A stretch of DNA of 64,000 nucleotides from positions 2,104,481-2,168,480 of the forward strand of contig CM119264.1 in NCBI GenBank assembly GCA_051294375.1. The letters run 5' to 3'. This document shows positions 1-64,000 of the stretch, one piece after another. The translations under genes were made by a program, and so were the position numbers. The first letter of the stretch is position 1. Each line of letters begins with the position of its first letter. This stretch comes from Paraspadella gotoi. Lineage: Eukaryota; Animalia; Chaetognatha. The notes under the pieces are model-generated. The model did no database searches. It saw nothing but the letters and a program-made list of their open reading frames with translations, and was not told the origin of the DNA.

Positions 1-102
1 ATGCGAGCAAATGAGAAAAAAAAACGCCCAAACACTTTGAGGCCAAAAAGAACCTTTTTCGAATTGCAAACAAAAATGGCTTTTCTCTCTCTCTCACTCC
101 TC

Positions 103-187
<85 letters not shown>

Positions 188-322
188 AAGTCAAGAAACG
201 AAAGAATAAATTCCAGAATTTCAAATAATTTATAAAATAAAAGAAAACAATTTCACGCCTAAACATTCCATTGCCCCGTCGTTCGTAATTTTTTTTTAAC
301 CGTAACTCATTCGCCATTGTTC
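1..322. repeat. Near-identical copy of 11532-11850 (probable assembly duplication)
   Basis: Same sequence including the (CT)n tract, differing mainly by small indels; the second copy abuts the N gap at 11889-11913. Confidence 0.75.
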
Positions 323-542
323 TTTTCCCCTTTCCTTTCCTTTCCTTTCCTTCTTCCTTTCCTTTCCTCCTTCCTTCTTTCCTTCCTTTCCTTTCCTTTC
401 CTTTCCTTTCTTTCACTTTCCTTTCCTCCCTTCTTCATTATTTAACTCTTTCCTTCCCTTTCCTTCGTTCCTCCCTTATCCTTTCCTCCCTTTCTTCATT
501 ATTTTAACTCTTTCCTCTCTTTTCTTCCTCCCTCCTTTCCAG

Positions 543-1451
543 ATACTTCGAACGAGGAAGCGTCCGGGCGACGAGGACACGAGCCTCGACATAAAGATGT
601 GTCGAAAGCGACGACGCCTCGTCGCTGGAGGCGAAATGAAGCCGACCATCTGGACATTCCACTCGATAGCTACATCGAAGGACCAGGTTGAGAGTCAAAG
701 TGTTCTGTCAAGAATCAAACTTTATGTGAAAATTTATCAGCGGACTTTTTACTTTGTGGAGGATTCGTGGTGAATGTTGAGTTAGGATGGGAAAAAGAAA
801 TGAGTAAAGAGGAAAAGGAAAAGAAAAGAAAAGAAAAGAAAAGAAAAGAAGGAAAGAAAAAAAAAAAAGAAAAAGAAAAAAAAGAAAAGAAAGAGAAAGA
901 AAGAAAAGAAAAGAAAGAAAAGCAAAAGAAGTGAATAGGAAAGTTTAAAAAGACTTGAAAGAAATAAAAGTTACGTTCTTTTTTTAATTTAATATTTGAT
1001 TTATTTAAATTTATTAATAAAAACAAACAATTAGTATCGCTGGCCTAAAATCCAAATACTGAACTAGATACTTGAAAAATCACTCGTCCAATTGTCTTTC
1101 CTACCAGTTTTCTACCTCACAATGACTTAAATTAAATAAATCGTAAACAATTTGATCAAATCAAATCAATAAATCTCGACCTTCCCTCCTCCTCCTCCTC
1201 CTCCCTTCCTCCTCTCCAATTCAGACTCCGCGAACGAATCAAGACGCCTCGCGGGTCCGCCGACACTTTCCATCCCCTCATCTTACCGGAAGGCGTCGGT
1301 TCCGTCGCCGGGAGCCTCTCGACGATCCATCCAGCTCCTTCCGGGGATTTCGACTTCGACGACTCCGCAATTGGGGCCCCTGGTTCACCAAACTGGCGGG
1401 GGAATGTACAGCGGATGCGACGACGAAGAGGATGTGGCGGCGAGAGGATAG
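543..1451 (+). CDS. Probable last two coding exons (543-686, 1225-1451) of an unidentified gene that starts before the window
   Basis: Two GC-rich blocks with ttccAG/ttcAG acceptors, a GTTGAG donor and compatible phase 1-1. Open frame ..TSNEEASGRRGHEP..YIEGP/DSANESRR..DVAARG ends at TAG 1449-1451. No recognisable domain. Confidence 0.45.
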
Positions 1452-4400
1452 ATATCAGAGGGACAGTCGCGAGGGTGTGAGAGAGGGGAGAGGGGGGGGA
1501 GGTGAGAGATGCAGAGGATTAGAATGAATAGAGGAGAGAATAGGAGATAGGGTGGAGCAGAGAAAGCAGTAGAGGAGCAATCTGCGATCTGGTTGTCGGA
1601 ATTGAGATTCTGATGGATTCATGATGGGAGAAGTGATAAAGAGGAGGAGGATGGATAGGAGTGAGATCGGACGGCAGGCTGTCCGGCTTGATAATGAAAA
1701 CAAACAATAATAAACCAAATGAAGAAGGTGAACTCAGTCAAACTCACGTTTGATTTCCTCTCCTTTATCGCCCTTCATTACAAACATCCAGCCCCATATT
1801 TTTACAAAACTCCTCTTCCATCAAAGATATAGACATTTCCCTCATGACCGCTTCCATTCTCTTCCCATTTCTCTTCATATTATCCGATTTGATACATTCC
1901 CTTTCCACTCCAATCCCAAATTCCAACTTTTTGGCCCAATTTGCCCAAGACCCAATCTCCCTTTATGCCCTTTTTGCCCAATGCCTACTTTCATACAAAA
2001 AAAAAATTCGTCAACATTAACAAAATGCAATTTTGGGTTGTTTTCGTTTTTTAAAGCTTTTATATTTTTTCTTTTCCGTTCGATCACTGGATATCATCTG
2101 TACTCTTTGTTTTTAAATTGTTTCTGTAGAATCGTTTAGACCTTTAATTGTTTTTCTGCCTTATTTAATTTTATATAATGGCGTCATGTACAAAAAGAAT
2201 CATTATGTTTTAGCTTAATCTTCATTGCATTGAAGATTTGATAATTTCGAATATCTATTGTAAATATTTTATATTTGTAACGTTTTTTTACGCGAAATAC
2301 AGTCACTCAAATGAGAGCGTCTTTTTTTCTAGCCTCTCTTCTTCTCTCTCTCTTCTCTCTCTCTCTCTCTCTCTCTCTCAATCTGTTTCTCTTTCTCTCT
2401 CTCCTTTCTTGCTTTCCTCCTCTCTCCTCGTGTCATCCGAAAAAAAAAGATATGAGGTCACTGAATATTTTATGAAGCGCGAGACAAAGAAAAAGCTAAT
2501 ATTCCCGCAAACCCCCCACCCCCCAACGCCCAATCCCCCAAACCAACAACCATATCGTTATCTCTTCTTCCCCCCTCTTCTCTGAGAACCTTATAAAACC
2601 CCTTCTAAACCCCAGCCCCTTCACAGGTCTCCCTTTATTTACACCCCGTCTCCCCAATCATTTCACACTCGGCACGCCCACCATCCTCCGCCAATCACAA
2701 TCCACTTCCTGGTTCGCTCGAATCTCGCGACCCAGAATCCGAGACAAGGATCCAATAATTCCACACCGGGCGGCGCCGTTCCTCAAGGCCACCGAGGGAC
2801 GCTCCAGACGGCCTCTTAGCGATGTCGCCGGTCGAATGGCGCCTTCCGCGTCGCCTGGTGGCGCCGCGCCCCGGTGGCGCGTTACGGCGGCGCACGCACG
2901 GAAAAAGAGTTACAAGTATAATTAGGGCGGACACAACGATTGCGGACCGGCCGACGTTCTTGTGGGTGCGAACACTCGCCGGGCGGCATAGCCGGGCCGC
3001 GGAGTGGATCCCACGTGCGCTTAGACTTCCGGCCGGCGTTGCGGCACGCACGACGAGACTTCCGGCTCGTGCACGAGACACTCAAACGAGATGCAGCATG
3101 AAATGCGAATGCGAATGATTAACGCTCAAGGGCACGACGAAGACGACGACGATGAGGACGACGACGGACGACGACGACGACGACGACGAGACGATCTTTG
3201 AGTAAATTGAAGATATATAAGAAGGTCGAACCAAAAAATAAAGGAGAAAATAAACAAAAGAAAAGAGAAGAGAAAAGAAAGAACGAGATCGTGAGATTTG
3301 TATTTTTGAATAATAGTCGAGGTAGCCATTGCCTCCGGTTCACCCCCGCCAATAGACCTTCGCTGTCCTGGTCCTGACCCAGTAGCCCCATTTTGTTAAG
3401 CATCACTGATGGCTATCATAATGATATTTTCAGCTCATGAACCTCGGAAAAAGATGTCAATCAAAAATGTCGTGGGTAAACTCCCAAGCCAAGGACCCTA
3501 TTTCCTTTTTGTAACATGAAAAAAATGTATTCTTAATGTAATTACTTGTTCAGCAGCTGGGTGTGTTGTATATCAAGAATATTTTGAACTATTGGTACGT
3601 TAATTGCACACATAAACATCCGCAAATTGGATTTGTTATTCTTTTCCTTCGATTATTTTTGACAAATTATATCGAATATGTCATATTAAATTAGTCATAT
3701 ATGTAAATAAACTTCCACTTAGTTTGATAGAAACCGAAGCTCAGAAGAATCCAAAATAATTTGTCTTAATTAATATTCAAAGTAATATATCCGGGTTTCA
3801 TTGTGTGATAACATTTAGTAAATTAACCTTTGTTTATCTCATATCTTATGTTTCAATCCATTTTCGCCCTCTCTCGTTCTCTCTACAACTCCTTCCTCCT
3901 CCTCCTCCTTCCTTCGACATTCGAGTCGGACATCGACAGTGTGCAACAGCTTGATCCGCTTTGTGTGTTCCTCAGCCCTTCATCCTCTTCCGTCTTCCTT
4001 TGACGGCGAATGCCACATCCATGCATTTCGATGGCCATTCCGATGCCATCGAGTCTTGTCGATGGCGGAAGCCAGGAAATCCGCTGCCAATCGTTCGTCA
4101 ATGGAATGACCACCGTCGTTTTTGAGTCCCGACGGCGACAAAAAACCCCCGTCCGGTTTACATTCCTCTTAAATCATTACTTTAGATCGCCCCTATTTTT
4201 TTTATATATTCCTTGACTGCTAAAATTTTTTGACCTCAAAACAAACAAAAACCTTACATTATTAGTTATTATTTTGCTCATTATTTTTAAACTGAAGAAA
4301 ATCATTAAATTTATCAATATTTATACTGTCATTTTGTGAAGATTCATTTTAAAAAATTCTAAAATCATGATTCATAAAGGTAATTGTTAGTTGCGTCTTT

Positions 4401-7221
4401 GTATACAATTACAAATTACAAATACAATTACGCACTTTTATACTTTTATAACCGCTCACGTTTCTAAAGTTATGAACTCAAGCATGTTCCTCTTCTTTTT
4501 GTTTTTTCATATTATTGCTACTTTAATGTTAATATTCGTAGGTTAAACAATTCTACCTCCTTGAGTGGTGTATCTTTAATCTGTAACATCTGTAAACATT
4601 GTACTTCTTCGTCAGTGCGAATGTAGTTACGGAATGATGTTTTGATGTTCCGAGAGCAAAAAATATAATCTATAACTTATAGTATACGTAGTGGTTTTCT
4701 GATGTAAATGAGAATCTTGCTCTAAATTTTTTAGTATGTTTATAAGAAGATGCTGAACTGAATTTAACTGTGAATAAAGAAAAAAATAGTCTCAGGATAA
4801 TATATGAAGGATTGAAAATGAGGAAGAGCCGATGCACGTCAGCTGAAGAAGAAGAAGAAGAAGAAGAAGAAGAAGACGCCGACTTTAAGAGTGTTTTGAG
4901 GTAGCACCATGATTACGTCAGGGACACCATGGATGGCTCATGGGGTAAGTTCACTATTGAATTAGAGATTAGCGAAGATTTATTTAATCATTGAATATTG
5001 AAAATTTAATTACTGCGTTTCTTTAGCCAATGAATACCATGTGACTATTGATAAATTCATTCTAGTAGAAGGTCGAAAAATATATTTTTAAAAGTTGACA
5101 TTTTCGTATTTGTGGTTTAGGGATTTGTTTATCTGGTTTCTTTGTTGAAAAAAGATCACTATTGAATCATTGCATGAATCATCTGATAATCGAGGTCTTC
5201 GAATTAAAAACAATCTCCAGAGTTAAACGCTCAGTGACATTTTGTAAATATTAATTTACTATATTTTCTTTTATCAACGAGGATATTTTAAAATTTTTTT
5301 TTCAATGACTCCCTAGAATATTAAAAATGACCTAAAAATGGTTTGAAAGAGGGTAGCGAAGAAAGGAGTTAATATAGAATGATCTAATCTGTCTAAACGT
5401 CTAAATTTACTTCACATACGATAAATATATTAATGCTTTTACACGAAGATTCTTGTTATCTCGTTACTGATAAAGTATTAATCATTTAAACCATCTTAAA
5501 ACGGCAGGTATTTCCTTTTAAAATTCGAATTCACAAACTGATATATGAGTCATTGAGTAAAAATTATGGGAAGTTTGCTTATTTGGGAGGTTTCTCCATG
5601 GTCCATAGCCATGCAGTCTTGCACTATAAGTATAAAAATATTTTTTTTACAATTGGAATCTGTATATCAAGTTTTACCTTTTACTCACAATTGGATTTTC
5701 CAATGTTTACTGACAAAACCGGTATTTTATAAATTTAACTGCTTTTTTTAATACCCGTGTTAAAATCAGAGTGTCCTGTCCTCTCATATTCCGATTATCG
5801 TTACTCGAACAAGATCGGCGACCTTCCCCACTAGCGGGCCGTGGTGAATTCGATCGGCCAGCGGGAACGATTTCTGTCCTCACGATCGAAAGTCGATGGC
5901 GAAACTTAAAATCAATCGTTTTTGCACTTGAAATTAAAAAACTTGAAGAGACTGCAGACTCGTTCTCTTCGCCAAGCTGACTTGTCTTTCGACTCATAGC
6001 AAAGTAGTCAAATTATAGTGATTATATCGATTAATCGACCCAATTTTGACATTTGAAAAAAACCTCCCCATACTATTTCTTTTCATAACAAAACGATGTT
6101 ATTTCTCGTTCGAAAAACGAGTTTGTTCTCGAGTTGCGAGACAAATTTGGGGTTTACGACACGAGACTGTTTCGCGAGATTGACGGAGCTCCGTCGTTCA
6201 CGCGCGATAAATGATTCATTATCTTTTGCCTGGCAAGACGACAAATCCAATAACAAGTCCACCTCGAAAAAAAATGTCAGAATGTGTTGCCTTTTTTTCG
6301 CCGAAAATCTAATGGGAATATCAGTGGAATGTCTTTCATTTTTGGTTAGGTTATATTTGTCTGAAAAAAAAAATTCCGGTACAAAAAAAATAAGTCTCTT
6401 TAAATTCATTTACATTCTACACTCTACAGTATTTGGTTACATTTAATAATACGATTCTTAATCTAAAATTTCAAATCTTGCTTATAAAAATAATTCAAGA
6501 GAAATGTTATGAAAAATTAAACTGAGATTCCAAGGCATTCCTCCGACCACCGCTTTGTCTTTACCGGTTTTTTTTTTCCTAATCCCCTAAAGATTATTCA
6601 TAATTTGCAAAATCTCTCGCTTTGCTCTAAATACCACCAAGCGGGATTTAAACATTCTGGCCAAAATTAATATTTGATTTTAAAATGGTTTTCGGAACAA
6701 AATCTGATTCGTAACTTACAGTTAATTTTCCTTAATAATATCGATACGACGTTCATATTTTTCTGCCCATAAGTGTTATTCTCTTATTTATTTTTTTTCA
6801 TCGAAATTTGAAAGTTTAATTACTTGGGATGCGTGCCAAAGACGCCAAGCAAGCGAAAATGATCCTTCCCTTTGGCTTCTGCCCACTTTACCGCTTCAGC
6901 AAAAAAAATTTTCGAAGAGAGGAATTCGAATAAAAACAACTTTTTTTCGTAATCATCCAGTTTTTTTTTTTTTTTTTTTTTTGGTTCACCTTGAAAACTC
7001 GTCCTCAAGTTTTTTATATCACTTAAAAACTAAAAATTGCCCGCGCGATTTTTTTTTCTTTTTTTAATTAGAGTTAGTTTTGTACTTATTAAATTCCTTA
7101 ACATCGCTTATTCCCTTTCGTTTTCTACCTCTCTTGTAACCTTATCTACCTTTTCGCCTTTTTTCTTAACGCGCCTGGCCTTCCTCTTGCTTCTTTACTG
7201 TTTTCCCACTTCTCTTGCTCA

Positions 7222-7798
7222 CTTAACTTTCTCTTTTTGTCTTTCCCACTTTTAAACTCTTTTTGTCCCTTAATTACTCTTTTGTTTTTCCACTTTAAAC
7301 TTCTCTTTTTGTCTTTCCCACTTTTTAAACTTCTCTTTTTGTCTTTCCCCCCTTTTAAAACTTCTCTTTTTGTCTTTCCCACTTTTAAACTTCTCTTTTT
7401 GTCTTTCCCACTTTTAAACTTCTTTTTTGTCTTTTCCCCTTTTAAACTTCTCTTTTGTCTTTCCCCACTTTTAAACTTCTCTTTTTGTCTTTCCCACTTT
7501 TTAAACTTCTCTTTTTGTCTTTCCCCCTTTTAAATCTACTCTTTTTGTCTTTCCCACTTTTTAAACTTCTCTTTTTGTCTTTTCCCACTTTTTAAACTTC
7601 TCTTTTTGTCTTTCCCACTTTTAAACTTCTCTTTTGTCTTTCCCCCTCTTTTAAACTTCTCTTTTTGTCTTTCCACTTTAAACTTCTCTTTTTGTCTTCC
7701 CCCTTTTAAACTTCTCTTTTGTCTTCCCACTTTTAAACTTCTCTCTTTTTGTCTTTCCCACTTTTTAAACTTCTCTTTTGTCTTCCCACTTTTAAACT
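7222..7798. repeat. ~30-bp minisatellite (TTTTAAACTTCTCTTTTTGTCTTTCCCAC-like)
   Basis: Directly visible tandem units; it generates the spurious repetitive ORFs at 7146-7839. Confidence 0.9.
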
Positions 7799-8582
7799 CA
7801 TCGTCTTCTGCCGTCGAGGCGTCAGTCCTGTTGGCGTGAGCCTCTCTGTCGGTCGCTAGACACTCAGAACCGTCTCGAGATCGAGGCAGTTTACCCGGTT
7901 TTTCATTTTGTGAAAAATGAATTCAAGTGGAGATTTATATTTAGTGGAGAGCGAAACATTGATACAAAATAACTTGCGTTTTCGTTTTTCCATTTTATAA
8001 ACTTTCGTTTTCCTTAAGATATCAATTTTTTTTCTAAGTATTTTAAAAACGTTTTTTACCACGTTTTCTAATATTTAAGAGATTGATAAATAAAAAACCT
8101 CTTCTTACGTAAATCTTGAAAATACCTTAGTTCTTAGTAAATGACTAAATCTTATTCTTGTCTCGTCACTGAAAGGCTGAAGTAATCTGTAATGGCGAGA
8201 CAGAAATAAAGCTCCGGCCGACACACCGATTAAAAAAGAGAAGGGAAGGGAAAATTTGAGGTTCTCTCTCTTCTCTCTCTTCTCTCTCACACTCTCTCTC
8301 CACTTACCACTTTCAATCGTTTCGGAGTTTTGGTTGCGGTGTCCTCTCGGTTGACCACCACTCTCCTCCCTCCCTTTTCTATCTCTCTCTCTTATCCTCT
8401 CTCTTCGGTTCTTTTACTTCACTCTCTTTTCAAGCGCTCCTCATTCTGTTTCGATTTACAGGAAATTTCTCTAATCTTCTCTTCTCAGTTCACTGACTTA
8501 CTTTTTAGATCCCCGTGAAATAATTGGTAACATGATTTTCTTCAAAAGATTCACGGTTTTTTCCTCAATCATTATATTCTCT

Positions 8583-8632
<50 letters not shown>

Positions 8633-9419
8633 CCTCTCTCTCTCTCCTTCTCTCTCCTTCCTCCCCCGCCATAAAAACCTTACCCAGTCCAATCTCCTCT
8701 TCCTCACCTCTGCTCTTCCTCTTCCGCCTCAACACGTGGTCAACTCTTCCTCCTCCTCCTCTTTAGTGAATCCTCGTTCTTTTGTTCACGGACCTCGCCG
8801 CTTTTGTCCGACCTTTCCGCCTCTAGGCCGCCTCTCCACCGCCTCTCGGCCGCCGGCGGATAAGAGTCGGTCCGGCGGCCGTGAACCCCTTTCTTCCCCT
8901 TTCTCTTTCCTCTTCTCTTCTTCTTCTTCTTCTTCTTCTTCTTCTTCTCTTGCGGTCGTGATTCTCCATCATCGATGGACGATGACGAATTTTTTTCGCT
9001 CTCGACATTTTTTTTTTCTAGGTTTTTCTCTCTCGTCCTCGTTTTAATAGTTTAGTTCGTTGTTGTTTGTAGCTTCATCCTTGTCCGTTTGGCGACATAA
9101 GGAAGCGATTACTCTAAAAGCGCGCGTAATTACGTGCCGTCAGTCGTGGGAACAAGGAATTCCGAGAATCAGAAAAAAAGTTGAAAAATAGTTTTTTCTT
9201 TTTTTTTTTCTGTTTGACTCCACGTGGCCGATTACATCAGAACAAGATATTAAAAAAACAAAAAACTTCTATGACAGATTTACCTGTCGTTCTCGACTCA
9301 GAAAACTTCCTCATTAAACTTCAGTTTTTTAAATCCTAATCCGGAGCTTTGAAGCATGTGCGTACGCTGCGACCCGCGTCGACTCAAATCGAGCGAGGCT
9401 CTGTTACTGCGAATGCCAC

Positions 9420-9490
<71 letters not shown>

Positions 9491-11060
9491 AAAAAAAGGC
9501 CCGTGTGTGTTTTTTATTTCATGAATTCCTAAAGTCGGAGGGAATATTTTGATTTTTTGGGGGAAAGTTTTTGTGGATTTGTCGAGCGCCAGATTTCGCT
9601 TGTTTATTTACTCGAGCATAATTCTTGGATTCGGTTGAACAATCCAGCCTTTGTGTGAAATTAAGTTTTTTTTTCTTTCTTTCATTTGCTAAAAAATAAG
9701 CAAAAATCGTCTTAGTTTGGAGTTTTTATGGCTAATCATTAATCTATAACTAAAGTTTGTTAAGTTTTTTTTATGTACTACTTGGTAACCGGACCGCGAT
9801 AATCATAATGGGACTTTGCTTAATTGTTTTCTATTTTCTTTTTATGGATCTGGTTTTTAGTTTTGCCGCGAGTATTCGCGGAGCAACTTACGAGTCACTT
9901 TTTTGTCGGTCTGTTTCTCTTTCCTATATAAGTAAGGTTTAAATATATTTAAATTATGTTTAGAATAAACTATTTTAGTATGGATGTATTTTTTAGAGAA
10001 AGGAGGTACAAAAATTATTTTTCTGTGAATAAAAAGAACAGTCGGGTGAAGTGAATCAAAATTTAGCAGTTACATCTTGAAAATGATCATATTACTGAAT
10101 ACTAATCTATAATTTTTAAATTTTTTTATGAATATAGTAGCCCAGTCAGCTTAATTTGTATATAGTATTACCCTTATAAAATGTCAAAATTCAAAATGGT
10201 TTTTTTAATCCTTTAATTCAAATTCCCGTTAAAAGTTGAGAAAAGAAAATATAAATCTTTTTTCAAATATTATGTTATTAAGTAGGTTAAAATTATAAAA
10301 AATATATTTTAAACTGGAAATTAAAAATTGGCGTTTAAAATATAGTTTTTTATATTTTTGATGAACTTAATAAAAAAAATTTAAAAAGATTTATACTTTC
10401 TTATATCAACTATAATCCAATCAATTAATCCAAATCCGTTCTTAAAATTTTTAATAATTTTCATTATGAAATTTAGCCTATTATATCCTTATTAATATTA
10501 CTACATTTAAATATAACTCACTGTGCTCACTAATGTATAAGTTTTAGTTTTATGATGCTAAATTTTAATTTTATAAAATTTTATTATTTTCACATCACTC
10601 TAGTGAAGAGGTTTTATATAATGAAATTGGTATAACCAATACAACAATTATCCATTCATTTAATAAATAAGATATCTTTGCCCCTGACTTTGGAAAGGCT
10701 TTATATGTATTTTGTGTGACATTTTATCTCCTAAAAATAAATGATTCACTATTTTTTACAGATTTTTTTAAAAATGTAAATAACTTTAAATAAATACGCA
10801 AATGAGGTTTGAAATTGAAATAGAAGCTTATAAAAAACAAATGGTCAATCGAATAGTTAATGAGGCGCAAAAATTTTCTTTAAGAACATATCATTAAGTC
10901 ACGATAGGGAAACCTTTCTTTTTTTTCTCCGCGCGGCCGCCCTTATCATTGTGGTTTTCTTCCACTTATACTTTCGAGAACGACTACAACAACAACTTCT
11001 TTCCTCTTCGACCGACGCGAACCACTTTATTTCTCGTCGAGAGAGAGAGAGAGAGAGAGA

Positions 11061-11130
<70 letters not shown>

Positions 11131-11260
11131 ACTGTTTTTTCCGTTGAATCCAAATCTCTTTGTAGTTTTAGAGAAATCTCGGTGTTCGAAATCAGACGGT
11201 TTCATCGTTTTTACCTCTCAGACTCAAAACCACATGCTGAGTTGATTTCCCGAGAGTTTT

Positions 11261-11346
<86 letters not shown>

Positions 11347-11632
11347 CCTCGTTTTTTCCCCCTTTTTCTCTCTTTCAATTTCTCGGTGTCGATGAAAACA
11401 CAAAACAAAAAAATACGTCTTAATTTTTGCGTTAGAAAAAAAGAAGAAAATTCCATTGTTTGACATCAGAAAAAAATGAAATATCTTTGTCGCGTTTACT
11501 CGTTCGCCCGGGCGACTTAACTCCACGTCGCATGCGAGCAATGAGAAAAAAAACGCCCAAACACTTTGAGGCCAAAAAGAACCTTTTTCGAATTGCAAAC
11601 AAAAATGGCTTTTCTCTCTCTCTCACTTCCTC

Positions 11633-11707
<75 letters not shown>

Positions 11708-11847
11708 AAGTCAAGAAACGAAAGAATAAATTCGAAATTTCAAAAATAATTTACGCTTTTAAAATAAAAGAAAACAATTTCACGCCTAAACATTCCATTG
11801 CCACCGTCGTTCGTAATTTTTTTTTAACCGTAACTCATTCGCCATTG

Positions 11848-11888
<41 letters not shown>

Positions 11889-11913
11889 NNNNNNNNNNNN
11901 NNNNNNNNNNNNN

Positions 11914-11947
<34 letters not shown>

Positions 11948-12446
11948 TCGCGATTTTGAAATTCTCTCTCCGCTCGCGCGGTTTCGGAACCTCAAGGTCT
12001 CCCTCTTCTCCCAGTCTCTTGATTCGTGCGGAAGGGCGAGGCTGAACGATCCTGAGTCAGGACTCAAAAGTTCCTTCGCCTTAGAATTGATTTTCGATGA
12101 TCCTTTTTTTCATTCTTCGTCTCGTTTAATCTCGATTTCGCAACATTTACTCTTTTTTTTATTTTTTAAACGAAATCACTTTTTTCTTTTTCACCATAAA
12201 TTCTCCGGCTCATCAGGGGTTGACGACTTCACCCGCGGTCGGCCCACATCGGACCCCCACACTCCCACCCACGCCCGCCCACACACAATGATAACTCTCT
12301 CTCCTGGCTGTGTGATCGATTTCTCGCGCTTACAGAATCTCTAACGCAACAAAAGAGAGAAACTAAACAAATCGTTACTGCGTCATCAATCCGATTTTCG
12401 ATTCGCTAAGTCTCTTTTTTTGAGTCCAAACGCCGCCGCCGCCGCC

Positions 12447-12540
<94 letters not shown>

Positions 12541-12629
12541 CGGAAAAAAATAAAAAAGGAGGCTCGGAAGAGAAACTGGCGCCTCGCAACGTCTCTCCCT
12601 CGGGGAGTTTTCTCTCCGCCGCTGGTGCG

Positions 12630-15600
12630 ATGATCATGAAGAAGATGCGTGTCAGCGTTTCCGTCGACTGGTCTCTGCCCAGGATCTTTGGGTGAGGAAA
12701 ATCCCTCTGGGGGTGAGGGCTTCGCGAGGGCTTGTCCCGGCCTGTCCGGGACGCCCTTGGTTCTGATCCGACCCAAGAAGAATCCTTAAGTCAACGACCG
12801 ATGGGCGCTGGATTTGGGGGGGGGGGATGATGTCACTGGTTTTTGCCAAAAGAAGAACCAAAGAAAAATCTGTGTTTGTTCTCCTTTATTTTGGGATCGC
12901 GGAGCCAGGACTATTTTCTTGGCAAATGCTATTTAAAGAAACATCCTCCATCTTCCTCTGTTTGCCAAATCAAAAGACTTGATAAACAAAGAAGATTAGG
13001 AGATCAGTAAAGGGGATTTAAAAGGAAACAATACAATAAGTCGCCAAATGTTTTTCTCTTGTTGTCGTAAATCGAATAAATACTGAAGAATAATGTACCG
13101 TGTGAACTGCGTTGAAATTTCATGCCAAAGGTTTTTTTAAATATCCCATGGAAACGGGTTTTTTTTTTTCATTTTTAAAATTACTATTATAAACGCCCAA
13201 CTAATACATAAAACCTTAATTATTCAATCTGGTCAGAATGAAAATTTTTGAGGATTAATTTTTAAAATTTTTTATTATCCATTATCCATAGTATTATCCA
13301 TTATCCATACGTGTTTTTAGCAATGGTTATATTTTTCTATTTTTCTCCACTAAAAACATCAAACTTTCTCTTTTTCAGGAAGGGGCGGCGAAAGGCGGAC
13401 AAGGACCCCCCGACCCCGGATGGCACCCCCGGGCCCCCTTACCTCGAGCCTTCGGGGGCGCGGCTGCGGCTGCACTTCGCCACGCCCACTCTGCTTCCTG
13501 CCTACGTCCGTCTTCCTCAGGGGGTCGACCTTGACGAGTGGTTGGCCACTCACAGTGAGTGTCGGGACTGGTGGGGGTGACGACTGACGATTGGTGGGGA
13601 TGTTGGAGTGTGGTGTGAACCGTGAATGGATGGGAGTGCAGACTGACGATTGTGGTGGATGTTGGAATGTGGTGTGAACCGTGAATGGATGGGAGTGACG
13701 ACTGACGATTGTGGGGATGTTGGAATGTGGTGTGAACCGTGAATGGATGGGAGTGACGACTGACGATTGGTGGGGATGTGGAGTGTGGTGTGAACCGGAA
13801 TGGATGGGAGTGACGACTGACGATTGGTGGGGATGTTGGAGTGTGTGTGAACCGTGAATGGATGGGAGTGACGACTGAGATTGGTGGGGATGTTGGAGTG
13901 TGGTGTGAACCGTGAATGGATGGGAGTGACGACTGACGATTGGTGGGGATGTTGGAGTGTGGTGTGAACCGTGAATGGATGGAGTGACGACTGACGATTG
14001 GTGGGGATGTTGGAGTGTGGTGTGAACCGTGAATGGATGGGAGTGACGACTGACGATTGGTGGGGATGTTGGAGTGTGTGTGAACCGTGAATGGATGGGA
14101 GTGACGACTGACGATTGGTGGGGATGTTGGAATGTGTGTGTGACCGTGAATGGATGGAGTGACGACTGACGATGTGTGGGATGTTGGAGTGTGGTGGAAC
14201 CGTGAATGGATGGGAGTGACGACTGACGAGTGAAGAGGTATTCCTTAAGCGAGGGTGGTTAAGAAGCTGCGTTTTTGAAGAGAAAATGCGGCTTCAAATC
14301 TTTTGGATTTTATAAAGTTATGTTCCTTGAATTTATAATTTTATCATCATAATAATAATAATAAATAATCTGGAAATAAAATATGAGAACAAGAGAATAA
14401 AGACTAAAGTGAAAATAAGATTTTCTCGCTTCTTTCTTCCATCAGCGATATCATTTTTCGAACACGTTAATCTGGTGTACAGTTGCCTTTCGGAGTATTG
14501 CACCGTCGCGGATTGTTCCAGTATGACAGGACCTCAACAAAGGTAAATTTTATGGCCTTATGAGGAAAAGAAAGAAAGAAATAAAGAAAGAAAGAAAGAA
14601 AGAAAGATTTTTTTTGAATGATTAACATAATCCAACCAAGATATAAAGTTAAAGAAGCTTTCTAAATTGAAATAGATATTTTATCAAATAAATAAAATAA
14701 CGAAAGCCAATCGTCCTCCTTCTCAGCCAATATCATTGGATCGACGAGAAGGGTAAAAAGTTCAAATACCCGGCGCCGAGATACGTCGACTTCGTCATGA
14801 GTTTCATTCACAAGATGATCTCGGACGAGTCTATCTTCCCTACCAAGTACGGTAAGTCCTCTCGAGGGGTAAGGGGTTTTTGTGCAGACGCCGATGGCCC
14901 CCTTTTATTGGCTTCTTCCTCCGGGCTGATTTTTCGTATACAGCGAGACTCGGTTGTATCGACGACGTGAGCAATAAATGGATTCTCTGGTGAATCGTTT
15001 CTCCGATTTCCAACTTTTGGTCACCGAGAGAAAGAGATTCGATTCTGGTCTCAACTAAATCGATATTCGATAAGATTTTCGATCCGCTAATAAAAACGAA
15101 TGTCTTGGAACGATTGTCTCCGCTCGTTAAATGATTTTTATCTTTTATCTGTTGGACCGACGAACCGCACTGACCGCAATCTACATTACCTTCTCGACCC
15201 CTCCTCTTTACCGACGCAGGCAACACTTTTCCCCCGACGTTTTTGGCGCTGATCAAGAAGGCGTGGCGCTACTTGTTCCACGTGATGGCGCACATGTACG
15301 CCGCTCACTTCGTCGAAATCCGAAGCCTCGATCTCCATCCTCATTTTCACACGCTCTTTGTGCATTTCAGGTGAGAATCAAGGAAATATATATTTACATT
15401 AAAATAGTAGTGTGAGGGATTTCCATGGGCACATTTCTTCAATTATTTCATAGTCTATAATTATGTGAATTTGATCGTATTTTAAAAAAAATAATGATAT
15501 GCAAATGAGGTTTTGAATGAGGCTAATAGAAAACGAATGATCGAGTCATAGGTGAATGGCAACTTATTTATTAATTGATATTTTTACCGGCAAAGAGTTT

Positions 15601-17059
15601 GTCAATCACTTTAGTGATTTACTTAACCCCTGAAATTGAAATTTTAATCATATATAATACATCGAAACAAAAATAATATTATTTTGATTAAAAAAATATT
15701 TTTGCAAGTAGCAAAATGTTATTAATGCCGCAGTAACAGTTCAGTTTAAGCCCTTGAAAGTGATTTACATATATTAGCGCAGCCACTGGTTTTCCAGGAC
15801 GTTGACTCAGCCTCGACTCAAGGTCTTCATTAATCAAAAGTCGCCTCGAGGTTTATTCTTTTCTCTTCCCTCCCCGTTGTCATTACGAGATAAAAAAAAT
15901 GTTTAAAATACGATTAAATTTATCTTTCTTTTCTTTCTTCAATTAGTTAATAGCTCATTGTTTCGTTAATTGAGACTTTTTTTGCCATACAAAAATACAA
16001 ATAAAAGAAAAATACAACAATGGAACAAAAACCAACCAAATCTTGTCTCAACCTAACATTAACAAAACATTCCTCCCTTAAAATCTCATTACATCCGGTT
16101 CTCCCTCTTTTTCCCGTATGCAGCGTCTTCAACAAAGAGTTCGGTTTGGTGGAGGAGGAAGAGACGCGGGTGCTCGACGACCTCTTGGATCTGCTGCTGA
16201 GCGAAGGTCTCTCCGGTTCGTCCCCTGTCCTCTCGACGAGCCAGTCCGACGGCGCTCTCAACAGCAGGAGCAGGTGCTGCAGTTGGCGGACGACGCCGCG
16301 GTGGAAATTTTGTCAATTTTGTCAAGACTTCGTATTGTCTTAAAAATAGTAAAAATTATCTCTTCATGATGGTTGAGATTGAGATAATGAAAATAGTTTT
16401 TCTTTTTTAATCATTTATCGTCAAATTGTAATGAGCCTTTCATTTCTTTTCCATCCAGGTCGGAAGAGGCGCTGCTTGGCAGCGGCAGCGCCGGCGCCCT
16501 GAGTCTGCCGCCGTCGAGTCCTCCGCCCGTCTCCCTCCACACGGGCGCCGTCGACTCAAGGGGCGACGCCCGAGGCGCCGACGCCGCGCCACGCCTTTCG
16601 CCTTGCCCTGGCGCCGCGGCGCCTTGCCATCCCGACCCGCCACGTCCTCACCCCGCCGCCGCCCTCGCCGCCGTCCCTTCCTCCGCTCTTCATCCCAACC
16701 TCCCTCCCCCCTCGGAAATAGGGGCCTCGCCCTTCGCCGCCCACCGCGGCCTTCCCTCTCCCCACGCCCGCTCCAACTCGGGCGGCACCACCGCCAGTTC
16801 TTCCAAGAGTCGCTCCTCCAGCGGGCATTCCGTGTCGGGCAGCGGCGCTGCGGCGAATCCGCTGGCGCCCGGCGGCCTGCTGCCGCTGAGCCTCCTTCCC
16901 GACGACGACGCCGTCGAAGACAAAGAAAACTTTTCCCCGATCGAAGATCTTGACGTCTCCGCCGACGGACTTCCCGGAGTAGAGAGCATGGACGTCACGC
17001 TCTCCGCTGCGGCAGCGGCGGCAGGAGGAGCGGGACCCGGCGGAGACGCTGACGACTGA
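12630..17059 (+). CDS. MOB2: MOB kinase activator 2 (MOB2-like), 7 exons: 12630-12691, 13379-13554, 14446-14542, 14727-14851, 15220-15370, 16124-16273, 16459-17059; ~453 aa
   Basis: Spliced translation gives MOB-family motifs VRLPQGVDLDEWLATHTISFFEHVNLVYSCLSEYCT, WIDEKGKK..APRYVDFVM, DESIFPTKYG, YLFHVMAHMYAAHF, HFSVFNKEFGLV. GKGRRK and FPTKYG favour MOB2 over MOB1. All junctions are GT-AG and phase-consistent. Confidence 0.88.
13576..14230. repeat. ~59-bp minisatellite, about 11 copies, in MOB2 intron 2
   Basis: Unit GGGAGTGACGACTGACGATTGGTGGGGATGTTGGAGTGTGGTGTGAACCGTGAATGGAT repeated in tandem with no unique spacers. Confidence 0.95.
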
Positions 17060-17140
17060 TTGGCGAAGGAAAAGAGGGAAGCGGGGAAGTGGAAGGGTGA
17101 CCTCCGAAGAGGGTTTATCTAATGAGTAGCATTGTTTTTG

Positions 17141-17217
<77 letters not shown>

Positions 17218-17666
17218 TTACCCTCCTCTCCTAAATTCTAAAAAAAAACCCCGGTTAATCCTTAAACAATAAGCCTATCATCATTCTTATCGCGTTAACA
17301 CCACAAACGACAACAATTACAGCGACAGCGACATCTACTGTTCGACGTCAACGCTTTGACGTGCGACGACAACGATCAATAACGACATCTACCTTTTTTT
17401 ATATCAACACTGGATCTCCTCGGTCTCTCTAATCCACAACAGCAACTCTTTATTATTATTTTTTTTTTTTCAAATAGTTTTATCGAGACTTAGTTTCGCG
17501 TGTGTGACGGATCGGAAGGCGACGAAGACAAATCTCGCGATAGGCAGCGCCGGCGAGTTTTGGTTCCTCCTCGCATTTCCTTCATTCTTTAACTTATTTC
17601 TTCTCCTCCTCTCATCTCTCTCCTCTCTCTCCTCCTCTCTCTCTCTCTCTCCTCTCTCTTCTCCTC

Positions 17667-17702
<36 letters not shown>

Positions 17703-18705
17703 CTCCCTTTCCTTCCCCCTACACCTCCCCCGCCCCTCCGATCCCGCTTGTTTGTTCCTATTTATTATAATATCTTTTGTTTGGTTTTTTTTATATATAT
17801 ATTTTCGAAGCCTGACGAGCTTCCAAAGTGAAAAAAATCTGATTTTTTTATCATTTAATTGATATTTAGGGAATTGATTCTTTTTTTTTCCTCGCGCGTT
17901 TTTATTATTAATCTCTTCTCAGGTTACAAGTGTCGGTTTTTTCTTTTAGCATCAAGTAGCCAATTTCTTCCCGAATTTTAATCTCGTTTGGGGGTCGAAA
18001 AAAAAAGAAGAAAGATGAAAATAATACGAAAGTGGGAGAGGACAAATTTTTAAAAAATGGTCTGGATTTTTTGTCTCTTTTTTTTAACTTGTTAATCGTC
18101 CAAGTTTGTAGTAGATTTCGGGAAAAAAAAACAACTTTTTTTTCTCTTTTTTCCTCGATTTGTTTTTAACCAATATTTGGTTTCGCCTCACGAATAATTT
18201 TTGACAGAAAATACAAAGTTAATATCTTGCTAATGACAGCTAATGATGTCTCGTCCGACAGTTACCAAATCACGCCTAATAAAGAATCCTTATTCAATCT
18301 TTGTCCTTTTTTATTTCTATTGTATTGAGGATCAATAACTGAATTAGGAAAATGCTCGACAAATGTTATGGAGATAGTTTTGCTTTTATTAGCTAGTATT
18401 TATTGATTCGAGTAAACAAAATATAAGAAAGAGTTATTAAAAAGTAATTTTGTAATCACGCAAGTAATTTTTTAAAATCATTTATGCTGATTTTGAAAAA
18501 AGGAAGACAATGCTTTCAATTAACAGATATTTTTTTTCTTTTTCGTTAGTCGGTATATACTATATTTTTTAATATTTTACATAACTGAAGAAAGTTATTT
18601 TGTTTTTATTACATTTTATTCCCGTAATATACTCAAACGGATAACGAAAAAATCGTTAAAAAACAAAAGTCAGTTCGGGGTCTGGTTTCTATTTCTCGAT
18701 GTTGG

Positions 18706-18719
18706 GTTGCTATGGACGC
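18706..18719 (+). promoter_or_regulatory. Putative RFX X-box upstream of DLEC1
   Basis: GTTGCTATGGACGC resembles the X-box consensus GTTGCYATGGNAAC and lies ~250 bp before the ATG of a ciliary gene. Confidence 0.5.
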
Positions 18720-18964
18720 TAAACCGAAACTTTTATGAGCCTTACAAATAATAAATAACAGATACAAATAATTTTTTAATCATTTTAAATTCGAAAAAAA
18801 ATCAATTCATTAGTATATTAATAAGTTACTCAGGTAATATTATTTTGTTCGTTGATTGTTCTAAAATTTTGAAAATTAAAAAAAAATACCAATAATAAAA
18901 TATATGGAGATGAATTTGAGAAGAGAATCCGAAAAAAACTAAGAAAAACGCATCGAGCCGCAGA

Positions 18965-21900
18965 ATGAATGACGCCATTCCGACGGAAGTCGGGTCGGCC
19001 CCAGGTTCGGTGGGCGCCGCCCGCGCTCGGGGTGCCGCTTCGGAAACGTCCTGCCATTCAGCGTCATCCTACACTCGCCCTCAGGGGGCGGAGCCGCCGA
19101 TGTACCTTCAAAGGCCCTCGTCTCCTAAGTCTCAGGTTTGGGGCTAAATATATAAACATAATGATGGAGGCCTAAAATCACTATAGCCTGTCCAGAGTAA
19201 GGGGCAAGATAGCTTATTTATTTAAATTTAAATGAATGGATCATTTTATATTGGTTGTACCAATTTCATAAATACTAAAGAGTAATAATTATAAATGAAT
19301 CTTTCTTGTAAAAAAAATCCTACTTCAAATAATTTAGGGTTTCTGTTTTTGAAACACTAAATTGACTAAAATAATATCGAGATTTCTCCATCCCAGTAAT
19401 TTGAAAACTTTAATCAATTAATCTGAGAACTTGGTCCGAGTTAATTGCCATATCAACCCGCCCTCCACCGCCGCCACATCCACCCAACCCCCAACACAGG
19501 ACATCGCCCACGTTCTCGCCCGCACTTTCCGTCAAGTCTTCACCCGCGATCCACTCGAACCCGAAGTCGTCAAAAACCTCACCGTCTCCCGAGGAGGAAA
19601 CGACGCTTACCACGAAAAGTATGTCGAGAAGCTGCGTCTCGTTCAGGAGGAACGCGAGCGCCGCCTGGACGCAACGAGGATGCTAGAACGTCACATAACG
19701 CAAGCGCAGGCACAGGCGCTGCTCGAGACGGGCGCCGGTAAAGATGGCGACGAAGAATCGACGGCAGAGGGCGGTGTCGGCCGCGGGAGCGGCGGTGGCG
19801 GTAAATACGTGACTTACCTTGACAGCCAACTCTTGCGCGAGCACGGCCTCGTGGCGCCCGATGACTTTCTCTTGCGCGGACGAGATCCGGGTCAGCGGCC
19901 ACGGCCCCCGGATGTGCCTCACTACGCGACGACGACGACGACGAAAAACGTTTATCGCGAAAAACAAATGAACAAAGTTGAGAAAAGGAGAAGGAAGAAG
20001 AAAACAGTGGAGATGGTGACAGTCTCAAAAAAGTTTTGGGATGAACAATTGAAGCCGTTCGAGAGAGAACAGGTGGGGAAAAATGTAAAGCTATTGAATT
20101 AAAAGCTAATGAATAACATAAAAATAATAGGTCATTAAGGTATATAGTCTTCGTAAAGTAGCTGTAAAAAAGTTTTGGACGCTTTTTGATTGGCAGGATG
20201 TTTAAATTTCTGATACTGATTGTAATACATTTTTTTTCTTATGGCAAAAACAGATTTAATTAATTCATTGCATGCACCAGAAGAATTGTAATATACGGAG
20301 AAATAAAGAATAAACAATAAAGAAAATATAAATTTCTTTCTTCCAGGAACGCAACGCCCTCCAACGGCTCAACACTCGCCTCAACCATCTCAAAAATCCT
20401 CGCTTCCTTCCGATCGGCGACTCAACCGGCGCCAAAACGCTCGCCAAGGCGCCTCTGACGATGCCGACCGACGACGCCGCCATCTTCGTTGCGACGCCGT
20501 CTGAGATTCTCTTTCACGATTTCGTGGTCGGACGCGTCTACGAGTCCGTCTTAGAACTGAAGAACATCTCGTCGTCTCTACGTCCCGTTCGCGTCGTTCC
20601 TCCATCCACGCCGCACTTCGCCGTTGGACTCGGACGATTCCCCAGCGATCAAGGTCTCGTTGCTCCAGGGATGAACTGCTACTTCACTGTCCGCTTCGCC
20701 CCCGACTGCTTGGCCAACTTCGACGATCGCCTCCTTGTCCACTTGCAGTCCCTGGAGCCTCTCGTGGTCCCCCTCAAGGGTCGGAGGACGCCGCCGAAAC
20801 TCGCCGTGCCGTCCTCTCTGGATCTCGACGAATGCCTGGCGGGCGGCTGCAAAATCGTCCGGGTTCCCGTTCGCAACTTCGGCGGTCATGGCCGGTTCTG
20901 CGTCGTGCCCTTCTCCCAGTGGCCGACGACCAACTTCAAGAGCATCGTCTCCTCGCGGGCGGGATTCGTCAACTTGGCGCCGTTCGAAGTCTCGCCGGCG
21001 TTGTTCGAACTCTGTCCGGAAGAGGTCATCACGCTCGAAGTTCGATTCCGCCCAGAGACCGTCGGCGACTTTGTCCGCAAGATGACGCTCGTCTGCGACA
21101 ACTGCACTGTCAAACACTATGAGATCCGGGGAAGGGGCGTGGCCATTTCCGTCGAATTGGCCGAGGCGGAGGGCGGCTTCGTCGAGGCGGATTTGGGCGA
21201 GATCTGCGACGCGGGCGAACCGCCGCTGATGAAGTTGAACAGCGTAAATCCGCAGGAGACGACGCGGCGGCGCATCGCGTTTCGCAACGATCGAAAGGTG
21301 GCGCTGCCTTTTGAGTGGAGAGTGATGAAGCCGCATTTGGCGACGCCGGATCCGGAGAAAGTGGCGAGTCGCGGCGCCACGAGAATGAGCAGTCGCGTTG
21401 GCAGCAAAAGCAGCGCCCGGTCGAGAAGGTCACGAGGCGGCGCCGATTCGCTCGTCGGTGCAGAGGCCGCGACAGCGTCGCCGCAGCCACCAGCGTCTCG
21501 ACCGACATCGACCCGACAGTCGGGAAGACTCAGCGTCGGTTCCAATCGAGGAGACTCTGCGCCGGCCATCGGAACCCGGCAATTATCCGCGGCCACCGCC
21601 AAATCCGACAGACAATCTACGCCGGGCCAGAGGGCGCTCTCAGCGGAGATCGAGGCTCCTGGTTCGCGAGGAGAGACGCCGCTTCAAGGACAGCGAGGCG
21701 GGTCGGCGATCAGCGGCGAATCGCGCCGCGAGGGTAAAGATGAAGCGGCGGAGGAAGAACCTAAGACGCTGGCGCCGGCGCTGCCGATCGAGCGCCATCT
21801 AGATCCGGAATCGCCTTTCGAAGTCTGCCCCGCCGCTGGCGTTCTGGCTCCCGACGCCGAGACAGAGTTTTTCGTGACTTTTTCACCGTCCACCGTCGGA

Positions 21901-24900
21901 GCTTTTCATAACGTGGTGGAACTGGTGCTTCAATGCGTCCCCGCCGACGACGACGACGATAACGACGATGAAGACGACGAACCTTCGGCCGAAGGAACTC
22001 ACGGCGTCAACAACAGCACTCCGCTGCCTCAGCAGCTCGCCCCGGCCCCGCCGCCGGCGCAGCATGACGCCGAGAAGGAAGAAGAGATCGATTCGCCGCC
22101 GAGTCTTTCCGACTTTTTCTCGACGGGACCCAAAAGCGGAGAGGATCTCAGGTTGAAGGAACTCCGCGTCTTCGAGATGGAAGTCAAGGGCGTGGCCGAG
22201 GCGCTCAACGTCATCTCGCAGCCTTACGCCGTCCTGGTCCCGGGCCAGATCCTCATGGGAACAACGGAGCGGAAGTCGCTGCGACTGGTCAATCAGAGCG
22301 TCTCAGCCGTTGACTTCGAATGGAGTCACGTGCACGATCAGCACATCCTGGAGGTAGAACCGCCTAATGGGCGAATCGATGCGAGCTCCTCCTTCGAGTG
22401 TCGCGTCAGCATCACCGGCTGCATCCCCGGTCAACTCCGCGCCACGCTGCGATGCGACGTCGAGAGAATGGACGAACCAATCCTCGTTCCCGTCGAGGCT
22501 TTGGTCAAAGGACCTCAGATCGTCATTCAGAATCCCAGCCTCGATTTCGGCCTCATTTGCATCGGAGACAAAGGATCAAGCGAATTGACGATTTACAATT
22601 CGAGCCATCTGCCGGCCAAGTGGCGAATCAGGGAGATAGAGAAGGAAGTGGCAGAAAGATGTTCGGGTTCGAGTCCCGACGATACGAAAGATCCTTCGCC
22701 TTCGAGCAGCGTCGGCAGCGACGCGTCCTCCGTCGTGTCCGTCATCCACAACGACTCTTACGACTTTTTCTTCGATCCGGGAGAGGGCGTTCTCAATTCC
22801 CTCAGCGAGACGACGATACGCGTGACCTTTGACCCGCATCATTGTCAGACGGTCGACTCCAAGTTCGAAATCCTCGTCGAGGATGTCGAGGAATATGCGA
22901 TCCTCGTTCGCGCAGAGGTGCAGCACCCGAAGGTCTGTCTCCTCAATTGCGAGACTCGAATTCCATTGGCCTTCGTCGGCGTGGCGACTTCAGCCGAGAT
23001 CTCTCTGCTCAACATGACGATGTTGCCGACCAGGTTTGCCTGGGCGTCGGTGGAGGGTGGGTGGGAGGATGTGGTCGACGTCTCGGTGGAACCGGCGGAG
23101 GGGGAGATCGGTCCGCGGGAGCAACGACGATTGACTCTTCACTTTCTCTCTCATTCGGTCGGCCCGCTGTCCGACATTCGTATCTCGTGTCACGTGGACG
23201 GAATGGGCAAACCGGTCTGTCTCTCTCTCGGCGCCAACGTCGAGGGTCTCCGTGTTACCATGACGACCGGCGACGGAGACGAGCCGGGCATTCCGATCTT
23301 CGACGACGCCGCCGACGCCGCCGTCGCCGTCGATTTTGGCGCCGCCTGTAAACTCGGCGCCACCGTAAAGCGTTTTCTCTGGATTCGAAACGAAACTGGC
23401 ATCGCGGCGCCATTTTCCGTCGAGGTGGAACATTTCCGCGCCAGCAGCAAACAAACGCTGGCGGAAGTGACGCCTCCGCCCGCGACGCCCATTCGATCTA
23501 CGACGAGGACTTCCCTCGGCATCGTCGTCACGAGATCCGCGTCGCGACCGGCGTTGGAACGGACGGCCAACTTGGGAGATCCCAAGAGCAAGACGAAGAA
23601 AAAGGCTTACGAGGATCTGTGTCGCGACGCCTTGAAACTAGGTCACGGACTCGCCGTTCAAGTGACGCCGGAGACGGGAACCCTACGGCCCTACGCCGAG
23701 CAATGCATCGAACTCACGGCCTACAACGACATGTGGGGATCTTACTCTGACAACGTCGTCGTACGTGTGGGCAATCTCCCTCCGCGTTCGATCCCTCTCC
23801 GAGTCATGGTCGTCGGTTGTCCGCTCAACTTTCAAATGACCGCGGCCATCGGCGACATCGTGCCCGTCGTCCGATTCGGCGGACACGTCAGCGGCGGCCG
23901 CGCCATCCAGCGGCAGATGCGCATCAACAACACTTCGCCGTTTCCTATTCGCATCGATTGGGAAACGTTTAACGTTCATCCGCAAGACGACCAACTGCTG
24001 GATATGGTGGTCGTCATGGGCCACGCATTTCCGCTTAGAGACGAGGCCGGCGAGGAGATAGTTCCTCCCACTCCGGCGCCCACTTCCGTCGCGCCCACTT
24101 CCGGCAAAACAAGAAAGTCTCTCAATCGGAGGTCGGACGCCGGAAGTCTCCCACTGCCAGACGTGATCGAGGAAGAGGCGGAGTTGGCGGCGTCTCCACC
24201 ACCTCCGCAGCAACCGCCGCAGCTGCACGTCGTCGGTGACCCGGTCAGCCCGGACGTGACGAGTCGAGAAGGCAGCGGAAATCATGGCAACCGGGGACGC
24301 TTCGCTCGCAGCGCGTCGACAAGATCGAGGGGTCGAACGCGGGAAAACTTTATCAGCGTCGTCATGAAATGTCACGAAGGCGTGAGGTCGACAGTTCCCT
24401 TTGATGTTCATCCCAAGCAGCTTGTCATCGGCGGTCACGCATCGCTCTTTATTCAGGTTCGTAATACTTACTAAAATTATTACATTCGAACAATACTATC
24501 ATTTAACCGATTTGATTTATTTTTAAGCTAACCAAACTGATAGTGATAGGTTTTTAACCGCACTGCAGTGATTTTTAGAGCGAGTCTCAAGATAATTATC
24601 GTAAGTACATTTTTATTTGTTAATTTTATTATACGATTTTATTCAGGTGTCTTTCGATCCGTCTTTCCAAAATCAAAATCTCGAATCGGACCTCGAATGC
24701 AAGGGTAACCTAATTTTAATATTTTATTAAATATAATGATACTAATAATTTCTGCATAGTGATAGCGAATCACCTACTTTCACTCAGGTTACGCGTTGGG
24801 CTTCTTAAGCCTTGACGACAATGTCGCCAGTGTCCCCGGCAAAGTTGACAGATCGCAGGTAAATCTCCTCAATGGATCCCGTCACAGAAAATAGCTTTTC

Positions 24901-25895
24901 AGGCTTTAATTTAAAGCTATATGGTGTATTCTTAATTACTTATACTACAGGGCCACGACATGACTCCTCTCCGTCTCGACATGACGGCCAACGTCCGCCC
25001 GGCATCGCTTCGCGTTGAAATCTCCAACGACGACGGTCTGGCCTTCAACGCCCTCATGTCGGAGCTGCTTCCGCCGCCCTCTGATCCATCGGACGAACTG
25101 CGGTCCTTTTGCGGCGTCCGACGGCACCGTAGCGACTTCAACCTCAGCAATCATCAGGATTCAGTCCTTCAATTCGAGATCTCTCTCCCCGATCCTTTTT
25201 TCATCGCCACTTTTGACCCAAAGAGAAAGAAATCCTCCGCAGCCTCAGCCGCCGCCGCTGCCGCCGCCGCAGGCGGATCTTCGGCCAAATCTCGCAAGTA
25301 CGGGTTGCGTCCGTCGGAAAACGTTCAAGTCGCCGTCGGGTTTGAGATGAAGGAAGAGATTTTGAAAATCGCCGAAAGATTAAAAAGAGAAAAGGAAGAG
25401 GGAGAACCGTCCGCTCCCGACGGCTACCGTCTCGACGGAGCAGCGACGGAGCAGCGGCTCCTCATCGACAAATTCGCCAGCATCCTCTTCGACAACGGAA
25501 ACGTCCAACGAGTCCCCGTCCGCTGCGTCGTTCATCTCCCGAGGCTGGAACTTTCCGCGGATCGAATCGACTTTGGCGCATCCTTCGTCGAACAAGATTG
25601 CGAGGCGGAGGTTGTGCTGAGCAATCGGAGCCACTGCGACTCGGAGTGGCGCGTCACGAGGGTCGGGAGTGACGATGACGACGCTTTCGACGTGACGCCG
25701 AAAAGCGGACGACTTCTTTCCTTCGTCAGGGAGAGAAACTTTCAAACTCATCTGCGTTTTTCGTTCCGCGCGTCGGCAGCGCGAAGCTACGAGCGCCTCT
25801 TTCGTGTGGACGGGAGTTTGGGGGAGGAGACGCTCTACGTTAGGGTCATGGGGAAGGGAACGATGGACGAAGCTAATTTGGCGCTTTTTCAATAG
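18965..25895 (+). CDS. DLEC1: DLEC1/CFAP81 (ASH/Hydin-type Ig-like repeat ciliary protein), 6 exons: 18965-19135, 19500-20072, 20347-24456, 24647-24704, 24788-24858, 24951-25895; ~1975 aa
   Basis: Motifs HLKNPRF, F.ATPSEI.F.DF.VGRVYE..LEL.N, GLVAPGMNCYFTVRFAPD, KMTLVCDNC, AYNDMWGSYSD, VRFGGHVSG, GYALGFLSLD match my recollection of DLEC1. Exons join in frame. Confidence 0.85.
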
Positions 25896-26414
25896 GAGTC
25901 AAAAGACTAGGGGATTCCTATACCCGTAGATTCGGTAGAATGATTGAGAAATAAATTTAATAGTCATCTATCCAAAAACTACTTATAATTTAATTAAAAA
26001 TATTTAACAATGAAACAAAAATTACGATTCAAAAGACGATTTAGGAATCACAAGAGCGAAAGAAGCATTTGACTAGTAATTTTTTCTATATGCGAAGTGA
26101 TACATAATTTTCAATCACGTAAACAACCAAACGTCCAAAAGTAGTTTGATATTGGTTGTACCAATTTAATAGAGAGAAATGTATTTAAGTAGTACTTGTG
26201 CTACTAGTAGTAAAAAACAGAAACATTTTAAACATTTTAAAATTAACAAATCTACGCATCTATTTATTTTATATAAAGATTTTGTGCGGTATTCCCCTTG
26301 TCAGGAAAAAATAAATATGTGAATCAAAAATTATAATAAATGACATTAAATGCAGCAAATAAAAAGGGAAATTAATGTAAATTCGTGATAGTGATGAATG
26401 TCGCAAGAGCCTTC

Positions 26415-28679
<2,265 letters not shown>

Positions 28680-29053
28680 GGCGAAAATTTATCGGCGAGA
28701 TTAATTTTGAGATTTAGAATGATTTGGTCACGCGAGTCTTTCGAAAAAAAGGGAAAGTCTTCGCGGCATTTTCTTTGAAAAGATATAAAAGATAAAACCC
28801 TAAAGAACAAAAAGTTATTAGATTCGTAGGATTTGTGTAGATTTGAGATTAACCGTTAATTGTGATCTCCCGATGTCGAATGATTACGAAGCGACGGCGC
28901 GGAAACGACTCGACCGCATTCGAAGGCGAGGAAACCGGTTTCGAACTCACTCTTCGCTGCGCAGGTGAGGGACAGGAAATTCCCAAGCGGAACCGGAGAT
29001 CGAATGGGCGAGAAAAAAAAAAGAAGAGAGAGAGAGACGAGAGAGAAGAGAGG

Positions 29054-29117
<64 letters not shown>

Positions 29118-29529
29118 GTATCGATTCTCGAACTAATTGCATAGATCTAAGTCGAAGCTGGACGTAAAAATTATAATTTAACGTAATCAGAGGACGAAAT
29201 AATTACACAGATCGAGTCGACAGTTCGGAAAAACGCAAAATGACTTTTACAATAAAAGCGAAACTAGCTTTTCCAAAGCAAATAAAAAAGTTATTTAGCT
29301 GGAGACGAATTGAATTCATCATTTAACTCATTATTTGCCGAAAATAAAATAGACTATACTACTCTAAAGATTTTTGTGTTAAAATGTACAACGTAACTCC
29401 GTAAATTGACGGAGAGCTAAATTAAAACAAATCTATTCCGAAATAAGGACAATGTGAAATGCAAATATGGCAACAAGTAATAACAGCAAGTGTAATTATG
29501 ATAATCATGGAATAATCTTGCAAGTTAAA

Positions 29530-30073
29530 TTATTGTTCGGGCGGTCGTCGGCGGGAAGTGAGAGGCAGCGTTGCCGCGACGCCGCTACTGCTGCCGCGGA
29601 GGCCAACCCCGCCGCCAACTTGCTCTCCGAAAACCTCGATCGTATCGTCCTCCTCCATGTCGAGGCCGAGGGGCGTGTCGTCGTCGTGCACGGGCTGACC
29701 GTTAAGAACGAAGCGGACAGAATTTTTCTGAATTGAAAATTTTACAAATACAAGTTGGTTCTTCTTTGGACAATCATCCAATTGTCTTGAGTTTACACAT
29801 TTTACATTCACCGAATGGGAACAGAAAATTATAGCAAAAAAGCTAGAACCATTTTCCCTCTTGAACAAATCTCGCGCTTCGGCTTACGTTGACGTTGGCC
29901 CGGTCGCAGTAGGCATTCATGAGTTTCCGGAGAGCCGTGTTTTTCTTGATCTTGAAGTGAACGACTGTTCCGTCTTGACCCGTGACTTTGAGATTGATGT
30001 GTTTGGCGTCGGTCGCCGGCGTCGCCTCGCCCTCCTTTTCTCCCTTCACTCCGGATTCCTGCGAAGTTCCCAT
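29530..30073 (-). CDS. SUMO: SUMO family protein (divergent), exons 30073-29888 and 29727-29530; 127-aa precursor
   Basis: HINLKVTGQDGTVVHFKIKKNTALRKLMNAYCDR..VRF..GQP...DTP..LDMEEDDTIEVF.EQVGG, the SUMO fold with a diglycine motif. Confidence 0.92.
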
Positions 30074-30490
30074 CACGAGGCTCAGATCAGTGTTAATTGA
30101 GTTTTAGAGACTTTATTTTCGTCGATTGTACTTATTTTAATAAACTGGAAAAATTAAACCAAATTAAATTAAATTAAATTATCTGTACGAAAGTGTTCAA
30201 AATAAATAAAAACCGTTAATCTCACGATTAAGGAAAATTTAAATAAAGAAAAGACGCGATTTTTTTTTTCCTTGAAAATTGTTGATTATGCTGCAAACTA
30301 AATGAGTAATTCTGTGCGGTGTGGTTCTTTTACAAAAAAAATTATCCAATTATTTAAAATTTATTTTAATTTTAAAATTTTAGATGTTAACTCTGGTTCA
30401 AAAAACGATTATATCACAATATCCCGCTCTGGCAAGAGCCAATTAGAAACAAGAGACACCAGCCGAGTTGAAATCTGGAGCGCTGGCGAG

Positions 30491-30504
30491 GTTGTCATGG
30501 AGAC
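30491..30504 (+). promoter_or_regulatory. RFX X-box upstream of Flattop
   Basis: GTTGTCATGGAGAC, a near-canonical X-box ~165 bp before the ATG of a ciliary gene, in the divergent SUMO/Flattop intergenic region. Confidence 0.65.
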
Positions 30505-30666
30505 GCCAAGCTTTGTCTCGTAACCACTTGACGACAATCGCAGATTTGTCGTAACATCGTCGTTAAACTAATACATGGTAAAAAAAAACGCAAAATTGGA
30601 AGTGGCCAACCCCAATCGGAAGAGGCCAATTTCAATCATAAGAGACCAACCCGAATTCGAGCAATC

Positions 30667-33600
30667 ATGTCCAAATCCTTCAGCTCAATGCAATTCGAGG
30701 ACCCGTTCCGACCGGGCTACGGCCTCAGCAACTGGGAGGTTCCCCGTCGACACAAGGCCATGCCCGATAAGCGCGTGGGAAAAACCCAAGTGGTGGCGAC
30801 GGATCGCGGGCACCTCGTCCCCGGAGCCGCCCGTCGATCCTTGGAGAATCCTTGGGGCAACTTTCAAGGAACTTGGGACATGCCGACCAAGGTCAAAGGC
30901 GTGAGGAGCGACGTCACCACAGGTATGATATTCAATAATAATTAGATTAAAAGTAGAAAAATTTGACGAAAAAAAATATACCGGGCAACATCAGCGCGGT
31001 CCCTCTACGGCGTGGAGAAACTGCAGCTCCCCTCGCGGCCGACCAAGAAAACTCAAGAGTTGAAGGAAATGCAGAGGATGAACGAAGTCGTGAAACAAGG
31101 TGGCGCCGCTCGAGTCGTCAAGAACAACAGATTGGGTAAGGACTAAGGGCAACAACAACAACAACAACAACAGATTGGGTAATGACTAAGGGCAACAACA
31201 ACAACAGATTGGGTAAGGACTAAGGGCAACGAGTACATTTTTTTTAACCATGCAGTCTAAAATTTTCCTAATACTGTTGAGTTTCTAGTATAATTTTAAG
31301 TGCTTAAAACGATTAACAAGGTATCGACAATCGTTTAGTTGGCGTGGACTACAACATATAATTTTTCTTTTTACCACAACTGAAAAGTTAAGCAGTTGTT
31401 TTTTTTTTAACTATTTATTTATCCTGAAATTAGTATAAGTATATAAGACGCAATGCAAGCTAAAAGCTGAAAGAGAGTTCCACCGAGGCGAAAAAAAATT
31501 ATTGATTTTAGCCCATCTGAATATTTTTTTTTATTCCCTGAGTCTTTACAGAAGTTATCCTAAAAAATCTATGCAAAATTGTTACAGGCTATCGAGATAC
31601 AGTAAAATACAGTGAATAATTTAAAAATCCATTACCCATAAATATTATTGGAACTAAACTTTGCCATTGCGTAAAAAGTCATTTCGATCAATTTTTGTCA
31701 ATTTCTGAATTTCTGGCTGGGATTCTGTTTTCACATCTATCTTTTTTTCACTTTGACAAGGTACTTTTTTTTCAAATTCATTTTTTTTGTAAAAAAAAAA
31801 TAAGTCTTTCTTAATAACCTTTTGAATCATAATAACCACATATAGTTATAAGCGTTTTAAACCTAAAAGAAAAATTATATATTATCTATATTTTTTTAAA
31901 GATTATTTTTTTTACTGCAATATGCAAATGAGATTATTGCATTTTTAGCTTTTTATAATGGAGCATTTGGAAAACTTTTAAGAAATCTAACGCATGAGTA
32001 TGTGAGTATGTGATAAAGCTGGATATAAATTTTTTGATGGACTCGTAGGAGTGGAAAAGAGTTCAAATTAGAAAACCAAAAAATACATGATTTGATTTTT
32101 TTAAAGTTTCTCTCAATCTCTCTCTGATTGATTGATAGATTGAATGACCAAATTATGCCAATTGATAGAAATATGCCAGTTGACCAAATTCTGCAAGTTG
32201 ACCAAATTATGCAGTTGACCAAATTATGCCAGTTGACTAAATTCTGCAAGTTGACCAAATTATGCCAGTTGACCAAATTATGCCAGTTGACCAAATTATG
32301 CAGTGGATAAAATTATGCCAGTGGATAAAATTATGCCAGTTGACCAATTATGCCGGTTGACCAAATCATGTTAATTGACCAAATTATGTCAGATGACCAA
32401 ATTATGTCAGTTGAACAAATTATGTCAGTTAATCAAATTATGTCAGTTAAACAAATTAAGTCAGTTGACCAAATTATGTTATTGAGCAAATTATGTCAGT
32501 TGACCAAATTATGTCATTTAACCAAATTAAGTCAGTTGACCAAATTATGTCAGTTGACCAAATTATGAGTTACAGATTGAAATTGCAGTGACAATTAGTG
32601 CATGCAACATATATGCCAGTTAAATAGCTACAAATTGTATGACATAGCAGATACAAATTATGTCAGTTGAACAAATTATGTCATTAATTATGTCAGTTAA
32701 ACAAATTAAGTCAGTTGACATTTTACATAGTATGACAAATTATGTCATAACATAGTATGACTAAATATTTCAGTTGACCAAATTATGTCAGTTGACTAAA
32801 TTTTGTCAGTTGACCAAATTATGCCAGCTGACAAAATTATGTCAGTTGACCAAATTATGCCAATTGACCAAATTATGCCACTTAATTATCGTAGGCAGAT
32901 CCGACATTGTTTGCTCCAACCTGTTTAATGAAAATGATAATTATATTTTTGCATAAAAAATGAAAATTTAAAAAAATGAAAAACATCAGATTTGGCCCAA
33001 AATAATTATCTCCAATCTGATGTTTTTAGAAATACAAAATGTTTGCTCTTTTCTTTATTCTTAATTATGAACAAAAAAATTCTGCTCTTTTTCAACTAAA
33101 AAATTCAATTATTTTAATAAATAAAAATGCCCTGTCTTCAAAGTTGTACGTATTTTTATTCCAAATTAATCATGGATTATCATAAAAATATAGATTTATG
33201 GCTACTACCCTCCAAATCCATGGGTCTTTTTGTAGAAAAGACATCAGGGCAAAAAAGTCAGGTCTATATGAAAAAATGATAAAAAAAATTGATTTGGACC
33301 AAGGCTCATTCATAATTATGTTTTTGCATAAAAAATAAAAATATCAAAAAATAAAAAACATCAGATTTTGCGCAAATTGATTACCTCCAATCTGATGTTT
33401 TTAGAAATGCAAAATGTTTACGCGTTTTCTTTAATTATAATTATGAACGCAAAAAATAATATTTTCGAAAAACTGGAAAATTCAATTTTTTTATTAAAGA
33501 AAAATGTCCTATCATCAAAGTTGTGCATATTTTTTATTCAAATTTATCATGAATGATCACAACAACATAGATTTACCACCCCTCATTTACTACCCTCCAT

Positions 33601-34228
33601 TTTCGTTTTTTTTCTCATAACAAAGCATCAGTACAAAAAAGTGAAATATTTGATAAAAAGTAAAAATCTGTTTGTCAGTCCAAATTTCTGATATATTAAT
33701 TGATTATGAACAAGCCCTGATTCAAAATTGTCGCAAAAAATATGTAGAGGTAAGGGCTTGGTCTGCTCTAACAGAATATGTATTAAAAATGCGTTTTTTA
33801 AACCATTTTGTGACAGTACCATAATTTCGAAAACATATAGTAAAAAAATTTGTCACACTTTTTTTCATATTTTTTTCTACTTTGTTAACGATTGGACCTT
33901 GTTAATCTTCTCACAGGGAAATGACGGTCCTTCACATTGTAACTGAACCTTCTGAGTACCAAATGGCTGCATAATTGATAATATTGGGTAAAGGAGTTGT
34001 CTCTGAGATCAATAAATTGGTGCAAAAGTAGGCTGAAACTCCCTTTTAGCTTTTATCTTGCATTGCGACATAAGTATTCAAACAAAAAATACTTGAATCG
34101 ATATGAAACATGTGATTTTAATTGAAGATGAGAAGCTGTATCTAAATTTTCAGCTTCCTAAAAATATACATTTACAATTTATAATTGTAAAAAAAGCGTG
34201 ACAACGACGACGTTGTTACAAAGAAGCA

Positions 34229-34261
<33 letters not shown>

Positions 34262-37200
34262 TTAAAAACAAAGTAAAAACAGGTACTTCATAAAAAATAA
34301 GAATATATTTCTCCCTCTCTAAAATATGGAATCTTGGTGAATGGTGATGCAAATTAAGGACGCATACAAAATATCAAAATTAACACCTTAGTAAATAATA
34401 TAAAAATGAACAAAGATATTAAGGCACTAGATCCCCTTCTCAACAATGAACAAAAAAGATCACTGCGTTCGGCACTGAGCGTTTCCATCCCCATCTTCGC
34501 CATTGCGTACATCAAGATCGTCACTGCCGACGTCACGATCGTCATTGCCAACGTCAAGATCGTCATTGCCGACATCTGGACCCGAAACGACGTTTTGTTT
34601 ACGATAGTCTTCGAGCTTCTCGTACTGGACGGACTTGTCGTGCCTCTCGATGATTGGTCGAATTTCGAAATCTCCTCTTCCTCCTTCCTCCTTCACCTTC
34701 CCCAACAAATACTCTATCTTCTCCTTATCCTTCCTCGCTCTCTCCTCTTGCCTCCTCTTTTGCGCCTTGTACTCCAGCACGGCCGCCTTCAACTCCTTAT
34801 CGTAGTTCTGCTGCTCAACCAGATTTTGTTTCAAATCCTGCGCCTCCTTCTTCGCTTGCTCCAATTCGTACTCCGCTCTGTCTCGCGCCATCGACGCCAT
34901 GTTGAAGGTGATGCGGTTAACGACGCCGGATCCGCGAGAGGCCGAGTAGAGAGCCTCCATGGATATGCAGCCGCCCTTGCAGCAAGTCTTGTAGCCGGCT
35001 TTGAGCGGCTCCGGGAGTTCCGGCGGCGGCGATGGCGGCGGCGGAGCGGTTGCGGTCGGAGCTTGGGACGATTGCATCGAACCCACGAAGGTTCCGTCCA
35101 GCGCTACTTGTGACTGCAATGCTCGGTGCTGCTCCTTGACCCGTTTGATCTCTTGATTTTTAATCTCTATCTGAGTGTTCATGTGGCTGACGGCGTCGGA
35201 TGTATCCTTTTGAGCCGATTTCAATTCCTTCTCCATCTTTTGAACGGCGTGATCTTTAGCCAAATTTTCTCGTTTCGCGTCTTCCAAAGATTGAAGGCAA
35301 ATCTCCAGTCGTTTTCCTTTCTCCATCATTTCTTGTTTGAGTTTCTCCACTGATTCTCCGCCCCCTTGTTCTTTCTCACGCTCCCGTTTCTTTACTAGAA
35401 CGGCCACGAGCTTCTCGTGCTTGGCCTGTAGCTCTTGATAAACGGAGGTCAACCTGATGCCCTTTTGGAAATACTGATCCGCGGTCTCTTTGGACTTTTT
35501 CAATTCTTCCTCCAATCCCTCGATTCTTTTCTTAGATTCTACCAGTTGGATGCCCAACTCTCCGGTCTCGATTTCTCCATCCCACCATTTGTTCTCCATC
35601 TCCCTGTAATCTTTGCATAGCATATTGTAATTTTCACTGGATCTCTCGACTTCAGCGCGCAAGGATTCCAGCTCCGTTTTCTCTTTTGTCAAAGTGGATA
35701 CCTTGCACTCGAGGATTTTCTTCTCTTGTGCGACATTATCGAACTCTTTTTCCAACTCGGACGCTTTTTGAGAATAAAAGTCTTTTTCTTTTTCAATCTC
35801 TTGCTTAGTTGCCAATTGAGAGAGATAGTTTTCGATCTGTTCTTCCTGATCCGCTTTTTGTTGTTTAACGAAATCAAGTTCTTCCTTAACTTTGTTCAAT
35901 TCAACTTGTAAGCAAGAAATCTTGACTTCCATTTCTTTAACCAATTCGCTCGAGCGTTCGTTCATTATTAGTTCTAGTTGATCTTTCTCTTGTTTCAAAA
36001 TATCAAACTCATCATTCAATTTATTTAACTCGGAATTATACGATGATGCTCTCATGTCAGACTCTTGAACTAAATTGTCATAATCACGTTTAATCTCTTG
36101 ATATTTATTACTAAATTCAATTTGAAGATTAGCTTGCACTGACAATTGCGACTGATATTCCTTTATTTGTGCATCTTGTTCAACATTTTGCCGTTTCACA
36201 AAATCAAGTTCAGTGTTAGCATTACTTAATTCCAATCCTAAACATGCAATGTTTTGACTCATTTCTTCGATACAATTATCGGAAACTTGCTTTTGATTTT
36301 CAGTGTCTTTTAATACAACACACTGCGCAGTTAACTGAGAAGAATAATCTTTTAATTGTTCATCAAGAATAATCTTTTTTTGCTTCATATAATTTATTTC
36401 TTCATTTACCTCGTTTAACCTTTTTTTCAAATCAATTATTTGTTGTTTCGCATCTTCAGCATCATTCCTAAGTTTATATTCAACCTGCTCAAAATCTCTA
36501 TCTTTATCTCTCAACAGATTTGTCTGAGCTGTTAATTTAGCAGCATATTCCTTTATTTTCTCCTCTTTCAGGGCCTCTTGTTCTTTTAGATTATTGAATT
36601 CATCATTTACTTTTTTCAATTCAACTTCTAATGTTGATAACTTTTTACTCATTTCTACAGGTTTCCCCAGAGCATTAAGACTTTTTATTTCCTCATCCTT
36701 ATTTTTTAACTGAACTGTTAAATAAAGACTTTCTTCTTTTAAACGAGTTTGTTCCATGTTTAATATATTTATTTTATTGTGAGCTTCATTTAAGTCTTTT
36801 TCATATGACATAATATTTATCTCAGACTCACGGGCTAACTTATCAAATTCTTCTCTAAGATGATTTAAATTTTCATCTTTATCTTTTTTCAACTCTGACA
36901 ATTCTACATAATATACGTTCATTTGTCTTTCTTGATCGCTTTTTTGTTGTCTTTCTAAAACAAGCTCGTTGTTAACATGGCTCAATTCACCTTCTAACAA
37001 TACAATCTTTTCTTCCATTTCTTTTGGTATTTTACTTAAATGTTCATTAGCGTGTTGCTCCTGTATGTCCTTTTCTTGTTTTAAAACATCAAATTCAGCG
37101 TTTAGCTTAATTAATTCCCCTTGATAAACCAATGCTTTTTCATCATTTTCCTTTGACATAAGTAAGACATTCTTTAATTCTTGATCTCTATCTTTCAATT

Positions 37201-40200
37201 GATTTGTCTGCGCATCTAATTTAGCTGAATAATCATTTATCTGCTCTTCTTGAACAGATTGCTGTTGTTTTAAATTATTGAATTCGACATTCACTTTGCT
37301 TAATTCTTCTTCTAATTTTGATAATTCTTTTTCATAAGTTAATATTTTTATCTCAGACTCACAAGCTAAAGTGTCATAGTCGAGCTTCAGACTGGCAAAA
37401 TTATCATCCTTCTCTTTATTAATCTCACATTGATCTGACAATTTTTCCTGATATTCCTTGATTTGTTTTTCTTGATTAGCTTTTTGCTGATTTACCAAAT
37501 TAAGTTCATTGTTAACTTTGCTTAATTCCATTTCTAGCAATGTAGCTTTGTCTTCCATTTCTTTTGACAAGTTACTAGAATGTTCAAGATCATGAGTCTC
37601 CTTATGGGCCTTCTCTCGGGCTAAAATTTCAAGTTCAGCTTTAACTTTATTCAATTCAGCTTGTTGCAATAAAGCCTTTTCATTTGAATCATCGGCCAGT
37701 TTTTTCGTATCTACAAACTTATGTCTAATATCTTCCAATTCTCCATCTTTAACTTTTAACAATTTGTTTTTAGTTACTAACTGAGCGGAATAATCGTTTA
37801 TTTGTTCTTCCTTAGCGGCATCTTGTTGTCTCAGGTCATTAAATTGATCGTTCATTTGATTTCGTTCTATTTCCAACGTTGATACTTTTTTATTCATCTC
37901 TTCAGATGATTTATGAAATGCCATCCTAAGATTTTCTATTTCATTATCCTTATCTTTTAACAAGTTAGACTGAACAGTCAATCTGGAAGAAAATTTTTGT
38001 CTTTCTTCTTCTAGAAAAGCTTGTTCAGAGTTTAATCTTTGAATTTGATCTTTTGCTTCATTCAAGTCTTTCTCAAAAGACGAAATCTTAATCTCTGATT
38101 CACGGGCCAAAATTTCGCGTTCTATTTTTAGATTTTCTAGACGACAATCTTTCTCTCTTTCAATCTCAGACTGATCGGACAATTTAGATTGATATTCCTT
38201 CACACGTTTTTCCATATCATCTTTTTCTTCTTTCATAACTTTAAGTTCCCGGTTAACTTTGTCCAATTCCGTTTCTAACAGAGAAACTTTGTCTTCCATA
38301 TCTTTAGATTGTTTACACGAATTTTCATACATAAATTCGTCTTTTTCTCGCTTTAAAGTTTCGAGTTCCACCTCGACTTTTTTAAATTCAATTCCACGAG
38401 ACGCTTGTTTTTCAATCGCTTCCTTGTACATCAATGCAAGATTTTCTAATTCAATATCTTTATCCTTCAAAACCTTCGATCGATCTGTCAGCCTCGCATT
38501 CATTTCGTCCTCTTGAAGAGAATTTTCTCTTTTAACAGAGTGTAGTTCACGCTCCATCTCTTCCAGTTTCAATTCAAGCGAACAAACCTTTTCATTCACA
38601 TCTTCGTTGAGCTGACGATCAGCATTCTCATGGTCACGCCGATCGGACGACTTGGCCGCGTATTCCTCTATTGTTTTCTCCATTTTGGATTTTTCTCGTT
38701 TGGAGATTTCCAATTTAGCCATCACGCTGCTTAACTCCTCCTTCAAGGAAGACGCCTCATCCACCAATCGCGCAACGAGACTCTCCGACTGGCGAAGTCG
38801 ATCGTCGACGTGCTCCTTAGTGGTCTTAGCTTCTTCCACGAACAATCCTTCCCACGCCGACTTTTCGTGCAAACAAAAACTCTTCTCCGCCCACTTGCTC
38901 GTCAACTCCCGATTCTCTTCCCTCACTCGCTCCAACTCTTCCTTCACTCGCTCCATATCAAAATCCTCTCGATCGGCTAGCATCTCGTGTAGCTCGTCGT
39001 TCTCTCTCTCCAACGCCGTCGCCCGCTCGACGAGCTCTCGCTTCTCCGCCTCGACGCGATCGTTATCGCCTTGGAGAGTCTCGCAAAGATCCGCGTACTC
39101 GGCGCACTTGACCTTCATTTCCGAGAAATCGGCCGAAGGCGGTCGAGGCGGCGGCTTGAGCGCCAGGTTGTCCTCGCTGACGGTCTTGCGCAGCATCGTC
39201 TCCCGCGACATCCGCTCCTTGATGGTGCAGAGCTCGCGCTCCAGCGTCGCGATGGCCAGATCCTTATCCAACAGCTCGTCCTCCAATTGACGAAGACGGG
39301 ATCGATTGTCTTCGTCATCGACGGACGGAGGATCGGGCAGCGGCGAATAACGAGACGTGACGATTTCGTCGCCGAAATTGACGCGTTTCGCCCGCTTCGC
39401 CGAAGACGACGGCGCCGCCGCGGTCTCCTGCGGCTGCTGCGGAAGAGTGTTCTTCCCACTCAGCTGCAGACTCGATTTGATGGCGCTGGACGAGAGGTTG
39501 CTGCGTCGCGCGGGTGGACGGAGTCTCGTCGTAACGAAAGCGGATTGAGGACCGGAACGAACGAAGGCCGTCGACGGAGTCGCGCAGGGTGTGTCCGAAG
39601 GCGCCGGCGCAGAAATTTGAGAATCCTCGAGAAGAGTCGGCGCCGCAGCGGGATCGGCGCCGCAGCGAGTAAGAGTGAAGGACGGATAAAAGGAGGAGCG
39701 GCGCCGGAGATTTTTGCCGCCTTGACCCGGCGCCCAAGTCTCTCGTCGACGAGCGCGGGTCTTGAATGCGCTGGGTTTGGGGGCGGCGTTGGAGGCCGAG
39801 TCGAGAGAGTGGATGAAGAGCTTCTGGAGTTTCTCGAGGGCACGTCGTTGTTCCTCGAGGCGTTCGTCCTTTTCCGTCATTTTGCGTTCGTGTTCTTCTC
39901 GACGTTCGGAGTCGGGCTGCACGGGTAAGGGAAGGGATGAACTTGTTAACAGGGGGAAAATAAAGAAAAAACAGAATAGCGAATTTTTATATTTGTTTTA
40001 AGGTCCGGGATCACTCAATTCAAATTATAATTAGCCTAAAACCGAGCTCGGATTTCGAAAGGAGAGCTCCTGACGATTCCGAAAATGTATTCACTTTACT
40101 ATTTTTTCAAAGGCGTCATCGTTTTTTGATTTTTTTTGTACTATATAAAATAAAAGAAACCTATTTGAAGAGTTGCAGCCCAAACGGTAAGGCGGTTTCT

Positions 40201-43200
40201 CATAAAATTTGGCATGAATTACTTTTAGGTCACTAACTCAATTCTATGAAAAGATATTTTCAAAATTTGCCTTCCTTCATATAAAATTTGATTATTTTAA
40301 TCAATTTTTGGGATTAATTCCTTGATATCTTTGAAACGAAAAACATTTTTTCAAAAACGCGCTCATAGAATCTCCCCCACCTTTCCTTTCTTGCCCAAGA
40401 TATTTTTTTTCTTCAAGAAGAGTCCAATGGTTTGAGCTGCAACTCTTCGTTTTTAACTTCACTTCGTCAAGAAAGTTAAATTCTGTACTCATTAAACTCA
40501 TTAAACATTTACATAAAGTAAAAAGTCAAATTGAAATAAATTCGATAAGTTTTTTAACTCATAAAACTCATGAAAGTATAAAAAACCGTCTGGAAAATGT
40601 GAAGAGTAGTTTGTTTTAGACTTATTAGTTATACAACCCCATGTATGTACTTGTACCAAAGGAAGAATTAAATATAAGAAGTAGAAATTGAGCTTACTGT
40701 AAAGAATCAGTTTTAAGTTAAAAATTTAGTTGTAGAAATTTAGCTTACATATAAAAAAATAATTTTCTCTTGAAAATCTAGTTTTACCGAAGAAAAAAAT
40801 TTTGTTTAAATTTTATGAACATTTTAGGTAGATTTTTAAAAGTTTTCGAATAATTTTTAATAGAAAACCTCTTACAGGATATGAGAAAATGATTAAGATA
40901 CAGTAAATTAAATTTCTACAATTTTAGGTTGAGTGATCCCTGGCCTTAACAATTTCAAAGGGGAGAAAAAGAGAAAACTGCGGAGGAATCAAAAAGGATT
41001 GATAAAAAATAGAGGATGAGATGGGTTCAAAGAGAAAGCGTGAGAAAGAAATAGTGAGAGAAAAGAAAAGTGTGAAAGTAAAGATAGTGAATACTACTAC
41101 TAAATAGTGGTAAATATTTCACATGGGTAGAGAGACACACGCTCAGAAAACCATTAAAATAAATTTGAAGGAACAACTACCGTCCTACATCGACAAAGAA
41201 ACTCAACACGAAACCATCCCCCACTAACCCTCTACTGACACGTGACTCAAACAACTAATCCAAAAAGGACAATTTATGGTTCCTAGTGGAACCGGGATTC
41301 TTTATGGTTCTTCCCCACCAACAAGTGAGCATCTGCTCTGCAAAAGAGAGATCAGTGGTCTTTTAATACAACACACTGCGCAGTTAACTGAGAAGAATAA
41401 TCTTTTAATTTTTCATCAAGAATAATCTTTTTTTGCTTCATATAATTTATTTCTTCATTTACCTCGTTTAACCTTTTTTTCAAATCAATTATTTGTTGTT
41501 TCGCATCTTCAGCATCATTCCTAAGTTTATATTCAACCTGCTCAAAATCTCTATCTTTATCTCTCAACAGATTTGTCTGAGCTGTTAATTTAGCAGCATA
41601 TTCCTTTATTTTCTCCTCTTTCAGGGCCTCTTGTTCTTTTAGATTATTGAATTCATCATTTACTTTTTTCAATTCAACTTCTAATGTTGATAACTTTTTA
41701 CTCATTTCTACAGGTTTCCCCAGAGCATTAAGACTTTTTTATTCCTCATCCTTATTTTTTAACTGAACTGTTAAATAAAGACTTTCTTCTTTTAAACGAG
41801 TTTGTTCCATGTTTTATATATTTATTTTATTGTGAGCTTCATTTAAGTCTTTTTTCATATGACATAATATTTATCTCAGACTCACGGGCTAACTTATCAA
41901 ATTCTTCTCTAAGATGATTTAAATTTTCATCTTTATCTTTTTTCAACTCTGACAATTCTACATAATATACGTTCATTTGTCTTTCTTGATCGCTTTTTTG
42001 TTGTCTTTCTAAAACAAGCTCGTTGTTAACATGGCTCAATTCACCTTCTAACAATACAATCTTTTCTTCCATTTCTTTTGGTATTTTACTTAAATGTTCA
42101 TTAGCGTGTTGCTCCTGTATGTCCTTTTCTTGTTTTAAAAATCAAATTCAGCGTTTAGCTTAATTAATTCCCCTTGATAAACCAATGCTTTTTCATCATT
42201 TTCCTTTGACATAAGTAAGACATTCTTTAATTCTTGATCTCTATCTTTCAATTGATTTGTCTGCGCATCTAATTTAGCTGAATAATCATTTATCTGCTCT
42301 TCTTGAACAGATTGCTGTTGTTTTAAATTATTGAATTCGACATTCACTTTGCTTAATTCTTCTTCTAATTTTGATAATTCTTTTTCATAAGTTAATATTT
42401 TTATCTCAGACTCACAAGCTAAAGTGTCATAGTCGAGCTTCAGACTGGCAATTATCATCCTTCTCTTTATTATCTCACATTGATCTGACAATTTTTTCCT
42501 GATATTCCTTGATTTGTTTTTCTTGATTAGCTTTTTGCTGATTTACCAAATTAAGTTCATTGTTAACTTTGCTTAATTCCATTTCTAGCAATGTAGCTTT
42601 GTCTTCCATTTCTTTTTGACAAGTTACTAGAATGTTCAAGATCATGAGTCTCCTTATGGGCCTTCTCTCGGGCTAAAATTTCAAGTTCAGCTTTAACTTT
42701 ATTCAATTCAGCTTGTTGCAATAAAGCCTTTTCATTTGAATCATCGGCCAGTTTTTTTCGTATCTACAAACTTATGTCTAATATCTTCCAATTCTCCATC
42801 TTTAACTTTTAACAATTTGTTTTTTAGTTACTAACTGAGCGGAATAATCGTTTATTTGTTCTTCCTTAGCGGCATCTTGTTGTCTCAGGTCATTAAATTG
42901 ATCGTTCATTTGATTTCGTTCTATTTCCAACGTTGATACTTTTTTATTCATCTCTTCAGATGATTTATGAAATGCCATCCTAAGATTTTCTATTTCATTA
43001 TCCTTATCTTTTAACAAGTTAGACTGAACAGTCAATCTGGAAGAAAATTTTTGTCTTCTTCTTCTAGAAAAGCTTGTTCAGAGTTTAATCTTTGAATTTG
43101 ATCTTTTGCTTCATTCAAGTCTTTCTCAAAAGACGAAATCTTAATCTCTGATTCACGGGCCAAAATTTCGCGTTCTATTTTTAGATTTTCTAGACGACAA

Positions 43201-46200
43201 TCTTTCTCTTTTTCAATCTCAGACTGATCGGACAATTTAGATTGATATTCCTTCACACGTTTTTCATATCATCTTTTTCTCTTTCATAACTTTAAGTTCC
43301 CGGTTAACTTTGTCCAATTCCGTTTCTAACAGAGAAACTTTGTCTTCCATATCTTTAGATTGTTTACACGAATTTTCATACATAAATTCGTCTTTTTTCT
43401 CGCTTTAAAGTTTCGAGTTCCACCTCGACTTTTTTAAATTCAATTCCACGAGACGCTTGTTTTTCAATCGCTTCCTTGTACATCAATGCAAGATTTTCTA
43501 ATTCAATATCTTTATCCTTCAAAACCTTCGATCGATCTGTCAGCCTCGCATTCATTTCGTCCTCTTGAAGAGAATTTTCTCTTTTAACAGAGTGTAGTTC
43601 ACGCTCCATCTCTTCCAGTTTCAATTCAAGCGAACAAACCTTTTCATTCACATCTTCGTTGAGCTGACGATCAGCATTCTCATGGTCACGCCGATCGGAC
43701 GACTTGGCCGCGTATTCCTCTATTGTTTTCTCCATTTTGGATTTTTCTCGTTTGAGATTTCCAATTTAGCCATCACGCTGCTTAACTCCTCCTTCAAGGA
43801 AGACGCCTCATCCACCAATCGCGCAACGAGACTCTCCGACTGGCGAAGTCGATCGTCGACGTGCTCCTTAGTGGTCTTAGCTTCTTCCACGAACAATCCT
43901 TCCCACGCCGACTTTTCGTGCAAACAAAAACTCTTCTCCGCCCACTTGCTCGTCAACTCCCGATTCTCTTCCCTCACTCGCTCCAACTCTTCCTTCACTC
44001 GCTCCATATCAAAATCCTCTCGATCGGCTAGCATCTCGTGTAGCTCGTCGTTCTCTCTCTCCAACGCCGTCGCCCGCTCGACGAGCTCTCGCTTCTCCGC
44101 CTCGACGCGATCGTTATCGCCTTGGAGAGTCTCGCAAAGATCCGCGTACTCGGCGCACTTGACCTTCATTTCCGAGAAATCGGCCGAAGGCGGTCGAGGC
44201 GGGCGGCTTGAGCGCCAGGTTGTCCTCGCTGACGGTCTTGCGCAGCATCGTCTCCCGCGACATCCGCTCCTTGATGGTGCAGAGCTCGCGCTCCAGCGTC
44301 GCGATGGCCAGATCCTTATCCAACAGCTCGTCCTCCAATTGACGAAGACGGGATCGATTGTCTTCGTCATCGACGGAGGAGGATCGGGCAGCGGGGAATA
44401 ACGAGACGTGACGATTTCGTCGCCGAAATTGACGCGTTTCGCCCGCTTCGCCGAAGACGACGGCGCCGCCGCGGTCTCCTGCGGCTGCTGCGGAAGAGTG
44501 TTTCTTCCCACTCAGCTGCAGACTCGATTTGATGGCGCTGGACGAGAGGTTGCTGCGTCGCGCGGGTGGACAGTCTCGTCGTAACGAAAGCGGATTGAGG
44601 ACCGGAACGAACGAAGGCCGTCGACGGAGTCGCGCAGGGTGTGTCCGAAGGCGCCGGCGCAGAAAATTTGAGAATCCTCGAGAAGAGTCGGCGCCGCAGC
44701 GGGATGGCGCGCAGCGAGTAAGAGTGAAGGACGGTTAAAAGGAGGAGCGGCGCCGGAGATTTTTGCCGCCTTGACCCGGCGCCCAAGTCTCTCGTCGACG
44801 AGCGCGGGTCTTGAATGCGCTGGGTTTGGGGGCGGCGTTGGAGGCCGAGTCGAGAGAGTGGATGAAGAGCTTCTGGAGTTTCTCGAGGGCACGTCGTTGT
44901 TCCTCGAGGCGTTCGTCCTTTTCCGTCATTTTGCGTTCGTGTTCTTCTCGACGTTCGGAGTCGGGCTGCACGGGTAAGGGAAGGGATGAACTTGTTAACA
45001 GGGGAAAAATAAAGAAAAAACAGAATAGCGAATTTTTATATTTGTTTTAAGGTCCGGGATCACTCAATTCAAATTATATTAGCCTAAAACCGAGCTCGGA
45101 TTTCGAAAGGAGAGCTCCTGACGATTCCGAAAATGTATTCACTTTACTATTTTTTCAAAGGCGTCATCGTTTTTTTGATTTTTTTTGTACTATATAAAAT
45201 AAAAGAAACTATTTGAAGAGTTGCAGCCCAAACGGTAAGCGGTTTCTCATAAAATTTGGCATGAATTACTTTTAGGTCACTAACTCCAATTTATGAAAAG
45301 ATATTTTCAAAATTTGCCTTCCTTCATATAAAATTTGATTATTTTAATCAATTTTTGGGATTAATTCCTTGATATCTTTGAAACGAAAAACATTTTTTCA
45401 AAAACGCGCTCATAGAATCTCCCCCACCTTTCCTTTCTTGCCAAGATATTTTTTTCTTCAAGAAGAGTCCAATGGTTTGAGCTGCAACTCTTCGTTTTTA
45501 ACTTCACTTCGTCAAGAAAGTTAAATTCTGTACTCATTAAACTCATTAAACATTTACATAAAGTAAAAAGTCAAATTGAAATAAATTCGATAAGTTTTTT
45601 AACTCATAAAACTCATGAAAGTATAAAAAACCGTCTGGAAAATGTGAAGAGTAGTTTGTTTTAGATTATTAGTGATACAACCCCATGTATGTACTTGTAC
45701 CAAAGGAAGAATTAAATATAAGAAGTAGAAATTGAGCTTACTGTAAAGAATCAGTTTTAAGTTAAAAATTTAGTTGTAGAAATTTAGCTTACATATAAAA
45801 AATAATTTTCTCTTGAAAATCTAGTTTTACCGAAGAAAATTTTGTTTAAATTTTTATGAACATTTTAGGTAGATTTTTAAAAGTTTTCGAATAATTTTTA
45901 ATAGAAAACCTCTTACAGGATATGAGAAAATGATTAAGATACAGTAAATTAAGATTTCTACAATTTTAGGTTGAGTGATCCCTGGCTTAACAATTTCAAA
46001 GGGGAGAAAAAAGAGAAAACTGCGGAGGAATCAAAAAGGATTGATAAAAAATAGAGGATGAGATGGGTTCAAAGAGAAAGCGTGAGAAAGAAATAGTGAG
46101 AGAAAAGAAAAGTGTGAAAGTAAAGATAGTGATACTACTACTAAATAGTGGTAAATATTTCACATGGGTAGAGAGACACACGCTCAGAAAACCATTAAAA

Positions 46201-48874
46201 TAAATTTGAAGGAACAACTACCGTCCTACATCGACAAAGAAACTCAACACGAAACCATCCCCACTAACCCTCTACTGACACGTGACTCAAACAACTAATC
46301 CAAAAAGGACAATTTATGGTTCCTAGTGGAACCGGGATTCTTTATGGTTTCTTCCCACCAACAAGTGAGCATCTGCTCTGCAAACGCGACATCTCCCAGA
46401 GAGAAAACGAAAGAGGAAACCTCCTCTTCCCGCCTTCTTTCCCCCTCCCGTACGCTACCTCAGTACGCCGACACGAGACAGAATCACTCGTAACCAAGCA
46501 AACCAAGAGGGGGGAATCCCGCGGACTTCCGGTGACGTGCCACGCCCACTTGACCGGACGTCGTAGAAGGGGGGGATGAGAAGCCCGAAAAAGAACCAGT
46601 CCATGGACGAAAACCGGGTCTGGAGAAACTGACGGCCGGACGAAGCAACGGCCGAAAGAGCTGTCGGGCGATCAGTTGGCGTCCTTGACGTCCCTGGAGT
46701 CCCGCCCCTACGCTTGGGAGGCGGCGAAAACTTGCGAGGCCAGTAGGGACGGCGAGGCGAGAAGCGTCAGCGACAGAAAGGACAGTATGAGCGGAACGCT
46801 CCGGCGTCCCTCATGATGCTTCAAAAAGCCTTGAAAGCGCGCGTCGTCTTGGAGTCCTTCCGAACGGCGTCGAACTGAGCGGCAAGGCAACTCTGAGCAG
46901 GAGGACAAAATCCGCCGGCGAAGAGACATCCGACCAGCGCCGGAAACGCGTATAGGCGGAAAGAACGTCCCACGACGGTAAAGAACGTCGTCCTGGCCAA
47001 CTCTGCGCAAAACCCTCCACTGCTGTAGGACCCACTCCGAAGGCTGTACAGAAGCACGACGAGACAAGAAGTTGTCCAACCCCGCAGCAGAAACGGAGGC
47101 GTCGTCGTCGACTTGCGCAGATGGGGCTCGACGAGGAAGGCGTGACGCAGTCACCCGCTCGGAGCGTGAAGGCCGATCCGCCGCCGAAGAGGCCGCCAAG
47201 AACGCGAAGACTCCAAGTCGCTGGCGTACAAAAGACGACGAAGAACGGCGAAATGGCGAACAGAGGCGTCCAAGAACCATGAAGAAAACGTACATGGAAA
47301 AAAAGAGAATCATTGAAAAATGACAGTCTCAAAAAAAGAACCCAAAAAAACACCCCACACAAACAAGACAAGCGAGCCTGAGCCGCCCTCCACCACCGGT
47401 GGTGCCAGGGGTGGACGGTGGTGGTTGTTGGTGGGGAAGAACCATGAGAAATCCCGGTTCCACTAGGAACCATAAATTCTATCATGTAGTTCTTCCCCAC
47501 CAACAAGTGGCCTGTAACAAGACCAGGCAAAGGCCCGACAAAAAACAAACAAACAAAGTCGAGTTAGGTGGGGCAAGGAGGAAAACCCCTCTGTACGCCG
47601 AAATGTACGCCAAAAAAAGGCGAAAAACAAAAACGAAAAGAAAGAAGAACTCACCGCCGAAGACTCTCCAATTCGGAACGAGACGAGCGGCGAAACCTCC
47701 CTAAATTCGCGACGAACGCTAGAAAGAGCGTTGCTATTTGAGAACTGCCTCCATCTGAAGGGGCATGACTTCGGCCTGACCAAGAAAAGCCCGGAATGGC
47801 TGATGGTGGAGGCGGTGGAGGCGGCGGCGAAGGCGGCGGCGGAAGAGACATGAGGGTAGTCGAGTTGAAAACACGCGCCTCAGTCCAAAAAACGGAGAGC
47901 ACTGGACAAACAAGGGGGCGAAACAAGGTTCTTCCCCCCAGCAGCCGTACTAAGCGCCGTGGGCAAACGAGAGAGGCCGAGTCGCGGCTCTTCCCTCCGC
48001 ACCGCGCAGGGTGCGTCGAGGGCAAGCGAAAGGGCCGAGTCAAGGCTCTTCCCCCGAAGCCACGCACAACGAAGACGAAAAAAGATGGCGGCCGTGAAGA
48101 GAAACTTCAAAGCCACGTGTCGAAGAATATCTGTATTCTGAACTCCAAAAAAAAGGAACGAAAAATATGCAAAATTATTCAAAAAATAATCAAAAAATAT
48201 TTTCGTAAAAAGCCGGGAGACTGTGAGCGCAAAAGCGCGAACAGAAGAAGTGATTCTGTCTCGTGTCGGCGTACTGAGGTAGCGTACGGGAGGGGGAAGA
48301 GAAGGCGGGGAAGAGGAGGTTTCCTCTTTCTTTTTCTCTCGGGAGATGTCGCGTTTGCAGAGCAGATTNNNNNNNNNNNNNNNNNNNNNNNNNGCTCACT
48401 TGTTGGTGGGGAAGAACTACATGATAGAATTTCCACCACCCCCCTCCTCGCCGATAAAAACCAACCCCTTCCCTCCACTTCGCCCAAACAAAAAAAAAAA
48501 AACAGACCGTTTGCGCTTCGGCGTTTCTCTCCTTCTCCATTTCCGCTAATCTTTCTTTCAGCTTTAAAATCTCCTTCGTTTTCCGTTTGAGCAAAACTTC
48601 GTCCGAAACGAATTCGTTGACGTGGGCGCTGTTCTTGATTTTCTTGCAGTTTAGTCCGAACCTAGTTTAGGGGGAAGGGTGGGCGTCTCTAGATAAAAAA
48701 CCGAAGAAAAATAACACGAATCGCTCCCCCGAATTTTCTTTCTTCTCACCCTTTTTCCCCATGAAAGACAATCAAGACAAGCGAGACAATCATATCCATT
48801 TCCTTTAATTGATTGATTAATTCATTCATTCTTTCAACTTCCTCGCACCGTCTCTCCCATTAATCGCGTGATCG

Positions 48875-48924
<50 letters not shown>

Positions 48925-51900
48925 ATTCCACCTCAACGTATTCTTTGTCTCCTCGACGGAGGCGGGCGTGACGGCGCAAATCACGGCCGTCCTCGAATTC
49001 CCGCCCAACGAGTCTTTCAAAATTCGGGTGAGTTTCGAGTTTCGGTAAGGAACGTGCTGCTGCTTTCGCGGATTGGCCGCGTTCTCCGAGAGAATCTCGA
49101 TCACGCGGGTCAAGTCAGTTAATGATTGGTTGATGTTGACGCCCTCGCGAAACGTCTCCCCCTTGGATCCTGTCTTTCCTAGGGATGATAAATAATAATA
49201 GTGATAAATAATAATAGAGATAATTAAATAATAGTAAAAACGATGACAAACCACAAACCCGTTCCTTTTTGCGCTTTCCTAAATCCCTTTCCCACTCACC
49301 CGGCTTCTCCGATCCGGCCAAATCGACGAGGTTCATGATCGACCTCCTCACGGCGCCCGACTCTTCGCTCCCGCGGTCTTGACTCTCCAGCGTGAGAGTG
49401 AATATGGTGTGAGACCTCGAGCTCCGGTTGTTCATCACGGTCTCGGCGAAATGGCGACGTCGCTCGCCCTCCTGATCGAAGAGAGTGAGGAAGAGTGAGG
49501 AAAGTTGTGAAAAAGTGAAGATGAAGAAAGGAGAGGAAAGAAAGAAAAATAAAGAAAGGTTATAAAAAAGAAGGAAAGCAGTGGTGAAGTAAGGAGGTTG
49601 CGATAAAGGTGATACGGGAGTGGGTACGGAGAGAAAGTGAAATTGGATAAAATATGAAGAGGAGGTGATTAAGATTAAAAAGTGTGAGGAAGAGAAGAGA
49701 GAAAAGAAGAGAAGAGAAGAGAAGAGAAGAGAAGAGAAGAGAAGAGAAGCGGAAAGTTGACATGGGAGGACGAAGACGAGTCACTCGGTCACACTCACAC
49801 TCACAGGGAGTAAAATTTGAAAAAGATGAGTCCCCTTCCTTCACTCCCCAACTCCTCTAAACAAATGCTTCCACAAACCTGTTTCTTAGCATAGATCTCC
49901 TCCTCGGACGTGACAAAGGCCGACTCGACGCCTTCGATGAAGGTCCGCCCTTCTTCGTCCTCCCTCACGGCGAGATCGTCGACGCGATTGGACGCGATGT
50001 TGTTGGAGGAGGAGGAGGAGGAGGAGGAGGGGTCGACGAGGAGATCGCGAACTCGATCCTCGTAAATCTCGACGTAGGTGACGCTGAAGATGAAATGTCT
50101 GTCGATGGGGAAAAAAAAAGGGGGGGGGAAAGAGGACTTTGATTATATCTTGACGATTGAGCGAGGATGGGTTATGATGGGTTAAGACAGTTTAAGGTTT
50201 TTATCCAAAAAATCAATCTATTTGATAACATTTTAAAAGATTTATTCAAATAATTTCTATAATAATAATAATCAGTGAAAACAATTTTAAAATCTACTTC
50301 GCGCATGCACAAAAACAGACTCGCTCTCTTTATCTCTCTGTCGAGCAAAGCACCTTCTAACTAGTAGAATCTTCGTAGAATTTCAAAACCACAATAAACA
50401 CCACAACCACAAGACCGCAAGACAACCTGTTGACGGATTCGTCGATCCGCTGGAAGACCCGATGAACGATGAGAGGAATGACTCCCGGTTCGTTGGCGTC
50501 GCCGCTCATCGTGTGCGTCTTGCCCGACGAGGTCTGCCCGTAGGCGAAGACCGTGCAGTTGAATCCCTCGAAGAAATCGTCGACCATCGGGCGGACGACG
50601 TCGTCGAACACGTCCTGGGTCGAGCTCGTCATGCCGAAGACTCTGCGATGATAAGGCGATAAGTAATGATGAAAATAAAGTAAAAAAGAAAAAGGAATTC
50701 GTAGGTGAAATTCGGCAAATAAAACTAATAGGAAACAGTGAAATAAAAATGAAACGTAATCATTACATTACTACAATATGCAAATGAGATAGAGAAACTA
50801 GATCTAATTAATAAGGCTTAATTTCTTTACCTCCTTTCCTTGGCATGGTAAAATCCCTTAACCATTCCCTCTCTTCTCCACATCCCTACCGATCGTAGCA
50901 ATATTCCTGCGCTGCCGGATTCGTAGGAATAATCTTCTTCGTCGTGGGATCGATTTGCTTGATGAACCAAGATTCGCTTCCTTCCTTTTCTTTCCAATGA
51001 AGTTGCGCGTTCGTCTTTTTCTCGCGAGGAATGAGGGGACGGATTCTGGGGGGGGAGGGGAATGAGTGAAAAGAAGGGGTTGAAAAGGGTTGAGAGAATG
51101 GAATAAGGGGAAGGGAGGAAAGTGAGGGAAGGGGCAAAAAGAAGGAGAGAGACGGGTGGCGATAGGGGAAAGGATGGAGAGAGAGAGAGAGAGGGGGAGG
51201 AAGAAAAATAGAGAGGGGGAAAATAGGAATGAAAGAAGGAAAATATAACGATAATTTTAATCAGAGCGAAATTAAGTAGAGGTCAAAAGAATTAATCCTC
51301 ACTTCCTTCATAGCGATTTTCACAATATCAATTTTCTCACACCTGACCGCCGTGATGATGGTGTGAGCCTTCTCGTTGTTGACCGCCATCGTCTCGATCG
51401 TCGTCGAGGAGTCATCCAACTTTGTTTTCTTTCTGTTCTGATGTTTTTTTGTTTTTTTCTAAGGGAGGTTTTGTTGTTTTTGTTGTTTTTTTAATTTTTT
51501 TTTAAATTTTATTTGAGGCCGGCAAAAGTTTTTATGGCAGTTTCATCGCAGTTTTATAAGTTTGTTCTTTCATTCGAGGATTCTGTAAACTATAATTGTA
51601 TAATATATTACATATGTATATGAAAAAAAGACCGGGGTTTCTTTCCACTCATGAAAATTGTATAATTCGGCTCATTTTCAATTTGGTATAATTTGGTATA
51701 AGCGAAAATAAAATTTAGCCGCTAATGAAATATAAAGAATTGAGAAGTTATCACAGATCTTAAAGTCCGCCTATCACGACGACCATATCAAAATCTCGCG
51801 CGGGGAGCCTCAGTCGAGAAACATGAACCTGACGGTGCTGATCCTGGCGCCGCACAAGTGGCAAAGGGTCAGCTTGGCGGCGCAGCGGCGGCAGGCGACG

Positions 51901-54900
51901 TGGCCGCAGTCGAGAACGGCATCCTTCTTCTCGTCCATGCAGATGGAGCAGCGGAGTCGATCCTCCAGATTCTCTTTTTCCCGGAGAAGATCGTCGACGA
52001 TCTCCTTTTTCTCCTCTCGCTTCTTCAACGAATCCGCAAGGCGGTTGTTGTCCTGCTTCAGGCGGTCGTTGTCCTTCGTCAGTCGATTCTTTTCTTTTCC
52101 CAGGCGATTCTTATCCTCCACAAGACGATCTCGGTGTTTTAGCAGGTATTTCTTGTCCTCCACCAGTCGATCTTGGTCTTTTGACAGGCGATTCTTGTCC
52201 TCCGAGAGGCGATCGTTGTCCCTCATCAAACTTTTCTTTTCCTCCAACAACTTTCGACACTTTTCCCTCAATGTCTGATTTTCCTCCTCGACCAGATGGC
52301 CGTTATCTTTCGACAGATTGTCGTTGTCCTTTGACAGGCGGTCGTTGTCCTTTGTCAGACGATGATTGTCGTCTCTCAAACCTCTTTTCTCCGCCGTCAA
52401 CTTTCGACACTTTTCTCTCAGCATCTCCATATCCTCCTCCGTCTGGAAATCTCGTTCGCGTTTGCGTCTCTCGATGTTTGCGTCTTTTTCGTCCACGAGA
52501 TGGACGGTGCGCCGATGCGACTCAGGAGGCGTCAGTGGCACCACGACACGGACCGTTCTTTGATATCGAGAAGGATCTTTGGTCTGCGGCACCGGCTCAG
52601 GAGGAGGTTTCACCCGCGTCTGTTTCGCCAGTAGCGGCGTCGTTGATCTTTCTTCTTTTCCCGCCGTAGCGCCCGTCGCCACGTGGAACAGGGGTTTGGC
52701 CGGAAGACGGGTGAAACGATTTCCCAAAACGAGGCTCCGATTCTTGGGATAATCCGCCATCCTTAGCTCTTCTAGGGATTTGTTCTCGTACTTTTTCATG
52801 ACGGAGATGCACTGGAATTTGACGAGCCCGCTTTGCACTTGGTCACCGATCATTGACACGTCGGACCCAGACACTGGTTCGAATTTGGTCGGCGTTCCGA
52901 GCGGATAACAAAATAGGAGGCCGCCCGGGCGGGGGTCGCCGTTGGAGGCGGGATAGTTCATTAATCGTTTGACGGTAAAAGGAGAGAAAAGATGAACTAA
53001 TGAAAAAAATATAGATTTAGGTAAAAAATAGTTTTAATCGACTAGAAATAGTTTAAATTTTAAAATAGGGGGGGGAAATCTGAGCAAGGCAAGGGGAAAG
53101 ATAAAAAAAAGTGGTGGTCAATAATAATTGTCTTTTCATAGGGTAAAGGAAAATGATGGGGGCTAATAATGGCAAAAACGACCAGAGGAGAAAAATAATC
53201 TTAAAAGTATAGTGATATCGTTTATCGCCAGACGTTACTATCAAAGAAAATTAACGAAAAAATCTTAAAATCACAATGATCCATCGCTCCATCTCGAACA
53301 AAACCTCGTACTTTATAAAACCGGCTAATAAACAAATGATTTTTCCCTTACAAAGTTTTTATTCGTTACCGAATTCCGATCGAATAAAAAAGTTAAGAAT
53401 ATTTTTTCAACGGAGACTTTCTTTCGAATCTGACTACCAAACTTATGATGCGATGATAACAAATTAGTAATGTGTTGATAACAAATTATTGATGCGATGA
53501 CAAATTATTGATGGGAAAATGTTCAAAAAATGCAATGAAATGAATTGAATGAATGAAATGAATGAATTGAATGAAATGAATAAATGAGTGAAATACATTT
53601 AAATTTATTTAATTAAAATAAATGAAAGAATTGAGATAATTTTAAATTTATTTACTCAATATAATTTACTTATCAACTAAATTAATTAAATTCAACGAAT
53701 TTAATTAATTAAATTTAATTAAAGAAATTGAATGAATAAATATATATATATATATATATATAAATATAATGGATATTTTTATATTGGTTGTACCAATTTC
53801 ATAAAATTCATCTCCTTGTATTTTGATGCTAGTGCGGAGTACAATATAGTATTCCCCGATCTAATACTTAAGGGAGTGGTCTTTTCATACAATTGAAACA
53901 TTCTTTGAAATATTATACCACTTCATTGATAGGAAAGCCAGGTTCACTGGGAGTGAATAAATAAGACTGTGAGATAGTCTTGATTGAAAGCTTGCAGAAA
54001 CCTGCTATGTTATTATCTTGTAAGTGTGATGGAGGCCTTAAACCACCAAAGCCTGTCCAAAGTCAGGGACAAGATAGCTTATTTATTAAATGAATGGATA
54101 ATTTTTATATTGGTTGTACCAATTTCATAAGAAAGAAGGAGATATAAAAAACAAGAGAAACGATGGAAAGAGAAAGCGGTTTTAAAATTATAACATGCGC
54201 GACTGCGACAATTAACATCATGAGTTCGAACCTCATAACTTTTTTGGATAAAAAACAAAGAAAAAGAGAGAGAAATCCAGCCGCTGCAGAGCTGAACTCG
54301 TTTTTAGACGAATCAGAAAAAGAAAAAAAGAGAGAGAGAAAGAACGACATATATTTAAAATGTAATTCATAATTTGTAGTAGTTTTTATATAATAATTAT
54401 TTTGTAAATAAAACAAACAAATCCGAGTATTGATATGAAACATGATAATTTCAAAACTATATCTAAATTTTAGCTTCCTAATTGTAATTCGTAGTAGTAG
54501 TGACGACGACGACAGTAAACGATTATCTTCGCCCAAGAGATAAAAAAAATGATTAATTACAGGATAAGTAAAGAGCCTTATAAAAATAATAATTGCTTAA
54601 ATTTTATTAAGTTAAAGAAAAGAAAAAAATTCTATGTTGTAGTTAACGTAAACTTCCGGTCATTTGTGCTTGGATCAAACGAAAAATCTGATTGTCGACA
54701 CCTTGTTAATCGTTTTATATGAGAAACTGAACAGGATTGTGAAAATTTTCGATTGCATGGTTAAAAAAAAACAGTATAGCAACGAGTAATGGTTAAAGGA
54801 GCTATGGGTACGTGCCCAGAAGGATGGGGCAGCCTAGGGACGAGGGGTGAAGAGCAAATTGTCGGAGTTTTCATGATTTCCTTTTAAGATCACGTGACGG

Positions 54901-55824
54901 ATAAGACGCCGACGCCGATTCCACCGGAAGAAAGAGGAGCCGTTCCGGTCGACCCTTTACCTGAAATGCCGAAGTCGTTTTCTGGCGCCGGGACGCCCAC
55001 AGGGGTTACGCCTCGTGCACCGCTCGGTAAGTAAGATCGGGGTGAGGTATTAAATTAATAAATGACGCCGATTGTTTTTATAAATATAATAAACGGAATA
55101 ATATTAATTTTTCCTTTTATCAAAGGTGTTTAACGATTAAATTACTAAAACGAAATCGTAAAATTAAATACTTGGTAAAACGGTTTAGGATTCTCCCGGT
55201 CGGTGTTTTTTTTTTTCTGCTTCAAGATTATGAGCTCAAACGTAAGAAAAATTAACTATGGTTTTTCAAACATTAGTCAAACTACCCTTGACCGTAACAA
55301 CCCCTAAATCTTAGCCACCCTTAACCCTAACCAGCCTTAACCCTTACCACCCCTAATTTTTTTTCCTTTGTAGTATAATAACGGTAATGATATACATTTG
55401 AATAGAAAAATAACCGACCGGCTCGATTCAGATCGGCAAAAGTAAAATAGTGCCATATAATTAATTTAGGGTTTAGTCGATTTTTTTAAAGAGCTGCATG
55501 AGAAATGAAAAAAATAGTATACTTTATTACTCAGATTTATGCTGAAAACCTACGTATCTTTAAGAATGACAAATTAAAATATATCTATTTTGGTCGGCGC
55601 TCCCTCCTCCGACAGACTTAGCCCCTCAATCCTTCCCAGTCCACGAAGAGGAGATCCCATCCCTACCGCATGGACCCGGATTCCTGCCTCCGCCTCCCGC
55701 CTTCGATTCCTACATCCCTCCAGAGCAGACGCCGTCGCCTCCTCCCGCCGCGCCGCAGCCGCAGGACGACGCCGCCGGAAACGAAGTTCCGCTCGAGGAG
55801 CCAACGAACCCGCCGCATTTTTAA
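30667..55824 (+). CDS. CFAP126: Flattop/CFAP126, exons 30667-30922, 30995-31135, 54889-55026, 55616-55824 (247 aa); intron 2 is 23.75 kb
   Basis: Exons 1-2: SFSSMQFEDPF, LSNWEVP, TQVVATDRGHLVPG, NPWGNFQGTWDMP, TARS (Flattop domain, high confidence). Exons 3-4 are inferred from ttttAAG/gacAG acceptors, a GTAAGT donor, phase-1 continuity and a Pro-rich tail ending at TAA 55822-55824. Confidence 0.8.
32143..32881. repeat. 18-bp tandem satellite GTTGACCAAATTATGCCA/GTCA
   Basis: Direct tandem units, scrambled at ~32570-32770; explains the LTKLCQ pseudo-ORFs. Confidence 0.92.
32937..33600. repeat. Diverged direct duplication (32937-33214 vs 33312-33600)
   Basis: Shared blocks TTTTTGCATAAAAAAT, AAAAACATCAGATTT, CTCCAATCTGATGTTTTTAGAAAT, TCAAAGTTGT, TACTACCCTCCA. 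Confidence 0.8.
34460..51389 (-). CDS. CENPE: CENP-E-like kinesin-7, exons 51389-51343, 51045-50890, 50642-50427, 50098-49879, 49471-49300, 49178-48932, 48661-48508, 39916-34460; ~2222 aa
   Basis: Motor motifs AVRIRPL, FAYGQTSSGKTHTM (QTSSGKT is typical of kinesin-7), YVEIY, [39 protein letters not shown]; neck VNEFVSDEVLLKR; RRRETWAPG motif; long coiled coil. All junctions are phase-consistent. Confidence 0.85.
40002..40945. mobile_element. Non-autonomous TTAA-targeting DNA transposon (Kolobok-like) in the kinesin intron; duplicate copy at 45051-45986
   Basis: TTAA|GGTCCGGGATCACTCAA ... TTGAGTGATCCCTGGCC|TTAA: TIRs start with GG and are flanked by a TTAA TSD. Confidence 0.75.
41352..46384 (-). 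other. ~5.05-kb tandem copy of 36300-41343 with many homopolymer frameshifts (probable long-read assembly artefact)
   Basis: Near-identical to the adjacent segment, intron and transposon included; differences are mostly 1-bp indels in homopolymers. Confidence 0.8.
46313..48432 (+). mobile_element. Non-autonomous DIRS1-like (tyrosine-recombinase class) element with ITRs and an internal complementary region
   Basis: Begins TTTATGGTTCC and ends GATAGAATTT; ITRs at ~46347-46488 and ~48249-48420; 47425-47509 is the reverse complement of the right end joined to the left end through a shared TTT. No RT or recombinase ORF recognised. Confidence 0.8.
51810..52961 (-). CDS. Intronless 383-aa chimera: Nup98-type GLEBS motif + heptad-repeat coiled coil + C-terminal C3HC4 RING (putative E3 ligase)
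   Basis: aa 22-75 GTPTKFEPVSGSD..KFQCISVMKKYENKSLEELRMADYPKNR aligns by eye to the Nup98 GLEBS GTTIKFNPPTGTD..KHQCITAMKEYESKSLEELRLEDYQANR. DNDRLSK-type heptads follow. The RING is CSICMDEKKDAVLDCGHVACRRCAAKLTLCHLC. Confidence 0.85.
   Translation of the reverse strand: MNYPASNGDPRPGGLLFCYPLGTPTKFEPVSGSDVSMIGDQVQSGLVKFQCISVMKKYENKSLEELRMADYPKNRSLVLGNRFTRLPAKPLFHVATGATAGKEERSTTPLLAKQTRVKPPPEPVPQTKDPSRYQRTVRVVVPLTPPESHRRTVHLVDEKDANIERRKRERDFQTEEDMEMLREKCRKLTAEKRGLRDDNHRLTKDNDRLSKDNDNLSKDNGHLVEEENQTLREKCRKLLEEKKSLMRDNDRLSEDKNRLSKDQDRLVEDKKYLLKHRDRLVEDKNRLGKEKNRLTKDNDRLKQDNNRLADSLKKREEKKEIVDDLLREKENLEDRLRCSICMDEKKDAVLDCGHVACRRCAAKLTLCHLCGARISTVRFMFLD
53768..54129 (+). repeat. Copy of a dispersed repeat ending in ATATTGGTTGTACCAATTTCATAA (others at 19165-19272, 10619-10700 on the minus strand, fragment ~26148-26168)
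   Basis: Shared block GGAGGCCT..AGCCTGTCCA.AGT.AGGG.CAAGATAGCTTATTTATT..AAATGAATGGAT..TTTTATATTGGTTGTACCAATTTCATAA. Confidence 0.75.
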
Positions 55825-57399
55825 AAAGGGAAACTATAAGTAAATCCGAAAATGGTTTTCCTTTATTGTCAACGTCCTGAAAATGTCAATGTCAATGTCC
55901 TAGATCAAACTCAATTTGCTGGAACATGAAAAAAAACTGGAAAAATAAATAAACGGGAATTTTATTTTGGGAATTTTTTTCACGAGAAAAATTCATTCAT
56001 TTATTTTTAAGCACGGAGTGTAAGCGTTTCAATCTGAAATAAATGCTTCAACCGGAAAAAAAAAATAGCTAAAAGAAATGTAGATAGATGTTCAACATTA
56101 CGTGCTGATTTGTCTTGTATTTTTAAGGCATTTCTGGTGGTAAATTTCAAAGAGTCTTTGATAAGTAATGGTATAAATTATAACTTTAACCTTCGATTGA
56201 GTAAGGTTCGAAAAGGAACGTCCGAGCCGATGGTCAAGATTCAATGAAATCAACAACTAAGGCACTATAATCCAATTGGCTCGGCGCGTCCCAGTTTTAT
56301 TTTTTGTTTCCCACAACCTTGATGTTAAGAATTCAAAAGAGATTTGTTACAGAAACACAGCGTGGGGGGACACCATGAACTTTTGATATTTCACGACTCG
56401 ATTGGTAGGTTCGTTACGTTATATAACTGTTTAAAAAGATGTTCACTAGTTCACTGGCGGGAAGACCTCTATAACATTTTCAATCTCGCGAAACTACCAA
56501 ATGCAGATGTTCTTATCAAAAGCAGGTGTTCTCTTTGGAAGGCATGTTAGGTTAGGTGTTGAAGAGAATAACGTTAAATATATACGTTTAATGAAAGGAT
56601 AATCTGAAAGGAACGGCTGGACAATTCGCTGAGATGTTTTCAATCTCCTTTCATTGGCCGGCGTTTAAAAAATGGTTGAATCGAGTTGGTAAAAATATAG
56701 CAAGTTTCTTTTTTTTTTCCCCACTGGAATCAAATTTACGTTATTCTCCGGAGCCCAAAAACGAAAAGGAGAAAAAAAAGGTTCAAACCCAACTTTCCAC
56801 GCATCCTGAGTTTTATGATGACGATCAAACCAAGCGTCTTTTCACACACTAGATCCGAGTCGTGGGATTCGAAGAGCGGACGCCGCCCTCGATCGATCCG
56901 CGCGATGGAGCGAGGAATCCAAATCCCTTATAACAATAAATTACTTCTAAGACGAATGACGCCGTCGTCGTGGTCGACGTCCCAACTCAAAACCCACGAC
57001 TCGGGGGATCAACTCGATAAACAAAACTGGGGGGAGGGAAACGGCAACAGTTGATCGGATTTATTTACTTGTTTTTGTTTTGTTTTTTTTTTGCACACGG
57101 AATTTACGGTTCGCGAAAAGTTGATTGAGTATATAAAACAGGCCGTGTAAATACCGCTGACCAAATAATAGTGTGCTAATTATCAATTAAACCTTTTTTT
57201 TTGATGTAATCGAAAAAATCGGAAGAGGAAAAAATTAACTGAAAAAAGTAAGTTTGTTGGAAGACGGTTTAGGAAAAAAAAATGCTAAAGCTGAACATAC
57301 TACGTTGGAACTAACGCCTTCCCGATATCGACTAAGCTTAATGGATGACTTAGATTCTTAGGTAGAGGGAGACGCGAACGGGACGCGATATCTCTCGCT

Positions 57400-60300
57400 T
57401 TAAACACTCGATTCGTTTCTGGGAATTTCCGCCGGAGCCCCGTCGTCTTCTCCTGGAGAAATAAAAATATTAATAATAAATATTAATTAGTATTTCATAA
57501 AAGGTCAATAAAAACTTACCTTTGCCTCCCCTTCCTCTTCCACGGCCCCTGCTCCTGCCTCGTCCACGGAATCCGCCGCGGGGCGCCCCACGGAAGCCGC
57601 CCCTGGGATATCCCCTGAATCCACCCCTCCCTCCTCGTCCGCCACGCGGAGGACCCACTGGGGCCGTCATCATTTGCCCCTCGCCGCCGTCCATGACATG
57701 GCCGCCGCCCATTCCGGGTCCGCCGCGAGGGCGATAACGATACCCGCGATAGTAACCGCCTTATTGAGTAACGAGTTAATAACGCCGAACGCAATGACCT
57801 CATCGAAAACAATTCAAGTCTGGACTGACCTCCACGTCGTGGCCCGCCCCTGCCACGATAACCTCCGCGGTAAAAGGGACGTCCTCGTCCTCTGCCACGG
57901 CCTCTTCCTCTGCCTCTTCCTTGCCCGGGACCCTCCTCCTCCATGTATTCTCCCTCTCCGTTCTCCATGCCTTCTGGTCCTTCTCCCTCCCCATCTTCTT
58001 TTCCTTCACCTGACAACAGAATTAGAAAAGAATTTTTAACAAACTTTCTTAAAAAAAAATAACAGCGACTGTTAATACTCTCCAAATATTATTATTACTA
58101 CAAATATTGTATACCGTGTAATACCTAAACTGAATGACGTGGTCTAGAAATCTATATTGAACGTCGTTCCGCAGAATTTGGAATGCAGTAGTAAGAAAGA
58201 CGAAAGAGAAAAATATAATAAAGAGAAAATGAGAAAAATACCACCGAGAAAAATTGTGAAACAACCACGCACCTTAGAAGATAATTTATATAATTTATAT
58301 AAACTAATTTATTTGGAACTACGCATAAAATCTTGTTTACTTTTTGGGAGTTTTAGCAATCACCATCAGCAGAATACAAGCACGAGATTTTCACATTTTC
58401 GCAAACTCATTTTCATTTATGAAGACCAAAAGTTTGAAAACGATATAAAACGACCGAAAGTAACAGGACAGATAAGAAATGACAATCGGTTCGGAACAAA
58501 TGCTGTACAAAATTCGATGAACATTTACATAAAGTATTCCTATGGCCATGCAACTAGCACTATCGACATTTTTTATATTGAACCCCTGAGCCGAGATGTG
58601 GGGCCTTTGAGGCTGCAACCCTAGGGGGAAACGATGTCACAAATTATTTTATTGTGGCGTGGCATTGGTTTCTCAGAATAGTGGAGACTGACGAGCCTTA
58701 ATCAAAACTCCTTTCAAGGAAAAACCCATGGATTTCTTTGGGCGAAATCAAGATGAGATTTATTTCAGTAAAACTATGAAGACGGTGAGACACACGCAGG
58801 TGTCTTTTGTCAATGCTAAGTCTCAATAAACAAGCTAGATCTATTTATAGTTTTGTCACAACATTTAAGGAAAACTCATGGATTTCTAGGGCGAAATCAC
58901 GTTGAGATTTATTTCAGTAAAACTATGGTGACGGTGAGACACACGCAGGAGTCTTCGGTCAATGCTAAGTCTCAATAAATAAGCTAGGTTAGATTTGTGG
59001 AAGAGCTAAGGTCCTGCGAAGGAATGAATTTTTTTTACAGGATCAGTTGCGATGATGTATGAGTAATGTGAAGAGATGATTTTGAAGCCCAATTTGATCA
59101 ATTTTAATTGATTCTTGTGATTGAAGATGTGAAGACCATCATCTTTCTCTTAGTTTTAAAATCTGAAAATAAAGATAAAATAGTTTTTTGCTGGTAGTAA
59201 ATATGTTTTTGTAGATGAAATAAGTCTATCCATCTATTTCTTTTGGAAAAATTAACAATGTATGGCCATAAGGATACGCAGTACCAAATTTCATCAAGTT
59301 CAGTTCAGTAGTTTGCTCAGAAACGATTCTGCGCTCGAAAAAAAGATCAATGATTTTTTAATAATTAATATGAAGTTAATAATTCATAAGTACTAGATTT
59401 TCCCTTAAGAGAAAGGATATTAAAAGAAATTAAGATAAGATAACCGAAAATTTTTTTAGTAAAACTGGACTGCCGGTTACATATAGACATAAAACCTTTA
59501 CACAAGGTTGCATTGACCGGTGATTAACAAGAAACGTTAAATACCAGCTAATTAATAATATCGTTTATATTAAATTCATATAACTCGCCAGCCCGTTTAG
59601 TTATTTACTGCGTTGCTGCATAAAGTGAGACCATCCGGCGAGTTTAGCAGAAACAGTGAAGCGGAAATGGATAGAGAGCGAGAGATGAGGAGTGCAATCG
59701 AGCGGTGCTTTTAGACTAATACTGACTGGGTCTTAACCCGAAATACCAAAAGCTTACCATATGGGTCCCACTCAAGATTTTCCTGAGTTGGCTCCTCCAA
59801 ATCTATGAGGCCGCATGGCAGAAAGCGAAAGAACCAAGTCAAAAAGTTGTTGCCAAACAAGTCACGCTCAACATGCGCGGATTTTTCATTAGCACGCCCA
59901 AAATCACCCATCGAAATTCTTACCTTTTCGAGGGCGGCGGTAAAATCGACGGCGGAGCGCTGCGTACTTGCTACCTTCCACCGGATTACCCTCGGGACCA
60001 GTCACATTCGCGGCTTCGTTGCCCTAAAAAGTAGTATTTAAGTAATGTGGTAAATCGCGTAAGCGAAAAACTAACTAAAAGTCGTACATTCGATTATTTC
60101 TTCTTTTTTTTTTACATAAGATATCAGCAAGACTACTTTAATTCTGCTATCGCTAAAATTTTCAAATTGATTTGGATTTAATAAGATCGTTCGGTATTTA
60201 AAGTCGTCGCTTTCAAAACGTAAATTTTTCCCTCATCGAATTAATCAAAACATTTACAATTATAATCCAATTTCTTTAAGGATTAGAAGTGAGTACATCC

Positions 60301-60710
60301 TCAATCATCGTCTTTATATCCCAAGCTTTCCCCTCGATTCTCTCAAGTTTAAATCTTTCTTCTTTTTAACAACCTCGCTTGGCGGCTAACGATTTCACCC
60401 CTAACGCAGCGGCTGAGGCAGGCTGCAGTTACGGCTGCAGAAACGGCAGCAGCAGCTTTTCGAACTCCAATGGTATTTAGACTCTCCCTCTCTCGCCTTA
60501 GAGCAAGAAGAGTCGGTGCACGTTGGCCGAGAGAGGAGCTCGTTCGAGGCGACGGGATAGAGGGGAGGGAAAGGGCGTTGTGGTGTTGGGAACAGGGGGG
60601 GAGGGGGGGAGGGGCGAAGAAGAGGAGACGCGTTCGACTCTTTGGCTATCACGCATCATGGGCTCATGAAAACAGATCGGGGGATCCTTCTTCGCCCTTA
60701 GTCGGAACGA

Positions 60711-60766
<56 letters not shown>

Positions 60767-61409
60767 CTTTCTGAGGGAGAGGTCGAAATATACGGCGAAT
60801 TTGGGACATTCGATCCATGATTTTTAAAAGGCGTTTTGACTAAAGTTTTCTCATGAATTAATAGAACAAGAACACACTTTCCTTTCACCAACTATTCGCC
60901 CCAGAAAACGCGAGCACTTGACGCAATCGATGTACCACAGACTCACTTAATTATCACTCACTATGACCCAGTCTTCGATGCCCACAATGAGACTCCCGAC
61001 CCCTCCCACTCACCTTCTCCCCCTCGACGACGTCGAACTCGACCTTTTCTCCGTCTCCAACGGATCGAAGATACTTCTTGGGATTGTTCTTGACGATGGC
61101 GGTCTGATGGACGAAGACGTCCTCCTTGGTGTCGTCGCGGTTGATGAAGCCGTAGCCCGACTTCACGTTGAACCACTTGACCGTCCCCGTCACTTTCGCA
61201 GCCACCACCGTCTTGGGCGCGGCGTCTTCCTCCGCGTCGGCCGAGTGGCCGTCGGCGGCGGCGCCGGCCGGCGGCTCCTCCTCCGACTTCATAAGGTTCT
61301 CTTTCGTCGGCTCGGTCGAGGGCGGCGCCGTGGCGACGGGCGCGGCGGTGACGACGGGCGCCGGCTGCTGGGGCTGCTCGGGCGCCGCCTTCTGCTCAGA
61401 ATCTGCCAT
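57400..61409 (-). CDS. YBX: Y-box binding cold-shock-domain protein, exons 61409-61014, 60023-59924, 58009-57830, 57759-57520, 57452-57400; ~322 aa
   Basis: [77 protein letters not shown]; Ala/Pro-rich N-terminus; RGG-rich tail. Confidence 0.95.
58717..58987. repeat. ~120-bp direct duplication in Y-box intron 2
   Basis: AAGGAAAAC.CATGGATTTCT..GGGCGAAATCA..GAGATTTATTTCAGTAAAACTATG..GACGGTGAGACACACGCAGG..GTCAATGCTAAGTCTCAATAAA.AAGCTAG occurs twice, ~150 bp apart. Confidence 0.85.
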
Positions 61410-61610
61410 TATATTTTCGAGCGGTTTGGTGTCGGGCGGGTTTGATCGGACGTTGGAATTGGGTAGTCCTCTCGCTCTCGCCGCCGGCGTCAAGATGGAA
61501 TCGCGCGCGTTCGCTCTTCTTCTACGCTGCTGCTGCTAAAGGATGGAAACGAAAATTGATTTAGATACATATTATTTAATACTAAATTGTATTGAATAAA
61601 AATAATGCGA

Positions 61611-61767
61611 TCCTGGAGTTGAATACGTTCTGGAAGCTCATGGGAAAATGAATAAGAAGATAAAAAAAAATATTTTTTATGGAAAAAAAAATAACTTCTC
61701 TTTTTCCATTAATTTAAACGTGCTCTTCATTTTCCCATAAGCCTCCAGAGCGTATTCAACTCCAGGA
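61611..61767. mobile_element. MITE-like foldback (~157 bp) just upstream of the Y-box gene
   Basis: TCCTGGAGTTGAATACGTTCTGGAAGCTCATGGGAAAATGAA pairs with TTCATTTTCCCATAAGCCTCCAGAGCGTATTCAACTCCAGGA; flanks are ATGCGA and ATGCTA. Confidence 0.7.
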
Positions 61768-63119
61768 ATGCTAAAACCACAATCATTATCTCCCAAGCAC
61801 CAATTATGAACGATCAGTAAAGTTATGCCTCGCTATAACTTCCATAACAAAAAAACCTGGTCGAATATACATAGTAAACGAAATAAAACCAGGCGTCAAC
61901 TTCTCTTTACGAGTTTCTCAACCCGTCAAAGCAAACCCCAACTCACCTATCTTGATGGTAAAGCAGGCTTAGAGCCAGTTTAAAAAAAGCTCTCATACAA
62001 TCATGGAGGTCTTCTTTCCAGATTGCCGGCGCATGCTAATGAAAAAATTCGCCCAACTTATTCACTCTCTCTCTCGAGCGATGATCTTCTTCTTTTCCCC
62101 CTTTTCTTTTTACTCTTCTTCTTCTTCTTCTTCTTTTCTTCCTTCTTCCGAGCAGAATAACCTTTTCACTCTTTATCCTTCCAACGAGGCCTCTCGCGGG
62201 CGATGGAGTTAGGCTCGATCCGGGCCGCGTTGAATCAAGACGGATTTTCGAGACGTGACTTTTCTCGAAAAGCGAGAAGCGGCGCTTGTGCGTAGAAAAC
62301 AAAAGACTCGTTCCAGAGATGAACGAGGAAAGGGAAAGAATTTGCAAGACTTGCCAGGAGGGCGTCGAACAGGAAAAATATTAAAAATAAGGATCGAAAA
62401 TTTACTAGCTATTTATTATGTCTACAACAATTAATCTGCAAAAAAAAAAAAAAAAAAAATAAAATATATATAACTGATGCGAATCAAACAAAGATGCAGT
62501 ATTGCATGATTATCAATAACAACAACTGTAAAAGTGAGGCAATGAGGAAAAATAGCCTGAGGCGACTTACCACAGGACTCGGTTACAATAACTTTCCTTC
62601 CTATGTATTTCGGGCCAGTCGGTCACCAAGGTCACTTTGCCCCATCTTTAGACTGTTTTGTCCTATTAATGTGTCCACTGTCCATTCGGGGCTAAGGCAA
62701 AGCGACCGTGGTGACCAACTGACCAAAAACAGAGAAGGTCTGTGGTAAATAGCCTCACCTCAAAACTAAAAAAAATGTAAAAGGTATAATAATTTGTGAT
62801 AAGCGTGTTTGGTCTTCAAAAAAAAGAGGCCTTTTTGAAAGACTCAATAAAAAGAAAACCAGTTTAAATATAAAAAAAAATTTCAAACAAGTTGAAAGAT
62901 GTGTCATAGATTAAATCATTTATTAAGTCGCCTCTCATAAAATTGGTCAAACTAAGTCAAGAATGTGTTTTGCTTTTTTTTTTTAAATTGCAATCAATTT
63001 AGCACTAAATTATTTAAAGAAAATACGAAACCGAGTAGTGCTTGTAGTTTGAGAATTAAATTAAGTTTTGTAATTTAAGCAATTTTCTTTTCCATAATTT
63101 TGAACTTAATTTATTCCAA

Positions 63120-63945
63120 TTAAGCAACATCGGATTTTTTTCTCCGTAAGGCCTCCATTTCCTCCGCCGGTTCTTTACAACCCAGATGATCCGGATGATC
63201 CGGATGATCCGGAGGATCCGTATCATCGACATGATGATCCAAATGATCCCAATTTCTTTTCCGCGCTTCGACGAAAACGCCTGAGCCAAATTTTAAAAAT
63301 AATTAACTAATACTATTAACTTTTAGTCTTAGCTTTTTTTGATGCTCGTGTATGTGCTGAATCAACCTTGTTGAATTCGAAATAAAACGCATATTATCTT
63401 CGTCTAGAAGGGACTGACCCAAATAGATGAGAGAGGCCGGGACGGCGCAGACGATGACTAGGATGTGGACGAGAAAGTGATATCGCTCCATGTCGTAGAG
63501 GAAGCACTGCTTGAGCGAGCCACATTGTACCTTCCACACTCGACACGTGGAGTCGATGAGGGGACCGATCAAAAACGCAGAAAATCCCCCACTCAACAGG
63601 GAATTGGAAATGTTGCCCAGACCCGTGGCGATGGCCTTTTGTCCGTCTTTGATGGCTCGGAACTGGAGAGAGAGAGAGAGATTAAGAGCGGGGGGAAGAG
63701 GCGGAAGTCTCTAGTTTCCGTCCAACCTTCAGAGAGACAAAGATTCAATTTACCTTGGTGAGCGTCTCGCTGATTTCGTTGGAATTCCCGACGATGGCCC
63801 AGACGCAAATGACGACGACGTAGACGACGCTGTTGACGCAAAAGGCTCGATCGCAATATCCTAATTTGGCGTCGAAGGGAAACGCGTCTTCGTCGTGGAT
63901 CGAGGATTCGACGCACGAACAATTGGAGAAAAACGTTTCCTCTCC
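63120..63945 (-). CDS. SLCO: 3' exons of an OATP/SLCO organic anion transporter (~63945-63754, 63662-63419, 63280-63120); gene continues beyond the window
   Basis: FSNCSC..AKLGYCDRAFC (end of the Cys-rich loop), RAIKDGQKAIATG, IGPLIDSTCRVWKVQCGSLKQCFLYD signature, TM12 then a short tail to TAA at 63120. Confidence 0.85.
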
Positions 63946-64000
63946 CTTTTTAACATTTTATTTAAATTTTTTTTATAAAACTTAAGCTGAAAAAATCTAC

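What the first reader, a model, noticed from the sequence alone, without database searches (positions are those of the whole stretch)
31226..54788. Giant Pack-MULE-like element carrying whole genes, inserted in a ciliary gene's intron
Seen in the sequence: a perfect 10-bp direct repeat GCAACGAGTA (31226-31235, 54779-54788) directly flanks ~200-bp imperfect inverted repeats. The left end reads TTTTTTTTAACCATGCAGTCTAAAATTTTCCTAATACTGTTGAGTTTCT..AAAACGATTAACAAGGTATCGACAATC..ACTACAACATATAATTTTT..TTATCCTGAAATTA. The reverse complement of the right end reads TTTTTTTTTAACCATGCAATCGAAAATTTTCACAATCCTGTTCAGTTTCT..AAAACGATTAACAAGGTGTCGACAATC..ACTACAACATAGAATTTTT..TTATCCTGTAATTA. Deleting the element plus one repeat turns Flattop intron 2 into an ordinary 200-bp intron. 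Established knowledge: long TIRs with 9-11-bp TSDs typify Mutator-like elements, and plant Pack-MULEs usually carry short gene fragments. Inference: this is an ~18.5-kb (23.5 kb as assembled) non-autonomous animal element that moved a complete 8-exon, ~2200-aa kinesin gene and a chimeric E3 gene. The outermost few bases of the TIRs match imperfectly, so the superfamily assignment is tentative.
Basis: partly seen in the sequence, partly recalled or inferred. Interest (0 to 1): 0.93.

Follow-up and report, generated by a model that had tools for sequence, protein, structure and literature searches.

The report
Compound transposon moved a kinesin gene
A 23.5-kb block bounded by two ends of a repeated jumping-DNA family sits inside an intron of a cilia gene and holds two whole, transcribed genes; it likely carried what appears to be the animal's only copy of a chromosome-segregation motor gene (likely CENP-E) there in one jump.

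Summary
The structure is real; the Mutator label is not supported. Flattop intron 2 holds a block (31234-54778; 18.5 kb once a 5-kb assembly duplication is removed) with an 8-exon, 2222-aa CENP-E-like kinesin and an intronless GLEBS/coiled-coil/RING gene. Both ends belong to a repeated, ~200-bp inverted-repeat family (at least 12 other ends with other flanks in one run). Their consensus end, TACACTG(T)n, puts the boundaries at TA...TA with an 8-bp duplication (GCAACGAG): hAT-like rather than a 10-bp Mutator TSD; superfamily unresolved. Public contigs bridge the right junction; RNA-like contigs break exactly at the Flattop exon 2 donor and exon 3 acceptor; cargo is spliced and lies at single-copy depth. 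No empty allele was seen, and the left junction is not bridged. With a nested 2.6-kb element removed, the anatomy is TIR-X-[genes]-X'-TIR, with ends from two different variants: the signature of two tandem copies that lost their inner ends and moved the block between them (0.55). Rival: element first, cargo later by recombination or repair (0.25). Gene-carrying compound transposons are known in Drosophila and amphioxus; relocation of a sole, likely essential gene would be the unusual part.

The parts
30667..30922 (+). Flattop/CFAP126 exon 1
   Evidence: Pfam PF22611 E 4.8e-25; intron 30923-30994 spliced in X5
30995..31135 (+). Flattop exon 2; donor GTAAGG at 31136
   Evidence: model; X5 contig ends exactly at 31135
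31119..31230 (+). 34-43-bp tandem triplication of the exon 2 donor region, running into the left duplication
31226..31233 (+). left target-site duplication GCAACGAG (preferred parse; the 10-bp parse runs to 31235)
31234..31432 (+). left terminal inverted repeat; rare variant lacking CTG of the family end TACACTG and an internal ~31-bp segment
   Evidence: (tables 3, 5c, 7)
31447..34069 (.). nested 2.6-kb AT-rich element with its own ~35-bp inverted ends and ATAA on both sides; 18-bp minisatellite and 350-bp direct repeats inside
   Evidence: several family contigs stop matching at 31446-31447
34071..34211 (+). segment X: direct-orientation homologue of X'; abuts the left TIR once the nested element is removed
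   Evidence: 91 of 108 aligned bases; 0 of 500 block shuffles reach the score
34460..51389 (-). CENP-E-like kinesin, 8 exons (51343-51389, 50890-51045, 50427-50642, 49879-50098, 49300-49471, 48932-49178, 48508-48661, 34460-39916), 2222 aa
   Evidence: Pfam Kinesin; CENP-E best PDB hit for 3 of 4 exons tested (KIF18A best); exons 1-3 spliced in X5/X6
41353..46393 (+). second copy of 36300-41352; likely assembly artefact
   Evidence: 12 substitutions, 42 indel events of which 39 are 1 bp and 33 in homopolymers; copy 2 frameshifted
46311..48432 (.). DIRS1-like non-autonomous element in kinesin intron 7; 25-N scaffold gap (48369-48393) inside its right inverted repeat
   Evidence: inverted ends and internal complementary region 47425-47509
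51810..52961 (-). intronless 383-aa ORF: Nup98-type GLEBS, heptad coiled coil, C3HC4 RING
   Evidence: Pfam PF21240 E 2.8e-12, PF13920 E 7.5e-8; covered by RNA-like contigs with one silent difference
53747..54130 (+). very high-copy short repeat nested in the right arm
   Evidence: partial copies at 10621, 19162, 26142; many contigs end at 54128-54130
54405..54513 (+). segment X', next to the right TIR
54554..54778 (-). right terminal inverted repeat, common family variant, ending A9-CAGTATA
54779..54786 (+). right target-site duplication GCAACGAG (10-bp parse runs to 54788)
   Evidence: bridged by X5 and X6 contigs
54889..55026 (+). Flattop exon 3
   Evidence: X5 contig starts at 54888, as a spliced branch predicts
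55616..55824 (+). Flattop exon 4 (acceptor 55616 or 55622)

Best explanation
The block is bounded by two ends of one repeated inverted-repeat family and is likely a compound (macro) transposon: two short non-autonomous copies likely landed in the same orientation on either side of the kinesin and RING genes, lost their inner ends, and a transposase supplied in trans would then have cut the whole block out at the two outer ends and pasted it into Flattop intron 2, duplicating 8 bp. Shown: ends, duplication, intact host and cargo genes, right junction in public contigs, splicing of kinesin exons 1-3, direct X/X' repeat. Inferred: the jump, the loss of inner ends, the loss of a donor copy (cut-and-paste, so the genes moved rather than duplicated), and present immobility because the left end has lost CTG and an internal segment. 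Flattop likely survives because the cargo is on the opposite strand and is spliced out with the intron.
For: (1) An exact 8-mer sits directly outside both ends; two random positions of the flanking DNA share an 8-mer 1.5e-4 of the time. (2) The ends are a family: 12 X1 contigs run on before 31238 into unlike flanks (agreement 0.51), consensus ending TACACTGT; 3 X5 contigs similar. (3) Removing the nested element gives TIR-X ... X'-TIR with X direct (0 of 500 shuffles; inverted 70 of 500), the hybrid anatomy described for Pack-CACTA in PMC6379663 (section read). (4) The ends look like two different copies: in X1 only about 78-300 of 5,400-16,900 summed depth carries the window's left-end letters at 5 sites, while the right end draws 10,171 summed depth at 95% likeness against 93 in the flank; X and X' are only 84% alike. 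(5) Right junction bridged with no differences by X5 (54393-54917) and X6 (54392-55400); X1's flank contig runs unbroken from 54763 through the duplication at flank depth, so no empty allele branches there. (6) Cargo 51176-53251 is one unbroken X1 contig at depth 95 against 90 and 93 in the Flattop flanks. (7) X5 contigs stop at 31135 and start at 54888, exactly the branch points of an exon 2-exon 3 splice.
Against: No empty site or donor site was seen, so movement is not shown. No listed contig bridges the left junction (contigs stop at the tandem repeat near 31140-31152), nor the repeat-rich 53251-54392 link between cargo and right end. No remnant of the inner TIRs was found. Depth of summed contigs is not a copy number by the tool's own text; single copy was tested on about 2.5 kb of cargo, in one run, at 95% likeness. 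X5 and X6 give near-identical depths and may be one data set, and either may be the window's source; X6's contig does not break at 54888. In PMC8277862 most single-copy animal Pack-TIRs arose without transposition. The joined exon 2-exon 3 read itself was not displayed.
Confidence: 0.55

Rival explanations
1. Element first, cargo later: a short TIR-X-TIR copy inserted in the intron and made the duplication; the two-gene block entered it afterwards without transposase, by ectopic recombination with a circle or another copy at X, or by break repair.
For: Most single-copy animal Pack-TIRs arose this way, with breakpoints inside the element (PMC8277862). The direct X/X' repeat is also what integration through X would leave; a circle route is proposed for KolobokP (PMC9587614, passages). 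Recombination between two copies would also give ends of two variants.
Against: Gap filling copies and leaves a parent; none shows at 95% likeness in X1. A circle cut between two whole copies should bring inner TIRs with it, and none is seen. 15+ kb with intact introns is far above the sizes in the passages read.
Confidence: 0.25
2. Single Pack-MULE with a 10-bp duplication that captured both genes and jumped.
For: Perfect 10-mer, found only twice; long TIRs; MULE duplications of 7-12 bp and TIRs up to 300 bp (PMC10741241, passages), so even 8 bp does not exclude a MULE; a Pack-MULE is known in Drosophila (Ssk-FB4).
Against: With a 10-bp duplication the left end would have lost TA as well as CTG of the family end TACACTG; ends do not start with G (recalled feature); the two ends come from different variants and X is repeated directly.
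Confidence: 0.08
3. Misassembly: Flattop holds only a short repeat element and the assembler jumped through repeats into the kinesin locus and back.
For: The assembly has faults here: a 5-kb frameshifted duplication and a 25-N gap inside the block. Neither repeat-rich link to the cargo is bridged by a listed contig.
Against: Needs two reciprocal misjoins; X and X' are only 84% alike, so not a collapse point; the only gap lies inside the kinesin, whose frame runs through exon 7 to exon 8; the window's own left-end variant joins the nested element in X5 (31325-31499) and the right end joins X' and the flank.
Confidence: 0.08
4. The genes were nested in Flattop by another route and the two ends are independent insertions.
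For: The family is common, so ends near any gene are expected; the intron start is prone to local duplication.
Against: An exact 8-10-mer directly outside both ends, and no second duplication at either inner side; 0 of 2117 TA sites in the flanking DNA lie in a non-simple tandem 10-mer.
Confidence: 0.04

Closest known systems
Zator-1-flanked Bb-b-SDR of Branchiostoma belcheri (PMC12905397; passages)
   Same: Animal; a whole gene between two copies of one TIR family, with TSDs, found inserted in a 3' UTR and in an intron of other genes.
   Different: There both flanking elements are whole, the cargo is a near-identical duplicate that yields antisense RNA, the unit is polymorphic and the TSD is 3 bp. 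Here the inner ends are gone, two intact spliced genes are carried, no parent copy or empty allele was seen.
Ising's TE of Drosophila, foldback-flanked composite (as described in PMC6431247; passages)
   Same: Large host segment with whole genes mobilised between two TIR elements.
   Different: Hundreds of kb and seen as mobile in laboratory stocks (stocks recalled); this block is 18.5 kb and looks fixed and dead.
Hybrid Pack-CACTA model in Arabidopsis (PMC6379663; abstract and section 17)
   Same: Two copies in direct orientation lose their inner ends and enclose host DNA: predicts exactly TIR-X-cargo-X'-TIR.
   Different: Plant; enclosed stretches of 38-2137 bp; the hybrid's own jump was not caught; CACTA ends.
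Animal Pack-TIRs and plant Pack-MULEs (PMC8277862; PMC6431247)
   Same: Host sequence inside a non-autonomous TIR element; hAT is the commonest carrier in animals (208 of 370).
   Different: They are copies with a parent elsewhere, mostly fragments (Pack-MULEs mostly 1-2 kb; full-length genes 'exceptionally rare'). Here whole genes and no parent seen.
KolobokP composite-like transposons (PMC9587614; passages)
   Same: Composite layout with direct repeats at both ends in animals.
   Different: Whole LTDRs with their own short TIRs, own transposase, 3-5-bp TSDs, no host genes.

Membership tests
Mutator/Pack-MULE | long TIRs | tested here: met
   195 and 217 bp, 153 of 181 identical
Mutator/Pack-MULE | TSD of about 9-11 bp (7-12 in PMC10741241) | tested here: inconclusive
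   10-mer is there but the family end makes 8 bp more likely
Mutator/Pack-MULE | termini G...C (recalled) | tested here: not met
   ends read TA or CA under every parse
Mutator/Pack-MULE | MuDR transposase using these ends | not testable with these tools
   no genome held; none in the element
hAT | 8-bp TSD | tested here: met
   GCAACGAG at 31226-31233 and 54779-54786 on the preferred parse, one locus only; feature from PMC6913007
hAT | termini C/TA...TA/G | tested here: met
   TA at 31234 and at 54777-54778; family consensus TACACTG
hAT | short TIRs (5-28 bp) | tested here: not met
   inverted similarity runs about 200 bp; lengths
hAT | hAT transposase with these ends | not testable with these tools
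   no genome held
CACTA/EnSpm or Tc1/mariner (TA parse) | CACTG or CAG-like end directly inside a 2-3-bp TSD | tested here: inconclusive
   CACTG follows TA in the family consensus, but this parse needs a pre-existing tandem 10-mer: 0 of 2117 TA sites; the local intron is duplication-prone
Compound (macro) transposon | host DNA between two copies of one family, one TSD around the whole | tested here: met
   TIR-X ... X'-TIR, ends of two variants, one outer duplication
Compound (macro) transposon | inner termini or their remnants | tested here: not met
   TIR motifs only at the two outer ends; loss is expected in the hybrid model
Compound (macro) transposon | empty site or second location proving movement | tested here: inconclusive
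   no branch at the right junction in X1; no relative's locus recovered
Pack-TIR (Tan et al. 2021) | parental copy of the cargo elsewhere | tested here: not met
   X1 cargo contig unbroken at flank depth, 95% likeness, about 2.5 kb tested; diverged paralogues untested
Kinesin-7/CENP-E | N-terminal motor closest to CENP-E, CENP-E neck, very long coiled-coil tail | tested here: met
   best PDB hit in 3 of 4 exons: exon 5 by 7.5 bits, neck E 0.0026, exon 3 by under 1 bit; exon 6 prefers KIF18A; 1819-codon last exon
Kinesin-7/CENP-E | placement in a kinesin tree | not tested
   no reference set in the script machine; no relative of the tail among the 7975 candidates scored
DIRS1-like (nested element) | inverted ends plus internal region complementary to the left start and right end | tested here: met
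   48 of 54 and 36 of 36 bases; definition from PMC8969392; the region lies mid-element rather than near the 3' end
DIRS1-like (nested element) | RT and tyrosine recombinase ORFs | tested here: not met
   no Pfam match in its 24 ORFs: non-autonomous at best

The most novel reading that the evidence does not exclude
A non-autonomous compound DNA transposon cut the genome's only CENP-E gene, with a lineage-specific GLEBS-RING neighbour, out of its ancestral locus and fixed it inside a ciliary gene's intron: natural, transposase-driven relocation of an essential single-copy animal gene, which both creates a nested gene and breaks synteny in one step.
Probability: 0.4. Interest if true: 0.75.

Novelty: new variant of a known kind. 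Interest (0 to 1): 0.6.

Why it matters
How intact, intron-bearing genes change place in animal genomes, and how genes come to be nested in introns, is usually inferred after the traces are gone. Here the traces (both ends, the duplication, the internal direct repeat) are still readable around two working genes. If a sister species shows the empty intron and the donor site, this is a clean natural case of cut-and-paste relocation of a likely essential gene, and it supports in an animal the two-copy hybrid route proposed for plant Pack elements. The same family could be screened genome-wide for more gene-carrying pairs.

Tried and rejected
No whole genome is held, so family copies, their duplications and a transposase could not be read directly. 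The tool for fetching DNA around homologues was closed, so relatives' Flattop and CENP-E loci stay unseen. TIR patterns found 0 matches in metagenome contigs and viral contigs. A Flattop alignment search of metagenome contigs gave 1 locus of 65 candidates, a chance match on inspection. The RING gene: 1 weak hit through the repeats only; among the best 150 of 634 representatives, best stretches fall on the GLEBS, the coil or the RING part and none spans GLEBS to RING, though several have more than one stretch and were not inspected; no relative in viral contigs; Atlas hits all below 0.9, so a viral origin was not supported. The kinesin tail found no relative. Rfam: 0 matches. No RNA holder is on record; X5 and X6 are treated as RNA-like only because they skip introns. 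X8 and X9 carry none of the window's left-end letters; I first read this as an empty allele and dropped it, because both runs also lack cover at 30196-30282 and X8 is thin at the right junction. Of 11 listed runs, 5 were laid (X1, X5, X8 at both ends, X9 left only, X6 right only); X2-X4, X7, X10, X11 were not. Tables were cut (128 and 561 loose ends not shown), so a junction contig may be hidden. No earlier findings were returned. Paper searches for a sole or essential animal gene moved by a TIR pair (listings only) showed none; Supplementary Data of PMC8277862, not read, may hold whole-gene cases.


Full report
Setting. The window is animal DNA (YB-1 matching human and zebrafish Y-box proteins; SH3-SH2 kinase fragment, DLEC1-like gene, SUMO-like gene). 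No genome is held. Nine public runs of the same organism, from 6 samples and 3 studies, hold the locus; five were laid on one or both junctions as contigs.

Observation. The 10-mer GCAACGAGTA occurs only at 31226 and 54779. The ends align as inverted repeats, 153 of 181 aligned bases, far above 100 shuffles. Flattop is intact around the block: four exons, 159 of 250 columns identical to homologue P0003, intron 2 falling from 23,753 to 200 nt when the block and one repeat are removed. Inside, on the minus strand, lie an 8-exon, 2222-aa kinesin with no internal stop and an intronless 383-aa GLEBS/coiled-coil/RING ORF. CENP-E is the best solved-structure hit for 3 of 4 exons tested; exon 6 prefers KIF18A; no tree was made, so 'CENP-E' is likely, and 'essential' rests on general knowledge of kinesin-7. 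The 5-kb repeat 36300-41352/41353-46393 differs by 12 substitutions and 42 indel events, 39 of one base, and its second copy is frameshifted: the error pattern of unpolished long reads. The real block is about 18.5 kb. None of 51 other ORFs of 55 aa or more in the block matches Pfam.

Is it real outside this assembly? The right junction is: X5 (54393-54917) and X6 (54392-55400) bridge end, duplication and flank with no differences, and in X1, from another study, a 5972-nt contig starts in the end's A-run at 54763 and runs unbroken through the duplication at depth 93. It has only 16 letters inside the element, so it does not count as a bridge, but an empty allele would have broken it at the duplication. 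X5 and X6 may be one data set and may be the window's source. The left junction is not bridged by any listed contig: they stop at the triplicated donor near 31140-31152. The window's own left-end variant does exist in X5 and runs into the nested element (31325-31499). X5 skips Flattop intron 1, its contig ends at 31135 and the next starts at 54888; these are exactly the branch points expected if exon 2 (ending G) splices to exon 3 (starting 54889). The joined read was not displayed and X6 does not break there. The RING gene and kinesin exons 1-3 lie on one spliced contig, whose length fits splicing into exon 4; a contig across two genes does not show one transcript.

The ends are a family. In X1 the outer left end draws 26,131 summed depth against 90 in Flattop; this is not a copy number, but 12 contigs run on before 31238 into flanks that disagree (0.51), with a consensus ending TACACTGT; 3 X5 contigs agree loosely. 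The window reads GCAACGAG-TACA-T8 on the left and, reversed, TATACTG-T9 on the right. So the left end has lost CTG, and there are three parses. (a) Ends TA...TA with an 8-bp duplication GCAACGAG: needs only a chance TA after the right copy (TA frequency 0.05). (b) TA duplication with CACTG ends: needs a pre-existing tandem 10-mer, seen at 0 of 2117 TA sites once simple repeats are left out (1 with them), though this intron is duplication-prone. (c) A 10-bp duplication: needs the left end to have lost TA as well. I prefer (a). An 8-bp duplication with C/TA...TA/G ends is typical of hAT (PMC6913007, passage), but hAT TIRs are short and MULE duplications span 7-12 bp (PMC10741241, passages); Zisupton also makes 8 bp (PMC12730594, passages). 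The superfamily stays open; it works like a cut-and-paste TIR element and is not filed under any.

Anatomy and mechanism. 31447-34069 has its own inverted ends and ATAA on both sides, and several family contigs stop matching at 31446-31447: a second element nested at the inner edge of the left TIR. Remove it and the left TIR abuts segment X (34071-34211), a direct homologue of X' (54405-54513) beside the right TIR (0 of 500 shuffles direct, 70 of 500 inverted). The layout is TIR-X-[kinesin, RING gene]-X'-TIR. The two ends look like different copies: at five left-end sites only about 78-300 of 5,400-16,900 X1 depth carries the window's letter, whereas the right end attracts 10,171 at 95% likeness. 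That is what two tandem copies with lost inner ends would give, the route seen forming in Arabidopsis Pack-CACTA (PMC6379663, abstract and section 17). The cargo 51176-53251 is one X1 contig at depth 95, like the flanks, so no near-identical parent is evident: relocation rather than duplication. I commit to compound cut-and-paste (0.55). The jump, the lost inner ends and the lost donor are inferred. The main rival (0.25) is that the short element came first and the cargo entered it by recombination or repair, the usual origin of single-copy animal Pack-TIRs (PMC8277862, passages and section 8; circle route in PMC9587614, passages). A true Pack-MULE (0.08), misassembly through repeats (0.08) and independent ends (0.04) follow.

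Known context. Gene-carrying compounds exist in animals: Ising's foldback-flanked TE (PMC6431247, passages) and the Zator-1-flanked tesD duplicate in amphioxus, found in a UTR and in an intron (PMC12905397, passages). So the kind is known. What differs is the cargo (two intact, spliced genes, apparently without a parent copy), the lost inner ends and the apparent fixation. Four searches (listings only) showed no such case; unread supplements of PMC8277862 may. Also read as passages: PMC4455052 (non-autonomous elements are classed by TSD length and terminal bases) and PMC8969392 (DIRS definition).

Verdict. An empty site in a relative would raise it.

Noticed in passing
window 46311-48432: A 2.1-kb DIRS1-like element with inverted ends and an internal complementary region but no coding match, in kinesin intron 7; the scaffold gap and the 5-kb duplication breakpoint both fall in its inverted repeats.
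   Followed up: partly
window 31447-34069: Nested 2.6-kb non-autonomous element with ~35-bp inverted ends and a 4-bp ATAA duplication; family unknown.
   Followed up: partly
window 31119-31230: The Flattop exon 2 donor region is triplicated, and the protein has 4 extra residues (NNRL) at this junction that homologues P0002-P0004, P0156 and P0157 lack; possibly a repair scar beside the element end.
   Followed up: partly
window 51810-52961 (-): Orphan GLEBS-coiled coil-RING gene; predicted to recruit Rae1 or Bub3 to an E3 ligase; sits 420 nt upstream of the kinesin ATG on the same RNA-like contig, so a shared transcript is possible.
   Followed up: partly
window 53747-54130: Very high-copy ~0.38-kb repeat with similar 38-bp ends in direct orientation and a sharp 3' end at 54128-54130; partial copies at 10621, 19162, 26142. 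Possibly a SINE, TRIM or Penelope-like element.
   Followed up: no
window 54787-54797: The flank just outside the right duplication repeats nine bases of the TIR (ATGGTTAAA); chance, target preference or filler.
   Followed up: no
window 10234-10411 and 61611-61767: Two short palindromic MITE-like stretches.
   Followed up: no
window 1-334 and 11532-11862; N gap 11889-11913: 92% direct repeat next to a second 25-N gap; probably another assembly overlap.
   Followed up: no
window 20332-25895 (+): DLEC1-like ciliary gene with one 1380-codon exon; like the kinesin's 1819-codon exon, large exons seem common here.
   Followed up: no
window 54888-55400: RNA-like contigs cover Flattop intron 3 at high depth, perhaps the 3' UTR of an opposite-strand gene (YB-1 lies at 57470-61535).
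   Followed up: no

What the first reader, a model, noticed from the sequence alone, without database searches (positions are those of the whole stretch)
34460..52961. Both cargo genes point to kinetochore/spindle-checkpoint control: possible selfish segregation module
Seen in the sequence: the element's only two intact genes are co-oriented and only ~420 bp apart (RING gene stop at 51810, kinesin ATG at 51389), and a satellite array lies in the same element. Established knowledge: CENP-E moves chromosomes and interacts with BubR1; GLEBS motifs engage Rae1/Bub3; maize Ab10 meiotic drive uses duplicated, diverged kinesins acting on tandem repeats. Speculative inference: a mobile two-gene cassette combining a chromosome motor with a checkpoint- or export-modulating ligase, possibly biasing segregation or germline division. 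The alternative is passive relocation of the sole, essential CENP-E.
Basis: inference. Interest (0 to 1): 0.7.

Follow-up and report, generated by a model that had tools for sequence, protein, structure and literature searches.

The report
CENP-E gene pair inside dead transposon
An intact, spliced gene for the chromosome-moving motor CENP-E and a neighbouring gene for a predicted Rae1-docking ubiquitin ligase lie together between decayed inverted repeats, likely inside an intron of a cilia gene and likely carried there by a now-dead DNA transposon, with no sign found that they cheat inheritance.

Summary
The layout is real; the selfish reading is not supported. The animal window holds an eight-exon, 2222-aa kinesin-7 (CENP-E) and, 420 bp upstream on the same strand, an intronless gene for a Nup98-type GLEBS + coiled-coil + RING protein. 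Both lie between decayed inverted arms (66% alike) flanked by a perfect 10-bp direct repeat, likely inside intron 2 of Flattop; removing the block leaves a 200-bp intron. So an insertion of about 18.5 kb is likely. It encodes no transposase. Public contigs show the kinesin spliced, both genes near-invariant and at flank-like depth in the other samples laid, and the 5-kb duplicate in the window as a likely assembly artefact. The 740-bp satellite belongs to a separate nested repeat. The GLEBS is the Rae1 type, not the Bub1/BubR1 type. Best reading: passive relocation of an ordinary CENP-E and its neighbour in a giant Pack-TIR-like block. Two leads remain: one RNA contig runs through both genes, and GLEBS+RING proteins with different RING types occur in a mite, a tunicate and unnamed assemblies. 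The scan earlier noted a GLEBS in a TRIM ligase on other DNA.

The parts
30667..30922 (+). Flattop/CFAP126 exon 1 (host gene)
   Evidence: PF22611 E 8e-27, profile positions 1-78 of 184
30995..31135 (+). Flattop exon 2 (predicted), donor G|GTAAG
   Evidence: model; no Pfam hit on its own
31226..31235 (.). left copy of the 10-bp direct repeat (likely target-site duplication)
   Evidence: the word occurs twice in the window, only here and at 54779
31236..31432 (+). left inverted arm, decayed
   Evidence: 153 of 231 columns alike to the right arm (153 of 181 without gaps)
31449..34067 (.). nested non-coding element with its own 34-bp inverted ends; multi-copy
   Evidence: 88% over 34 nt; contig depth at 33800-34056 far above the exon (X1 2181 vs 37)
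32145..32885 (.). 18-bp minisatellite, about 41 copies, inside the nested element
34081..34459 (-). kinesin 3' UTR as far as RNA contigs reach
   Evidence: X9 contig 34081-34804
34460..39916 (-). CENP-E exon 8: RRETW motif, long coiled coil, C-terminal CAAX-type end CRTQ
   Evidence: covered by DNA and RNA contigs with 0-2 differences
41353..46393 (.). second, frameshifted copy of 36300-41352; likely assembly artefact
   Evidence: 42 indels and 12 substitutions in a global alignment; no joint, flat depth, RNA skips it
46311..48432 (-). non-coding DIRS1-like retroelement in intron 7 (inverted ends plus internal complementary region at about 47425-47509); holds the 25-N gap
   Evidence: family label from recalled DIRS anatomy
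48508..51389 (-). CENP-E exons 1-7 (51389-51343, 51045-50890, 50642-50427, 50098-49879, 49471-49300, 49178-48932, 48661-48508): motor and neck
   Evidence: introns 1-5 seen as RNA joints
51390..51809 (-). 420-nt spacer with AATAAA at 51513, an unpaired acceptor-like site at 51459 and 7 short upstream ATG frames
   Evidence: crossed by one RNA contig
51810..52961 (-). intronless GLEBS-coiled-coil-RING gene, 383 aa
   Evidence: RNA contig 53254-51343
52737..52904 (-). Nup98-type GLEBS (residues 20-75), without FG repeats
52023..52395 (-). 21-bp repeats encoding a 7-residue (heptad) coiled coil
   Evidence: (D17)
51852..51950 (-). C3HC4 RING (residues 338-370), 13-residue tail, Gly after the last Cys
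54554..54778 (-). right inverted arm; member of a multi-copy family
   Evidence: other family contigs at depth 83-130; fold-back joint 54553/54616 in X5
54779..54788 (.). right copy of the 10-bp direct repeat
   Evidence: bridged by X5 contig 54746-55144 and X9 contig 54393-54917
54889..55034 (+). Flattop exon 3 (predicted); gives a 180-aa protein
   Evidence: X9 contigs branch exactly at 54888; no Pfam hit on its own

Best explanation
An intact, spliced CENP-E gene and an intronless GLEBS-RING gene lie between two decayed inverted arms and a perfect 10-bp direct repeat, likely as an 18.5-kb block inserted into intron 2 of Flattop by a now-dead cut-and-paste DNA transposon family and likely fixed and inherited normally. 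Steps: (1) inferred: a short non-autonomous element with arms of about 200 bp entered the 200-bp Flattop intron and duplicated 8-10 bp of target; (2) inferred: the two-gene unit entered between the arms as DNA (introns kept), more likely by gap-filling repair of a break inside the element, otherwise by two family members moving the segment as a composite; (3) inferred: the parent locus was lost, leaving this as the working CENP-E; (4) shown: other repeats (nested element with the satellite, DIRS-like element) sit inside the block; (5) predicted from family knowledge: the kinesin aligns chromosomes as a plus-end kinetochore motor; the RING protein binds Rae1 through its GLEBS, dimerises through coil and RING tail, and tags Rae1 or its partners with ubiquitin, perhaps weakly, or acts as a Rae1 decoy. 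The two genes may share a transcript, but nothing shows that they act together.
For: Direct repeat: 36 of 60000 random pairs. Removing the block leaves a 200-nt intron, like the 121-407 nt introns 1-6 of the kinesin, and a 180-aa Flattop against a 184-position profile. RNA contigs branch at 54888, the base predicted if a donor ending in GG is joined to 54889. No transposase: 0 of 43 stretches. Kinesin-7: clade support 99 with spider CENP-E, best BLAST hit of 120, best PDB hit for exons 3 and 7, catalytic motifs intact. Spliced RNA: 5 introns as joints, exon 7 joined to exon 8. Contig depth over both genes like the flank (X5 14-25 vs 11-14; X8 9-25 vs 16-32). Right junction bridged in 2 non-source samples. 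Single-copy animal Pack-TIRs arise mostly by gap filling (PMC8277862 sections 7, 8).
Against: The Flattop exon 2-3 join was not seen directly and exons 2 and 3 have no Pfam hit. The arm ends are not flush with the repeat (2 extra bases left, 7 right). Published animal Pack-TIR cargo has a median of 224 bp, some 80 times smaller. No genome is held, so a diverged second kinesin-7 cannot be excluded; contigs drop rare variants and their depth is no copy number. Exon 6 alone scores best with KIF18A. The tree is the quick one, with kinesin-4 and -8 as the only labelled outgroups and 6 rows left out.
Confidence: 0.68

Rival explanations
1. The two genes are a real functional unit: an operon-like transcript (RING gene first, CENP-E second) co-expressed in dividing cells, the RING protein tuning Rae1-dependent mitotic control. 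This can hold together with the insertion.
For: One X9 contig (2378 nt) runs unbroken from 53254 through the RING frame, the spacer and spliced kinesin exons, while intron contigs have depth 2-4. AATAAA at 51513 and an unpaired acceptor-like site at 51459 leave little room for a promoter. The cargo is little more than this unit plus repeats. Rae1 loss weakens the checkpoint in mouse (PMC11794522 passage).
Against: A contig across two genes shows no single transcript (tool's caveat); one RNA run of one study; contig depths differ (436 vs 240); neighbouring genes are similarly close; 0 of 5 other GLEBS+RING proteins could be checked for a kinesin neighbour; trans-splicing in this lineage is unknown.
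Confidence: 0.14
2. No insertion took place: the genes are old residents (nested or not), the arms are two unrelated copies of a dispersed repeat, and the 10-bp repeat is chance.
For: Arms only 66% alike, ends not flush; the right arm belongs to a multi-copy family; the window holds other inverted pairs of dispersed repeats; the test region was chosen after seeing the arms.
Against: Chance of the direct repeat about 6e-4; the empty site gives an ordinary intron and a full-length Flattop; RNA branch at the predicted acceptor.
Confidence: 0.13
3. A selfish segregation cassette, still mobile or swept to fixation: the motor and the ligase bias chromosome inheritance, using the satellite as target.
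For: Both products touch mitotic or nuclear-transport machinery; the block is bounded like a transposon; a transposon carrying drive genes is known in fungi (PMC8092012 abstract); a fixed driver would show no polymorphism.
Against: No extra or diverged motor; wrong motor class for neocentromere drive; the satellite is 740 bp and belongs to another multi-copy element; GLEBS is Nup98-type; no mobilising gene; present in every sample laid.
Confidence: 0.05

Closest known systems
Pack-TIRs of animals and Pack-MULEs of plants (PMC8277862; abstract and sections 7, 8, 10 read)
   Same: host DNA with introns between the arms of a non-autonomous TIR element, target-site duplication outside, single copy, decayed arms
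   Different: cargo about 18 kb and two whole expressed genes against a median of 224 bp; no parent copy seen; superfamily not assigned
CENP-E / kinesin-7 (PMC7475649, passages read)
   Same: N-terminal motor, long discontinuous coiled coil, C-terminal prenylation-type end, groups with spider CENP-E
   Different: 2222 aa, almost the whole stalk and tail in one 5.5-kb exon, gene nested antisense in a likely inserted block; kinetochore-binding region not tested
Nup98 GLEBS-Rae1 complex (PDB 3mmy, 4owr hits; PMC3779320 passage)
   Same: whole 56-residue GLEBS with the EE pair aligns to Nup98
   Different: no FG repeats; fused to a heptad coil and an IAP/MYLIP/MIB-like C-terminal RING
GLEBS+RING proteins of Dinothrombium (P0155, P0277), Styela (P0261) and unnamed assemblies (P0141, P0158, P0227)
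   Same: Nup98-type GLEBS N-terminal to a C-terminal RING, few or no FG repeats in most
   Different: 1-2 GLEBS copies, different RING spacings and linkers (CAP-Gly in Styela, heptad coil here); no similarity to the query's coil; Arg follows the last Cys in 4 of 5, Gly here
Maize Ab10 Kindr/Trkin drive (PMC7462060, abstract and introduction read)
   Same: a kinesin and a tandem repeat in one region
   Different: extra, diverged minus-end kinesin-14s (nine Kindr genes) acting on polymorphic knobs up to tens of Mb; here one ordinary kinesin-7 and a 740-bp array
Enterprise/Spok block of Podospora (PMC8092012, abstract read)
   Same: large gene-carrying insertion
   Different: 110-247 kb, own tyrosine recombinase, several genomic sites, proven spore killers; none of these here

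Membership tests
CENP-E / kinesin-7 | N-terminal motor with intact P-loop, switch I and switch II | tested here: met
   GQTSSGKT, NNRSSRSH, DLAGSE in the spliced frame; PF00225 on 4 of 4 exons scanned
CENP-E / kinesin-7 | motor groups with kinesin-7 | tested here: met
   7-row clade, SH-aLRT 99, with spider CENP-E; quick tree, limited outgroups; exon 6 alone prefers KIF18A
CENP-E / kinesin-7 | CENP-E-type neck, long coiled coil, C-terminal CAAX | tested here: met
   neck best hit CENP-E chimera E 0.0026; RRETW shared with P0044; ends CRTQ; reading CRTQ as a farnesylation box is from recalled knowledge and PMC7475649
CENP-E / kinesin-7 | kinetochore localisation, BubR1 binding, plus-end motility | not testable with these tools
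   needs cell biology
Pack-TIR | inverted arms of a multi-copy TIR family | tested here: met
   arms decayed, ends not flush
Pack-TIR | target-site duplication | tested here: met
   10-bp direct repeat, 36 of 60000 random pairs; exact length 8-10 bp uncertain
Pack-TIR | internal host DNA, no transposase | tested here: met
   two genes; 0 of 43 other stretches match Pfam
Pack-TIR | parent copy or empty/element-only site elsewhere | tested here: inconclusive
   no second copy 80% or more alike shown; no genome held; tables cut
Nup98-type GLEBS | full motif with the glutamate pair, closer to Nup98 than to Bub1/BubR1 | tested here: met
   PF21240 46.8 bits; 7 Nup98 chains, no Bub1/BubR1/Mad3 chain at E 0.001
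Nup98-type GLEBS | binds Rae1, not Bub3 | not tested
RING E3 ligase (IAP/MYLIP/MIB-like) | C3HC4 zinc ligands and short C-terminal tail | tested here: met
RING E3 ligase (IAP/MYLIP/MIB-like) | cationic linchpin residue | tested here: not met
   Gly follows the last Cys (position recalled). The residue varies among active E3s and its change ranges from minor loss to none left (PMC12326332 abstract), so this lowers expected activity, not family membership
Ab10-type kinesin drive system | extra, diverged minus-end kinesin-14 beside the normal gene | tested here: not met
   N-terminal kinesin-7, branch 0.89, no second copy seen
Ab10-type kinesin drive system | large polymorphic target array | tested here: not met
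   740 bp inside another element; arrays elsewhere in the genome not testable
Ab10-type kinesin drive system | non-Mendelian transmission | not testable with these tools
   needs crosses
Eukaryotic operon | one pre-mRNA resolved by trans-splicing | tested here: inconclusive
   one RNA contig crosses the spacer; acceptor-like site; no leader seen, loose-end table cut

The most novel reading that the evidence does not exclude
The block is a co-transcribed segregation cassette that moved as a unit and swept to fixation: it made the animal's only CENP-E a passenger of a Rae1-directed ligase gene, one of several independent Nup98-GLEBS-RING fusions in animals that arose from conflict over nuclear transport or germline division. 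A milder form (probability about 0.3) is that GLEBS-RING proteins are a real, repeatedly invented class of Rae1-docking ligases, whatever the role of this locus.
Probability: 0.05. Interest if true: 0.85.

Novelty: new variant of a known kind. Interest (0 to 1): 0.4.

Why it matters
If the insertion holds, it shows a non-autonomous DNA transposon family moving two whole, expressed genes, one normally essential for mitosis, into an intron: some 80 times the median cargo of described animal Pack-TIRs. Moving an essential gene with loss of its old site can make hybrids lack it altogether (recalled precedent: JYAlpha in Drosophila), so the locus is a testable case of incompatibility by gene relocation. 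Separately, the recurring Nup98-GLEBS + RING architecture points to cellular ligases or decoys aimed at Rae1, a hub that viruses also attack; 2 paper searches (listings only) showed no description of it. As a drive system it is not supported.

Tried and rejected
No whole genome is held, so kinesin-7 copies could not be counted and other arm-bounded copies not sought. My first reading, that the arms were mere dispersed repeats (given), was dropped after the direct repeat and the Flattop intron were found. A real tandem duplication of exon 8 was rejected. Word-based homologue search of the RING protein gave 1 hit, to the low-complexity coil only. The Atlas search gave only RING clusters under 0.9, several viral; no conclusion drawn. 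Run X10 (organism B) holds a few identical low-depth pieces, so it is no outgroup. The run search listed no holder on record as RNA; X9 was a guess until its splice joints were seen. Uncovered AT-rich parts of exon 8 in X5 and X6 are not read as absence. Flattop exons 2 and 3 gave no Pfam hit. The careful tree did not finish. A DLEC1 search placed the host only as an animal without close relatives (33-35% over long alignments to amphioxus, hemichordate, molluscs), so whether its lineage trans-splices is open. No structure or complex was predicted: no Rae1 sequence was at hand and nothing suggests that the two products bind. The Nup98-Rae1 structure paper was not held. Look-ups of earlier findings by place, by sequence and for CENP-E as cargo gave nothing. 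No supplements were read; those of PMC8277862 list all Pack-TIR sizes and may hold larger cases.
Full report
Setting. The window is animal DNA: it holds DLEC1-like, Y-box and OATP genes, Src-like and SUMO-like genes and Flattop. DLEC1 has no close relative in the collection (33-35% over long alignments). No whole genome is held, so evidence from outside the window comes from contigs of public runs and protein searches.

The two genes. The upstream gene is one frame, 52961-51810, 383 aa: GLEBS at residues 20-75, a coil built of 21-bp repeats and a C3HC4 RING at 338-370. Of 17 PDB sequences matched, 7 are Nup98 and 10 are IAP, MYLIP, MIB1 or XIAP RINGs; none is Bub1, BubR1 or Mad3. A review passage says that Bub3 lacks affinity for the NUP98 GLEBS (PMC3061984) and another that Rae1 binds it and also affects the checkpoint (PMC11794522). 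So Rae1 is the predicted partner, and a mitotic role is possible only through it. The residue after the last Cys is Gly, where most RINGs have an Arg linchpin (position recalled; PMC12326332 abstract and section 6), so ligase activity may be weak. The kinesin starts 420 nt downstream and has 8 exons and 2222 aa. It is CENP-E by best BLAST hit among 120 kinesins, by PDB hits of exons 3 and 7, by a clade of support 99 (quick tree of 33 rows, 6 further rows left out as too short), and by its RRETW motif and CRTQ end. Exon 6 alone scores best with KIF18A. Its branch is not long for the clade (0.89 against 0.61-1.37).

Expression and copy state. X9 is RNA: its contigs skip introns 1-5 at the predicted GT-AG sites, and a contig of 5871 nt and depth 240 passes from exon 7 straight into exon 8 at 39917 (taken as one record by equal length and depth). 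The kinesin was found in 4 of 4 non-source samples of the organism laid on it (X5, X6, X8, X9) and the RING gene in 3 of 3 (X5, X8, X9). Differences were few: 2 in the RING frame (E225D, one silent) and 2 in exon 8 (R991K, M1692I). Contig depth over the genes resembles the flank, and no other letters were listed in motor exons at 80% likeness. This fits one copy, but depth is no copy number, tables were cut, and a more diverged paralogue would not show.

The 5-kb duplicate. 36300-41352 and 41353-46393 are 98.9% alike with 42 indels and 12 substitutions, mostly single bases in runs. In X1 one contig spans 34775-40025 without a difference or a break at 36300; depth inside the duplicated part (38.2) equals that outside (43.3); no joint is listed at 41352/41353; X5 and X6 contigs run on at 41344 as copy B does; the RNA skips the second copy. 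It is likely a long-read assembly artefact. The 25-N gap hides almost nothing: the other end of the same repeat reads through it. The true block is about 18.5 kb, not 23.5.

The element. The only long inverted pair round the genes is 31238-31432 with 54554-54770, 153 of 231 columns alike. I first took these for dispersed repeats, since the right arm recruits other contigs. But a 10-bp word, found only twice in the window, lies directly outside both arms in direct orientation; 36 of 60000 random pairs of 25-nt windows share such a word. The block interrupts Flattop: exon 1 matches positions 1-78 of the 184-position profile, and joining a canonical donor at 31135 to an acceptor at 54889 gives 180 aa. 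X9 contigs branch exactly at 54888, as that join predicts (the two paths share one G). Without the block the intron would be 200 nt; kinesin introns 1-6 are 121-407 nt. The join itself was not observed and exons 2 and 3 have no Pfam hit. One X5 contig folds back at 54553/54616, a hint of short two-armed family members. None of 43 other stop-free stretches matches Pfam, so the block cannot move itself.

The satellite. It is 740 bp and lies inside a separate 2.6-kb element with its own inverted ends whose right end is multi-copy. Maize knobs can reach tens of megabases and are moved by extra kinesin-14s (PMC7462060). The Ab10 likeness fails on motor class, copy number and target.

Mechanism. Shown: gene structures, splicing, arms, direct repeat, absence of a transposase hit, presence in all samples laid. 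Inferred: insertion of a short TIR element into the Flattop intron, entry of the two-gene unit as DNA, loss of the parent site, fixation. Single-copy animal Pack-TIRs mostly arise by gap filling after the element has inserted (PMC8277862), which suits decayed arms; a composite cut-and-paste move would explain the missing parent more directly. I cannot separate the two. The cargo is about 80 times the published median of 224 bp.

Open leads. First, one RNA contig of 2378 nt covers 53254-51343 unbroken and goes on through spliced exons; the spacer holds AATAAA at 51513, an unpaired acceptor-like site at 51459 and 7 short upstream frames. That suits an operon or read-through, but a contig proves no single transcript, and nearby genes are similarly close. 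Second, 5 of the 150 listed representatives (of 634 at E 0.001) carry both GLEBS and RING: a mite, a tunicate and 3 unnamed records. Their RING spacings and linkers differ and none shares the query's coil, which suggests repeated fusion; no tree was built to test this. Two paper searches (listings seen) showed no such class.

Verdict. Observation confirmed with corrections; the selfish-module reading is unlikely (0.05); passive relocation of an ordinary CENP-E and its neighbour in an unusually large Pack-TIR-like block is the best reading (0.68). New variant of a known kind; interest 0.4.

Noticed in passing
window 46311-48432: Non-coding element of about 2.1 kb with 97% alike inverted ends and an internal region complementary to both ends, the anatomy of DIRS1-like retroelements (label recalled); no coding remnant; multi-copy by contig depth.
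   Followed up: partly
window 1-334 and 11532-11862, gap at 11889-11913: A 92% alike repeat just before the other 25-N gap; may be a second gap-filling artefact of the assembly.
   Followed up: no
window 53781-54135 (parts also at 10621-10702, 19162-19271): Extremely abundant dispersed repeat (summed contig depth 3e5-4e5 in DNA runs against about 15 for genes), also present in the RNA run.
   Followed up: no
window 54888-56677 and beyond: One unspliced RNA contig covers the predicted last Flattop exon and runs on towards the convergent Y-box gene: long overlapping 3' ends are likely.
   Followed up: no
window 31119-31230: The Flattop exon 2 donor lies in a 34-43 bp unit repeated three times just outside the left direct repeat; only the first donor keeps the frame open.
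   Followed up: partly
window 20332-24471: DLEC1-like gene with a single open frame of 1380 codons, 33-35% identical to amphioxus and mollusc proteins over long alignments.
   Followed up: partly
window 34460-39916: CENP-E exon 8 has internal repeats of about 180 and 250 codons at 68-75% identity and a sharp fall of GC3 from 0.69 at its 5' end to 0.32 in the middle.
   Followed up: no
window 7280-7798 and 13572-14229: Two further minisatellites (30-bp unit, 18 copies; 58-bp unit, 11 copies, 94% matches) outside the block: such arrays are common here.
   Followed up: no
proteins P0124, P0125, P0129, P0131, P0142, P0145, P0219, P0230: Many proteins carry 2-8 tandem Nup98-type GLEBS copies, several without FG repeats; P0219 and P0230 end in what looks like the start of a RING.
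   Followed up: partly
run X10: A run labelled as another organism holds identical low-depth pieces of this locus: mixed sample or co-occurrence.
   Followed up: no
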